From: Myripristis murdjan
Taxonomy: Eukaryota
Assembly (NCBI RefSeq): GCF_902150065.1
Contig: NC_043987.1
Coordinates: 1,561,386-1,625,385 of the forward strand
Direction of reading: 5' to 3'
DNA: 64,000 nucleotides
Below the pieces are notes generated by a model. It ran no database searches and was not told the origin of the DNA. It was given only the letters and a program-made list of their open reading frames with translations. A program made the position numbers and the translations under genes. Below are positions 1-64,000 of this stretch, in pieces (position 1 is the stretch's first letter; every line of letters starts with the position of its first letter).

Positions 1-1
1 T

Positions 2-118
2 CTGGCAGAAGAGAAGAAGTTCCAGCAGCACATCCTGGGCCAGCAGAAGAAAGAGCTGACTAGTTTATTGGAGTCCCAGAAGCGGCAGTACCGCCAGCGC
101 AAGGAGCAGCTGAAAGAG
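2..118 (+). CDS. taok2: TAO kinase 2 internal coding exon, truncated at the window edge ([39 protein letters not shown])
   Basis: Frame-2 translation matches the conserved TAOK coiled-coil region. It continues in frame into the next exon ([19 protein letters not shown]). The 3' boundary implies a GC donor (AG|GCATGA), so the end coordinate is approximate. Confidence 0.8.
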
Positions 119-1131
119 GCATGAGCCAAATCCCAATGTTCATACTGGTGCATTCCTGCCATTTAAATCCCAGGGCACTCATGTTGCACATGTTCATCAA
201 ACATTAACACAGGTTTTAGTTTATTTACACAGGAGTTTACATTTGCTGAGGTTAGAGCCACATATGTGTACATCTTCCACCTTTCTCCTCTGCTAATATG
301 ATTGATGAGAGGAAATGATTCAACGAAACAGCTTTATGGATATTTTATCTTAAAGCTTTTGAACATTGGCTCATATCATCTATCAGTACATTCAGCCCAA
401 AAACATCAGTAATGGCCTCAAAAAATCCACATCAGTTGGACCCTAGTATTTATCATAACATTAAAAACATGCTAATATACATATATTATAAAGTTACTAT
501 ATAGTCTTATTTATATTATATATTTCATATTTTTATTAATATTATAAATTTTTATTATTGTTACTATTATTATAGAATGTGTTATTATAATTACATACTT
601 AGAATTGTATATATTATATACTTATATATTATATACTACTATATTTTGAATTCTTTTGTGGGAGGGTGGTTAATGTTTTGTAATTATTTTAAAAAATGAT
701 AATTTTAGGAGAATTTTCTCATAATTTGTTGTATTTTTTTTGGCAATTTTCTGATGATTTTGTGGTTTTCTTAGAATTTTTTATAATTTAAAAGATATAT
801 TTTTTGCTAATTTTCTGGTTATCTATTTTTCTCAACATTTTCGGTGAATTTTTTGATAATTTTCTTCCAATTTAATCTGAAATATTTATATTTTTTTGAA
901 AGTTGTCGATTGAATTTCAAAAGGTTGCAAGTACTAGTTAATGTTAGTGTCAGTATGCTCAATCAGGCAGAGGTGATGTAATGAACCGTCACGTAGCTTC
1001 TGTCAGGCAATTTGTTACAGGCCTGTCCTGAGCTTTGTGATAGTTGTCATCCTGATATGTTGTTTTGGATTTGTGGCACTGAATTTTCACACTCTGCTAC
1101 CCTCTCCTCGTCTTTTCCCTCTGCCAAGCAG

Positions 1132-1335
1132 GAGCTGAACGAGAACCAGTCAACACCTAAGCGGGAGAAGCAGGAGTGGCTGGTGCGTCAGAAGGAGTGT
1201 CTGCAGCAGATGCAGGCAGAAGAGGAGGCCGGCCTGCTGAGGAGACAGAGGCAATACTATGAGCTGCAGTGTCGCCAGTACAAAAGAAAGATGCTTCTGG
1301 CCCGCCACAACTTGGAGCAGGATCTGCTCAGAGAG
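1132..1335 (+). CDS. taok2: TAO kinase 2 exon ([68 protein letters not shown])
   Basis: Acceptor ccaagcag|GAG, donor GAG|gtaaac. Near-identical to the remembered TAOK2 segment [31 protein letters not shown]. Phase 0, 204 nt. Confidence 0.9.
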
Positions 1336-1678
1336 GTAAACTGCTCACTTGCACACCAGGACCTCTTCTTGACCAAAACAGATCTGGCTGTCTAGCTCAG
1401 TAGTCCCCAACCACCGGTACCGGTCCACAAGACATTCCAGACCGGGCTGTGCAGCGTGGGAAAAAACGTGCCACACAACCTATATGCATGCATTTGTTAG
1501 ATCACGTGTGATTTGGCACCCGACTGTAACTTTTTTCCCGTTCCTTTTGATGCTGTCATTAGTCAAAGTCACAGAAAAAAATACATATATAAATTAAAAA
1601 TTAAGATTGGTGGAAATGCCTGAGTCATAATAATGTAGATGATTAAAAATATTTACAAATAACTGACAGAAAACATTA

Positions 1679-1820
1679 GGTTGGGTGCCCCGGTAGCTCA
1701 CCAGGTAGAGGTGTGTACTAAGTGTCAAGGTGAAGTCCTTTAAATGCAGTGGCTTGGGTTCAGATCCAGCCCAGGCCATTGGCTGTCCTGCTGTTGACTT
1801 TGAATAAAACTTTGGAAATT

Positions 1821-1851
<31 letters not shown>
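1679..1851 (+). mobile_element. tRNA-derived SINE with poly(A) tail
   Basis: tRNA-like head GGGTGCCCCGGTAGCTCACCAGGTAGAGG (A-box-like). B-box-like GGTTCAGATCC. Terminates in a roughly 28-nt A run at 1824-1851. Confidence 0.6.
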
Positions 1852-1854
<3 letters not shown>

Positions 1855-2037
1855 CATAAGAGAGAAAATAATCAAATAAATTCAAATTAAGTAAATAATT
1901 TACTGTGACATAATCAACATAAATCCACCCTTATGTTCCCATACTGACTGCAGGCTCTTGTCTGAACAATAATTTTCTATTACATGACAAATTTCAAACA
2001 TCCATCTAATATCTGCCTATCTGCCAGACTCTAATAC

Positions 2038-2902
2038 AGGGTTCCCACACGTCCTGGAAAACCTGGAAAACCTGGAGAATAATTGACCAATTTTCCAGTC
2101 AAAATTGAGCTGCAGTGCTTCTCTGCTTCTAGCCGGCACAGCGCCGGGACACAGGGAAGAGGCACCCTTTAAATGAGGAGGGTAGGCAGTGAAAATGTTG
2201 TGCTAATGTTGTTAGCATACATGAATGGGATTCAACATGGCTAAATTAGCATTACAGCTATCAATCAGTCAATATTTTGCAACTTTTAAACAAATCAAAT
2301 GTAATTCAAAGGGGTTGATGAAACAACATAGGAAATAAAGTAAAAATGTACTTGGTAACTAATGCACACTGAGCAATAAAATATGAGTACATAAAATAAT
2401 GCAAGATCAGGAATAAAAGATAAAAATCAATACAATGGTGATAAAAAGAAATATAATATGGTAAAATAAAATTGAGGCTACTTAAACAGAAAATCAATGC
2501 AATCTAATTATAAAAATATCATTTATTTAAATATAAACAATAAAATATAGATAAAGCTTCAGTTAGTTATATGACACTGGAATCTGTGGGTGTGATTGTA
2601 CAATTCTATGATAAATTTCTCATAATTTCTAAGAATGTAAGAGATTATTTCATAGATATGTTATAGCCATAGACTGCACATCTTTTAAATCAGACCTCTG
2701 GGGGTGGGAGAGGAATAAACATAGCAATCTGGGTAAATGAACAAAATGTAAGGTACAACTGTAGAAAAGAACACTTCTCCAAAGCACTTGGGGCCAAGGG
2801 ATGTATTAGTGTACAGTGTGATAACTTGACTCATACTGTAGCAGCTGAAAATGTCCTGGAAAAGTCCTGGAAAATAATTTCTAGAAAAGAGTGGGAACCC
2901 TG
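2038..2902. mobile_element. Non-autonomous TIR DNA transposon (TIR CAGGGTTCCCAC..GTCCTGGAAAA)
   Basis: About 60-bp terminal inverted repeats at 2038-2100 and 2845-2902. Flanked by direct TAATA on both sides. A second copy of the same termini lies at about 60041-60340. Confidence 0.6.
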
Positions 2903-3374
2903 TAATAGATGTGCCGCCATGTCGTCATGCTATTACTGATGTCTCCCAGAGTCTCCCTCTTAGACCACCTTTTTTCATACATTAGATCTCCTTGAATTTT
3001 CTATATTAATTTCTCAGTATCTTTAATTTGTTGAATTAGATCCCACCTTTTAATATTTTCCGGGGCCAGTTTTTGTAATGAGTTTCAAGGCAGTAATTCT
3101 TAATATTCTTATGAGATATTCAACTTCACCATCGACCACCCCAACTGGGGATTTCACCAGCAACATGAACTCAGTAAGTAATATTAATATCCATTTTCAA
3201 AATAAGGGCAGTTTCTTCAGATATTTTCCCAATACAACTGCAAAGCAGGGCACAACCGAATATGGCTATAATTTGCAAGGCTTTCCCCTTTTAGTATTTG
3301 TTCAAAACTTGTTTATCCCTTCTTGGTGTGATCACTTTTGCTTCTCTCCTGGTTTCTCCTCACCCCTCCACCAG

Positions 3375-3614
3375 GACCTGAACAAGAAACAGACCCAGAA
3401 GGACCTGGAGTGTGCCATGCTGTTGCGGCACCACGAATCTACCCAAGAGCTAGAATTCAGGCAGCTGGGTTCAGTGCAGCGAACTCGAGCCGAACTGATC
3501 CGAACACAGCACCAGACCGAGCTCACCAATCAGATGGAGTACAACAAGCGACGTGAGCAGGAGCTCCGGCAGAAACACACTGTGGAGGTCCGGCAGCAGC
3601 CCAAGAGCCTCAAG
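3375..3614 (+). CDS. taok2: TAO kinase 2 exon ([31 protein letters not shown]...RQQPKSLK)
   Basis: Acceptor ctccaccag|GAC, donor AAG|gtgagg. 240 nt, phase 0. Strong match to TAOK1/2 (QKDLECALLLRQHE...[21 protein letters not shown]). Confidence 0.9.
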
Positions 3615-5044
3615 GTGAGGAGGACGATGAAGAAAGCAAGTTTTAGTACCCAGCCCCACTAATATGTTTAAGACTGTGTGTGTCTGTGTCTTGGCAAACA
3701 AAAGGACTGGTTACATAATGACGGTGACCACAAAAGGACAGGGGATGTGAAACCAGGGGCATGTGCTATGGGCAAGCCATGGACCCCTGGAGCAATACTA
3801 TGCTAGGTGGGGCTTCAGTACACATTTGAAATTTCATACAATGAAACAGTTTTTGCGGTCCACATACAAACAATTTTCCAAATGCAGAAAAGTTGGTTTA
3901 TTGTGGAAGAACTGATGCACAGCTAACAGAAATATGTTAGCCTGAGATTTGCTATGAATTAGCTTTCAGTAATTTTAAAATAACTTTAATAGCACGCAGA
4001 TTATTTTAAAGGCTGAATGAGATGGATTTGTTGCTTGCTGTTTGTAAACACAGCATTCAAAGATGGCCCCCCTCCCTGGCTAAGTTAACCACCAGCCGCG
4101 AGGTTTTGTTTCCTAGGATGGTGATGGAATGAAATGACCATCTAAAATGTAAAACATTCTATAGCAGTCCTAGTAAAATTGGCCTGCCAGCACCTACCTG
4201 TCCAGCAGAAAACAGGCCAACAGTGCCTTGCTCTTCATTCTCATCCTGTCTCTCAGTGCTGAAAGCCAATCCCAGGTTCACTCTTGTTGTGGAACAAACT
4301 TTGCTTGGCGCTTTGCTTCACTAGATTTCATTTTTTCTGCTGTCCACGTCTATGATTTTCATAGTTCCATATTGGATGTTGTGCGTTGATCTGGCACTGT
4401 GCGCTGTTATTGGCTGGCAGCTACACACCAACTTCCCAAAGACACCCAGAAGAGTCCCGACCTCAGCAAAAAGAGAAAATCTGTGCAGAGGGCAGGGTCT
4501 CTGGAGATACACCAACACACTTCTAGTGGGACATAAGTAATGATTGACAGGGATTATTTTTGTATGAGTCTATATATTGTTTTTTAGGGAAATCATACTC
4601 ATTCTGCTTTTAATTAATTTGGTGCATTAACTTTAACTTAACTCTTTGTTGTTGCTGCCAGCTATGCACACTGTGACAGTTAGAAATGCACCAAACAACC
4701 AGGTGCTTGATTTGTCACTAGGGAATTTTCAATTTCAAAAGTTATTCAAACAAACTCTTCTGCTGATGAGGTGACATTAGTGAACACTACAGCTGTTGCC
4801 GTGGTAAAGTGAACCAAAATGCTGTGAACCAAAGGTCCTCAATGATCCACGCCAGTTCTTCCAAATTCCATATTCCTGTCCCACATGGGTGCTTGGCCTC
4901 TTCCTATTGCTGCTTGCAGCTAGAGTTTTTTTCTGTAAAGGTGTTATCTCTGTGAACTTTTTTTAGAGTACTTATAAAATTTGATTAATACGACAATTAT
5001 AGTTATCATGATGAACTAATTCCAGTTCCTACTAACTTCAACAG

Positions 5045-5257
5045 TCCAAAGAGCTGCAGATCAAGCGTCAGTTCCAGGACACTTGTAAGATCCAGACTCG
5101 ACAGTACAAAGCCCTTCGGAACCACCTGCTGGAGAGCACACCCAAATCTGACCACAAAGCCGTCCTCAAACGCCTCAAAGAGGAACAAACACGTAAGCTG
5201 GCCATTTTGGCTGAGCAGTACGACCACTCCATCAACGACATGCTGTCCACACAGGCT
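5045..5257 (+). CDS. taok2: TAO kinase 2 exon ([71 protein letters not shown])
   Basis: Acceptor ttcaacag|TCC, donor GCT|gtgagt. 213 nt. Nearly identical to the mammalian TAOK segment. The tool's minus-strand ORFs here are antisense artefacts. Confidence 0.9.
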
Positions 5258-5289
5258 GTGAGTAAGGCAAGGAAACCTCCGTGCACCGT

Positions 5290-5880
5290 CTACACCAAAC
5301 CCACTCACAGCATCCACTGCTCTTCCACAACATGATCACAGAATCCACTGCTCTTCAACAACATGATCACAGCACCCACTGCTCTTCAACAACATGATCA
5401 CAGCACCCACTGCTCTTCAACAACATGATCACAGCACCCACTGCTCTTCAACATGATCACAGAATCCACTGCTCTTCAACAACATGATCACAGAATCCAC
5501 TGCTCTTCCACAACATGATCACGGAATCCACTGCTCTCAAACATGATCGTGGACTCCACTACTCTTGAACAGCATGATCACAGAATCCACTAATCATAAA
5601 CAAGATCACAGAATCCACTGATCATAATAAACAATATCACAGAATCCATTATTCATAAACAAGATCACAGAATCCACTATCATAACTTGATCACAGAGTC
5701 CACTGCTCTTCAACATGACTACAGAATCCACTAATTGTCCACATGATCATAGAAACCACTGCTCCCAAACATGATCACAGAATCTGCTGCCCTTCAACAA
5801 CATGATCACAGAATCCACTAATCGTGAGCATGATCATAGAATCCACTGCTCTTCAACATGATCACAGAAAGCACTGAGAA
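5290..5880. repeat. Minisatellite, roughly 31-bp unit (CATGATCACAGAATCCACTGCTCTTCAACAA), about 19 copies, in a taok2 intron
   Basis: Direct tandem repetition is visible, with unit variants (ACAGCACCCACTG / ACAGAATCCACTG). It starts immediately after the taok2 exon donor at 5257. Confidence 0.9.
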
Positions 5881-6202
5881 TGAAACAATTCTAATAATAA
5901 AACCTTTACCTAACTTGAGAGATTTCCCAGCAAAAGAGGATGTTCAAGAGAATCAGAAAATTTTAATATGCTGTATTGATTGTACTGATAATGTTAACAT
6001 TTAGCAACCCAACATTTCTAAACCAAAGCCGGATTTAGATAAAAGGTTTGTATTTGCACCTGTATGCCCAGCAGTGGTCCAGACCCCAGTGAATTGCTCA
6101 GTAACAGTGTTTTATAACATTGCATCCACCATTTTAGCCCCAAAAACTCACAGCAGATTGCTGTCTACTGATGTGGAGGCTTGGTCCCGTTTTCTCCCAC
6201 AG

Positions 6203-6385
6203 CTGCGGTTGGATGAAACCCAGGAGGCAGAATACCAGGTGCTGCGGATGCAGCTGCAGCAGGAGCTGGAGCTGCTCAATGCCTACCAGAGCAAGATTAA
6301 GATTCACACTGACTCTCAGCACGAGCGAGAGACCAAGGATCTGGAGCAGAGGGTGTCTATCCGCAGAGCGCTGCTGGAGCAGAGG
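6203..6385 (+). CDS. taok2: TAO kinase 2 exon ([61 protein letters not shown])
   Basis: Acceptor ttctcccacag|CTG, donor AGG|gtatga. 183 nt. Conserved TAOK coiled-coil. Confidence 0.9.
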
Positions 6386-7029
6386 GTATGAACATGTTGA
6401 AACTGGTTGTGACTGGCAGCAGCACAACTGCAGGTCAAACCAGTTTCACACTAATCGCATTTCCATCAACCATTTTTTCATGCACATTTTGCCATATCAA
6501 ATTAAAAAATGCTTGATGGAAACAGCAAATGTCAATAGAAATTTCAAAAATGCGACAGAAGGTTTATATGCTCTCTTGAGATGGATAAACTTTTTAGTCA
6601 AAAAAGAAATGTTATCATGGTGGATGACGGTAACATCGACAGGTTCAGGTGGAAAGATGAAGAAAACAATACATTTGTCTATGCAAAGAATAGAACGGTG
6701 ATATTAGACAGGAAAAAGCAGTGCAACACAACCGTTAAAGTTTTGGAAATACAAATACAGAAATCCATCTCTGCAAACTTAGGAACAGCTATGGAGCCAG
6801 CATACAAGCTATTTGCCTGTAGAAACATTACATCATCATTCCACACCCAAAACACCACATGTCATTTGCTTAAACTACTATACCAGTGATTTTGAATGTT
6901 TGGCCCCTTTTCTACTGTTACTGCTACTAAAGAAACTTACTAAAGATTTCACAACATACAATCAAAATCCCAGCATTTTCAGTTTTAAATTTTTGGAAGA
7001 GACATCCACCTCATAATGTTCTGCTTATG

Positions 7030-7402
7030 TAGCTAACAAACTTGTCACCATTCAGAAACCATGAGCAAGCATTTCTTCTTCTGTTGTCCTGCAGAGAAAC
7101 CGTTTCACTCTGCCCAGTTTCAAGTCCTCAAAACAAAACAGTGCTGTTGCTTTTAGGAAGATAATGTGGATGACTTTGTTATGGTGATGGAATACTGGTG
7201 AGGCGAAAGTTTGAAGTCTCTGAAAATAAATATTCATATTGTACTGGAATGAATTGAAACTGATGGTTTAATAAAAGGTAGGAAAAATACCCATGTTCCA
7301 AAATACAATGCATTGCTTTCTTTTAGAAGAGATGACCAGAAATGTGAAGTATATACATTTTGTAGCTATTAGGCTGAACATGTAGAATCACTGGTATGGT
7401 GC
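7030..7402 (+). mobile_element. MITE family A (termini GGACCATACCAGTGATTTT), 5'-truncated copy
   Basis: Aligns to the copies at 42491-43070 and 53087-53661 (same orientation) and to 22409-22944 (reverse complement). Ends ...GAATCACTGGTATGGTGC. Confidence 0.7.
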
Positions 7403-7508
7403 TTTGAAAAGGCCTCATCATTAGCAAAATAATGATCAATTTGAAAATCACTTTATCTGTGTCTATCTAATATCTAACGTTCACATCTGTTTGTCTCCTG
7501 TCCATCAG

Positions 7509-8408
7509 ATTGAGGACGAGATGCTCTCTCTGCAGAATGAACGTTCGGAGCGAATCCGGACGCTGCTGGAGCGCCAGGCTCATGAAATTGAGAATTTCGA
7601 CTCGGAGAGCATGCGGCTTGGCTTCAGCAACATGGCGCTGACCGGGATCCCTGCCGAGGCCTTCAACCAGGGCTACCCCAACCCCAGCCCCTCATCAGGG
7701 TCCAGTGCCTGGCCGTCGCGTCCCGTTCCCCGCTCGGGCAGCCACTGGAGCCACAGCGTGCAGAACTCCGCAGCGCCACCCTCTTGGCGCAGCCAGAACA
7801 GCACCGCAGGGGGCGGCGGCTTCAGCCGAGCGGAGTCCATCATCTCGGCTCACGGGCTGGGCCGGGACAGCGAGCTGGGCCTGAGTGGGCGGGGCCACTC
7901 CTCAGCCTCCTCCTCCTCGTCATCTTCCTCTCATCACCAGCAGCAGCACTACCTCCCCCAGCACTATCAGCACCACCAGAGCACTCCGCAGCTGTACCGC
8001 GACACCCATGAGCGTGACCTCAGGGAGCGCGAGCGAGCCAGGGAGTGGGCAGGAGGGGGAGGCCACTATTCCCATCACCCCCAAGGCCGTCACCACCTCT
8101 CCTCCCACGCCTCAGCCCAGTCCCTGTCCCTCCTGCCGCCCCCGCCGCCGCCTCCCCCCATCTCCCTCTCCTCCTCCTCCCCTCCCTCCTCTGCCTCCTC
8201 CTCTTCCTCGTCTCAGGGAGGATATGGAGGCGGGGGTCTGAGCGTCAGGGGGCCCAGTCTGATGGCCCTGAGGAACAGCCCCCAGCCACTAAGGAGGACG
8301 GCCTCCGGTGGGCCAGGGGGTGGTGGCGGGGGGAGCGAAGGGGGGCTCAGTCGGAGCACATCAGTCACCTCTCACATCTCCAATGGCTCCCACCTCTCCT
8401 ACTCATAG
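7509..8408 (+). CDS. taok2: TAO kinase 2 terminal coding exon with TAG stop ([40 protein letters not shown]...[20 protein letters not shown])
   Basis: Acceptor tcctgtccatcag|ATT. 299 codons plus stop. Matches the TAOK2-beta C-terminus pattern ([60 protein letters not shown]). It carries a long Ser/Pro/Gly/His low-complexity insert. Confidence 0.9.
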
Positions 8409-9560
8409 AGCTCACATGGCTCCTGGTCTCCCTGACTTTGTGCACATGATTCTGCTTCTCCAACTGAAATGGCTAACAGGTGTTTCATTAACCTGAGGGG
8501 AGGAATAAGGCAGAAGCAGAACTAGAACCACACAAGAAAGGGAAGTTTTAACTTTTATCTGTTCTCCAAGAAGCTTCATAGAAATGGAGCATAGGTAAAT
8601 TGATCTTAAATATATATATATATATAATTTCATTTTTTTTAAGTACCCATCTCCCCCCTCAAAATAATTTGCAGTCTGTTTTCATTTGCTGCACAAGGGA
8701 AGGAAGAGAGTACGTACTGGAGTCATGTGACAGCTGCCCAGTTCTTAGAAGGGGCAAAGTGCTTATTATGCAGGCACATACACATTAACATGAGTATTAA
8801 GGTCACTTTCATACCTAATTGTCTTTTCTCTATGGTCTGGGCTAACGAGTTGTTTGACACATTGTAACACTGGCTTGGTTGGCTCTCACATGGCTCAAAT
8901 CAAAGCAAAACCATGACATGTAAATCAAAGTGACATGCTTGGTATTATTAGTCCGAGAACAAAGTGCATAAAGAGATAAGGTTCCTCTTTCAAATGTGCA
9001 CCAGGATTCAATTAGCACGGTCTCATCAATCCAGATAAAACACAGCAGGAGGGTCAATGCACCAGGGTTCGATTCAGCTGGACTAAACACAACAGGTGTG
9101 AAAGAAACCTAAGACTGAAATCCGGCCCTGCATTCCAGTTCCAGCTCCAGGCGTAGTTGATCTCTTCTGACACGTTCCGTTGTTGGGCTCAGTCTCAAGT
9201 GGTTTTGCACATTAACACTGTCAAAACACAACGAATCAAAACCGTGGCAAAAACTGAGCACCAGGGCGACACCAACAACATGACTAAAAGCCAGAAGGTG
9301 ATGTGTGTGTTGCAAAATGAACAAGTCGAATCAAGTCAGATCCACTAGTCAACAGGAACTTCTGATTATAGTATTTGTCCATTTTGTAACACAACAGATC
9401 TGCTGGTGACAGCACAGTATCAAGTGGGATGGTTGCACTGCAGAAAATTAAGTCACATGCACAAGCAGTAGACTTGCAGCTTGCATCAAAGCAGAGATGT
9501 TTGACTATTGAGAGTGGCAGTTGAGGTGGTGAGTTGAGTTCTTAATCTGCTTCTTGTTTC

Positions 9561-9955
9561 AAAGGGACAGTTCACCCATTTAGAAAAAATGTGATATTTC
9601 TCTTCCCCCCTAGCTGTTGTGTAGGACAGTAGAGGTGCTCTCTTCCTCTCATTGTTACTGAGTGCTGGATACTGGCTGGATGCTCCACATGCTAACTGTT
9701 AGCCTCCTGCCATTGAGCTGGACTTCCCCATGGTGGCTGACAAGAGCATGAAAGGTATATGAAACTTGCAATTATGGGGAGTGGAGGAAAAGGCAAAACT
9801 ATCATCTGCTTGCACCTCATAGGAGTATGCCTATTTTAGTTTTGGAAAGTACCATTTCTAAAGTGATGTTGGACCTTGTTTGAATGGATGGAAGCACTGT
9901 TAGCTGTCTGCTGGGATAATATCACATTTCTCTGAATGGGTGAACTGTCCCTTTT
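9561..9955. mobile_element. MITE family B with perfect about 30-bp TIRs (AAAGGGACAGTTCACCCATT...)
   Basis: Left end aaagggacagttcacccatttagaaaaaatgtgatatt and right end aatatcacatttctctgaatgggtgaactgtcccttt are reverse complements. Partial copies of the internal sequence lie at about 34690-34900 and, inverted, at about 36300-36425. Confidence 0.65.
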
Positions 9956-12900
9956 ATGATTTGGAACAAACCTGAGAAACATGGAGTTTCCACTCACTTT
10001 GCGGTGCTTAAGAACCACTGTAACTATGTGAATAATGTTCAACTGTAAACCGAATTTTTGATTTTAGTGTTTGATACTGCTCAGCGGGGGCAGGGGGGGG
10101 GCAAAGATGTCACAAGGGATGACAAAGGGCAGATGTCTTGAAAATACTTTTTTTTTTTTTTTTTTTTGTAGCTATTAATATTTTAAAGGACAATTGAAAC
10201 ACTGCCATCTGTTTTTTGGGCTGACCCAAGACAACTCTACCACTGCCCTTTAAGTCTTCTTAAAGGGATGCTGCCAGAGAATATTTTTGAGTGAGCCAAG
10301 CACTAAATAGCGTGTGAACATGCTGCAAGTGGGGTGTGTGTATGTGTGTGTATGTGTACAGTGCTTTCTTTCACCTAGAGCTCATTCCACCACGTTTGTC
10401 TGCATTTGTAGATAAGATGTACATGTGCATACAAGTTAGTACAATTCAGTGCATGGATCTTCTGTACAGACAGCATTTGTATCAATAACATGCACACTAC
10501 CTATTTATATAAATGCATATAAATGTAAGATACCTGTGTAAATGTGACAGGTATATTGAAGATTGTTCACTGTCCAAACACTTTTGACTTGCATTGTACT
10601 TACGAGTGTACATAAAAGCACTAACTTTGAAACAGTGTTAGAGTAATAATAATGATTATTTTGTCACGTGAGTTATACGAATTTGTACTAGATGCAGACA
10701 AATAGACACTATCATTATTATTACTACTACTGCAGTTGTATTATTTATGTTGTATGCTAATTTTTAAGTTTCTGTTTTTTAAAATTTATTGCCAATTTTG
10801 ACCACTAGGTGGGGAATAAGAGCAATGTTACTGTGATAGAGCTATACAGAAAATATTGTTAGATTTTTAAGGAGGAAAAAGGACTACCTTTCCCAGCATT
10901 CCTGATGAGGTCTCAGGGTAGGAGTCTACTGGGCAGGGTTGTTTTATTTTATTTATTATTTTTTTTTATTATTTTTTTTATTTCTTTATTTTTTTGAGCC
11001 AGTATTAAAATGTGGACAATATCCACATTCCACAGTCTAGCTGAATAGATGTTTTTCAGGATTCTTTCAGCACATCAGGTGCCATGTTCTACCTTAGTTC
11101 ACACTCTGTTCTCAGTCGATGCATAACGGACTGGACTCTGAGCAGTGCGTCCCATAGACTCCCAAAACACTGTAACCTGCAAATGCCGCTGCCACGGCTC
11201 GTTTGAACACCTTATCATTTGAGTTTTTGCACAGTCAGAATGGGTAGAAAAAGGAAGATCATCTGTAACACAATCACTTTCTCCAAAAGTGTGTCATACA
11301 TCACAGTGGTACGGAAGTGTATTGTATTGACTTCATGGAAAATGAATCTGCTGTGTCTGAATTAATGAGGTAATTATCTTGTTTCTGGGAAGTTTTTGTG
11401 GAAAATAAGATTCTGTTTTTCTGAATTAATGTGATACTTACCTCAGATTTCTGAAATAATTTCCTCATTGATTCAGAAAAAACAGCTAAATATTTTTTCC
11501 ATGAAAACTGTTCTCAGAATTCCTAGATAATTGTCATTAATTCAGAAATAAAAGGTTTTTTTCTTACGTGAAACAGTTCCATGGCCATACAGTAGGAAGA
11601 AATAACAGCTTCTTATTTTTATGTTTATTTTTTACTTGTCATTGTGGTGTTCCAGAGCCAAGAGCCAGCTCTTGCTAAGGTCAGCCTTCTAGCATTACAC
11701 CACTATCACTGTTGGAGAAAGGTGATTTTTTTTTTTTTTTCGTGATGCTATCTTAGTCGTCATGTCTACCTCATTTGCACTGATAGTAAAAGAATGTTTG
11801 GGTGAACGCAGTTTCTTGTATGCAGACCTGGCTTTGCTAACTGTTTTTGTTTCTCCCACATCTGTGCAAATGTTGACAAGAGGTGGAAGAGTGGGGGGTG
11901 GAGGGAGTATTCCCCTTTAATATGCCATGTTGGTGTCCAGCAAGCACCTTCAGACTGACAGCTGGAACCCTTGCTTTGCTTCTCACAAGGGATAGGCAGC
12001 CATGTGCTTTTGTTTTTGTTTTGTTTTGTTTATTTTATTTTAGTTTTAGTTTTCCCACCATTTTCACAAGACTACAAAAAATGCTGGATCTTGATTCTGA
12101 GGCTGTAACCCTTTGGGGAGGTAGAGACATTGAGCCAGGTCAGGAGAAGTCGCCCAACATGTTACATTGACTTGAGTGAGGGAAATGTCTGGTTGGAATC
12201 TCTTCCAGGAGCTGACATGGGGGGCAAAGGAGGAGAGACGTGTATCGGCCAGTGAGACTTTTTCCTTTCCAGGGGTTTCCCTGCTATTTTTTTTCCACCT
12301 CATTATTTTTTAGCCAAAAAGAATCGTTGAAACTGTGAGATGTCATATTGCCAATTTATCAGTATTCTCTTTTTTATATTTTCAAAAACATGACTTTTAA
12401 TAAATTCCAGGGCTGACAGTCCTGATATCATTTTTGCCAATTAAATCTGCACTAGGTAAGATTTTTGTATAAAAAGACACCAGTTGGTAGTTTAAACCAA
12501 GGAACGTATAAAGAAAGAAGGGACAATATGTCAATTCAAGTATATAACAAAACACACTTGCTTGCGCATTAGTTGGCCTTGTTACTGGTCGTAAACCATC
12601 AGAAGTCTTGGTGCCTTCAGTTGCTCATGAGAATCGTCTAATTTGCCATATGTACGAGCACAGAAACGCACCTTGATTTTGTAATTACAAGCCGAAAACT
12701 GTGAACCATCATTGCGCTATTGCGTTACGATTTGGAAAAGTTTGCAACGGTTTCCATTTTTCTTCAGGTTGCTATAGTTAACAGATGAATTCCTCATGAT
12801 TCCCACACCTGGCTGGGGCACTAAACTGTTAAAAAAGGTAGAAATGGGCGGGTGGCAAACCCACTCAAAACAATGACAACAGCACTGAAATTTTTTCACA

Positions 12901-13436
12901 CTCGGCATATTGTGCTTTCCTTCTTGTCCTTCTTGGTCTAAAGTGTGGCTGCAACTGTGAGGAGCATCCCATCTCCACTGAATTGGCCAAAATGTATTTT
13001 TTTGGTGTAAAGCGTCCCAGACCAGCTTGGATGGTTAAAAATGTAGTGCACTGTATGTAGTCAACTGAGCTCACCTTCTAGGATCTCTCAGTACTAACGT
13101 TCAAACAGCTTTCAGACGGTTCCAGCTCTCTAATCATTTGGATCTGGATTTGCAGCTTTAAAGTTGTTGTCTTGGTCCGAAGCCACCTCGCTGAGAGTTA
13201 TTGCCTCTCCAAAAGCAGGGAAACCCCCGCATTGACCTGTTCTCTCTGGCCTGTGGAACTATTAGCTGAGAGGAGATGCCACCCTGACCGAGAGACCCGA
13301 GACACTGTTCCATCATCGGCTGTGACAATGACTTACACAGTCAGGATGAGAGTCAGCAGCTGCAAACTTGTTGAGTGGGATGTTTGTCTGTTAGACCTGA
13401 AGAGACATGAATGGATTTTTTTTCTTTTTCTTTCTT

Positions 13437-13467
<31 letters not shown>

Positions 13468-13739
13468 ACAGAGGCCAGGTTAAATGTTCAGGTTCAATGC
13501 AAAATGGTATGAGGCGTGTCGTAAAAATAGTTGTACAGAAGCCTAAAAAAATAATTTTGGAAAAATAAATGATCCCAAAAAAAAAGGTGTCTGTGTCATC
13601 TGTTCCTGTTGGTATTATCCTAATTACAATGCACATGTCCAACTGTTCAATGTTTCAGTATTTTTTGCACAAGTTGCTGTTCTCTAACAAGGAGTTTAAC
13701 GGCAAAATTCACATCAGGTGTTTGATGCTCCAGCTCATT

Positions 13740-14230
13740 GAGGTCGTATCATTAGGGAATGGCTGCTGGAGACTGGGGTACCTCAGATGGAGTGGCCTGC
13801 ACTTTCTCCAGACCTGAATCCCATAGAAAACCTATGGGATCAGCTGAGTCGCCATGTAGAGGCTCGGAGCTCTGTACCCCAGAACCTCAATGTCCTGAGG
13901 GCCGCCCTTCAAGAAGAGTGGGATGCCATGCCTCAGCAGACAATAAGTCGACTTGTGAACAGCATGAGACGTCGTTGTCAAGCTGTAATTGATGCTCAAG
14001 GGCACATGACAAGTTATTGACACTGACATTTTTTGTTGTGGTATATCCACCACTGTTGTTGGCTTTTGTTTCAAGAAATTGTTTGAGATGAGGAAATCAC
14101 CAGTGTATGCTTCTACTTAAATGCCCTACTTTCATAATATAATATCACTGTAGCGTGAACTTTTTACATTTTCCATAAATTTCACCCAAAAGCCAAATAT
14201 CCCTAACTTTTTGTGAGTAGTGTATTCTGA
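13740..14230 (+). mobile_element. Tc1/mariner (Tc1-like) transposase C-terminal remnant
   Basis: ORF 13787-14020 encodes WPALSPDLNPIENLWDQLSRHVEAR...LQEEWDAMPQQTISRLVNSMRRRCQAVIDAQGHMTSY, the classic Tc1 transposase C-terminus. No intact N-terminus or DDE core is present upstream. Confidence 0.8.
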
Positions 14231-14635
14231 CAGGGTTTTCATTGTGGCTGGTGACTGTCATCGTCAGTTTCAGGGTTTGAGTAACATGTTAAATGCTCAA
14301 CCAGAGGGGAAAACACACTGAGCTGTGTATTCTAACATCCCTAAAGGCTACAGAGTCTCACCCCCCTCCCTTACTTGGGACAGTGATCACCTGTCACCTT
14401 CTAGCCCCAGCTTACTGCCCCATTAGAGGGTCACCATTATCAAACACATTCCTTTTTTTTTCTGAAACAAGAAACCATGGAGAACAAAGGAGGTCCAGCT
14501 TCTTCTGAGAGAAGGTGATGCAGCTTACAGATCTGGCACCTGTGCTGCCAGACACAACCACAAATGAGGCATAAAGTCAGCAACAGCTGCACACAAGGAG
14601 AAGACTGTGGATCGCTTCACCTCCAAGGGAACAGC

Positions 14636-15105
14636 GCACATGCACTGCAAAAACTCAAAATCTTACCAAGATTATTTGTCTTATTTCAAGTCAAAAATGT
14701 CTTATTCCTAGTCAAAATATCTCATTACACTTAAAATAAGACATGATCACCTTAGAAGTAACTTGTTTTTAGACAATTGTCTCTTGTTTCAAGTGAAAAT
14801 TCACTTGAAACAAGTGAAAATTTTCTTGTTTCATTGGCAAAATTTGTTTCTTGTTTCTAGCTAATTTTCACTTATTTCAAGTGAATTTTCACTTTTTCCA
14901 CTGGCAAATTTTGCCAATGAAACAAGAAAATTTTCACTTGTTTCAAGTGAATTTTCACTTGAAAATTGTCTAAAAACAAGTTACTTCTGAGGTGATCATG
15001 TCTTATTTTAAGTGTAATGAGATATTTTGACTAGTAATAAGACATTTTTTACTTGAAATAAGACAAATAATCTTGGTAAGATTTTGCGTTTTTGCAGTGT
15101 GTGGC
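14636..15105. mobile_element. Palindromic MITE with long TIRs (CTGCAAAAACTCAAAATCTTACCAAGATTATTTGTCTTATTTCAAGT...)
   Basis: The 14640-14760 region is the reverse complement of 14990-15105. The inner region carries nested palindromes (cttgtttcaagtgaaaattcacttgaaacaagtg). The whole element is hairpin-forming. Confidence 0.75.
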
Positions 15106-15109
15106 AGGA

Positions 15110-15560
15110 CAGCCAGCACATAGCTAATCGTAGGAGCAGCAGAGATCCACTTACAGCAAATAATGCCTCACTGGCCAAGGAACTAAACTGCCTCTTTGCC
15201 TGATTCAAGAGAGGACGCAAGCTGGACTCACTCTCCAGACGCAAGAGGTTAAGCCAACTCAGAGCTGTCAACGTCGAGAAGGCGGCAGGTCCAGATAGGA
15301 TCCCGGGCAGGGTTCTTAGGGACTGCGTTCATCAGTTTGCTGAGGTTTTCACCAACGTCCTTAACCTCTCCCTGGCCCACACTCCTGCACCGGCCTGCCT
15401 GAAGACGTCCATCATTCTGGTGCCCAAGCAGAACAACACCAGCTCCTTAAACGACTTCAGACCAGTTGCACTGACGCCCATCAGAGCAAAGCGCTTTGAA
15501 AGACTCGTTCTAGGCCACATCAAACCTGCACTCCCCTCCACTTTAGACCCACAGAGGATG
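15110..15560 (+). mobile_element. Non-LTR retrotransposon (LINE) reverse-transcriptase fragment, N-terminal RT motifs
   Basis: Frame translation gives ...IPGRVLRDCVHQFAEVFTNVLNLSLAHTPAPACLKTSIILVPKQNNTSSLNDFRPVALTPI, typical LINE RT motifs 0/1. It continues after the AT-rich interruption at 16030. Confidence 0.7.
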
Positions 15561-15599
15561 GCGTAAACACTGCTCTCCATGATTTGTTGAACCACTTGG

Positions 15600-15601
15600 A
15601 G

Positions 15602-15637
<36 letters not shown>

Positions 15638-16020
15638 ATATATAGCACCTTTCAAACAAATGCATGATATTCAAGGTGCTTTACATCTTGACTGACAAAT
15701 AAGCATTAAATAAGAAGTGAAAGGACAAGGAGACCGATGCACGCTCATAAAATATGGTTAATTTAAAAAATAATAATAATAATAAATAAATAAATAAATA
15801 AATAAAATACTGAATAAAATATAAAAAACAATATGGAACGATTTAAAACAGTAAAAAACAGCAATAATAAAATAACTCAAGAATAAGATACTGAATAAAA
15901 TATAAAAACAATATGAAATGATTTAAAACAACAAAGACACAGCAATAATAAAATAACTCAAGAATAAGATACTGAATAAAATATAAAAAAAAACAAGATG
16001 AAAAACAATAAAAATGAAGG
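15600..16020. repeat. AT-rich block: (TA)n, (AATA/AAATA)n, and a roughly 70-bp unit tandemly duplicated about 2.5 times
   Basis: 15603-15632 is (AT)n. 15784-15990 holds repeated copies of aaaatactgaataaaatataaaaacaatatg[ga]aa[ct]gatttaaaaca..aacagcaataataaaataactcaagaataagatactg. The block interrupts the LINE RT. Confidence 0.8.
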
Positions 16021-16029
16021 GGTCGTGTA

Positions 16030-16270
16030 CGGATGCTTTTTGTTGACTTCCGCTCTGCCTTTAATACCGTCGTTCCCAGCAGGCTGGTCACAGAAACGCA
16101 GGATCTTGGTCTCGGCAGCAAACTCTGTCGGTGGATTAAGGACTTCCTCATTGAACGCCCACAGACGCTGAGACTCGGACCCCGCATCTCCCCACCCCTG
16201 ACCCTCCGCACCGGAGCACCACAGGGATGTGTGCTGAGTCCCCTCCTCCACTCCCTGGAGTCTTTCGTTT
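16030..16270 (+). mobile_element. LINE reverse-transcriptase fragment (FVDFRSAFNTVVPSRL...RPQTLRLG...TGAPQGCVLSPLL)
   Basis: ORF 16033-16371 carries the canonical non-LTR RT motif F[VI]D[FY]SSAFNT..P..L...TGAPQGCVLSPLL. It is probably the same element as 15110-15560. Confidence 0.75.
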
Positions 16271-17379
16271 TAATTGAAGAGTCACCAGATTTCATTGTAT
16301 GTGTACATGCAGTAACAATAAAGGCATTCCATTCAATTCAATTCCAACCTCTGAGGCTCTGTGGGCTTTAATCCTGTTATCCCTGTAAACATATGCCCTC
16401 GATGCTCCAGATGATAACAGTCGGCCTCCTGCTCTTGAGGTACACTTCCCATTGGCTGACATGCTCCAAATGAGATGGGAGGAGGATGGCACCATTTCTG
16501 TCTTATGTAACAGCTGGGGAGAAGTGAAGCTTTTTGACGTGTCCATTGAAATATACCCAGTTACTGTTCACTCTAATTGTGTGGCATTAAGTTTTAAGGG
16601 TTTGCTACAGGTCAAAGGTCACCAACAGAGCCTCACTAGATTGCCATAGCGATCCTGTAGTACACAGCTATTTGTAGGCTTAGTGTTGTAGTGGCTGGTG
16701 CAAAGCAATGAGAGAGAAACCATGTCATTGGGAATAAATGAGCCCTCATCCCTCATGCAGGGACAACAGTAAGTTTGGATTGCCTTTTTTTTTTTTTTTT
16801 TTTTTTTGGATAGTATTTTATATATTCTGCATTACAGGAGGCCACAAAATGAATGAGCTGCATGAAGAATAGAGGGCTTGACATGAGGCTAAAAATAACT
16901 TTCAATTTTCTCTGGTACAATTTAAAGGGGAGGCGCGCTCAGCATCAAGGCATGTAGTTATGTCGTCACTCGTCCGGAAAGCAGAGGTGTCAAGACACAG
17001 CGAGGCCCGTCGAAAATACCGGAAGTTTTCGAATTAAAAGCGTGTGCAATAACAAATATCGCTAATGTAATGCTCATTGGACTCACTGGGTTATACATGG
17101 AATCCAACTAGAATGTCAATATAACATGTAGTATATTGCACATGGTTTATTCGATGAGTACATCATACCCCATGACAAAATATGTGTTGATGTTAAATGT
17201 CATACGAACATTGTTTTGGGAAAGACCTGCACAATTTTATAACGCTGAAATGAGGTTCAAAAATATTGGAACAAAGAAATGAATTACTATTAATTTTGTC
17301 ATCCTAATTGGCACATATTACATCCATAAGACGAAATGGTTTGATTCCAAGCCACATTTCAATGTCTTTGAGATGGAGC

Positions 17380-17588
17380 TGAAGCGGCAAAGAACTCTCA
17401 CGGTTTTATTTTGAAATAGCAGGAAGTTGCGAGGTTTCCGCTCGAGCGGAACTGACCATTCGGAGAAGTCAATCACCTAACAGCAGTCAGCTCCAGTGCA
17501 CACAGCTAAAGCTAGCAGGTATTCCTTCGCTACTTGGAAACTAGACAGGTAACAGACGCGCTGGTGCAGCTAGCACCGTCCCTCAGAG
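17380..17588 (+). promoter_or_regulatory. cdipt: Putative cdipt promoter / 5'UTR region (CpG-containing)
   Basis: CpG-rich stretch (ccgctcgagcggaactgacc..acgcgctggtgcagctagcaccg) sits immediately upstream of the cdipt ATG. The TSS cannot be determined from sequence alone. Confidence 0.35.
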
Positions 17589-17631
17589 ATGGCCGAAGAA
17601 AACATCTTCCTTTTCGTTCCCAACTTAATCG
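17589..17631 (+). CDS. cdipt: cdipt coding exon 1 (MAEENIFLFVPNLIG, start codon)
   Basis: ATG at 17589. MAEENIFLFVPNLIG corresponds to human CDIPT MPDENIFLFVPNLIGYARIV. Donor G|gtgagt, phase 1. Confidence 0.9.
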
Positions 17632-18718
17632 GTGAGTTTTTCCGCTCCCCGAAACGCGTAGCTAGCTGTTAGCTTAGCTCGGTTAGATCCGGTGCCTGCT
17701 TGTTTTAGATTGTGTGGCCAAACTGTCAGTCCCGTTCTAAACTATGCCAAGTTTAAACGGCCTCCCTCATAAGCAGCTGCACACACCCTGTACGAGCCAC
17801 TGTCCAGTTCAGGAGCTCACAAGTAACAGTTAAGGAGAAGCAAATGATGTCAGTTACGTGAAAACTTGTGGAACTAGTTAGCTTGTGAGTGCTCCTCCGC
17901 CGTGGTGTGAGGGGAACACTTCAGTTCAGTCCGCTCTTAAAAGCCACAATTGAATTCAGGTGAAGTGCTGCTTGGTGGATCATGAGTATGCCCAGTCTAT
18001 TATTGCCATCAGCCGTGTGCTGGGATTTGTGAATGTTAGCTCCATAAGCAGGCAGCCTAATGAACTAGCCTGATAGATTTGCAGTGGTGTTTGGCGGCGT
18101 ATCAGTTTCTTCCTGGGGCTGCTGCTAAACCAATCTAGACTCAAGGTGGCAAAACCTCTAGTTTTTGAAAAGATCCGTGTCTGTACATGATCATTGGAAA
18201 GGCATAGCGATCAGCTCATGAAATTAACCACTCCCAGCAGTATGTAGCATTTTAGACACTGGTGCATATTCTTGCAAAGGCTCATGGTCAATTCTTTATC
18301 AGTGTTTTAGAATATTCTATAGGTGATGCAGACAACCATGTGCAATAAAGTAATAGTAATAAATTGTATTGCTTCATATAAGGATGGAGCGCCTTAGTTT
18401 ATTTCCTGCATCACCTACAGATTCATATCAAGGATTTTGTCTTTTGGGCTTTAAACTGCCCCACTAAAGAGCACATTTCATATGAGCCATTAGAGTCATG
18501 CAGTGCTTCCTTCTCCCTTTCTAAGTGTTATAATATTCTCTTTGATGTCATTTTAAAGTGTACCCTCTTAGCTTTCATTCAAGCCTATGCACTAATGTTT
18601 TATGATTGGTCGCTGAGGCCTTGGCAGCCAGCAGCAATGTTCAGCCTCATGCTGGTGATTACAGATGAAAGGAGACGGTGTCGACCGACTTGAGCGTGCT
18701 CTCTCCTTGTAACTGCAG

Positions 18719-18853
18719 GTTATGCCCGGATCGTGTTGGCCCTGCTGTCATTCTACCTGATGCCATGCTGCCCGCTGCCCGCCGTGTTCTGCTACCTGCT
18801 CAGTGCGCTCCTGGACGCCTTCGACGGCCATGCTGCCAGGGCACTTAATCAGT
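18719..18853 (+). CDS. cdipt: cdipt exon 2 (YARIVLALLSFYLMPCCPLPAVFCYLLSALLDAFDGHAARALNQ)
   Basis: Acceptor aactgcag|GT completes the Gly codon. The CDP-alcohol phosphotransferase motif DAFDGHAAR is present. Donor is placed at CAGT|gtatgc. The exact 3' end is uncertain by a few nt (see finding). Confidence 0.8.
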
Positions 18854-19454
18854 GTATGCATCGAAGCTCTGACACAGTGTGGCCCAGTATAAGAAATAAC
18901 CCTTTCTCATTCAGCATGCTTGCACTCTGACCTGACAACAGTCTCATATCAGGGGGTGTCACTTTAATACGCCCAGAGGTGATGAATAAGCAGATTTAGT
19001 TAGAGAGAATAGTGGTGCTGAAGCTCCCTCTGTGGGAGGTTGTGTTTGTTCCGGCTTGTGAAGGTTATACATCATCCTCCACCAGCTCTATACACTCAGT
19101 GTCCAGTTTATTAGGTTTATTAGGTCCACTTGCACAATCTAATACAATACAAGCTGTTGTGCCACAAAGTTTCCTCTCCTGCTGCCTATAATGCTCAGCT
19201 TGTCTTGTTGTCACGGTAACAGAGGTGTTCATTCACTTCTATGTTTGGCATTGAGCTCATAGTTAGTGCTGCTGTTGGACTGGACTGCATTTTACTGAGA
19301 GCTTTTTCTAATATTCTGTAAATTGTATGACACACATTTGTATAAGAAGCTGACCCCAACAGTCATCTCATGGCTTCCAGAGAGGTATCATTTAGAAATG
19401 CACGTGTTTACTGAGATTTTTTTCCAACGTCGAGTCTCCTGGTGTCTTGACAAG

Positions 19455-19608
19455 CTACCAAGTTCGGCGCCATGCTGGACATGCTGACAGATCGCTGTGC
19501 CACCATGTGCCTCCTGGTGAACCTGTCCCTGCTCTACCCGTCCTACACCTTCCTCTTCCAGCTCAGCATGACTCTGGACGTGGCTAGCCACTGGCTGCAC
19601 CTTCACAG
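19455..19608 (+). CDS. cdipt: cdipt exon 3 (TKFGAMLDMLTDRCATMCLLVNLSLLYPSYTFLFQLSMTLDVASHWLHLH)
   Basis: Acceptor cttgacaag|CT, donor CAC AG|gtactg. Near-identical to human CDIPT FGAMLDMLTDRCSTMCLLVNLALLYP...SLDVASHWLHLHS. Confidence 0.85.
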
Positions 19609-19954
19609 GTACTGCGCTGCTCCCCTGGCAGACGGTGCGTGGCTCTTAAAACACTTTGTTGATCTAAAAATAATGCTTTACTGAAGTACCACACAGTGTC
19701 TTTGTGGTAGATGGTCTATGTGCTTTACAGAAGAATTGATCTTGGTTAGACTGGTGGTAGTGTAGTCACTCAGGTGTGAGTCCACATGGTGCTGAAATAT
19801 CCTCATTAGTTGCTGTGTGCTCCCCTGGCCTGCTAATTCACAACATTGTATTTCTATTTCCATTCACTTCCATAAACAGTATAATAAAGATCTTAAAAAA
19901 GTATTAAACTTGCTGATATGGTGTTGTACTATTCTATAAGCAGGGAGTCTGATT

Positions 19955-20618
19955 TTAGGGATGCTAACCGGTGGCCGTTTGACCGCTTGTTGACCGTTTG
20001 AACTTTAACCGAATAATCTTGTCGGTTAATTTTAAGGCCGAACGTGTCGTCGCCGACACAAATGCGCACGTCATATTGTCAACACCGTAACTTCCGTAAA
20101 GTTTGCTCTATCGAAAAATTCCAACTGTTCTTGAAAGCTAAGCAGTTGCTCATGAACCCACATACAGTGTAATACGGTAAACATGGCGACGGGGCGCTCT
20201 GCGGGCTTGGATTACGTCATCACGCTCAGAGCACAGCTCGGTAGAGACAGACCGGAGAAACGAGCCAAGCTTATGGTGATCACGTATAGTTTTGAACAAA
20301 GTATGTCATCAGTAGCGGTTTAGGCATGGGCGAAGCGGGCATTTTTTCATGTCACGTCGGGGGCGGCACGAGCGCAAAAAAAAAAAAAAAAAAAAAATCA
20401 TCCGCGCTGCAAAGCAGTTTTCTATTACCGTATTCATCCGAATGTAAGACGCTATTTTTTCCATTGAAAATGCCCTGAAAAATGGGGCATCCGCACCTGC
20501 AAACTTTACAGACAGTAAACTTTACAGACAGTCAAATAATATTCTCGGTTAACCGAAATAAACCGATTAATGAGGCCCGGTGGTCGACCAAGAAAATTTT
20601 CCATTTTCGCCATCCCTA
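19955..20618. mobile_element. hAT-like non-autonomous transposon in a cdipt intron: 8-bp TSD GTCTGATT, termini TAGGGATG...CATCCCTA
   Basis: Identical direct repeats gtctgatt at 19947-19954 and 20619-20626 flank an element with inverted termini. An 8-bp TSD plus a TAG.. terminus is the hAT signature. The interior is CpG-rich relative to the intron and has an internal A21 run. Confidence 0.65.
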
Positions 20619-20782
20619 GTCTGATTCAGATGTGCCACTCCTCACAGTGTATTGACTCCAGCTGTCTAGAAACCAGGCAGAAGATTTGGTAGCTGCTGGC
20701 TCCCGACTAAGAAGGGAATCTTTGTGCCTTAATTTGCTCTGGTCACTTATTCTCTTTGTGTTTTTATTTCCGCCTGCCTCAG

Positions 20783-20864
20783 TTCAATGATGAAAGGAGC
20801 AGCCAGTCACAAGACCATTGACCTCTCTGGCAACCCCATCCTTCGCATCTACTACACATCCAAG
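20783..20864 (+). CDS. cdipt: cdipt exon 4 (SMMKGAASHKTIDLSGNPILRIYYTSK)
   Basis: Acceptor cctgcctcag|T, donor AAG|gtaaca. Matches human SSVVRGSESHKMIDLSGNPVLRIYYTSR. Confidence 0.9.
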
Positions 20865-20865
20865 G

Positions 20866-20890
20866 TAACACACACACACACACACACACA
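20866..20890. repeat. (CA)n microsatellite
   Basis: The run acacacacacacacacacacaca sits immediately after the exon 4 donor. Confidence 0.9.
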
Positions 20891-21187
20891 GAAATACAAA
20901 GCAGTGTTGAGAAGAATATAAATGTCTTATCCATACGCCTCCCCTCCCATTAGCTAAGTGTGGAAAAGTTTCCATTTAGGTTTTGGCAATGCTGCGACAG
21001 GGGAAGAACGGTCTTGTTGTGACTCTGTTCTTGTGTAAGTGTGCTCCTCTGAACCCAGCACACTGGATAATGACGGAGCTGAATGTGCTGCATTTCAAGA
21101 AATATGTGAGCTGTGAAAAGCGCAGGCAGCTGTGAGCTGGTCTTTGGCTGTCTGTTTTGGTCCCTCTGACCGGCCTGTCTCCCACAG

Positions 21188-21269
21188 CCCGTGCTGTTTG
21201 TCATGTGCATGGGGAATGAACTGTTCTTCTGCCTGCTCTACGTCCTCCATCACATCGAAGAGCCTGCTG
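21188..21269 (+). CDS. cdipt: cdipt exon 5 (PVLFVMCMGNELFFCLLYVLHHIEEPA)
   Basis: Acceptor tctcccacag|CCC, donor G|gtaagc. Matches human PALFTLCAGNELFYCLLYLFHFSEGP. Confidence 0.85.
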
Positions 21270-22003
21270 GTAAGCTTGGACTGCTCCGCATATTCACATA
21301 TGACGGCTAACATTCCTGAAAATAACCACCTTAATCCAGAATTCTTATAAGGAATGCCTCCCATTTCAGATATCTGCAATCTAGTTGTTACTACTCATAA
21401 CTCAAGTGAGCCAATTGAGTATTTATTATTATTATTTTGGATATCCAGAATCCAAAGTAAGAACGTAATCCAAATCCAAAGTAAGAATTATATGGCAGAT
21501 ATCCAGAATGTTTATTCTAGATGTGAAAAATGCAATTGTGGATATCTGAAACTGAAAGCCCAATACACATGAATGACAAAAGTGACATAATTTAACATAA
21601 TAATAATGTTGTGGATATCTGAAGTGACGATTGTGGATAGGACAAATGTCATTGTGGATATCTGAAATATTCTTTTTGAGGAAGAATTGAATTGCTGTTA
21701 TCTGCAATCTGTAACATATTTCCAGTCTAACTTTTAAATGTTAAAACATTTAAAACAGCCATTTATACTTTTTAAAGATTTTTAGATGTGTACAACTGAA
21801 GATGTAGATATCTTGAAGTACAGTTTGTACTAGTAAAAATGTTTTTGTGGATAGCTTTAATGACCCTTCTGATGAGTGACAATACAGTTTGACTGACTTG
21901 GAGAAATGCTGTGATCTAAAATGTCATTACAGGCAGGAGTGTGTTTCGGTTCAATGTTCTAACAGTTTGTCATAAAGCGGCGTGTGTCTTCTCCTTGCTC
22001 CAG

Positions 22004-22149
22004 CCTGGCTGTACTGGCTGCAGGGAGTGTGTGCTGTGATTTCCTTCCTAAAGGCCGGCATCAGCGTGCTGCACCTCATCACTGCCTCCAGGAACATGGC
22101 TGCTGTGGACGCGGCCGAGCGTGAAAAGACCATGACCAAGACCCAGTGA
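22004..22149 (+). CDS. cdipt: cdipt terminal coding exon (AWLYWLQGVCAVISFLKAGISVLHLITASRNMAAVDAAEREKTMTKTQ*)
   Basis: Acceptor ccttgctccag|CC, TGA stop at 22147-22149. Matches the human CDIPT C-terminus ...LISVIHLITAARNMAALDAADRAKKK. Confidence 0.9.
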
Positions 22150-22408
22150 GACGCCACAACAGCTGAAACGCTGCCATCAAATCTTCTCCCCTTTTTTTTA
22201 ATTTATTTATATTTGTGTTTTTAAAGCTAGACATTGTGGAGCTGTGTGCACACGTCAGATTGTCGTGCATACACTGTCTCAGTCTTGGAGAGAGAGAAAG
22301 GAATTCCTGCATCCACTGATGTGGAAGATTAAAAAACATTGCTTTGGAAACATTAAAAAGACTTTGTACAACACTGTCACTTCTGACTGCATGAATTAGT
22401 TACTTAAA

Positions 22409-22944
22409 GGACCATACCAGTGATTTTACATGTTAAGCATAATATCTACAAAATGTATAAACTTCACAATTCTGCTATTCTATTTTCCACAGCAAGCAGT
22501 CATATTTTAAAACTCCAATCATTTTTCTTCCTTTTTATTGAGCCATTTGGTTTCAAGTCATTCTCCGACAGCATGAAATTTTACTTTCAGAGACTTCAAA
22601 CTTTCTTCACAGTACCAGTACTCCATCATCGTAATAAAGTCCTCCACACGAGCTTTTCTAAAAGCAGCAGCACTGTTGTGTTTTAGTGACTTGAAATTAG
22701 GTGATGTGGTCTTTCCACCATAAAATAATGAAATGTTTGCTTTCCACAGCCAGTTATCAGCTCTGTGGTTTATGAATATTAAGGACTTTGTTAGCCACAG
22801 AAGCAGAACATTATAAAGTGGCTGTTTCAACCAAAAATTCAAATTTGAAAATTGAGGGATTTTGATTTTATGTTGTGAAATCTTTAGTACCCCTCCATGA
22901 TTTGTAAAATGGTTTGTTGCAATGTAAAAATCACTGGTATGGTC
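22409..22944 (-). mobile_element. MITE family A, full-length copy (reverse orientation)
   Basis: Starts GGACCATACCAGTGATTTTACATG and ends AAAAATCACTGGTATGGTC. The interior is the reverse complement of copies 42491-43070 and 53087-53661. Preceded by TTAAAG. Confidence 0.8.
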
Positions 22945-25689
22945 ATTCAACTTGTAACTTTTTTTTTAAATGCATAACACAACTTTTTCTTTCCTGGTCA
23001 GTTTCTGGCTTGTAAAAACACCTGCAGTAGTTTGGCCTCCTGGTATTTTTCTTTTCTTTCTTTTTTGCCATGATTGTCATGGTGTTTTATTGTTTTGTCA
23101 TCAGGTTGAGTCATCCCTGCGTTGTATGTGCATTGCAGCAAGACATCAGTGTCGAGGTACCTTAGTGTGATGTTTTGTTGGTCATATTTGTGAATACATT
23201 TTGTTTTTTACTGTACCAGCCTGCTGACTGGTGGCCGTTGTTGCCTGAGAGGCGCCAGCAGCAGTGCATTCAGAAAGCGGTTGATATATGTCCCCCGCCT
23301 AGCGAAGGCAGCGTGTACATTCTTTTCAGATGAAAGCTATAATGTTGCTGGTGCCCACTGGATCCTTTGAGATCTTTGTAGTCCAGTGTGTACACTTTAA
23401 TAGTGTTAGAAGTCGGTGATGTGTGTTTGGTCCCATGTTGTTATTTCTTATTCCCTTTGATAACTGGGTTACCATGGCTAGCAGCTACACTGGAGTTTGA
23501 TCTACAAAAAGTGTCTCAGCGATGTTTTTGCCAGTCTCTCATGATCAAAGAACAATGGCTTCTCTCTAGAGTCACCATTTTGCACCATTGTTCAACAATT
23601 ATTCATTGTAGAAGAGGACAGATAACCGGAGCAGCAGATAGAACAGAGCGCAGTGCCATCACAGGACAGGTTGTGTTTTGAGTGCGGGACATGGCCACCA
23701 TGACAGAGGAGCCCTGACACACAAGATAGCAGGCGATGTAGAAGTACATCTGTGCCCAGCCACGTAGAGCACTTCGTCACTGATTTGTGAACACCAACAA
23801 CTCACCATTTGTTCTATTACCAAGTTAATAATGAAAATATCCACCAAATCTGCAACACTGACATTTAAACAACTTCTTGGTTGATGTCTAAAGACTTTTT
23901 TTGTTACATTCTAGTGTCTGTTAAACATTTGACAAACACGCAGTTCACTGGATTTTTCATACTCACAGCACCAAGAGTTGACCAAGAGATAAGGAAGGTG
24001 GTGTTTTTCTTCAGAGATATTTCCACTATGACATTCCAACCACTGTCTGTTTTCCTTTTTATTTTGTACTGAGATTCCTATTCATTTTTGTTGATACAAT
24101 GGGTAATTGTTGCACAAGATGTATTTGGGGCTTACTTGGTGTTTATGATGTTGCAGCTTTTTAAATAAAAGTGTTTAGAGTAAGTTTTTCTATTTATATT
24201 CGAATTTGCTTGAAAGTTCTGTAGGGCACAGTTCATATCACGAGTGGCACATACCTAAGTATTATCGTTTGTGGTGTTGTATTACAAATTCAGAAGCTTT
24301 TTTTAATCATTATTTTATTATCAGTCTGACCAATAGTAAATGCTGTGTGCACCAGACAGCTGAATGTTGTAAAGTCATGTTTCAATGCAGAATGTGTGTA
24401 AAACATTCATATATAAATGTTCACCTCATGATACTGTTTTTGAGAAACTCATTTTGCTAGAATGTATTATAAAATACAGGTCTCTGACAATGGGCTGATT
24501 CATAGTTAATTAAATTATGTCATTATAGATATATAAATAAATATATGGCTACTGTTTCCATGCACTGGCTTAGACTTGCATTTATTGTCAAAGGGTGGAG
24601 CTGCAATATAAAACACATTGAAATTAAACTGGTACAGTAGCTTTTTTTCCCCTTTTGACTCGCAGCTTTATTTGGTCAACTTGGGTCAGCTTGGGAATAG
24701 AGGTATGGTATCATGGATATCATACTTCTGTTCCCAAACTGACCAAGTAGATTAGATTCAACTTTATTGTCATTGCACAAAGTAGAAGTACTAAGACAAC
24801 GAAATGCAGTTTAGCATGTAACCAGAAGTACAAAAAAAAAAACAAAGTGCAGTGCAGCAGATAAAAATGTATGTATATTATCTATAGTGCAGTATTTACA
24901 GTGTGAATATGAACAGTAAGTAGAGCATGGTATGGTCTCTGGAGTCTAGTAAGCCCATGAACACACAAGTTCATGGGCTTACTTCCATAAGAAACAAACT
25001 TTTCAAAATTTTCAAATTGACTTGCATTGTGCTGCAGACTTGCCTTGGGCACCCTGATAAGATATTTTTTGTTCAGTATTAAATTGTTTAAATTCCCAAT
25101 CTATAACGCTGACAAACATTCAGAGAGGTGAGATTATAATATCCTGCTAAAATTGTTACTCATATGTTTTGTACTATGACGATTTCTAGTATATAGTAAA
25201 ATTAACCTTTTGAAACCTAAGCAGTCACTTGATTTCTTTCAAAACATGCAGGAAATGCTGATTAGCAAATTATCCCTAAAACACTGGAACATTTATAGGA
25301 AAAAAAACACAGAAAATCTATTTTAAAAAATAATAGGTAAGTGTGAGACTCTTTGTGTTTAATCAATAAGGAACCATCTGGAAAAGTTCTACTTTGTGTT
25401 GCTTCTAAAATGGTGCTTGAAGTATTAGAAGTATGCCGAATTGGCGAGTGTTTCCTACGCGTGCTGATCAGTGTGAAGTCATGCTCCATCAGTCAGGTGT
25501 GTGTTCCGACGCCAAGGCAACATGACACTGTCACATTTTTTGAATGGAGTTCGCTGTGACGTCCAGGTCATACAGGAGGGAACGTCATTCATCTGAGATA
25601 CATTGGATCCAGCTGTTGCACTTGCGCGCATCGTTACCTTTAAGATGCAAAAGGAATAATGCATTGTTTTAAAGCCGACACCACCATCT

Positions 25690-26200
25690 TAACAGTGTGG
25701 TATGTGGAGTTTATTGCGACCCGGTTGGCAGGTTCGTTCACAGTATCGCCGAATTCTTCTCTTTCGTGAACCGAGGAATTCGCGGCGAAGGTGACTTTAT
25801 TTGATGCTAATGTGTAGTGCGGGCTTGCATTATTTGTCGGCCTACTAGTAAGTGGCGGGGGCGAGAGGACGGCACGAGACGGGGTCCGCGAGGAGGGTGC
25901 ATACACAAAATACTTTCCCTTTAAAGCAGAGGGACAGAGGGGGAGAAGAAGAGATAAAAAAAGAAAAGGAAGAAAGACAGAGAGGGAGGGAGGGAGAGAG
26001 AGAGAGAGAATTTGAAAAAAAAGAAAGATGTCATCCTGTCGATTGAAACACCGAGGCGGAGCCATGGACCGCGGCCGACCAGGAGTACTCTAGTTAGGGG
26101 ACGAGTTTTACGCAACGCCGAGGATTTGGGACCCGTCGTTTCGGCCTTTTCGGAGCTATCGAAATAAATGACTCCCGAACAGCTGCTGACTATGATTATT
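25690..26200 (+). promoter_or_regulatory. maz: CpG island / putative maz promoter and 5'UTR region
   Basis: High CpG density (gcgggggcgagaggacggcacgagacggggtccgcgagg...ccgaggcggagccatggaccgcggccgacc...cgtcgtttcggcc) lies about 0.5-1 kb upstream of the maz ATG exon. A GA/CT-rich low-complexity stretch sits at 25930-26010. Confidence 0.4.
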
Positions 26201-26639
26201 ACGTTTCGACTACACGCTCTTTACTACTTCTGTATACAAATAATATCTATTTTGCATGCATTTCACCGAATTTTATTACAGTAGACATAAGCAGAGTATA
26301 TTAAAATGCACCATTAAAGCAAGCATGATACCAACCATTTTGTCGCATTTACTAAAGCATTTTGTCAGTGCTTGTGGATTGCCAGCAGATTACCATATGA
26401 AATCATTACTTAAAGCAGACTAATCACTGTTAATTGGTCAAAGACGTATATCCGATATCATTCCACATTTCCATTAACCCAGACAGGCACAGAGGAGCTG
26501 AGATACAGGCCTCAGATTTTGTTTTCCTAGCAGCAAACGGCAGCTATTGGTGTTTCTTCCTCGGCTCCGTTGCCCTCCTCCCTCCCTCTTTGGGTAGCTT
26601 TTAGTTTTTGCTGAGTGCCAGCTCCCCAGCCTGTCCACA

Positions 26640-26672
26640 ATGGATACTTCTTGGAGTAATTTTCTCTTTCAG
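26640..26672 (+). CDS. maz: maz coding exon 1 (MDTSWSNFLFQ)
   Basis: ATG at 26640, donor CAG|gtaagt. The M..W..FLFQ N-terminus is shared with the MAZ/VEZF1 family (VEZF1 MEANWTAFLFQ). Confidence 0.7.
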
Positions 26673-27059
26673 GTAAGTGGTAATTGATGTGATGCTGCTG
26701 CTATGTAGTTTTGGGGGTGGGGGGGTGGTGTGTGTGTTGTGTGGGTGGGGGTGGGGGGTATAGTGCGTTGGGTTTATAGGGAGTGGTGTATGTCTGGCAA
26801 AGGGGGGCGGGGGGAGGGGGGGGTAAGGTGAGGGAGGTCACCGAGGGGTCAGTGCAAAGTTACACCAGCTCTCCATCCCATCCCTTATTCAGCATCTCCT
26901 GTTGAGTAGCGGGGAGCAGATCTTGTTTCAGCCAGCTTCACTTCTTAACTGCAAATGGCTTTGGTCAAATGTGACGGGGGTGGCAACCCTCAAAAGCCTT
27001 TAGTATGGCAACAGTCAACAAAACTTAGGTCATGTGGGCAACATCTAACCTACTGTTTT

Positions 27060-29420
27060 GCCCCTCCGTGCAGACCGCACAACAACAGGGGCCCCACAGC
27101 ACTTCAAGGGGTGGGAGCCCGGCGGGTCGGGCCGGCTTCACACAAACATTTAGAAGTTCTGTTCGGGTCGGTTTCAGTCACAACGGCATCATTTTAGTGA
27201 AACTAGTGTAAAATAAATAAAAACGACGGATCTACTGTCTGCAACTTCTTGTATAGTGCTGGAGTTTACGTGCTGATGCTGAGGGCAACATGTAGGCCTA
27301 CATGTTTTACAGGCGGTAAATGTAACCCAGAGATGGAGGACAAGCAAATCCCGGGCCCTGCTCGGGTTCGGACACAAAAAAAGAATGCCGGGTCAGGCTC
27401 AGATTCCGCTTGAATCATGGTCCTTGCTGATCTGTGCTCACTGACAGGGTGTCTGAATGCCAGTTGTTGTTGTTTTGTTTTTGTCTGTTTTTATCTTACG
27501 TGACCGGTAGACTGGAACTGAGTTGGCCCGCGGGGATGAATAAAGTTGGTGGAATCTTGAATCATCTGTTTTATCTGATAAGATCAAGTTTTCATTCTGT
27601 TTATCTCACTTTTATTGCAGCAAAATGTTAGTCAAGCAGACAGACTGACCAGCTCTGACATAAAAACCTGTCAAAAATGTTGCATCAGTTCTTGCTGATA
27701 CAATATCGATATTTACCATCTGCGTATTGATGTAATATTGCCGCACAAAATATCATATCAATACCATACTGTATCAATATTTCCTCCCACCCTTAGCTGT
27801 TTCATTTTCTTCACTGAAGTCCATACTGAAGCACCTGAAAATGTGCTAAGTCCCCTGTTGAGCCCTATATGTACGTGCTTGCCCACGTGACTTCCACTCC
27901 ACAATGCAACATTCATTACACCTTGCGTTCCAATACTCATACTACCATACTATTTAGTAGGGAAAAAAAGAATTAGTATGTCCCAATACATAGTATGTCA
28001 GATGCAGTATGCCAAGAGTACCAGGATGTTCTACTACATCCGGTCAGATCTGCTGTAATCCGGAAGCCAAGCAACGACATTTCGTTGCCAAAATCTCACT
28101 GCTGTGTTTTTTTGTGCAATGACAATAAAAGAAGTCTAAGTCTCTAAGTCTAAGTCTAATTTCACAGTATGGATTTCAGCATGCTACTCTGGCCATTCTG
28201 ACCCACAATCTTATGCGCGTTACTTGTTGCGTGTACAAGCCACGCCCACATACGGACGACAACAAGACACACATATCACACAAAAGTCGTTCAATGAAGA
28301 AGTGACAGGAAGACAAGATCAGATGCCTCTACGGACGGCAGCGGAAGTGAGCGAGAGGGTCGGACTTCAGGGATGATGTATGTAGTGTGTCCCAATAGTA
28401 TGCATTCGCATGCATACTGCATACTACACTACATACTTTGTAAGGGCAGCTGCAGTACATACTAAAAGTAAAAAGTAGAAGTATGTGATTTGGAACGCGG
28501 GGCCGGTCATTGTTTTCAGGAAGCTCCGTTTTTTTCCCGTCCACACAGAAACAGCAGGCCGCCAGTGACACACATTATTGAAAAGCTTCATTTTTCATGG
28601 GTGGAAAATGCCAGAATTATACATATAGTTTTTTGTCATTTTAAGTTTTTTTTCTTTTTTGCAAAATTTCAGGTGACGTTTGGTGACGTTCATGTTTTCA
28701 CAAGCATTTAAGCATTTATGAAGTACTTTCCGGTCATTTTTTTTTTCTTTTTTCAAAGTTTCAGGTGATTATTTTCTGTCATTATTATAACCTAATGCAG
28801 TAATGTTAACTGAAAATTTATTAGGTCAAATTAAGTTTTGCGTGGGCATTTGTAATACTGTAATTTTGACACTGCAGTTTTCAAATCTAATGCAAATGAC
28901 TATCAGCCCTGAATGTTGGTTATTGGTGTCCTGGATTACTAATAATAAGTATTGGCATTGAAAACTCAGTATCAATCAATCCCTAGTGGAAGCGCAAAAC
29001 AGCGTATTTGGATTTACCCGACTTACTGTGCACAAATTAGAGTGTGGATTGGGCTGCATGTTCTTGTCCGAACCAGACCCGAGTCTGAGAGCAAAGTAAC
29101 CAAGCCCAACCCGAACCCAACAGGCATTCTTTTTTTGTGTCTGAATCCGAGCCAAGCCCCAGATTTTGCTTGTCCTCCATCACTACGTTATATTTACTGC
29201 CTGAAATAGCCTATGTGTTGCCTTCAGTGTTAACACGTAATCTGCAGGAAGTTGCACAGAACAGACAGTAGGCCCATCATTTTTTAAATTTTACTCTAAA
29301 ATTTCACTAAAATAACATCAACGTGACTGAAACTGACCTGAACCTGAACATAATTTCCAATTTTTGTCCAAACCTGGCATGACCCGTTGGGTCCTGGGGT
29401 TGAGGGGGGGTATGAATGTC
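27060..29420. mobile_element. About 2.3-kb DNA transposon-like element with about 250-300 bp terminal inverted repeats, in maz intron 1
   Basis: 27150-27400 is the reverse complement of 29030-29340 (e.g. atggaggacaagcaaatcccgggccctgctcgggttcggacacaaaaaaagaatgcc vs its complement at 29100-29190; gtttcagtcac...attttagtgaaa at both ends). Inner region has further inverted repeats (27950-28030 vs 28380-28470, tagtatg motifs). No intact transposase ORF. Confidence 0.6.
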
Positions 29421-30562
29421 TTTCACACCGCTGGTTTCCCTCAGTTCATTCAGTTTCCATGTGAGCTTACAACTTGAGCTATGACAACACAAAAACAAGC
29501 CAAAAACACAGTTGACAGGTTGTTCCACCATTCTGGGGCAGTTCAGCGAACATGTCGAAACACGATTGGCACTTGAACACACAATGTCATTTCAGAACGA
29601 AGCCTCAAGCTGCTTTAGTGGCACTGATTTTTTTTTTTACATGACTTGTGTGGACTTGAAGGATGATTGAGCTTCTTCTTCTTCTTTTTTTTTTTTTGTC
29701 GCACTGATGCCAGAAAGTGTAGCTGTCTTCCCCAGAATGTCACCACCCGACTTCATCAAACCCAGGCATCGTCACTGTCACTGACGTAATATTAGTCAGT
29801 ATGGGATCAGCTTTTCCATGTTCACATAGCAAGTATGATTAGATCTTCACAAATCACTGGATAGGAATTCAATTAGGCAGGATTTTCACTTTCAGTTGAC
29901 ATGCATTTACACACATACACACACATATTTGAGTTTTCATCAGATTTCATGGGTGTCAATGAGGTGGGCTAAAATGTGACACCTGCCACCCCTTAGCCCA
30001 GGGGTGTTCAACCTGACTCATGTTCTGGACTCCCAGGTTTACTTTGAGTAAGGCACTGACCCCATTTGGAGTGATTTTGCTCTGTGTGGACCCTTATATC
30101 AAGAGATGTTTTTTCACAAGTATTTAAATTACATAAATCTGACTTTGATCCAGCATCACTGACCCAATGTTTAAATATAACATACATGACGTTTGGTTGC
30201 CTTTTTTAAAGTATTGTTTTGCAAATTTTTATGTTTTTCTCTGTTTTTGTTTTGCTAATTTCACCTCTTTCCCCAAACAGATTCATTTGATGTCCTTTAA
30301 AAAACATGGGGAAAGAGGCAATGAGTAAATTAGCAAGAAATGATCCAAAATATGCAAGAAAGTAGTAGACAGCAGACAATTCATGATTAAATTGATATAT
30401 GCAAAAGGCAGATCAGTGATGCAGGATAACATTCTATGTGTTTAAATGCTAGTGAAAGCATTTCACAAGCATTAATCTATCTATCTATTAATCTATTCCT
30501 CATTTTGCATTTTAACCAACTATTGGAGTGTTAACATTCTTTAATTCTTTTGCTCCATCAAG

Positions 30563-30713
30563 ACGACTCCGACACAGAGCCAGCCCGAGACGCCTCTTCA
30601 GTCTGAACTCCTGCCAGAGCTGACAGGCTCGGCCCAGAGCCCGCCAGCAGAGCACATCGCGCCGCCGCCGTCCACGGTCGACACGGCCGCTCTGAACGAG
30701 GAACCTCTGCCTG
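30563..30713 (+). CDS. maz: maz exon 2 (TTPTQSQPETPLQSELLPELTGSAQSPPAEHIAPPPSTVDTAALNEEPLP)
   Basis: Acceptor ctccatcaag|ACG, donor G|gtgagg. Contains STVDTAAL, matching human MAZ ASTVDTAALKQPP. Confidence 0.8.
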
Positions 30714-31079
30714 GTGAGGGAGGGAGCGTGAAGACAGTTTCACTCCCAGCTGAGAGCATTTCACTTCACAGAAAGATTTCTGTTACTGATATAGTATTCC
30801 AGTCTACTCTCTAGGTTGGGGGATAGTGATGGTGGCAGAAATCTGTAATGGGAATAATCCGAACACATTCTGCACCCAGGATAATTACCAGTGAAAGTTG
30901 GTGAATTGTTTGTTTAGCTTTCCCACAAACTGTGCAGGACCAAACTGGAGCACAAGGATTCAAGGATTCAAGGATTCAAGGAACTTTATTGTCATACCAG
31001 TTCACACTTACATGCTAGTGGTACGAAATTAGCACTCAGGTCCCGGTATAAGCCAAAAAACCCCCCCGAAAAAAAGACC

Positions 31080-31141
31080 AGAAAAAGAAGTGTAAATATA
31101 AGTGTAAATATAGAATATAAGATATATAAGATATATAACAG

Positions 31142-31189
<48 letters not shown>

Positions 31190-31461
31190 TATAAACAGTA
31201 TATATAGACAGTATGTGTGGATATAAACAGTATGTAAACTATAAACAGTATATGTAAATAAATGTAAACAGCATATATAAATGTAAATAAAAATATAAAT
31301 AAAACTATAAATATAAATAGTATATATATAATAAGTATAAATAAACAGCCTATATAAGTAAGTAGTATATGTGTAATAAATAATTAATATATATATATAT
31401 ATATAAGCAGTAAATATAAAAATATAGAGAAAAATATAAACAGCCTATGTAAATATAGACA

Positions 31462-31496
<35 letters not shown>

Positions 31497-31500
31497 CCAC
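31080..31500. repeat. Complex AT-rich tandem repeat with (TA)n microsatellites
   Basis: Repeated units tataaacagtatat / taaatat, plus pure (AT)n runs at about 31148-31186, 31385-31403 and 31463-31495. Confidence 0.85.
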
Positions 31501-32639
31501 AGAACCTGATGCCCGGGACTGGGATTCATGGAACTGTTGGACTTGGTCAGTGCAGAATTAGCTTAGTGCTAAACACGCATGTTAGTAATATGATGGAAAG
31601 TGATGAGGGGCGTCAGCTGCAAAAACATGGGAAAAAGGTGATGAGCAAATTAGCAAGATGCAAGATATATGTAAGAAGTTACAAGATAATGACAATAACC
31701 AGAAAATGAAAATGACCAAAGATTAGTTGAAAAAAAAGAAAAAAAAGAATAGCAAACAATTACTTGAAATTACCTTAAAATTAGAACAAAAATGTATATA
31801 TACATACATATATACATATAGTTTGTTGTCATTTAAAAAGTATTATTTAAAAATATATACACAGAGAGAAATATATTTTTATCTCAAAACAATTACCACA
31901 AAATTGTTTTAAATAATATTATAATAATAGCACAAGAAATTTACCAAATTTACATTCCCCTAAAAAAATCAAAAGTAGGGTGAAATAAAACCTTCCACAA
32001 TTCAAAGGGTTAATAGTGGGCCACACTTTGACTCTTCCAAAAGAAAAAAATACGTGCAACTTGGCGGCTCTTAATGTGAGCACCCCTAAAGACATGATTT
32101 GAGAAATCTGGGAGGGTCTCTAAAATTTGTATTGACAATATGTTGAGTTTTCTTTTCCATACAAAACTGGGAGGTGGTCGCCTTTCTTAAATTTTGAGCC
32201 CAAGCACAATTAGACACATTTTAGACACATTTAACCCTAAATGCGATAGAGTTACTATAGGAATACTACAGAAATATTACAGGCAGCAGTATGAGCGTGC
32301 TGCGTTGCAGATACTACAGAAATATTACAGGCGACAGTGCAGTTGTGTGCTCATTGAACCCTCCTCTCTTCCTATCCACCTGAGCAGAGACCCTCTCACA
32401 CCTGCTGGAATCATCAAATAATCTGAGCCTCAACTGACGTGTTCGAGTTGAGCCTGTAATAATTTACAGATGTGAAATACGTCTTCAGTAATTGACACAC
32501 ATCAAAATTAAATGCCATTTTATTTTTACTTTATTATTGTACGTCAGCATTTATTTTTTAAATTTTATTTTTATTTATTTTTTTTTTGTGTGTGTGGAAG
32601 GATGACTAGCAAAGTAAGAATATCATAACCGCCTGTTTT

Positions 32640-32658
32640 ACTGTGCATGACCATACAT

Positions 32659-32694
<36 letters not shown>

Positions 32695-32700
32695 CCTAAA
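32640..32700. repeat. (CT)n microsatellite
   Basis: tctctctctctctctctttctctctctctctctcc. Confidence 0.9.
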
Positions 32701-32842
32701 GTGATGCGTGTTTATTTGCAAATAGAGCGGGAAAGTGAGATCCGATCTCAAAATTCATGAAGTTTCAAATCTATTTGAGCTTTCGGTTTGCCAGAGCCAT
32801 AGCTAGGGAAGAATCACCTTAATTTGCATATCAAAGCTAGGA

Positions 32843-32882
32843 CACACACACACACACACACATACACACACAGACATACAAA
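32843..32882. repeat. (CA)n microsatellite
   Basis: acacacacacacacacacatacacacacaga. Confidence 0.9.
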
Positions 32883-33980
32883 TTAGAGGTGAAGTGCGAG
32901 ACTGCTTCAGTGTCTCTGAAGTCTGGCCTTTTATAGAAAGAGTCTCAATGGCTTTCTCTGCTTCCCTGCTTTGCCTGTAATCTGCATGTGTTGGTGACAG
33001 CTGGGGGAGGGGGGTGGGGGGCTGCATGGTAGAAATACAAAGGGACGAGGCTGGGAAAAATCAAAATGACCCAGCATGCCCTTGCTTTGAATATCAGGCT
33101 GGAAAAGTGCTGGGTGCCATTCATTTATAGTAACAGTAGCAAAATTAGGGATCGACCATTCATCAGTCTCAGCTGATTATTGGGGCTGATATTAAGGATT
33201 TTTTAATAACCTTTTGGAATTTTGATTGATATGACGGGCAATATGAAAACCACTCAGCTTCTGCCTCTCCATCTGAAAGACAGCGGAACAAAACCGGTTT
33301 CTGATAATACGGCAATAATTTTCATTTCCCTTTTCAGTGCATTTATATCTAATTTAGTTTAACAGAAAAAAACATGGTTCCGTTTTTACTGGATTTAAAT
33401 GTTTGTGAAAGGCGACTGAACGGAGCCTGATCCAACATCACTGATTTGACCTTTAAATATTTAATTTCAGTAATTAGTAATGTAATTTTCTTGTCTTTTT
33501 TATATCAACTTTTCAGTTTTTTTTGTTTTTTTTTTTCGGAATTTTCTGCATTTATTTTCTTGTTTTTTTGGGAGGGTTATTCTTTTTTAAATTAACTACT
33601 GGGTTTGAATCTGACCTCAGGCCATTTGCTGCATATCATCCTCTCTCTCTGCCCTGCCTTTCCTGTCTCTCTCCACTGTGACTGTCAAATAAAGTAGAAA
33701 TGCAAAAACTAATAATAATAATAATAACAATAAAAATAATAATAATTTAATGTTAATTAAACATAAGTTAATTCAAAGCAAGGTTTGTGTTGGCATTTCT
33801 AATACTGTAAATTGCGACACACATTTCAAATTTCTTTCAAATGAATATTGAAAAATCAGTATCAGTCAGTCCCTTATTTACATTAAAATGCATGGGTTCT
33901 TACTTTAGACACACCAGCACATTGCCTAAAATTTCAATGTAAAATATAAGGCCGTGTTGTCGCCTTTGTTTTTCTTCCAG

Positions 33981-34384
33981 TCAAACCAGTCACCAAACCC
34001 AGCCGGCCGGCTCACATCTGTGCCACGTGCAACAAGCAGTTCAAAAACAGCTACAACCTGCGGCGGCACCAGTCGGTACACACGGGCATCAAGATGAAGG
34101 ACCGAGCCGCCCGCGAGAAAGAGGAGGGGGGGAAGGGAGGAGGAGGAGGAGGACGAGTGGAGAGGCAGACGGTCCCGCTCTCCCTGCTCCATCTGACTCT
34201 GCCGCCTGTGCCGCCTCCGCCCCCCGCCGCCCCGGCTGCACCAGAGACTTTGCCCCAGCACGGGCAGCACAGCAATCAGGAGGGTCAGCCCGTCTCTGTG
34301 TCCATCGCCCCGGCAACCGTAACAATGGCTGCACCACCTCAACCCATCCAAGCTGCTGTTGTTGTTGTGGGTTCCATGGAGCAG
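33981..34384 (+). CDS. maz: maz exon 3: first C2H2 zinc finger plus Gly/Pro-rich linker (KPVTKPSRPAHICATCNKQFKNSYNLRRHQSVHTGIK...VPLSLL...MEQ)
   Basis: Acceptor tttcttccag|TC, donor CAG|gtgtgt. Matches human MAZ GPYICALCAKEFKNGYNLRRHEAIHTG...MVPLSLLSVPQLSG. 404 nt, phase-consistent. Confidence 0.85.
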
Positions 34385-36627
34385 GTGTGTGTGTGTGCTT
34401 TGAGGAAATGGGCGTATAGAGTTCAATGCAGAAAATATTGTTAGACAAAGGCAAAGATATGTAACTGTATGTATATCCATGAGAGAAATGGTTGCCACAG
34501 TGGTTACATCACTGTGTCTGGCAGTTACTGGTCTTTAAAAAATAAGCCAGTCACCACAGCTAGTCATTATGTTTCATTAGTATTATTTTTATGGCGGATG
34601 TCTGACAAGAGAAGTCAGACAAGTGTTTAACCCAAGTGTCACTTTTCTTTGACCAGAAATGGCAGCATGTGGGCATGTAAAGGGATAGTGCATCCATTTT
34701 AAAAAAAAAATTCTATCACTTCCCCCTAACTGTTATGTAGGACAGTAGTGCTGCTGTCTTCTTCTCATTAGCCAACTTTCTACTGTCGCACCAAAGGCAG
34801 GCGTGCCAGTGCATGCCACAGCCAGTGGTGTTTCCATTGTCACTTTGGTGGGGCTGCTTCTAGGTGCTAATGGCCCAGCGAATGGCTATGGCTTAGAGAG
34901 GACTAACCGAGGTATGAGGCGGAGTTAAGGGTCAACCGCGGGGAGACGGTGCAGCTGACAAGTACAGATGTCAGCGCAGCAGCTCGCTTTTGTAGCAGAA
35001 AAATAACAGACAAAAAAAATGGAGAGCAAGTGGCAGTCCTGGTCAGACAAGGACATCAGGGCTCTGCTCACAATCTGGACAGAGGATAATGTCCAATGTC
35101 AAATCAATGGTGTTTGCTGAAATGAGGACGTTATGTGATATACAGTGAGAGAGCTGGCAGTGGTGTGGATCCAACGCACAATAGGACAGGTCCGCCAAAA
35201 ACTGAAAAAAACAAACAAACAAAAAAAAACCTTAGGTCTCAGTACAAGGCAGTTAAAGCACACAGCTCACAAAGTTGCATCCAAAGGAAAAAAAAACATT
35301 CTATTCTGTAGTAGTTAGTTGGTATGCAGGTATGCAAACTTTAACCACTCGCTTCCTACTTCCCACCTGTGTGCATTTACACTGAGGCAGCATGTGATGG
35401 GCTGTTTATAGGGCAAGCCTACGGGTCTTAAAGATATATTTTTCCTTTTGCCAACATGCAGAAAGAGCCAGTAACTTCTGAACCTCCTGTATCAGTCCAC
35501 ACCAGAGCAGCAGCAGCCACCACAGAAAAGGAAATAGATTGCTTGAGTTTGCTATAAGTTGTTTTCTTCATAGAACACATGCACACATGTTGCAGGACAA
35601 AAATAACAACTTTCTTTGGAGTACTAAAAGTAATGACAAGTAATGTTGTAGCTAACGTTTTCTTTTCCTCCACTCCGCTCTATCACACGTTTCCTGCACC
35701 AGCACAGAGAGCTTACACTGTACAAGAAAGTAGTTCTTCCATGGATCCTTTTAGTTCAATGGGCAACATTTTTTCTAATATGCTACATATCATCAAACTC
35801 AAACTTTGTTTATTTAACAGTTTGGCTGGATGAACATGTGGTGGGCCAGTTTGACCCCACTCAGTGTTTAACATCTCTAAAACACATGGTTAACATAGTT
35901 TTGTTTGCTTCATACTTAACTACTTTTCCTAATTTAATGGGAACAAGTGGATAAACATGAAATTAACATGCTGATGTGTTTTCGGTGTCCTGTCCTGTAG
36001 GTGTTTCATTGGGATCTATTTGACCACAGGCTTCTCAGCTGTATGAAACATAAGAAATTGTGACATTTTACACATTTGTTTTAGTTGTTTTGGAAGACTT
36101 AAAAACTATAACATGGCATTTTTAATCTTCTTCAATATATCCTTCTGATGTATTAGGAGGAAGAAACATAAAGTACAAGAAACATAAAGTACTTGACACA
36201 TAAACTTGGGTAACAGTTTTTATTATCATAATTTTTTGGAGGTTTAAATCACTAGGGTCAAATAACCCCAAATGATTGAAAAATGTTAGTAAATTTGAAG
36301 TTAACAGAAGGTTAAGAATGTTAGCCGGGGAAACTCCACCTCAATGGCAGGAGGCTAACAGTTAGCATTTGGAGCATCCAGTCGGTATCCAGCACTGACA
36401 TAATACCTGATTTGTCTGATTGGGTTAAATTACATTTAGCTGTTGATATTGGATTTTTGTAGGGGGAAAAATCCTCTGATACCTCTGTACTAGCTTGTTA
36501 TCCATGTAATATCTGATACCTGTGTCAGTAGCAGCATTACCTTTGCCACTGAACACAGTGAAACACTCAGACAGTTCAACTAGGGACTTGTACAAAGGTT
36601 CACAACCCCTGTGCTTCTGTCCCGCAG

Positions 36628-36902
36628 AATCCCAATCCCAATCCCAACCCCATCCCCAACCCCAACCCCAATTCCAACCAGGTGAGGAAGAACCATGCGT
36701 GTGAGGCTTGTGGAAAGGCCTTCAGAGATGTCTACCACCTCAATCGTCATCGCCTGTCCCACTCGGACGAGAAGCCCTACTCTTGTCCCATCTGCCAACA
36801 GCGCTTCAAGAGGAAAGACAGAATGAGCTATCATGTCCGTTCACACCAAGGCGGAGTGGAGAAACCCTACATCTGTCCTCACTGTGCCAAGGCTTTCTCC
36901 AG
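36628..36902 (+). CDS. maz: maz exon 4: (NP)n repeat plus zinc fingers 2-4 (VRKNHACEACGKAFRDVYHLNRHRLSHSDEKPYSCPICQQRFKRKDRMSYHVRSHQGGVEKPYICPHCAKAFSR)
   Basis: Strong acceptor ttctgtcccgcag|AAT. The (AATCCC)n stretch is in frame and encodes NPNPNPNPIPNPNPNSNQ. An alternative in-frame acceptor lies at 36681/36682 (ccaaccag|GTG). Donor CC AG|gtatac. Matches human MAZ RIRKNHACEMCGKAFRDVYHLNRHKLSHSDEKPYQCPVCQQRFKRKDRMSYHVRSH. Confidence 0.8.
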
Positions 36903-36929
36903 GTATACCAGAAGATTGGATGAAACTTT

Positions 36930-37370
36930 AAAAGTGCAAGTTAAAGTTATAGTTTGGATCCTTACCTATATAGTGGTATTTATTGCTCCATGCAAGTGTA
37001 ATACATCCACCAAGACCACCAAGACACCTCCTTCCCTGTGGCAAGTTTTTTGGAGCAGAAGCTGAAAAATAGTTTTGAAGGATGCACAACAGCACACACT
37101 TGATGTGGTTTCATTTCAGAGCTCTTTCCAGCCCCTTGGCTTCAAAAATGGCAGCACTGGTTTCTGCCCCAGAATTCGCACTATATCGCCTTGGAACTTG
37201 GAAATAGGGCAATGTGATACGGTCAAAAAAAAAAAAAAAAATTCAAACTTTGTTACGATTCATGATTTTAATAGATTTTTCTTCTTTTTCACGAACTAGT
37301 TATAGTAGGTGATGTTTATCTTTGTGGGCATCATATATTACGCTCACATGGAGCAGCAAATACCACTATA
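36930..37370. mobile_element. MITE family C (TIR ...CCTATATAGTGGTATTTATTGCTCCATG / CATGGAGCAGCAAATACCACTATACAGG) directly downstream of maz exon 4
   Basis: Inverted termini at 36958-36990 and 37335-37372. The interior is similar to 55567-56283 and 61540-61700 (GATGCACAACA[GA]CACAC..TTG motif). Contains an A17 run at 37223-37240. Confidence 0.6.
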
Positions 37371-38628
37371 CAGGTAAGAATACAGCCCTCACTTTATCAC
37401 TTTAACACCGACAAACATGAAACCATGAAATTTAAGACATAAGCAAATTCCCATTAACAAAAAGGCCTTCAGCAGGAAGGTTGGCAGCCTCTACACAGCC
37501 TCACTGTGTTTACATTGGGTCAGATTTTGAGGCAAATGTGCTGGATTGCTTTATGGCAACAGCAGATTGTTGGAGGAGTGAAATCCTCATGGAAAAAAAC
37601 ACCTCCAACATGTTTTTCCCCTTTAGTGACGTCACAGACATCATTTATGTGCCTATTATTTAAGGATATTCCCGCTGAATGCACCAGCTCACATGGCAAC
37701 TCGTGGTTTTGGATAGTGAAATCAGGATTCAGGAGCATAAATGCCTTTCTGCCAAAACTGGAAACCACAACACCAAAAAGCTGTGCTGAAATCCTGATGT
37801 ACAAGCTACACATGCTCTATTAACAGTGAACAGGAGACAGATTTTGCGCACTCATACAATATTCATCTGAACTCCAACATCCTAAGGACTTTCTATTTTA
37901 GTAGTGCTGTCATTTCCACACCAGATACCATCCAGTCACATTCTCCATCCTTCCCTGTTAATTCTCTGTGGAGCTGAGTGCCACTGCAAAGCTGACAGAC
38001 AAACTCCTCCCACATGTGTAAACTGGGAGACAGAAGTGAATATACAGTTAGGGGTAGGAATGAAGTTATTCAAGTTCTTATCAGATGTATATCCTTTAGG
38101 GATGGGAATCGGCATGATTCCCAGTACTTGAAATTTAATTCTAATTATTTAATTAATTTGTTTAATTTGATTTAAATTAATGACAACATATTAATTCAGG
38201 GTCAGCATGATGACATGAAAATTGTTGAACCAAAAAAAAAAAAAATCAGAATTTGTAAATGAATCATTGTTTTTTGTTTGTTTGTTTGTTTGTTTTTATC
38301 CCATCCATAATACTTTTTATATAAAAGCAGTTAAATCTAAGCACATGTCAGCAAGAAAATCATCATCATCTAAACTTTATTATTATTACTTTATTTAGCA
38401 AGATGCTCTGTTAAAATCCAGGTAATTGTGCAATTTTAACAAATATCCTGCTCTCCATCAGTGCCAATCTTTTTCTCGTGTATCAGAATGGCATATTTCA
38501 AAACCAAAATTCAGTGAATTTGATTGTGGACAGTCCGTTTCAGATTTGTGAGTATAAGCTATTGTAAACATTAAAATATTTTGTGCTGTTTAATCTTTAA
38601 TTTTAATGTTTTTTGGGGTTTGTTTCAG

Positions 38629-38692
38629 ACCAGACCACCTCAACAGTCATGTACGACAGGTGCACTCTACAGAGAGACCCTTCAAGTGCACG
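38629..38692 (+). CDS. maz: maz exon 5 (PDHLNSHVRQVHSTERPFKCT)
   Basis: Acceptor ggtttgtttcag|A, donor ACG|gtaatg. Identical to human MAZ RPDHLNSHVRQVHSTERPFKC. Confidence 0.9.
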
Positions 38693-39560
38693 GTAATGTC
38701 CACATCTACTTACAGGGGTTCAGCTGATGCAGGTTTTCGAAGGCTAGTGGCCAATATTTTGTGCTGTAGGTCAGTGTCTTAATATTGAGTACTTTCAGGC
38801 CAATCAGATGCAAATACTCAGTGTCAAAATTCTGTTCTTGCATCATCTTAAACAGGACATGAACATGACAGGATACTAGATAGATAACTTTATTGTCATT
38901 TCAAGGACACGTGTAATCGAAATTTCATTGCAACTGGCTGAAAACAGCAGTTAAAAAGTACAATTGTCAAACATAAAAGTGCGATAAAGGTTCCGAGCCA
39001 GTGCTGCCGCAGCCACACAGGGCACCGCCATCAAAACACAACAGTGCTGCTCAGTGCTACTAAAGCTCTGTTGAAGTTGAATAAGATCCAAGTATTTTAA
39101 AAGCACCCGTTCAGGAAACCGCTTCTTATAGACAACCAGAGAAGTATTAATCAGTTCTACAATAAATACTGTTGTAATCAAAAACTGTCGTCTGTCGTCT
39201 ATCAAAGGAAGACAAAAGTGACTGATCAGATTTTTCATAAAAGGCCAATTTTAGCTAACTCCCTCATATCCATCTACCTGTCTATATACAGCTAGGTCCT
39301 TAAGTATTTCTACTTCAGGCAGTCATAGACAGCCAAGGATGTCTGCACTTCAATCACGTCTTGATTACTCCATTTCAAATCCACTGTGGTGGTGTCCAAG
39401 GCCAAAATTATGAATATAGTGTCACTGTCCAAATACTTTTGGACCTAAATGTACCTTCAGGTAGTCATTCCATGTATACTTAATATTGTACAAGGGAAAA
39501 TAATAACATTTGTTTGTTTGTGTATATGCATATATATGCACATGGTCATGGCTTTCACAG

Positions 39561-39732
39561 ACCTGTACATCTGCGTTTGCCACACGGGATCGTCTTCGCG
39601 CCCATCTGATCCGTCACGAGGAGAAGGTGCCATGTCACATCTGTGGCAAGCTGCTGTCTGCTGCCTACATCACCGACCACATGAGGGTGCACAATCAGTC
39701 CCAGCATCACGCCTGCCACCTTTGCAATCGCA
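39561..39732 (+). CDS. maz: maz exon 6: zinc fingers (TCTSAFATRDRLRAHLIRHEEKVPCHICGKLLSAAYITDHMRVHNQSQHHACHLCNR)
   Basis: Acceptor ggctttcacag|ACC, donor CGC A|gtaagt. Matches human MAZ CEAAFATKDRLRAHTVRHEEKVPCHVCGKMLSSAYISDHMKVHSQGPHHVCELCNK. Confidence 0.9.
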
Positions 39733-41204
39733 GTAAGTGACACTGAGACACTGTGTCTGAGCACTACAGTTTGTTTTCAGGACAGAAACTTTTCAGGCAT
39801 CCAGGGCATTTCAATAACAAGGAACCAGTTCTGTTCCAGTTTGCAAACCTAATTTTGAACCGTTCTGAACATTTCAACCAAAAATAAATTGGTTAAGAAC
39901 CTGAAAAGTTTGTTTCTAGTTGGAACCCAAAAATTGTAGGACCTCAAGTGGGAACTGTGACGACAACAACAACAGGGAGTGTGTCTTATTCTATAGGGTA
40001 GGTTAGAGACAACAGAGAAATCAGAGAGCGTGCAGTTGCTGCTAGTTAACACCTTGGTTCCAAGAAGCCAAACAGAAGTGGTTCAAGAACCAGAACTGTT
40101 TTGGTCAGAAAGTGCTAGCAGTTTTTGATGACATTATTTTCATCTGGCCAAACAAACTGAGCTAAAGATTTTGAGAATTAATAACACAATTACACATTGC
40201 ATGGCTAAATTTTTCTTAACCTTTCACTGTCAGCTGATTTTGCAAGTTCATTTTTTATTGACTTGAAAAACACACCCCAACTGAAGTGTTATTGGAAGCC
40301 ACAAAAAGGCGGGACCAATAATCATCCTTCAAGGAAGTACAGGCATGACTTAGGTGATGATGACAGTAAGACACAACACTGTAATGAATTTGAAAATAAA
40401 TACTATAGAACATCAATATAGATTTTCCTCGCAAAAATAGCAAGAATCATATACCACCATGCCAGCAAGCTAGCAATATGCTCACCAATATGTTTGCTCA
40501 CTTTCACCATCACAGTTGCCGTGGTTTGTCTAGCTTCTGCGCTGTCATAGTTCATAATATGGTTTGGTTGTCTGATTGGACGAGTTAGCTAATGATAGAC
40601 GGATGGTTGATCCAATCACCTGTTATGTGTTTTGTAAATGCCCGTTGCTGCCGCCCCTTTACCAAATGTTCTGAACTCAGAACATCAGACGCTGGTTCGT
40701 GAAGTAAACAATGGAAACGAAATCAGAGTGTAACTGTGCCGGCCAGTTGTACCCACCCTCAACAAAAACTCCTGCCCATGCTTGTAAGCAGACAGAGGGC
40801 ACCAAATACAAAATGCCACAAAGTTAGCTTTTCTACAGTGGGCCACTATGGGGCGAGATGTAATTTGGCAGTTTGAATATCACAATATCATAATAAGTGT
40901 TGTCTTTCTCAGTTTTAAAGACTAGACCAGTGCATGTTTAGCATAATGTCTACTAAATGTATATACTATATATTCACTATTTGCTAATCTTGTTTTAAAC
41001 TCCATCATTTTTCATACCTGTTTTCCAGTGTGTTATTATGAATCCCACCAGAGTTCTGGGCAAGATATGCCCACCAGCATAAAATGTGTTGGCCTCTTGC
41101 TCATTCACTAAATCAGAATTGACAAGCCCTCATTCAGTCATAACCCAAACCTTAACTTTGTGGGTACATCTTGCCCTAAATTGGTGTCTCATAATAATGC
41201 TTAT

Positions 41205-41636
41205 CCAGCCATTGGTTTCCATTCATTCCACTACGATATGAAAATGAACTTTGAGAGACTTCAGAACTTTCTCCACGCCAGTATTCCATCACCGTAATAA
41301 GTCCTCCACATTAGTTTCCCTAAAAGCAGCAGCACTGCTATGTTTTTAGGAAAACAATGATTCAGTTTTGAAATTGGGTGGAGTGAAATGCTTCATCTGC
41401 TAGAAAATAGTCCACAGGGAAACAGCCAATTATCAGTCTGTGGTTTAGGAATGTTGACGATTTTGTTAGTTGCAGAAGTGGAGCGTTATAAGATGGCTGT
41501 TTGAACCAAAAAATGTAATTTAAAAATCAAGAGACTTTGAGTATATGTTGTGAAATCTTTTGTACCCCTGCATGAATTGCAAAATTGTTACAATACAAAA
41601 TGTGGGAAAATTATAGCAAATCAGTCATATGGTCCT
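41205..41636 (-). mobile_element. MITE family A, truncated copy (reverse orientation)
   Basis: ccattggtttccattcattccactacgatatgaaaatgaac...cagcagcactgctatgtttt... aligns to the 22409-22944 copy. Terminal ..ATATGGTCC is a degraded TIR. Confidence 0.65.
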
Positions 41637-41948
41637 TAAGGCTGCATATAGTAAAGGAATATAATTTTCTGGACTTATTAGACTGTTCTTCCTGCTGTTA
41701 TTTGCTTCTACCTGCTTGGTCATCATATCCCTGTTACTAATGATTGCTTATCAGAAATCTCTTGTGTGCAAATATCTTATGAAAGCACTAACATTCATCC
41801 CAACAGTATCTGCACAATATTGATATCAAGGCATTTCATCAAACATATTGTGATATTTGATTTTGTCCATATCACCCTGCACTAAATTGGGTCACAAAAC
41901 AAACTTGGTCTGAGCACCCCCTGAAATGTTGTGTCTCATATTTTTCAG

Positions 41949-42277
41949 GTTTCACCACCCTGACCTACCTGCGTGTCCATGCCCAGAAGCACCACGGGCA
42001 AGAGTGGAAGGAGAGTGGCGGGGCGCGAGGGGGCTTTGGGGGGACAGGTGCCGGCGGGGTACTGCTGTGCCAGCTGTGCGGGGTGCAGTGCAAGACAGCC
42101 ACACAGCTCCAGGGTCATATGGGCACCCACGCCAATCCTCAGGGTGACCCAAGCCCCAACCCAACAAGCACGAGCCCCGTGGGCACTACCAGTGTTGCCG
42201 TCACAGTGTCCAGTGCTAGCACAGTTGGACTGCTGGTAACTGACTGCTCCAGTATCGCCCCCCAGCCCCACAGCTAG
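41949..42277 (+). CDS. maz: maz terminal coding exon: alternative-type C-terminus with extra zinc fingers (SFTTLTYLRVHAQKHHGQ...LLCQLCGVQCKTATQLQGHMGTH...PQPHS*)
   Basis: Acceptor atttttcag|GT (phase 1, A+GT=Ser). TAG stop at 42275-42277. Resembles the human MAZ alternative isoform C-terminus (GFTTAAYLRIHAVKDHG...LCKLCSVHCKTPAQLAGHMQTH). Confidence 0.8.
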
Positions 42278-42490
42278 CACCCTGTGAAGGGTGGGAGGGG
42301 GTGGGGACAAGGGGTAGAGGGTGGGATGCGGGACAGGTGGGGGTGGGTATGGAGACGGGATTTAGGGCGATCATGGCACCGAAGAGAGTGGATGCATAAA
42401 GGGCAGGGCTGGCAAGACAGCAGCCAAACCAGGTGTGTGTTTGTGTGTGTGTAGTGTTTGTCTGTGTATGGGTTTTAATTCAGGTTTAAA

Positions 42491-43070
42491 GCACCATACC
42501 AGTAATTTTGAAATTTTGACCCCTTTACTACAGTTTCTCCACATTTTAGATTACAACAAACCATTTTGCAAATCATGTGGTGGTGCTAAAGATTTCACAG
42601 CATAGAATCAAAACACCTCAATTTTCACTTTTCTTTCAGTGAAACACCCACCTTATAGTGTTCTGCCTCTGCTAACAAAGTCATCACCATTCATAAACCA
42701 CAGAACTGATAATTGGCTGTAGGATGCATATGTTTCCTGAGGACTTTTTTCACTGGTGGAGGGAGCATTTCACTCCAACCAGTTTCAAGTCAGCAAAACA
42801 CAACAGTGCTGCTGCTTTTAGGTAAATTAATGTGGACGACTTTATTACAGTGATGGAATACTGGAGTGAAGAAAGTTTGAATTCTCTGAAAGTTCATTTT
42901 CATATTATAGTGGAATGACTGGAAACCAATGGCTGGAGAAAAGGGAGGAAAACAATATTGAGATTTTACAAAATTACAAAATATATTTACAATTGTACAT
43001 TTACACTTGCTTTGGGAAAAGATGAGCAAAATAGTAGATATTACACTAAACATGCAGAATCACTGGTATC
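42491..43070 (+). mobile_element. MITE family A, full-length copy
   Basis: Starts GCACCATACCAGTAATTTTGAA, ends GAATCACTGGTATCACATG. Preceded by TTTAAA. The interior matches the other family A copies. Confidence 0.8.
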
Positions 43071-44689
43071 ACATGATGTGAGTTTGGATTGAAGGTGCCA
43101 GCAGGCGATGTTTTCAGCCATAAAGGCACAAAACATCAGCTGCTGGCAGTGCTTCCTCAGACTTTTATTCTTGTCATGAAAGAAAAGCCTCTGAAGAGCA
43201 TTAAGGCAAAAACTCACCAGCGAAACTCATGAATCCCTTCATGACATACTCATGCATGTTCAGATTAAATTAACAGACTTAATTACATCTGTCATGTTGG
43301 AGGGCAATGACACTGACTTGCTGATATCTGTAAAATAAAAGGGCAGTATTAGCCTGACACTTTAGTCCAGCCGTAGTTTTCCTGTTTGCATTGTGTCTTA
43401 ATGCAACACTTTATCAACATCTGCTTTATTTTCACTTTTTGCAGAAGATTTCTTCATCAGCTGCCACAAGCGGACACAGACCAGGAGGGAATTTGCTATG
43501 GAAATGCTTGCTTTGGTCAGCCTCGCTCACAGTCTTGTGAGGACAGTGTCTCTTTTGAACTTTTGTTTTGTCATTGAGTCCCGGCTCAGTCAGTGGTAGG
43601 AGCAAACCTACAGCTCACATTGGGGAACACACACCTGTGGTACGTTCATTACATACATGCAGGGTCTTTCCTACAGAGGAAACTGATATTGTGATCCAAG
43701 CTCAGTGGGTCAAAGCCAAGGGAAACCATGGATTAAACTACAAGGGAATGTTCTCATGAATTAATGTGGATTTCTATTCATATAGCTTTGTTATTTTCAC
43801 TTGCCATTAAATCGTTTTAATTTTCAATTGACTTACACAGCCTGTCATGGTTTTGTAAAACAGTTGCTGTTTTAGATATGTTTTTTTCCATGTTATACCA
43901 GTGTTTGTTTCTGATGGGAAATTAACCAAAAAACGTCCAGTATGCTATGAAATACAATAACTTGGCTTGCCCCGTTTCTGTCCCAACTTGTATTAAACAG
44001 TTTCCTAGTTTGCCTTTGTCAGAATTTACTTTGTTAAGTGCAGGGAACCATCCAACTATGACCTGGAAATATCAACTGTGTGGAAGGGCCATCATGTAAA
44101 TACACTTTTCTATAACTGATAAAGGTAAACAGATGGTTGTTTGTGTATACTCCCCATGGACATTGAATGTGCATAACTTATTTGCCTCATATGATATTTG
44201 TTCTTACTCTGGATGCTGATTTGTAATTCTTGAAAAGGTAAATTGCCATGTAATTTGTAGCTACCTTGGTGACACATTTTCTGTGGCTGTGCATATTGAC
44301 TGTATTTGATGCATAGTGCATAGCGCCTCGTTACTACTGTATTAAAAGGCAGTAAAAATGCATGTGTGGATTCAGTTTGGAGTGATGTTGATCAGTCTAT
44401 CACTGCTCACTGCATACTGTATGTGCATTTTTCTCTCATTTGTCGTCGTATGCTCTCCAGCACTATAGCATTGTTTACACCGCTGATTGAGAAGCACCAA
44501 CCCTCCCCCACCCGGCTTTAACAACTCCTCCTACCGAATCAGCTACAAAGCTAGCTCACTGTAACTGTCGCTGTAAAGGTGATTATAAGCCCAACCGGCA
44601 AAAACTAACACTGAGAGCAAAGCACCTGCTTGATGAGACTTCATCCAAAAGACAGAAGAACCTGCTTTTATAGGACATTTCAACACTGG

Positions 44690-45620
44690 ATATTAAGATG
44701 CGATGGCCAGCTAGCGAGCAATCAAAAGCTCGCTGGCGCTAGCTGGTTCGCTACGTTACAAAGCTAGCTAACATCTCAGCTAGCTGCGGGAGCTTCCTAC
44801 ACAACGATGAGCTGCTAACTTCATATTTTACTTCTCTCACATTTGTTTCTGAGTCGTGGTACCATCGAGTTGGCTGTGTTTGGTTTGTACGCTGGTTTTA
44901 CTTTGCTGTCTGTGGAAAGGTTTTTTACTAAAATATATAGGTCACAGCACCCGGCTAACGATAGATATATGGGTCATAGACATCATATTAGCAGGCTGGA
45001 ACAGCTGGTTAGCAGAATAGCTCTTAGCCTGACAAAACAGAAATTTAATTTTAAGGCATTTCATACGGGAAGAACTTGAATACGTTTATTCACGCGCGTG
45101 TGGTTGTAAAGTTCACATTGCAGCTGGACTGTCAGGGGTTTGCATTTGGCTTAAACACAACATTTAATTCTATCATATTTTGAAGTCGTCGTTGACTAGC
45201 CTCTTCTGTTAGCTCACTTAACCGAGCAACTTAACTAACCAGCTAATATAAAGCTCGCAATAAACAAAGGTAACTCCGCTCAAGTTCGACGACGGTATGT
45301 GAGTTAGGTGTGCGACACGACTAGGGCTGAGCTTCATGCATTTAGTTCTGCGAGCACACCTCTGAGTTTTTATGTGTCTGATGATCCAGTGCATTTAATT
45401 TAGCTGTGGTCTGGCCACAGTGTTTGTAGCGGCTTGGCTTTTCTTCATCTTGTCGTCGAGCTCGGCTGTTTGCATGTCATGTTCGGCACAGTCTGCCTAG
45501 TATGTGTGCTTAGGGAACTGATTTGTCATGCTCGCTGAAGAATTGGATGTCCCTCGCTCCTAGCTGGGTTAACAGTAGCTTGGCGAAGCTCTCAGACAAA
45601 GTGGACTGTCGGGGTTGGAG
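44690..45620 (+). promoter_or_regulatory. nlk: CpG-rich putative nlk promoter / 5'UTR region
   Basis: Multiple CpGs and GCTAGC-containing repeats (cgatggccagctagcgagc..ctcgctggcgctagctggttcgctacg..agctagctgcgggagc). A possible non-coding first-exon donor ACG|gtatgtgag at about 45296. Lies immediately upstream of the nlk ATG exon. Confidence 0.35.
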
Positions 45621-45625
45621 AGAGG

Positions 45626-45933
45626 ATGGCATTCCATGGTGCAGGCCGACAGACAGTGTGTGGCAACTTGTTTCCGGGCTCCGAGTTGGGCCACAAGTAT
45701 TTCTGCGTCAACTCTTCCTCTGGAGCTCCCTCCACGGGCCTCAGCGCTACACCGTGTCTGACCGGACCTACGGCCCCGGCGGGGACGCCTCGCCACCCCA
45801 CATCTCTTGGAGGAAGCACCGGCGGCGGGGCTGCTGTGCCTCAGCCCTACAGCAACCCGGCTAGTGAGGTGCCAAGCCCAGCTGAGATGGAGCCAGATCG
45901 CCCCATTGGCTATGGCGCATTTGGTGTTGTCTG
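45626..45933 (+). CDS. nlk: nemo-like kinase coding exon 1 (MAFHGAGRQTV...PYSNPASEVPSPAEMEPDRPIGYGAFGVVW, start of kinase domain)
   Basis: ATG at 45626 is the first in-frame Met of the ORF. Ends TG|gtaagt, splitting the Trp codon. EPDRPIGYGAFGVVW is the NLK glycine-loop signature (human DIEPDRPIGYGAFGVVWSVTDPRDGK). Confidence 0.75.
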
Positions 45934-46207
45934 GTAAGTGAACGTCCCTACAAAACAGTGTCACACTTCCTATTTTTTCTCTGGGATCAATAGAGTTTCT
46001 AACTATGCATCTACTTATCTATCAAATTAATAAATCACTTGAATTCTGTTCGAAAATTGCCAAGGTACTGCCGGAGACCTTGTGCTTTAGCATGTATTCA
46101 AAACTTTGGGGCCAAGTTACATGCACACGTGCACACAATAGGCTGTATTGCTCTGCTCACTGGAACTTGGATGAAAATGCTGCCTCTCTCTCATTTAAAT
46201 TTTGCAG

Positions 46208-46337
46208 GTCAGTTACAGATCCTCGTGACGGTCGCAAGGTGGCTTTGAAGAAGATGCCCAATGTCTTCCAGAACCTCGTTTCCTGCAAGAGGGTCTTCAG
46301 AGAGCTGAGGATGCTGTGCTTCTTCAAGCATGACAAT
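46208..46337 (+). CDS. nlk: nlk exon 2 (SVTDPRDGRKVALKKMPNVFQNLVSCKRVFRELRMLCFFKHDN)
   Basis: Acceptor ttttgcag|G completes the Trp codon, donor AAT|gtaatt. Essentially identical to human NLK. Confidence 0.9.
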
Positions 46338-46502
46338 GTAATTCTGGAGTAGACAAAAGGAAATGTGGTGAAGGGAGGTGGAACTAGGTGTAATAGACGG
46401 GACAAAGGACTGGTGATGTTTCACTGTTTGCACGTAAGGACACAGAAGTGATTGTGATTTTTAGTTGAAATGTTAACATCTTCCCTTTTCTGTCCACCCA
46501 AG

Positions 46503-46558
46503 GTGTTGTCAGCCCTGGATATTCTGCAGCCCCCGCAGATTGATTGCTTTGAGGAAAT
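46503..46558 (+). CDS. nlk: nlk exon 3 (VLSALDILQPPQIDCFEEI)
   Basis: Acceptor cacccaag|GTG, donor AT|gtatcc. Matches human VLSALDILQPPHIDYFEEI. Confidence 0.85.
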
Positions 46559-46995
46559 GTATCCTTTACACACAGTCAGTAACATCTGGTGTGACACTCT
46601 GTTTGGCTTTCACATCTCAAAGCACAGTCTTCATCTGTCTAGTGGTAATGTGATGTGCTCACTATATATTTCTAGTACTTCTGTACGCTTCACCACGTAA
46701 ATTCCATCCTCACACCTTCTGTCCCAGTTTCTTTTCATTAATTGTCCCTGTCATGACCTCCTTTTTATTCTCTTCACTTAATATAGCCACTTGTCTCCAG
46801 TCTAAATTCAGCACATCACTGTGCTGGCCGCTGGTGAATTTTGAATAAGGGTAGTTGTCATTTTTGTTTTTGTAACAGCAGACACAAACAAGCATATAAT
46901 GGGGTCACATACAAGTTGTCCAGACTCCACTGTTATGCAGCCAGATGTGTTTTGACAACTGAAAAATGATTGGTGTACAGAGATAGGCCTGTTGA

Positions 46996-47247
<252 letters not shown>

Positions 47248-47289
47248 TGAATCCTGGTCCATCCACCTACCGGCCACTTGTTTTTTGCC

Positions 47290-48060
47290 CTCATACTTTC
47301 CCTAGAGAAATCCAGGTAGGTGACAAATGACAGGAAAAAGCAGCATGAAGTGTCCTGGTAAGGTGTTGGGCCACCACAAGCCACCAGAACAGCTTCAGCG
47401 CTCCTTGGCATAGATTCTCCAAGTCACTGGAACTCTCCTGGAGGGGTGGAGCTCCATTCTTAAAAAGATATTCCCACATGTGGTGTTTTGATGATTGTGC
47501 CGGAGAACACTGGTTTCAACATTTCATGAGCGCTATTTAAAAAAAAAAAAAAAAAAAAAAAAAACATTCAGTGACCCCTCATACCCTGTGGATAGGGGTG
47601 TTGTCATCGTGGAAGGGAGCACTCCTATTAGGATAGAAAGGTTTTGTCACAATTACTTTGTATTGATTTGTAGTGAGCCTTCTCAGTGGATAAGTGGAAA
47701 ATGTCCCCCACAGCATAACAGAGCCAGCGGACCCCCTCACAGTAGGGGTCCAGTATTCAGGCCTGCAGCATTCTGTAGTCCAGAATATGAAGGCTGACTC
47801 CTCTGACTACATCACTTTTCTGCTCATCTCTGTAGAGCAGTGCCACTCAAATCTCTAATGTGTCCATTGTCTTTGTAGTGAGAGCTTTATGCACTGCAGC
47901 CCTACAATATCCCTCTCTATGTACAGAATCTTTTGGAGGAATGAAGCTCCATCCAGTAGAGTTCCAGAAACTTGGACTCTATTCCAAAGGAGCATTGAAG
48001 CTGTTTTGGTAGCTCATGGTGGTCCAACACCCTACTAAGACACTTAATGTTGTTTTTTTT
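47290..48060 (-). mobile_element. Degenerate Tc1-like transposon remnant (antisense of transposase) in an nlk intron, with internal A26 run
   Basis: The sequence ...ccaccacaagccaccagaacagcttcagcgctccttggcatagattctccaagtc...cattcagtgacccctcataccctgtggataggggtgttgtcatcgtggaagggagcactcc...cccccacagcataacagagccagcgg...agtaggggtccagtattcaggcctg.. matches the recalled consensus of common fish Tc1-like elements in reverse orientation. Multiple frameshifts. Confidence 0.7.
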
Positions 48061-48891
48061 GTTGTCATCCACTGTAGCCTATATTCTGCAGGATGGAGGG
48101 AAGCAAAAACAGAACCCCCCAAATTCCTCCCATCTGGTTAAAATATAAGTTGGAGGAAATAAGGAGCTTTGTCAAGGCACATTTTTATTTTTCCAGAATG
48201 GTACTACAATATCCAAATTTCAGTGGTGAAAACTTTTAGACTTTTAGAAGCTTCATCCCAATAACCGCCCTTGGTCCCACCATTTTGCATGTTCCCACAT
48301 AAGGTAGAACATCCCATTTCTTTTTGGGATGAAGGGTTAGTTGTAATTTAGCCCTCCAGATGGCCCTCAAAAACAGTGTATTTCCAGATGCACATTCAAA
48401 AACAAGCAGAGGAAGAAAATTTTCAGAATGCTTTACAAAGCCTTAATCAGACTCATTTCTCCTTAGTTATACAGAGAAACTAACAACTTATGTAATCGGA
48501 ATCACTACCGTCATAGCCTTATTGTCATAGATGGAGGAGGCAAGCAAAGCAAAAAAAGAAATTCCCAAATTCTTCCATGATTGTTGCATTAGTAAATAGC
48601 CTGTAGTGGCATCCCAGTTCCTAGATAAAGGTGTCAATCCCTACCCCTTGTAGTTTTGTTGTAAGGGGCCACCACCCTCGGGTATGGGACATAGTCAGAG
48701 AATGTCCAGGCAAACTAAATTTTCGATGACTTTGAAGGGTATCTTATACAGTAGGAACCCTGCCAACTGGAAGAAAAGTGCACTCATTTATCCTGCATTT
48801 AAATATGGGTGATACACTTGCTTTGTTGACATTTGCATGGTGTCCACAGTGTTTTGATTTACATGTCAGGAGGGCAGTTTGACATGTATGA

Positions 48892-49068
<177 letters not shown>

Positions 49069-50178
49069 TGATTAATTACTATCTCTTTATTTGCTATAGA
49101 CTGAATCATGAAAATATGTTGACAGTTTACCACCACCTTACTCCCAGGGTGAATTAACAAGTTAAAACCAACCCGTGCTGATTAGTTCTTCAGGTTCTAT
49201 TTGTTTTCTCAAGCATAAGGATGCATTATGGACATTTTGCATGCCGCTGCTTGAATTAAGAAATTGGAGACTGAATCTTTTGGGGTTTTTTTCTTGCTAC
49301 GCTGTATCTTTCTGAATTGGGCAGCCTACTCGTTTCAAGTGTTTGAAGTTGAACACATCACATGCACTTTAAAGTCTGTGGAGGATTATAGGAAATGAAA
49401 GCACTACACATAACAGGAAAGGTAGAAAAGGTGCTGGAAGACGGCATTACAAAGAGAAGGAAAAGGTATTGACCCTCTTCACTTGTCAAGGGTTTACCAC
49501 CTCTCCTGTCTCTTCACTATAGCTACCTTGTAAAAGCAAATGACCTGAACAAAATGGACTAATTTCAGTATTTATTTCTGAATTTTTGTAAATGATATAT
49601 TTGCAAATTTTATGGAATTTTTTTACATAAAGGTTTGGGTAAATTTATAATGTTAGCCAAATTTTATTGATGAATTCGATTTTAAATATGTAGTAATACG
49701 TATAGTTTTTCTTCGCCTTCAGCCCCCTCCTGTGGCAAGAAATTGAGTGAATCTGTTCAGGATTCAAAGAGATAATCTTAAATGCCAAGACGCTGGTCTT
49801 TTATGAATTGAATCAGGACTTAACAGTCTTGGGGTGATGTCATCTGTTCATAACTGTCACATTATGATTTTTACACAAAGTTTGGCCAGAGAAGTTATTT
49901 ATATCATTATATAACAATCTTGGAGAACTTTCACCATTAGTTGGGTTTATTTGGATTCAGGAGAACACAGATATCGGCCTTTTTTTTTTTTTTTTTTAAA
50001 GACCAAACCAATGAGACTGAGACTGAGTTGAATGTTCCTACTGTTTTTTGTGGCCTGAAACATAATGGAACAATTTGTAAATGCAGTAAATCACCAACTT
50101 GTCCTTTGTTTTGTACCAAAGCAAACACAACTGCAGCTTTGAAAATGCATTTTCCACTTTCCCCAAACCTGCGGGCAG

Positions 50179-50388
50179 ATTTGTGATTTTGGGTTGGCGC
50201 GAGTGGAGGAGCCAGACCCATCTCGCCACATGACCCAGGAGGTGGTGACACAATACTACCGTGCCCCTGAGGTGCTGATGGGCAGCCGGCACTACGGCTC
50301 AGCCATTGACGTGTGGTCTGTGGGCTGCATCTTTGCAGAGCTGCTGGGTAGACGCATACTGTTCCAGGCCCAGAGTCCCATCCAGCAG
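50179..50388 (+). CDS. nlk: nlk exon 6 ([70 protein letters not shown])
   Basis: Acceptor ctgcgggcag|ATT, donor CAG|gtaaga. 210 nt. Contains DFG and the TQY activation-loop motif of NLK. Confidence 0.9.
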
Positions 50389-50909
50389 GTAAGATCTGGG
50401 GAAATTCAAACTCATAATTTATATGGTTATTGAATTTTGAATATGTAATTATAAATATAGTTTTCTTGTAAATTTTCACAATTTTTTTTTTTTTTACCCC
50501 TCCTAAATTTTAGGTAAATTTGTACCAATTTTCCCATGATTTAGCAAAGAATGATGTGAATTTGCTCAGCTTTCAAATGGATAACATAACACAGCAATTG
50601 CAACATTTCAAGAACATTTTAGATAGGGAAAAAAAACTGAGTTACAAAAAGAGCGTGTGCATAACAGTTGATGGTATTGAGAAGAAAAAGCAGGATATGA
50701 ATCACATGAAAATGTGCTTTAATTTCAAGCATTATTAATATGTGATGTACACCCCGAATGACGTGCGGCGTATGTAGATTTGTTTCTGCTATTTCTTGCT
50801 AGCTGTTGTTGTGCAGTTCTGCCTCTTGCTAGCTGTTGTCCGCTTGAAACAAGAATCGCCTATACTGTCATCTGGTTGTCTTAAACATGGTTTCCGTCCT
50901 GTGTTTCAG

Positions 50910-51011
50910 TTGGATCTGATCACAGACCTGCTGGGAACTCCTCCTCTCTCTGCCATGGCCTCGGCCTGCGAAGGTGCCAGAGCCCACATCCTGAGGGGGC
51001 CACACAAACCG
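50910..51011 (+). CDS. nlk: nlk exon 7 (LDLITDLLGTPPLSAMASACEGARAHILRGPHKP)
   Basis: Acceptor ctgtgtttcag|TTG, donor CCG|gtaggt. Matches human LDLITDLLGTPSLEAMRTACEGAKAHILRGPHKQ. Confidence 0.9.
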
Positions 51012-51097
51012 GTAGGTGACAGAAACCTGTGGCCTGCTCATAGTGGCTGCTCCAGAGCAACCTGGCTGTTGGCCATCCACTAGAAAACACTTTTAAA

Positions 51098-51308
51098 TGA
51101 CCATACCAGTGATTTTGCACATTTAGTGTAATATCTACATCTGTATAGACTTCATGTTTCTGCGAATTTTTCCCCAAAGCCATTGGTTTCCATTCATTCC
51201 ACTACGATATGAAAATGAACATTCAGAGACTTTAAACTTTCTTCATACCAGTATTCCTTCACTGTAACCAAGTTGTCCACATTAGGTTTCCTAAAAGCAG
51301 CAGATTGG
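51098..51308 (-). mobile_element. MITE family A, internally deleted/truncated copy (reverse orientation)
   Basis: TGACCATACCAGTGATTTTGCACATTTAGTGTAATATCTACA...CCATTGGTTTCCATTCATTCCACTACGATATGAAAATGAAC. Preceded by TTTTAAA. Starts 87 bp after the nlk exon 7 donor. Confidence 0.7.
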
Positions 51309-53086
51309 AGGATCAATAAGGATATTCTTTGCCCTCTTGGTATATAGTCCAATCAGCACAATAATGAAGAAATCCCATGCTGCTGATGGTGCTCTGTGCC
51401 AATGTGTCCTGGTCGTTACTCTGTATGGTGGTACTGTCAAGTGAAAGAGGAGAAAAACATCCTAGAAGTAAAAATTTCCTTTCTCCATGCTTCACCCTTG
51501 CAGTATTTGTCTGACCATGACCAGTGAGCAGGCTGACAGCTCCCACATGGTTTTTGTTGATACATTTAGGTTTAAAGCTGTTAATGATTGTGCATCACAA
51601 TACAACAGTAAAATAGATCAAATGTTGGCAATATTTGGTAAGAGTTTCCTTCCTGATCACAGTGACAAACAGCAACATGTGGTCTCACACACACACACAC
51701 ACTGCCACCTGAGTCATTCCTATAGTTCTGTAATAATTCAGTTGTGTCCCGTCTTTTGAATTGTGCAAGCTGTACGTCACCGTGATAAAAGTTAAAGGAG
51801 AAACACTGAATGTACCAGAATGTAGCCATAAGCTATTTCATAATTGTATTGTTTACATTCTTTTGTTTTAAAAATAAAAAGTATGGTATAAGAGCGTACT
51901 TTAAATAGACACACCTGTGTGTTGGTCAGAGCAGAAGGTTGCGCCTCAACAGAATGACTCCTAATGGAGTGCCAAACCCAATATCCAACACGTAAGAAGT
52001 GCAAAAAGGTAGCAAATCCCAGCCCACCAAGGACAAGACGCCAACATCTCACCAGTTTATTGGCTCAAATCACACCTGTGTGTTGTATTATTTTGACAAA
52101 GCCACATGGTAATTCAGCTTTGACAACAATTAAAATCTTAATGCAGCTGTCTTGATGAATTTTAGATATTTTATAAATGTTCAGAGATAATTGTATGACT
52201 CTGTTGCCTTAACATGGTCTGTCAACACTGAAACTCGTGTCAATGCATTTTCTGATTGCCAGATGCACTATAAATGAAATAAATAAAAGCAAATGAACAG
52301 TCAAAATATTACTTGACTGAGTTGGGTATAGCTTTACCACTGTCCATGCAAAAAATAAAATAAGATAAAAAATAGACTGAGTATAATAATGACATCCCAG
52401 AGGAAACATCTGGGCCTAAATAATTTATCTGCAGCTCAAACCTAACCAAGTAAATCCAAAAAGCATTTCCCCGTTTGTAATAAACTGCCATCATGGGCTC
52501 AGGAGTTGCATCCCAGATCATTTAAAAACTCAAATTCAAACTGTTAGGAAATTAGATTGAATGTTCTATTGTTATAAAAATTCTAACAGTGATGTTACGG
52601 CTGCCTTTGTGGCAAACTGGCTGCATTGGAGACATTGCAGTGGAATCTTTAACCCTCTCACCACCGATTGCATCCATTCTCTGGTACACTGAGTCTGAAA
52701 ATTACAGAAAAAAATTAGCAAGCCTGTTAAATCTGCGATGCATTTTCCCCATCACATCAAAGCAGTGTGAAATGTTGAAAGCATGGCTCACTCTTCACAG
52801 AAACAAAAGGCACATTCAGAATATGTGGGTCACGCGCAGCAGCCACATCTCACTCTTAACGCTGTGATGCTGTCACTGTTTTTCTGCTGTAGTACCACTA
52901 ATTAGGACTGACTGAACTATGGAGGCAAGATGTGTGTCCAGTGAAGAGAGCTTCAGTGCCCCTCGTCCACTCCACTGGCACGGTCACTTGTCTTTGCCCA
53001 GCAGTGTGCATCTTGGTGCCAACCTTCATATTGGACCTTTTCTTTTTTATTTCCAGGGTCTGCCTCTCAGAGCTGGGAGATTGAAA

Positions 53087-53661
53087 GGACCATACCAGTG
53101 ATTTTGAATGCTTGGTCCATTCACTACAGCTTACCCAAATTTGATATCGCAGCAAAATATTTTGCTAATCATGCAGGGATACCAAAGATTTCACAACATA
53201 TTGTCAAAATCCTTCCATTTTCAAATTTTGGTTGAAACATCCAACTAATAATAAACTTATGTGACTAACAAAGTTAGTCATAAACCACAGAGCTAATAAT
53301 TGTAAAGTAAACGTTTCCCTGGGGTCTATTTTCCAGCAGAGAGACTATGGCACTCTGCCCAATTTCAAATCATCAAAACACAACAGTGCTGCTGCTTTTA
53401 GGACAACTAATGTGGACGACTTTATTACAGTGATGGAATACTACTGTGAAGAAAGTTTGAAGTCTCTGAAAGATTGTTTTCATATCGTAGTAAAATGAAT
53501 TAAAACCAGCGGCTGGATAAAAAGCAGGAAAAATAGTGGTCTATCAAGAATATTGGAGTTCTAAAATACCACTGCTTGCTTTGGGAAAATATTTGCAGAA
53601 ATGTGAAGTTTATACATTTTGTAGATGTTACACTAAACATGCCGAATTACTGGTGAGATCC
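53087..53661 (+). mobile_element. MITE family A, full-length copy
   Basis: Starts GGACCATACCAGTGATTTTGAATG, ends GCCGAATTACTGGTGAGATCC. Colinear with the 42491-43070 copy. Confidence 0.8.
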
Positions 53662-55335
53662 TTTTAATGGCTGATTTGATATGTTGTCACTCAAACTTTT
53701 TTCAGTTGGTGAAACCTGAACAATCATATTTTTTATGCATGTCTCTATCCTTAACTGGAATTTCAGTAATTAGGTAATTGTTGGGAGTGAACAGGTGGAA
53801 TATTCAAGTTGTTCACATGCATAATTCTTGTCCTCTCTTAGAAAAGTTGATCTCTTCTATTTAAAAAAAAAATCCATCAGACAATAATTGGTGCTATGGC
53901 ATGCTTTGCCATTGTCACACATTGCCCCATATGTACAGATTTTCTTGTGAACACTCCTGAGGCTACAATTAGAGTTATTTCTTTTCTCAGTATTAGGTGT
54001 GGGCATGGTTTATGGTTAAAACACATCTATCAATTTTTGTTGCTATAGCAAAAACTGGCTTGGCACAACTTCCTAATCTTATTCAGGGGATACACGCATG
54101 ATGTTTTTAGCAACCTAACATTTTAGTTTTTATCAATGATAGCCCACATTTCTTATGATCAAGGCATTAGCTTGCCCTGCTTATTCTAACCGACTGGCAT
54201 GTACATGAATCGACCCAAAATCAGGGGTTACTGGGGCCTGTTGCATCACTTTGACTGCATGTGGGCAAGGTTTCCTGAGCAACATTTGCAAGAGTCAAGA
54301 CATTTCTGATATCCTTGAACCTCTGTTGCTAGAAATAATTGCAGTCTAAAATGTCATCTTTATGTGGCTTGGCCAGACCAGGGATTCAAGATGGCAGCTT
54401 TTCTTCTTCGTTTGTTGCCTGTGCACAAACTACAGGCAAAAAAAGGTACAAGCAAGTACTCAGAGTAATGAAATAATCACAGTCCAAGCCAATAGGGTAC
54501 AGGTTAAATCATGTATCGGAAGAGGTGCTGCACCACCTGTAATTTCACCCACAATATACAGTGCTTATGATGAAAGATGATCATTTAAATGACATATTTT
54601 CAATCATATGTTATATATTTAGTTATTTATTTAGTTATTTATTTATTTAATCTATTTAGATTTGCTCCCAGGTTGGTTGTGTGTTTTTGTTTTGTTTTTG
54701 TTTTTTGTTTTTTTCATTAATTGAAAAAGTTGGCACATGCAGCTGAGCAAGACAAATTAACAAGTATGATGAATGCAGCCACAGCATTACTGATTACTGA
54801 ACAACAAATGAACAGAAACTGCTTCTGAATGACAGCATTACTTCCAGTAAGTTTTTTTTTTTTTTTTTTTTTGAAAAACATAATGTAAGCTAAGCCTCTA
54901 AAAATGAACACAGCCTTCCTTAAAGGATAAGACATCTTTTTGGCCTTTTAGGGAAATTAGATATACTGCTTGTCAGTCCTGATAGTCTAGACCACCCCAT
55001 GTTAATGAATGTATTTATTGGTATTATTTATATTTATATATCAGATGTCAGGAAAAACAATACAGTTGTATTTTGCTTTGAGTCCACCAGCAAGAGCTTT
55101 ACTATGGCTGGTGACTGTTAGCATCCCATGATGGTCTAATTGTTCAGAGGGTTTTCAGTCGTGAAAAGGAATAATCTTAGCAGTGACTCAGGTGTTGCAC
55201 ACTACCTCTCTACCACCACCACCACCACTGTTAACCTGTAGGAAACATTGCTGGTAGCCTCAAGGTACATTGTGCAGCTACTATATGTTACCGTAACAGT
55301 GCACCAACCAAAGGTTCATGTTTCCTCCTCCCCAG

Positions 55336-55422
55336 CCATCGCTCTCTGTACTCTACATGCTCTCTGATGGCGCGACTCATGAGGCGGTGCACCTGCTGTG
55401 TCGGATGTTGGTCTTCGATCCA
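55336..55422 (+). CDS. nlk: nlk exon 8 (PSLSVLYMLSDGATHEAVHLLCRMLVFDP)
   Basis: Acceptor cctcctccccag|CCA, donor CCA|gtgagt. Matches human PSLPVLYTLSSQATHEAVHLLCRMLVFDP. Confidence 0.9.
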
Positions 55423-55566
55423 GTGAGTACACATGGCACAGACACAAACAGATGGAGCTGTCTTCATATTGATACAGTGATCAGCTTCTCACCATGTAGC
55501 TGTTTGTGGTGCTCTATGTGAATGTAATACATCACCAACATTAAGTTCTTCCCTGTGATGCGAATA

Positions 55567-56283
55567 GGAGCTTCAGCAGAAGTGTACTGCTCCAAAATGA
55601 ATGAAGTAGATATAGACCGGGGAAAACAACACCATTTTGAGTTGAAGAATTGTTTTGAATGATGCACAACAACACACGCTTGTTTTGGTTTCACTTTAAT
55701 GGCTCTTTTTAGCCAGCTTGTTTCCGAAATTGCAGAACATTTTTTGTCTCTTTCATTGCACTGCCACTGAATAAGGGGCCACAGCACTGCTGCATTTGGA
55801 TACAGTAGCAGTGCTATGGCAAAAAAAAAAAAAAGGTCTGCCATTTTGGAAACCAGGTGACTGAAAAGAGCGATGAAAATGAAACTTGATGGACAGGTTT
55901 GCTATTTTGGACCCTAGACCGTATTTGCAGATTTTCTGGCATCATCCTTGGATGTGGATGTGGAGCTACAACAGTGAACAAAGCTACATTAGCTTAGTTT
56001 TTCAAAGCCATGTACGATTGTCCGACTGTCCACTGTTGTACCCGGGCAGGAACCTGTAGTACATCAATACCAGGCTCAATACTGAAGTGACTGGGGAAAC
56101 GATGGGCTCTGTATCTGAGGATGATGCCAGATAATCTGTAGGGTCTAGGTTCCAAAATAGCAAACAAGTGTGTTGTTGTGCATCCTTAAACTATATATCA
56201 GCTTTGTGTCACCACACATAATCACATTGTTTTCCGGTCTGTATCTTCATTCATTTTGGCAGTACACTCCTGAAGAAGCTCCC
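55567..56283. mobile_element. MITE family C, full palindromic copy with about 120-bp TIRs, in an nlk intron
   Basis: 55567-55690 (ggagcttcagcagaagtgtactgctccaaaatgaatgaagtagat...gatgcacaacaacacacgcttgtt) is the reverse complement of 56150-56283. Inner segments are also inverted (55890-55935 vs 56120-56165). Contains an A14 run at 55818-55835. Confidence 0.7.
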
Positions 56284-56723
56284 ATTCTTGTGACAGGGAA
56301 GGTGTTAATGGTCAAAGCTTGGTGGATGTGTTGTGTTCGCATAGAGTAGCAAATACAACTATATGGATAAGAGGCTGAACTATCACTGTAAATGGCAGGC
56401 ACTTTGATGCAATATAAAGCTAAAATAAACATCAGTGAGAGGAAAAAAATGTTTTATCTATTGGGCTTAATCTAACATACTTGTCTTTATCATTTAACCC
56501 TATTTTGAATAAGCTGTTTTTTAGAGCTCGTTAGCCTGTGTGACCAGTTCGCATAGCTGGATTTAAAGGAGTAAAATAGATAAAATAGATGGCTGTGTGG
56601 CTTGAATGAGTGCAAATTCAGTATTCCATACATCTGTAGTCAAGTGAGTTCCTTAAAACATTGGTGTTGGTGCAGTTCTAGTTTCCAACCACTGAGTGAT
56701 TTTTGCCCACTGTTCACATCCAG

Positions 56724-56922
56724 GCTAAAAGGATTTCTGGAAGTGACGCCCTGTCCCACCCTTACCTGGATGAAGGTCGTCTTCGCTACCACACCTGCAT
56801 GTGTCAGTGCTGTTACTCAGTTCCCAGCGGGCGAGTTTACACTCGAGACTTTGAGCCGCCTGCTGAGCGACCATTCAGCCACAGCTACGAGAACAGCCTG
56901 CTATCTGTGTGGCAGGGCAAAG
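56724..56922 (+). CDS. nlk: nlk exon 9 (AKRISGSDALSHPYLDEGRLRYHTCMCQCCYSVPSGRVYTRDFEPPAERPFSHSYENSLLSVWQGK)
   Basis: Acceptor ttcacatccag|GCT, donor AAA G|gtagga. Matches human SKRISAKDALAHPYLDEGRLRYHTCMCKCCFSTSTGRVYTSDFEP. Confidence 0.85.
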
Positions 56923-57749
56923 GTAGGATACCATGGTCACTGAATAGTCACATTCTTCCCAGTGCGGCTGGGACAGTACCTCAGCCCAAAACAGTTCTGG
57001 TGCTTAAACTAGTTCCATTTGGGATTCTTGCAACCAAGGTGCTAACTACAGAACCAGCCCACGTTTGAAGCGGTTTGGAGTGGAACCATTATGATGGAGG
57101 CGTCTCCAAGATGTTAACCACTAACCACCACATTTTTGTGTCTGAATTCAGCCTCATTCTGTTGGTTTGCTGCTCTATGACCCAGGACACCATCCAAGAG
57201 TTCATAATACTCCCCATATTACTCTGCCCAGCACCACTTTCCACCAGGTCCTTTTGGAATTTTTAAACTTGTTGATAATTCCGTCCTGAGTTATACTGAA
57301 CCCAGTCTTCACCAACTCTTCAGCAGTTTTGAGATACAAAGTACTTTTTCTTGTCTTCCCTACCATCTTTTCCTGAAATTCAGATGTCCAAATTGAGGGC
57401 AATAGTTGTTTCTTCAGCAGACTGCACACTCTTGGGTATCTCTGCCATCTTCATCTTTCCCTTGTTATCGTAGTTCCCTCTTCTTCCTACTATTTTTTTG
57501 GTTGCAGCTACAAACTAACCTTTCGGGTTCTGATGAAATTTGTTTTTGGTCAGACTGCTCAAAACTGTTCAAAATTAGGTTTGCAAACCAGAATAAATCA
57601 ATTTTATGCTTGTCAGTAGACCTAAAAGTGCAGTGCCAGGACATAGAAGCGTTTCCCAGCTGTTGCCTCACTTTCTGTTCATGTGGTGGTTTATGGCAAC
57701 GCTAACACCTTAACAACCTAACTCCCTCTTCTCTTCGTCCCAACCTCAG

Positions 57750-57843
57750 AGTTAATCCATCGCTTCATAACGGAGCACCAGCAGGGCAAACGAGTGCCGC
57801 TGTGCATCAACCCGCAGAGTGCCGCCTTCAAAACCTTCATCAG
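57750..57843 (+). CDS. nlk: nlk exon 10 (ELIHRFITEHQQGKRVPLCINPQSAAFKTFI)
   Basis: Acceptor ccaacctcag|AG, donor ATC AG|gtgagg. Matches human EIIHQFILEQQKGNRVPLCINPQSAAFKSFI. Confidence 0.85.
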
Positions 57844-58978
57844 GTGAGGGACAGGTTCAGAGGTGTCAGCTATATTACAGTTATAGGTTGAAATCTAACC
57901 ATCAAACTGCACGGTACTTGCCTCCTTAACTGTGTGTAGATTATTAAATGCTTTGTTGTAGGGTAGTTTTGTTGTAGTTTTATTTTTATTTTTTGGTAAT
58001 TTTCAGGTTATTGTTATGCATTGTTTTTTCTCTACATGTTTGCTAATTGCCTCTTGCTTAAAGTATGGCATTCATGTTTATCATACCCCCTAATGTCTGA
58101 TTAGGGTGTATGATAAAAAAAAAAACAAACATTTTGTCTAAAAGTTCCAGTTTCTACTATTGTAGTTTTCCTTTTCAACGTACTATCTTCAGATATTTTG
58201 TGTTGTCCAATTGTTTACTGTTTTTAATAAGCTGTCTGATATTCTGTGCTGCTGTTCACTAGCTTTTGAGTTTTTATTTGATGTATGTTGGTGACCAATA
58301 ACTTTGAAGTATTGTGTTTTCCCCGCAAAGATGATCTTGTCAGGGTGGAAAAGCCGCTGCAATCAGCAAGCCAGAGAAAAATAATTCAAGTATTCCATCA
58401 AGAGCCTTGTGACAGGGAAATGTATTTTTCAGTTCCATCCCAAAAACAAATGGTCTTGCCTAAACTTTTGGTTTTGTACAAATAATCTACCATGACCCCA
58501 GAGGCAGGCATGACTCTACCAACAAGCATAGTTTGACCTTTCAGCACTCTCTACAGATCAGAAATCGCTTGGTGCAACTTTAAGTTTATAATAAGGTGTG
58601 GCACTTAATGTAACCATAAATTGAATCTGTGGCAGGTTATTATACAATGCACTGAATCATTACATGTTTGTCAGAATAATACAATTAGTCTGTGTAATAA
58701 CAATTATGATAAGTTATTACAAAATGCGGGAATTTCTAACATTTTGCATCCAAGATTTTTATAATAAAATGTGGCAAGATATTACAAAATTAAGGAAAAA
58801 TATGACCTTTTTGGGAGGTTTTTAGAAAATACAGAAAATACAAATAAAATATGCATGATGTGTGATTATAAGCCCTAATGGGTATGTTGCATTAGATCAG
58901 TGAAGGTGACTCCTACTTTCCCTTGCCCTGACCTGTCCTCCTTCCCTTTTCTACATTTGTTTGCTCTATCCTCCTCAG

Positions 58979-59027
58979 GTCCACTGCATGGCACTCCTCC
59001 AAGGTATCAAGGAAGGAAGAGAGATGA
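58979..59027 (+). CDS. nlk: Candidate nlk terminal coding exon (RSTAWHSSKVSRKEER*)
   Basis: Strong acceptor tttgtttgctctatcctcctcag|G. Phase-2 compatible with exon 10 (AG+G). TGA at 59025-59027. Only weak similarity to the human C-terminus SSTVAQPSEMPPSPLVWE (the ST[AV] start), so this assignment is tentative. Confidence 0.45.
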
Positions 59028-60040
59028 AGGATCCTCCTCTCTGCACAGAGGAGCGACGGCAGTTTGAAAGAGGAATTACATTGGCCGTGGCATCTGAAAG
59101 TGCTGGAGCAAAGAATTTGGGTCTCTCTTTTTTTTTTCTTTTTCTTTTTTTTAAATGATGAGGTGCAGAGGGGAAAGTGACAACGCCCCAGCCACGTGGT
59201 TAAAAGAGCCGACCCACCTGTGCCCCCCTTTGAAAACCTCCTCATCTTTGTTTCCGACAAATGAAATCTACAAATTGTACAAGTTCCGTGAAAACTACCA
59301 CTTCAAACTAAAGACTTGAACAGCTTGATGCTACAGGCATTTTCGGTGCTGAAACAAAACAAAAATATATGCTGCTGAAGTTCTGGAGGAAGGAAATGGA
59401 AGAGAAATATATAGGCGTAGATGAGGAAAATTCCTGAACTCAGTGCTAGATTGGGTTTTCCATCTAGGTTAGTGGAGACATCAAGGAATAATAATTTTAA
59501 TTGTTTGATAGAATAATTGTTTGGTTGATTTTTTTTTTCCAAGTCATTCCAGCCCTGTGCAATATGGTTTAAAATGAAAAAAATACAAATGATAGAGACC
59601 TGGGGTAAACAGTAAGCACCCTCATAGTCCTAACACTCTGTGGGCTCTCTTGCCAACCGGTTTCAAACGAACCCCCACCATGACCTTGTGCCACCTCCAG
59701 ACACCACCCATCCCAAGATTCACGCAGCACAAAACTGCATTTGCACGCATTATTCAAGCACGGCACTGTGTTCTCACAACTCGGGTTCCCCCGTCAGACA
59801 CCTCAGTGTTGCGTTGATGATGATGCAATTTTTCCAGAGATGTAGCAGTTTTCACCTCGGTAGTCAACCTTTTTGAGGTGCGTCTCCGCCATTGATCCAC
59901 CACTTTTGTAATCCCATCCCCCGAGCATCTGAGTTGATAATGTCAGAGACCATGGATCAGTGTTGGTAGACCACCTTGGCCCTCAGTGTTTCTCTTCCCA
60001 AGACTTGGGCCATGTTCAGCAGGAGAAAATGCTGGGAAGT

Positions 60041-60340
60041 CAGGGTTCCCATGTGTCCTGGAAAACCTGGAATGGACTGGTTTTCCAGTCATGGAAAACT
60101 AGCCATCTTTTACCATACTGTAGTGCCACATGTCAAAAACACACAATTGTGCAAAATCAACATATTTGTGTGCTGTCAGCCTCTTCTCAGCGTGTTCAGT
60201 TTTGAGCTGTTTGGCGACCTTGTCCAGTTTGAATCCTGCTGAGGTGACCTGTGAGCAACAGTGAACATGTATGGAAGTCACAGAATATGTCCTTGGAAAA
60301 ATCCTGGAAAATTACTTGGGGGAAAAGGGTGGGAACTCTG
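60041..60340. mobile_element. Second, shorter copy of the CAGGGTTCCCA..GTCCTGGAAAA TIR element
   Basis: Left end cagggttcccatgtgtcctggaaaacctggaatggactggttttccagtcatggaaaactagcc. Right end gtccttggaaaaatcctggaaaattacttgggggaaaagggtgggaactctg is its inverted counterpart. Shares termini with 2038-2902. Confidence 0.55.
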
Positions 60341-61539
60341 GAAATGGATAACAGTTGAGCAGGCAAACACATGGAAATGGACACTAAAGCATGAGTCCCC
60401 TGTCATCAGGATGTGTATTGGTGACTGTTTTTTAATGCTAACAGCTATAGGAATTCTGACTCCTTTTTGAGTGCTTATCCAAGTATCCTAAGTGACTATT
60501 CTGCAAAACAGAAAGATGCCAAATCAAGACCCGACAGCTCATTTATCTTTAATGCCAGAATGTGCAAGTTTGTAACTTTGTCTACTTTGTTCCTACCAGC
60601 TAATAGCAAATGATAATCCTAACAGGTGTTTACTGAACGCCATTTTACTGAAATTTCATTTTCTTCGATTTTTTTTTTCCCCTGCTGAACATAGCCCCAG
60701 CTCAACCTCCTCAGCCATGCCTTTCTGACCAAACCCAAGCAATGTGCAAGAGAAAAAAAAAAAAGCAAGTGATGGTGGGCTGACCGGGCAGGGGGGAGGA
60801 AAAGTAAGCAGCTTTGGAGTGTCATGCAGATCATGCTTGTCCTATTTTTATTACTTAATTTATTGAGTGTCTGTCTGAAGAGTGTATGTGCACCAATGCG
60901 TGTCTTTTTTTTTTTTTTTTTTTTAATTTTGTTGGCGTACACGGCCCTCTGCCCACAGTGATCTTGTTACCTCAAAACCAGTAGGGGTGGGAAAGGAGGG
61001 GTGTGGACCCCGGAGTGCGCGTGGGATGCGTGCATATCTATAGACTGAAATCCTCCTACCATGTACTGCAACGTCATTCCTTTGGATTCACTGACTGTTC
61101 TTTACCTCTTCAGTCACTCCTCGTCTTTTTGTTCCACCGTTGAGTGTTGGCCAAAGGGGAGACAAAAGGTTTTGAATGCAGATGGTAGGGAGCTTGTTGG
61201 TGAAATGCTGCTGTCTTTTTTTTTCTTTCTTTCTTTGGTTGTTGTATTAGTTCCTGTTCAGTTTAAGGCTCAGGTGTCCCATTGCAGACTATGAATTGTA
61301 CAAACCCACACGAGGGATGCACCAGTATCGATCCCAGTATGGAATATCAGGCCGATAGCTCGCTTGAAACGGCTAATGGAGCGGTATTGGATTTCACCTG
61401 ATACCAGATGACTTTCAGTTGCACCCATAGAAGAGTGTTGGTTCTCTCTATTGGTGCAAAATAGATTATACCTAGTGTTTTTGTTTTGTTTTGATTTGTT
61501 TTTGCTTTGTCAAGTGACCCCAAACAAATACATTAAAGT

Positions 61540-61700
61540 GATCATTTGGATTCTTAGCCATATAGTGGTATTGGCTGCTGTGTAATACATCCACCAAGTT
61601 TGGTCTAAAAACTCAATAAGAGCTTCGCCACGAGTGCACTGCTGCAAAATGAAGTAGAGGTGGACTGCAAAGCAACATGATTCAGAAAGGCAAAGCAAAA
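61540..61700. mobile_element. MITE family C partial copy
   Basis: tagccatatagtggtattggctgctgtgtaatacatccaccaag...gcactgctgcaaaatgaagtagaggtggactgcaaagcaacatgattcag resembles 36950-37100 and 55567-55700. Confidence 0.5.
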
Positions 61701-64000
61701 AAAATGTCTAAGGATACACAACATCATATGTTGGTCACTAAATCATTATTGATACTCTTTCCAGCCCCATTGCTCCCAAATTGTCAAAATTAATTTCTTT
61801 CAAAATGTGTAGCTGTATCACCATGCAGCAGCGCTCCGCTAGTTTCAATCCAAAGGTGGAGCCCAGTCCATTTAGGAGCGCTGTAGGTTGAATATGGCAG
61901 CTGTTTCAAGGCTTCTTCATTTCTGCTCCAAGTTGACTCTCGTTAAGCCCCACACCTCCACTTTACATGATTTTGGTACCGATGTCTTGGTGAGATCCAA
62001 GCATGATGTTACAAATCATCACTCGTCCATATTGTTATGTTGTAGCGTGAGCAGATTCACTTGATTTCTTTCAAAAAAGGTGATGCACAAATTAGCCCAA
62101 AAAAAAAAAAATCAATGAATAAAATACCAGAACGTTGGCCAAAAAAGGTGCCCATGAGCCAAACTTGGAGGGTGTATTTCACTCCCCTTGAGCAGCAAAC
62201 CTCACTAAATGGGTAACAGCCTGAAGTTTCACTTTGGGTCAGGGGCTCTGGACATTTTCATGGACCCTGCAGAGGCACACATGAGGGCCACAGCCCCAGG
62301 TTTAACATGTAGTCCAAGGGGCCCTTGTGGGGCCATTCCTGCTGCGCTATTGAATTGTTCTGCACTGAACACAGGTAGACAATAGTGGTGAGAGTGAAAC
62401 TATGATTATAAAAGTGATATATTCTGTAACTGAGATCATTTCTACTGAATTCATGTATAGTGAAGTTTAACCATTCCTCATATTGCTGGGAGTCCCCTCA
62501 AACCCCCTTAAGGACCCCTGCTGGTCCCTGGACCGCACTTTGAGCCTTTGGTCTGTTGTTTACCACAACAGTGCTTCACAGTTTAATAGAGCTATGGATC
62601 GACCAAAATTGTTTTTATTTATTTTTTTGTTTTTTTTTTCCCAAGATAGATGCTGATTACTAGTAATCCACAACAATAACCAATATTTAGGATTGATATT
62701 CCTTTGTAGTAAATTTGATATTTGCAGTGTCAAAATCTGCTGTATTAGAAACCAAAAAAAGATTAGCACAAAAAGCAATGAACAGAAGAAAACTATATTT
62801 ATGATTAAAATGATATATTTAAAGGTCAGATCAGTGCAGTGATGTTGGATGAGATTTTTGCAACCCATCCGTCTGTAAGGCGGATCTTTCTGGAGGAAGG
62901 CGTCGTCCAAGCGGCCGTCATATCAACATCATGTAAATCAAAGTTGTGATATCTATTATTGAACAATTCTGAATATTGGCCGGGACCGGCAATCGGTCAA
63001 TCCCTACTCAGAATCGGTAGCAGTGCATCCCTTAAACCCCAACAGGAAGAACCGCTGAGCATCACGGACCCCTCAGCCAACCAGCATGGGCCCTGGCACC
63101 AGGAGGCACTGGAGAGGTTGGAGTTCCCTCTTCCTGAAGCAGACTCTTGTACCCTGAAAACCTCACCCTGCCACCTTCTAGGAAGACGGAGGCCTCGTCA
63201 GCAGTTCAGCGCCAGCGTTGTCATCCCACCACTAGATGACACTGTAGGGACTTGAAAGAATACTGAACTTTGTATATGTGCATGTGTATATTTATTATCC
63301 CACAGAGAGCGTTTGGGTTTGAATGCCGTGCAATGGTTGAGTTGTCAGCAAACGTAAATTTTGTGTTTTTAATTTTATTTAATTCATTTTAGGAAGTGGT
63401 TTTATTCTGGAGTTTCTGTTGGGTGATCCCATCTTAGAACTTTTGTTTTTTTGTTTGTTTGTTTGTTTGTAGCGAGCCTTTCAGGTTAGGTAAGTTGTAA
63501 ATAGATGGCCTGTGTTTGGTCTTTCCTCCCTTCTCCCTTGCACTTACTTCACACATTAGTTGAGTGCATTTAGGATCTCTGTTGCATCTTCAGCTCTTGT
63601 CTGTTCAGTGTTTATCGCCATTAGACGTTGAAGTGGAAGCTGTGTAGAGCCGAGCAGGGTGGACAGACAACTGGTCATCTATAGAGGTTAGACATTTTTT
63701 CCCAGATATAAAAAGAAACTTGATATGTGTTTATTATGAATATGAAACCAATGTTGTTTTGGAAAAAAAAAAAGTTCTGTTTTTGTCATAACATTTTAGC
63801 AAAAGTTTTTGTTTTTTTGTTTTTTTGACTTGTGTTCCCAACAAATACTTGAATTTCTTAAAATGTTTAGAGTTGAAGTAGTGAATGATAAATAAATAGA
63901 CACTGGATAATATCCCTGTGCTCTGTGTTGTCATCACTTGAACATGTTTCACTTTGCCATCTGAAGCATCACCTTTTTTTTTTTCCCACGGCTAAGCCTT

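What the first reader, a model, noticed from the sequence alone, without database searches (positions are those of the whole stretch)
1..42277. Compact taok2–cdipt–maz block: 16p11.2-type synteny with the intervening genes missing
In human 16p11.2 the order is MAZ–PRRT2–PAGR1–MVP–CDIPT–SEZ6L2–ASPHD1–KCTD13–TMEM219–TAOK2. Here taok2, cdipt and maz lie on one strand within 42 kb. The 9-kb and 4-kb spacers between them contain only TE debris (Tc1, LINE RT, MITEs) and no recognisable exons of the interposed genes. Either this fish lost or relocated those genes, or this is the ohnologue-depleted duplicate of a teleost 16p11.2 pair. A nemo-like kinase gene follows maz. Human NLK is on 17q11 near TAOK1, in the paralogous region, so this suggests an ancestral TAOK–MAZ/VEZF1–NLK linkage.
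Basis: partly seen in the sequence, partly recalled or inferred. Interest (0 to 1): 0.55.

Follow-up and report, generated by a model that had tools for sequence, protein, structure and literature searches.

The report
Conserved fish taok2–cdipt–maz–nlk1 gene block
This stretch of soldierfish DNA carries four neighbouring genes in an order shared by all major teleost groups, and three of them lie in the same order in the bowfin, so the "missing" human 16p11.2 genes were not lost here and the finding is ordinary.

Summary
The window is Myripristis murdjan; its exons match that species' annotated CDIPT and MAZ proteins exactly. On the + strand it holds the 3' exons of taok2 (1-8408), cdipt (17589-22149), maz (26640-42277) and nlk1 (45626-59027). 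The spacers contain a Tc1 transposase fragment, a LINE reverse-transcriptase fragment, a palindromic element, one copy of a dispersed repeat, and conserved UTR/promoter-like DNA. They contain no exon of SEZ6L2, ASPHD1, KCTD13, TMEM219, MVP, PAGR1 or PRRT2.

The same same-strand block, even more compact, occurs in pipefish, milkfish and arapaima. The taok2-cdipt-maz part also occurs in bowfin, which did not undergo the teleost genome duplication. The paralogous teleost block (taok2-mazb-TLC gene-pagr1) is the depleted copy: it lacks cdipt and nlk1.

The NLK idea is partly supported. The kinase is nlk1, an old second NLK paralogue also present in shark, sturgeon, amphibians and reptiles. I could not determine whether the fish order or the tetrapod order is ancestral.

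Verdict: ordinary conserved microsynteny in an annotated genome; low interest.

The parts
1..8408 (+). 3' part of taok2 (TAO kinase 2), cut off by the window start. Coding exons lie at about 2-121, 1123-1338, 3372-3617, 5042-5281, 6197-6388 and 7494-8405, with stop TAG 8406-8408.
   Evidence: The exons are collinear with Pkinase-domain genes of 1086-1248 aa in pipefish, bowfin, arapaima and milkfish. The best named relatives are RefSeq TAO2 or TAO2-like proteins. The stop codon was checked.
10147..10936 (+). Conserved non-coding block 1.7-2.5 kb downstream of the taok2 stop, most likely taok2 3'UTR.
   Evidence: blastn gives 69-74% identity to the corresponding position downstream of taok2 in Chanos (L012 2313-2937), Arapaima (L011 4386-4879) and bowfin (L002 6051-6189). 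That it is 3'UTR is an inference.
13742..14017 (+). Fragment of a Tc1/mariner transposase (C-terminal DDE part).
   Evidence: Pfam DDE_3, E 3.4e-05; the open frame was seen.
14643..15099 (.). Palindromic, MITE-like element.
   Evidence: Inverted repeat with 139-nt arms, 96% complementary, plus inner perfect 60-nt arms.
15204..16368 (+). Degenerate LINE reverse-transcriptase fragment, interrupted by an AT-rich repeat at about 15565-16017.
   Evidence: Pfam RVT_1, E 9.8e-06, on the 16018-16368 frame. The upstream frame 15204-15563 has an RT-like sequence. A related RT is also present in sterlet locus L009.
17589..22149 (+). [quoted passage not shown]
   Evidence: Exact match to M. murdjan CDIPT P0001, 213 aa, Pfam PF01066.
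22394..22930 (.). One copy of a dispersed repeat of about 0.5 kb (SINE/MITE-like). Other copies lie at 6938-7408, 41201-41590, 42544-42952, 51178-51303 and 53140-53676.
   Evidence: Direct and inverted repeat families D2, D4, D5 and I2-I21.
25911..26170 (+). Conserved GA-rich block about 0.5 kb upstream of the maz ATG, probably maz promoter or 5'UTR.
   Evidence: blastn gives 72-79% identity to the same position upstream of maz in pipefish L001 and Chanos L012. The function is inferred.
26640..42277 (+). maz (maza-type Myc-associated zinc finger protein), complete coding sequence in seven coding exons. It is stretched to 15.6 kb by large introns.
   Evidence: Exact match to M. murdjan MAZ P0121. 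The first exon MDTSWSNFLFQ is conserved with pipefish and bowfin.
45626..59027 (+). nlk1 (nemo-like kinase, type 1), complete coding sequence in about 11 exons.
   Evidence: 98% identity to the cluster P0241 'nemo-like kinase, type 1'. In the NJ tree it falls in the nlk1/'NLK2-like' clade with 100% bootstrap. ATG and stop were checked.

Best explanation
The window shows an old, conserved piece of gene order: taok2 > cdipt > maz > nlk1, all head-to-tail on one strand. It comes from the soldierfish Myripristis murdjan. The taok2-cdipt-maz part already existed before the teleost whole-genome duplication. It is present in bowfin and in every teleost locus fetched around cdipt or the window-type maz (the exception is the paralogous mazb locus described below).

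No gene was removed from between these genes in this fish. Since at least the common ancestor of bowfin and teleosts, the genes that lie between MAZ, CDIPT and TAOK2 in human have not lain between them in this lineage.

After the teleost duplication the two copies lost different genes. The copy in this window kept cdipt and nlk1. The other copy kept taok2, mazb, a TLC-domain (fam57b-type) gene and pagr1.

In Myripristis the block is about twice as long as in other fish. This is because transposon fragments entered the spacers and the introns grew; no genes were added.

Shown: gene identities, gene order in six species, absence of interposed exons, and the timing of the maz duplication. Inferred: why the block stays together (short intergenic DNA holding the UTRs and promoters of neighbouring genes leaves few harmless breakpoints), and whether the fish or the tetrapod order is ancestral.
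For: - Exact identity of the cdipt and maz exons with M. murdjan proteins.
- The same order and strand, with exon-by-exon collinearity, in Syngnathus typhle L001 (spacers 2.5, 1.7 and 2.2 kb), Chanos L012 and Arapaima L011. The taok2-cdipt-maz part is also present in bowfin L002 (spacers 4.6 and 3.1 kb).
- cdipt and maz have consecutive locus tags in two elopomorphs, and lie on contigs of equal length in more than 15 other teleosts.
- The paralogous block in Parambassis L003 runs from the taok2 paralogue to mazb with no cdipt, then to a TRAM_LAG1_CLN8 gene and a PAXIP1_C gene.
- In the MAZ NJ tree all teleost a and b copies form a clade (98% bootstrap) that excludes bowfin.
- Pfam and tblastn find no foreign exons in the spacers.
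- Conserved UTR/promoter-like blocks lie inside the spacers.
- Zebrafish 16p11.2 homologues are known to be present but reordered on chromosomes 3 and 12, with taok2 and fam57b in two copies (PMC3484866).
Against: - The compact order was not seen within 10 kb either side of cdipt in the two deeper ray-finned outgroups sampled. Sterlet has a NUFIP2-domain gene upstream of cdipt, and bichir shows nothing recognisable. The block is therefore shown only for bowfin plus teleosts, not for all unduplicated fish.
- Only one holostean was examined; gar was not.
- Whether nlk1 follows maz in bowfin is unknown, because the locus ends 2.5 kb after maz.
- I did not locate sez6l2, asphd1, kctd13, mvp, prrt2 or tmem219 in this species. 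Their presence is inferred from zebrafish.
Confidence: 0.87

Rival explanations
1. Lineage-specific event: Myripristis, or a narrow group around it, deleted or moved the seven genes that sit between MAZ, CDIPT and TAOK2 in human.
For: The spacers are rich in transposon debris, which can accompany rearrangement.
Against: The same gene-free junctions occur in pipefish, milkfish, arapaima and bowfin, with even shorter spacers.
Confidence: 0.02
2. Ohnologue depletion: before the teleost duplication the region had the human-like content, and this copy lost the interposed genes while its sister copy kept them.
For: Teleosts do have two copies of the region (maza/mazb and two taok2). pagr1 and a fam57b-type gene lie next to mazb on the other copy. 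Duplicates on zebrafish chromosomes 3 and 12 are reported.
Against: Bowfin, which was not duplicated, already has taok2-cdipt-maz with nothing between them. The sister copy also has nothing between taok2 and mazb and has lost cdipt itself. pagr1 lies beyond maz, not between maz and cdipt.
Confidence: 0.04
3. The fish order is derived. The human-type order (MAZ-PRRT2-PAGR1-MVP-CDIPT-SEZ6L2-ASPHD1-KCTD13-TMEM219-TAOK2) is ancestral for bony vertebrates, and rearrangements in the stem of bowfin plus teleosts brought taok2, cdipt and maz together.
For: Sterlet and bichir do not show taok2 or maz within 10 kb of cdipt. Echidna has the mammalian CDIPT-MVP convergent pair. From memory, the orientation of CDIPT relative to MAZ and TAOK2 differs between human and fish, so at least one inversion separates the two orders.
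Against: There are no data from shark, coelacanth, lungfish or amphibian loci at the needed resolution. The 10-kb flanks are too short for the large sterlet and bichir genomes. The tight taok2...nlk1 linkage mirrors TAOK1-NLK on human 17q11.2 (from memory), which fits an old linkage better.
Confidence: 0.35
4. Assembly artefact: a collapsed or chimeric stretch brought three unlinked genes together.
For: None found.
Against: There are no N runs in the window. The gene models are intact and match the annotated proteins exactly. The same order is found in five independent assemblies.
Confidence: 0.01

Closest known systems
Zebrafish homologues of the human 16p11.2 interval (Blaker-Lee et al. 2012, PMC3484866)
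   Same: The same gene set (taok2, cdipt, maz, fam57b, pagr1 and others) is present in a teleost. The paper states that gene order is not conserved with human, that kctd13-sez6l2-asphd1 are grouped elsewhere, and that taok2 and fam57b exist as duplicates on two chromosomes.
   Different: The parts of the paper I read do not describe the taok2-cdipt-maz-nlk1 string itself, its presence in bowfin, or nlk1 as part of the block. Its position table was not available to me.
Human 16p11.2 BP4-BP5 interval
   Same: It contains MAZ, CDIPT, TAOK2, PAGR1 and TLCD3B/FAM57B. The gene list in chromosomal order is given in PMC11211608. The mammalian CDIPT-MVP neighbourhood was seen directly in echidna.
   Different: Seven genes lie between MAZ and TAOK2. 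From memory, CDIPT is on the opposite strand to MAZ and TAOK2. There is no NLK-type gene in the interval.
Human 17q11.2 paralogous region (NLK, TNFAIP1, ALDOC, SEZ6, NUFIP2, TAOK1, CORO6; gene content from memory)
   Same: A TAO kinase and a nemo-like kinase are linked, as taok2 and nlk1 are here. A NUFIP2-domain gene sits next to cdipt in sterlet.
   Different: The distances are megabase-scale rather than a few kb. From memory, VEZF1 (the MAZ relative) lies far away at 17q22. The NLK there belongs to the other NLK clade.
Teleost sister block taok2b-mazb-fam57b-pagr1 (Parambassis ranga L003)
   Same: Same strand and order for the taok2 and maz paralogues. A TLC-domain gene follows, as it follows nlk1 in Arapaima.
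   Different: It lacks cdipt and nlk1. It carries pagr1 within 10 kb.

Membership tests
CDIPT orthologue | CDP-alcohol phosphatidyltransferase domain (PF01066) in a protein of about 213 aa that is orthologous to annotated CDIPT. | tested here: met
   The window exons reproduce M. murdjan CDIPT P0001 exactly. PF01066 is on record for it. There are 775 homologues at E<=1e-30, and in the listed top 120 hits most non-polyploid species appear with a single full-length protein.
MAZ orthologue (teleost maza type) | C2H2 zinc-finger protein that is collinear with annotated MAZ and groups with maza rather than mazb. | tested here: met
   Exact match to UniProt M. murdjan 'Myc-associated zinc finger protein' P0121. 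Proteins named 'maz a' in Oryzias and Cyprinus are 69-82% identical, whereas the mazb type is about 65% identical. The NJ tree places the window gene with the a-type.
TAOK2 orthologue | TAO-family C-terminal coiled-coil region and long tail; the closest named relatives are TAO2 rather than TAO1 or TAO3. | tested here: met
   The best named hits are RefSeq TAO2 or TAO2-like proteins from mudskipper, Centroberyx, grouper and caecilians. One submitter-named 'TAO1-like' protein disagrees. The orthologous gene products are 1086-1248 aa.
TAOK2 orthologue | N-terminal STE20-type kinase domain. | not testable with these tools
   The 5' part of the gene lies outside the window. The orthologous genes in L001, L003, L011 and L012 carry Pkinase.
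NLK type 1 (nlk1), as opposed to NLK proper | Groups with fish nlk1 and apart from the clade containing the proteins annotated as NLK. | tested here: met
   98% identity to the 'nemo-like kinase, type 1' cluster, against 84% to the M. murdjan NLK P0275. The NJ tree gives 100% bootstrap for the nlk1/'NLK2-like' clade and 97-100% for the NLK clade.
Conserved microsynteny block predating the teleost genome duplication | Same gene order and strand in distant teleost lineages. | tested here: met
   Percomorph (Syngnathus), holocentrid (this window), otocephalan (Chanos) and osteoglossomorph (Arapaima). Locus-tag adjacency in two elopomorphs.
Conserved microsynteny block predating the teleost genome duplication | Same order in a non-duplicated outgroup. 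| tested here: met
   Bowfin L002 has taok2 > cdipt > maz, all on the + strand, with spacers of 4.6 and 3.1 kb and collinear exons. This was not seen within 10 kb either side in sterlet or bichir.
   Bowfin has no genes in these positions. The sister copy has none either and lacks cdipt.
Ancient TAOK-NLK linkage (16p11.2/17q11.2 paralogon) | The nlk1-type gene is linked to taok2, cdipt or maz outside teleosts. | tested here: inconclusive
   In sterlet, nlk1 and cdipt are about 320 kb apart on one 10.2-Mb chromosome. The contig lengths on record are equal for axolotl CDIPT and NLK2-like, and for Rhinatrema TAO2 and NLK2-like, which suggests same-chromosome location. No maz was found within 10 kb of the gene in sterlet or tortoise.

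The most novel reading that the evidence does not exclude
The string taok2-cdipt-maz-nlk1-(fam57b) may preserve the ancestral jawed-vertebrate arrangement of the 16p11.2 paralogon, with a TAO kinase and a nemo-like kinase as close neighbours. Human 17q11.2 (TAOK1...NLK) would then be the sister remnant. Mammals would have lost the 16p11.2-side NLK (nlk1) and reshuffled the interval that is now a disease-associated copy-number region.
Probability: 0.35. Interest if true: 0.3.

Novelty: already known. Interest (0 to 1): 0.12.

Why it matters
It matters little. The genes are annotated in this species, and the non-collinearity of teleost and human 16p11.2 was published in 2012. Any synteny browser would show this block.

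It has two modest uses. First, anyone modelling 16p11.2 in fish should know that taok2, cdipt, maz and nlk1 are immediate neighbours with only a few kb of shared intergenic DNA, so deletions or regulatory edits at one gene may touch the next. Second, nlk1 marks the 16p11.2-type paralogon in non-mammals, which helps in reconstructing how the human interval was assembled.

Tried and rejected
- The look-up of encoding contigs for the M. murdjan CDIPT itself returned nothing, so I could not inspect the rest of this species' chromosome or look for the seven 'missing' genes in it.
- The Heterodontus NLK2-like gene was also not on record.
- The bichir locus gave only low-complexity repeats around cdipt. 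Its called 332-aa upstream 'gene' looks like a repeat artefact.
- The sterlet and tortoise nlk1-type loci showed no neighbour within 10 kb.
- Passing raw DNA references with stop codons to the Pfam scan failed. I repeated the scan with stop-to-stop pieces joined by X.
- Literature searches for nlk1 evolution and for a 16p11.2/17q11.2 paralogon paper found nothing specific.
- The supplement with zebrafish gene positions was not held.
- I prepared the minus-strand ORFs outside the spacers for a Pfam scan but did not run it. The orthologous loci show no minus-strand genes inside the block.
- I considered and rejected the idea that the zinc-finger gene is VEZF1 or PATZ1: it is an exact match to annotated MAZ and has MAZ-specific motifs.
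- I considered and rejected the idea that the kinase at the window start is TAOK1: the RefSeq names, product length and synteny all point to TAO2.

Full report
**What is in the window.**

The window has no N runs and its composition is typical of a fish genome. Translating the + strand shows four genes.

- cdipt. Its six coding exons (17589-22149) reproduce the NCBI Myripristis murdjan CDIPT protein (P0001, 213 aa, PF01066) without a single mismatch.
- maz. The exons from 30563 to 42274 reproduce the UniProt M. murdjan 'Myc-associated zinc finger protein' (P0121) exactly. The short first coding exon, MDTSWSNFLFQ followed by GT, lies at 26640-26672 and is conserved in pipefish and bowfin.
- taok2. 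Positions 1 to 8408 hold the last six or more coding exons of a TAO kinase. The best named relatives in a search of 1.8 billion representative proteins are RefSeq 'serine/threonine-protein kinase TAO2(-like)' proteins. The orthologous genes in other fish encode 1086-1248 aa with a Pkinase domain.
- nlk1. Positions 45626 to 59027 hold a complete gene that is 98% identical to the cluster 'nemo-like kinase, type 1'.

Start and stop codons were checked directly. The only caveat is that taok2 is truncated by the window edge.

**The spacers.**

I scanned all six frames of 8409-17588 and 22147-26639 against Pfam, using stop-to-stop pieces of at least 25 aa and E up to 1. Only two families appeared:

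- RVT_1 at about 16018-16368;
- DDE_3 (Tc1-type) at about 13742-14017.

None of the domains of the seven human interposed genes appeared (CUB, Sushi, BTB_2, Vault, MVP_shoulder, Asp_Arg_Hydrox, CD225, PAXIP1_C, TMEM219).

It found nothing in the window (best E 0.33). The MVP sequence proved usable as a control because it hit echidna MVP exons at 2e-22.

Repeat analysis added a palindromic element (14643-15099) and a dispersed repeat of about 0.5 kb that has six copies in the window, one of them at 22394-22930. No Rfam family or tRNA is present.

Part of the 'spacer' DNA is not debris. The block 10147-10936 aligns with the region downstream of taok2 in milkfish, arapaima and bowfin, so it is probably taok2 3'UTR. 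The block 25911-26170 aligns with the region upstream of maz in pipefish and milkfish, so it is probably maz promoter or 5'UTR.

**Comparison with other species.**

I looked up the genomic loci of CDIPT and MAZ proteins from other fish. The pattern is the same in all of them, with every gene on one strand. Exon-by-exon collinearity with the window was confirmed by tblastn.

| Species (locus) | Gene order | Spacers |
|---|---|---|
| Pipefish, Syngnathus typhle (L001) | taok2 (1157 aa) > cdipt > maz (450 aa) > nlk1 (476 aa), within 21 kb | 2.5, 1.7, 2.2 kb |
| Milkfish, Chanos chanos (L012) | taok2 > cdipt > maz > nlk1 | 4.0, 2.5, 3.4 kb |
| Arapaima gigas (L011) | taok2 > cdipt > maz > nlk1 > TLC-domain (fam57b-type) gene, within 22 kb | 2.9, 2.1, 2.9, 2.6 kb |

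Further support comes from annotation. cdipt and maz have consecutive locus tags in Albula goreensis and Synaphobranchus kaupii. In more than 15 other teleosts the two genes lie on contigs of identical length.

The block is therefore present across teleosts. The Myripristis version is actually the least compact one sampled: maz spans 15.6 kb here, against 2.1-5 kb in the others.

**The outgroup test.**

Bowfin (Amia ocellicauda) is a holostean and did not undergo the teleost genome duplication; this is established knowledge. Its locus (L002) shows the 3' end of taok2, then cdipt after 4.6 kb, then maz after 3.1 kb. All three are on one strand and their exons are collinear with the window.

The compact order predates the duplication. 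It is neither a loss in this fish nor the product of ohnologue depletion.

The test has limits. In sterlet and bichir I saw neither taok2 nor maz within 10 kb of cdipt. Sterlet has a NUFIP2-domain gene upstream, and the bichir flanks are mostly simple repeats. The order is therefore demonstrated for bowfin plus teleosts only.

**The sister copy.**

The MAZ search showed a second teleost clade at about 65% identity, the mazb type. The locus of one member (Parambassis ranga, L003) has this order:

- a taok2 paralogue (1248 aa);
- mazb, 4.2 kb further on, with no cdipt between them;
- a TRAM_LAG1_CLN8 (fam57b-type) gene;
- a PAXIP1_C (pagr1-type) gene on the other strand.

The split is therefore teleost-specific.

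The simplest reconstruction of the pre-duplication order is taok2-cdipt-maz-nlk1-fam57b-...-pagr1. The window copy kept cdipt and nlk1, and the sister copy lost them. This agrees with the zebrafish report that taok2 and fam57b are duplicated on chromosomes 3 and 12. The same report says that gene order is not conserved with human, and that kctd13, sez6l2 and asphd1 form their own group elsewhere (PMC3484866).

**Tetrapod comparison.**

Echidna has CDIPT followed by a convergent MVP gene (Vault domains), which is the mammalian arrangement. From memory, human CDIPT lies on the opposite strand to MAZ and TAOK2, whereas in fish all three share a strand. The two orders therefore differ by at least one inversion as well as by the interposed genes. 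I could not determine which order is ancestral.

**The NLK remark.**

The kinase after maz is not the orthologue of human NLK. Myripristis has that gene too (P0275, 84% identity). In an NJ tree the window gene groups with fish nlk1, a sturgeon gene, and the 'NLK2(-like)' genes of a shark, amphibians, turtles and a snake (100% bootstrap). The NLK-proper clade is separate (97-100% bootstrap). nlk1 is therefore an old second NLK paralogue. No mammalian member appeared among the best 120 hits, and from general knowledge mammals have a single NLK.

Its tight linkage to maz is shown in the window and in the three teleost loci whose held sequence reaches past maz. Outside teleosts the evidence is loose:

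- sterlet nlk1 and cdipt are about 320 kb apart on one 10.2-Mb chromosome;
- equal contig lengths on record suggest that CDIPT and NLK2-like in axolotl, and TAO2 and NLK2-like in Rhinatrema, share a chromosome;
- no maz lies within 10 kb of the gene in sterlet or tortoise.

It is not proven here.

**Verdict.**

This is an ordinary conserved block of four annotated genes that dates back to at least the common ancestor of bowfin and teleosts, enlarged in this species by transposon fragments. It is already visible in public annotation and consistent with published zebrafish work. Interest is low. The only mildly novel thread is the use of nlk1 as a marker of the 16p11.2-type paralogon.

Noticed in passing
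window 5270-5893: A tandem array with a period of about 31 bp, found as 14 overlapping copies of a 126-nt unit, inside a taok2 intron.
   Followed up: no
window 14643-15099: A near-perfect palindrome with 139-nt arms (96% complementary) and inner perfect 60-nt arms. It looks like a MITE or foldback element and lies between the Tc1 and LINE fragments.
   Followed up: partly
window 6938-7408, 22394-22930, 41201-41590, 42544-42952, 51178-51303, 53140-53676: One dispersed repeat family of about 0.5 kb in both orientations, at 73-91% identity. Copies lie in introns of taok2, maz and nlk1 and in two intergenic spacers.
   Followed up: partly
window 26640-42277: maz spans 15.6 kb in this fish, against 2.1-5 kb in pipefish, arapaima, milkfish and bowfin. 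The introns have expanded greatly while the coding exons are unchanged.
   Followed up: partly
window 10147-10936 and 25911-26170: Two conserved non-coding blocks. The first, downstream of taok2, is alignable as far as bowfin. The second, upstream of maz, is GA-rich and alignable to pipefish and milkfish.
   Followed up: partly
L009 1-9810 (sterlet, Acipenser ruthenus OV754652.1): A gene with a NUFIP2 domain lies head-to-head just upstream of cdipt. From memory, human NUFIP2 is the neighbour of TAOK1 on 17q11.2, so this may be another paralogon marker retained in sturgeon.
   Followed up: no
protein hits: The public names are inconsistent. Several otophysan proteins that group inside the teleost maz clade are named 'vascular endothelial zinc finger 1'. 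nlk1-type genes are named 'NLK2' or 'NLK2-like' in tetrapods, a shark and some fish.
   Followed up: partly
L011 21001-22206 (Arapaima) and L003 18157-20788 (Parambassis): A TLC-domain (TRAM_LAG1_CLN8, fam57b/tlcd3b-type) gene follows nlk1 in arapaima and follows mazb directly in the sister block. No exon of it was found in window 59028-64000.
   Followed up: partly
window 7494-8405: The last taok2 exon encodes a tail of about 300 aa that is very rich in Ser, Gly, Pro and His. It includes runs of S, of P and of G, and then a conserved C-terminal motif, [19 protein letters not shown].
   Followed up: no
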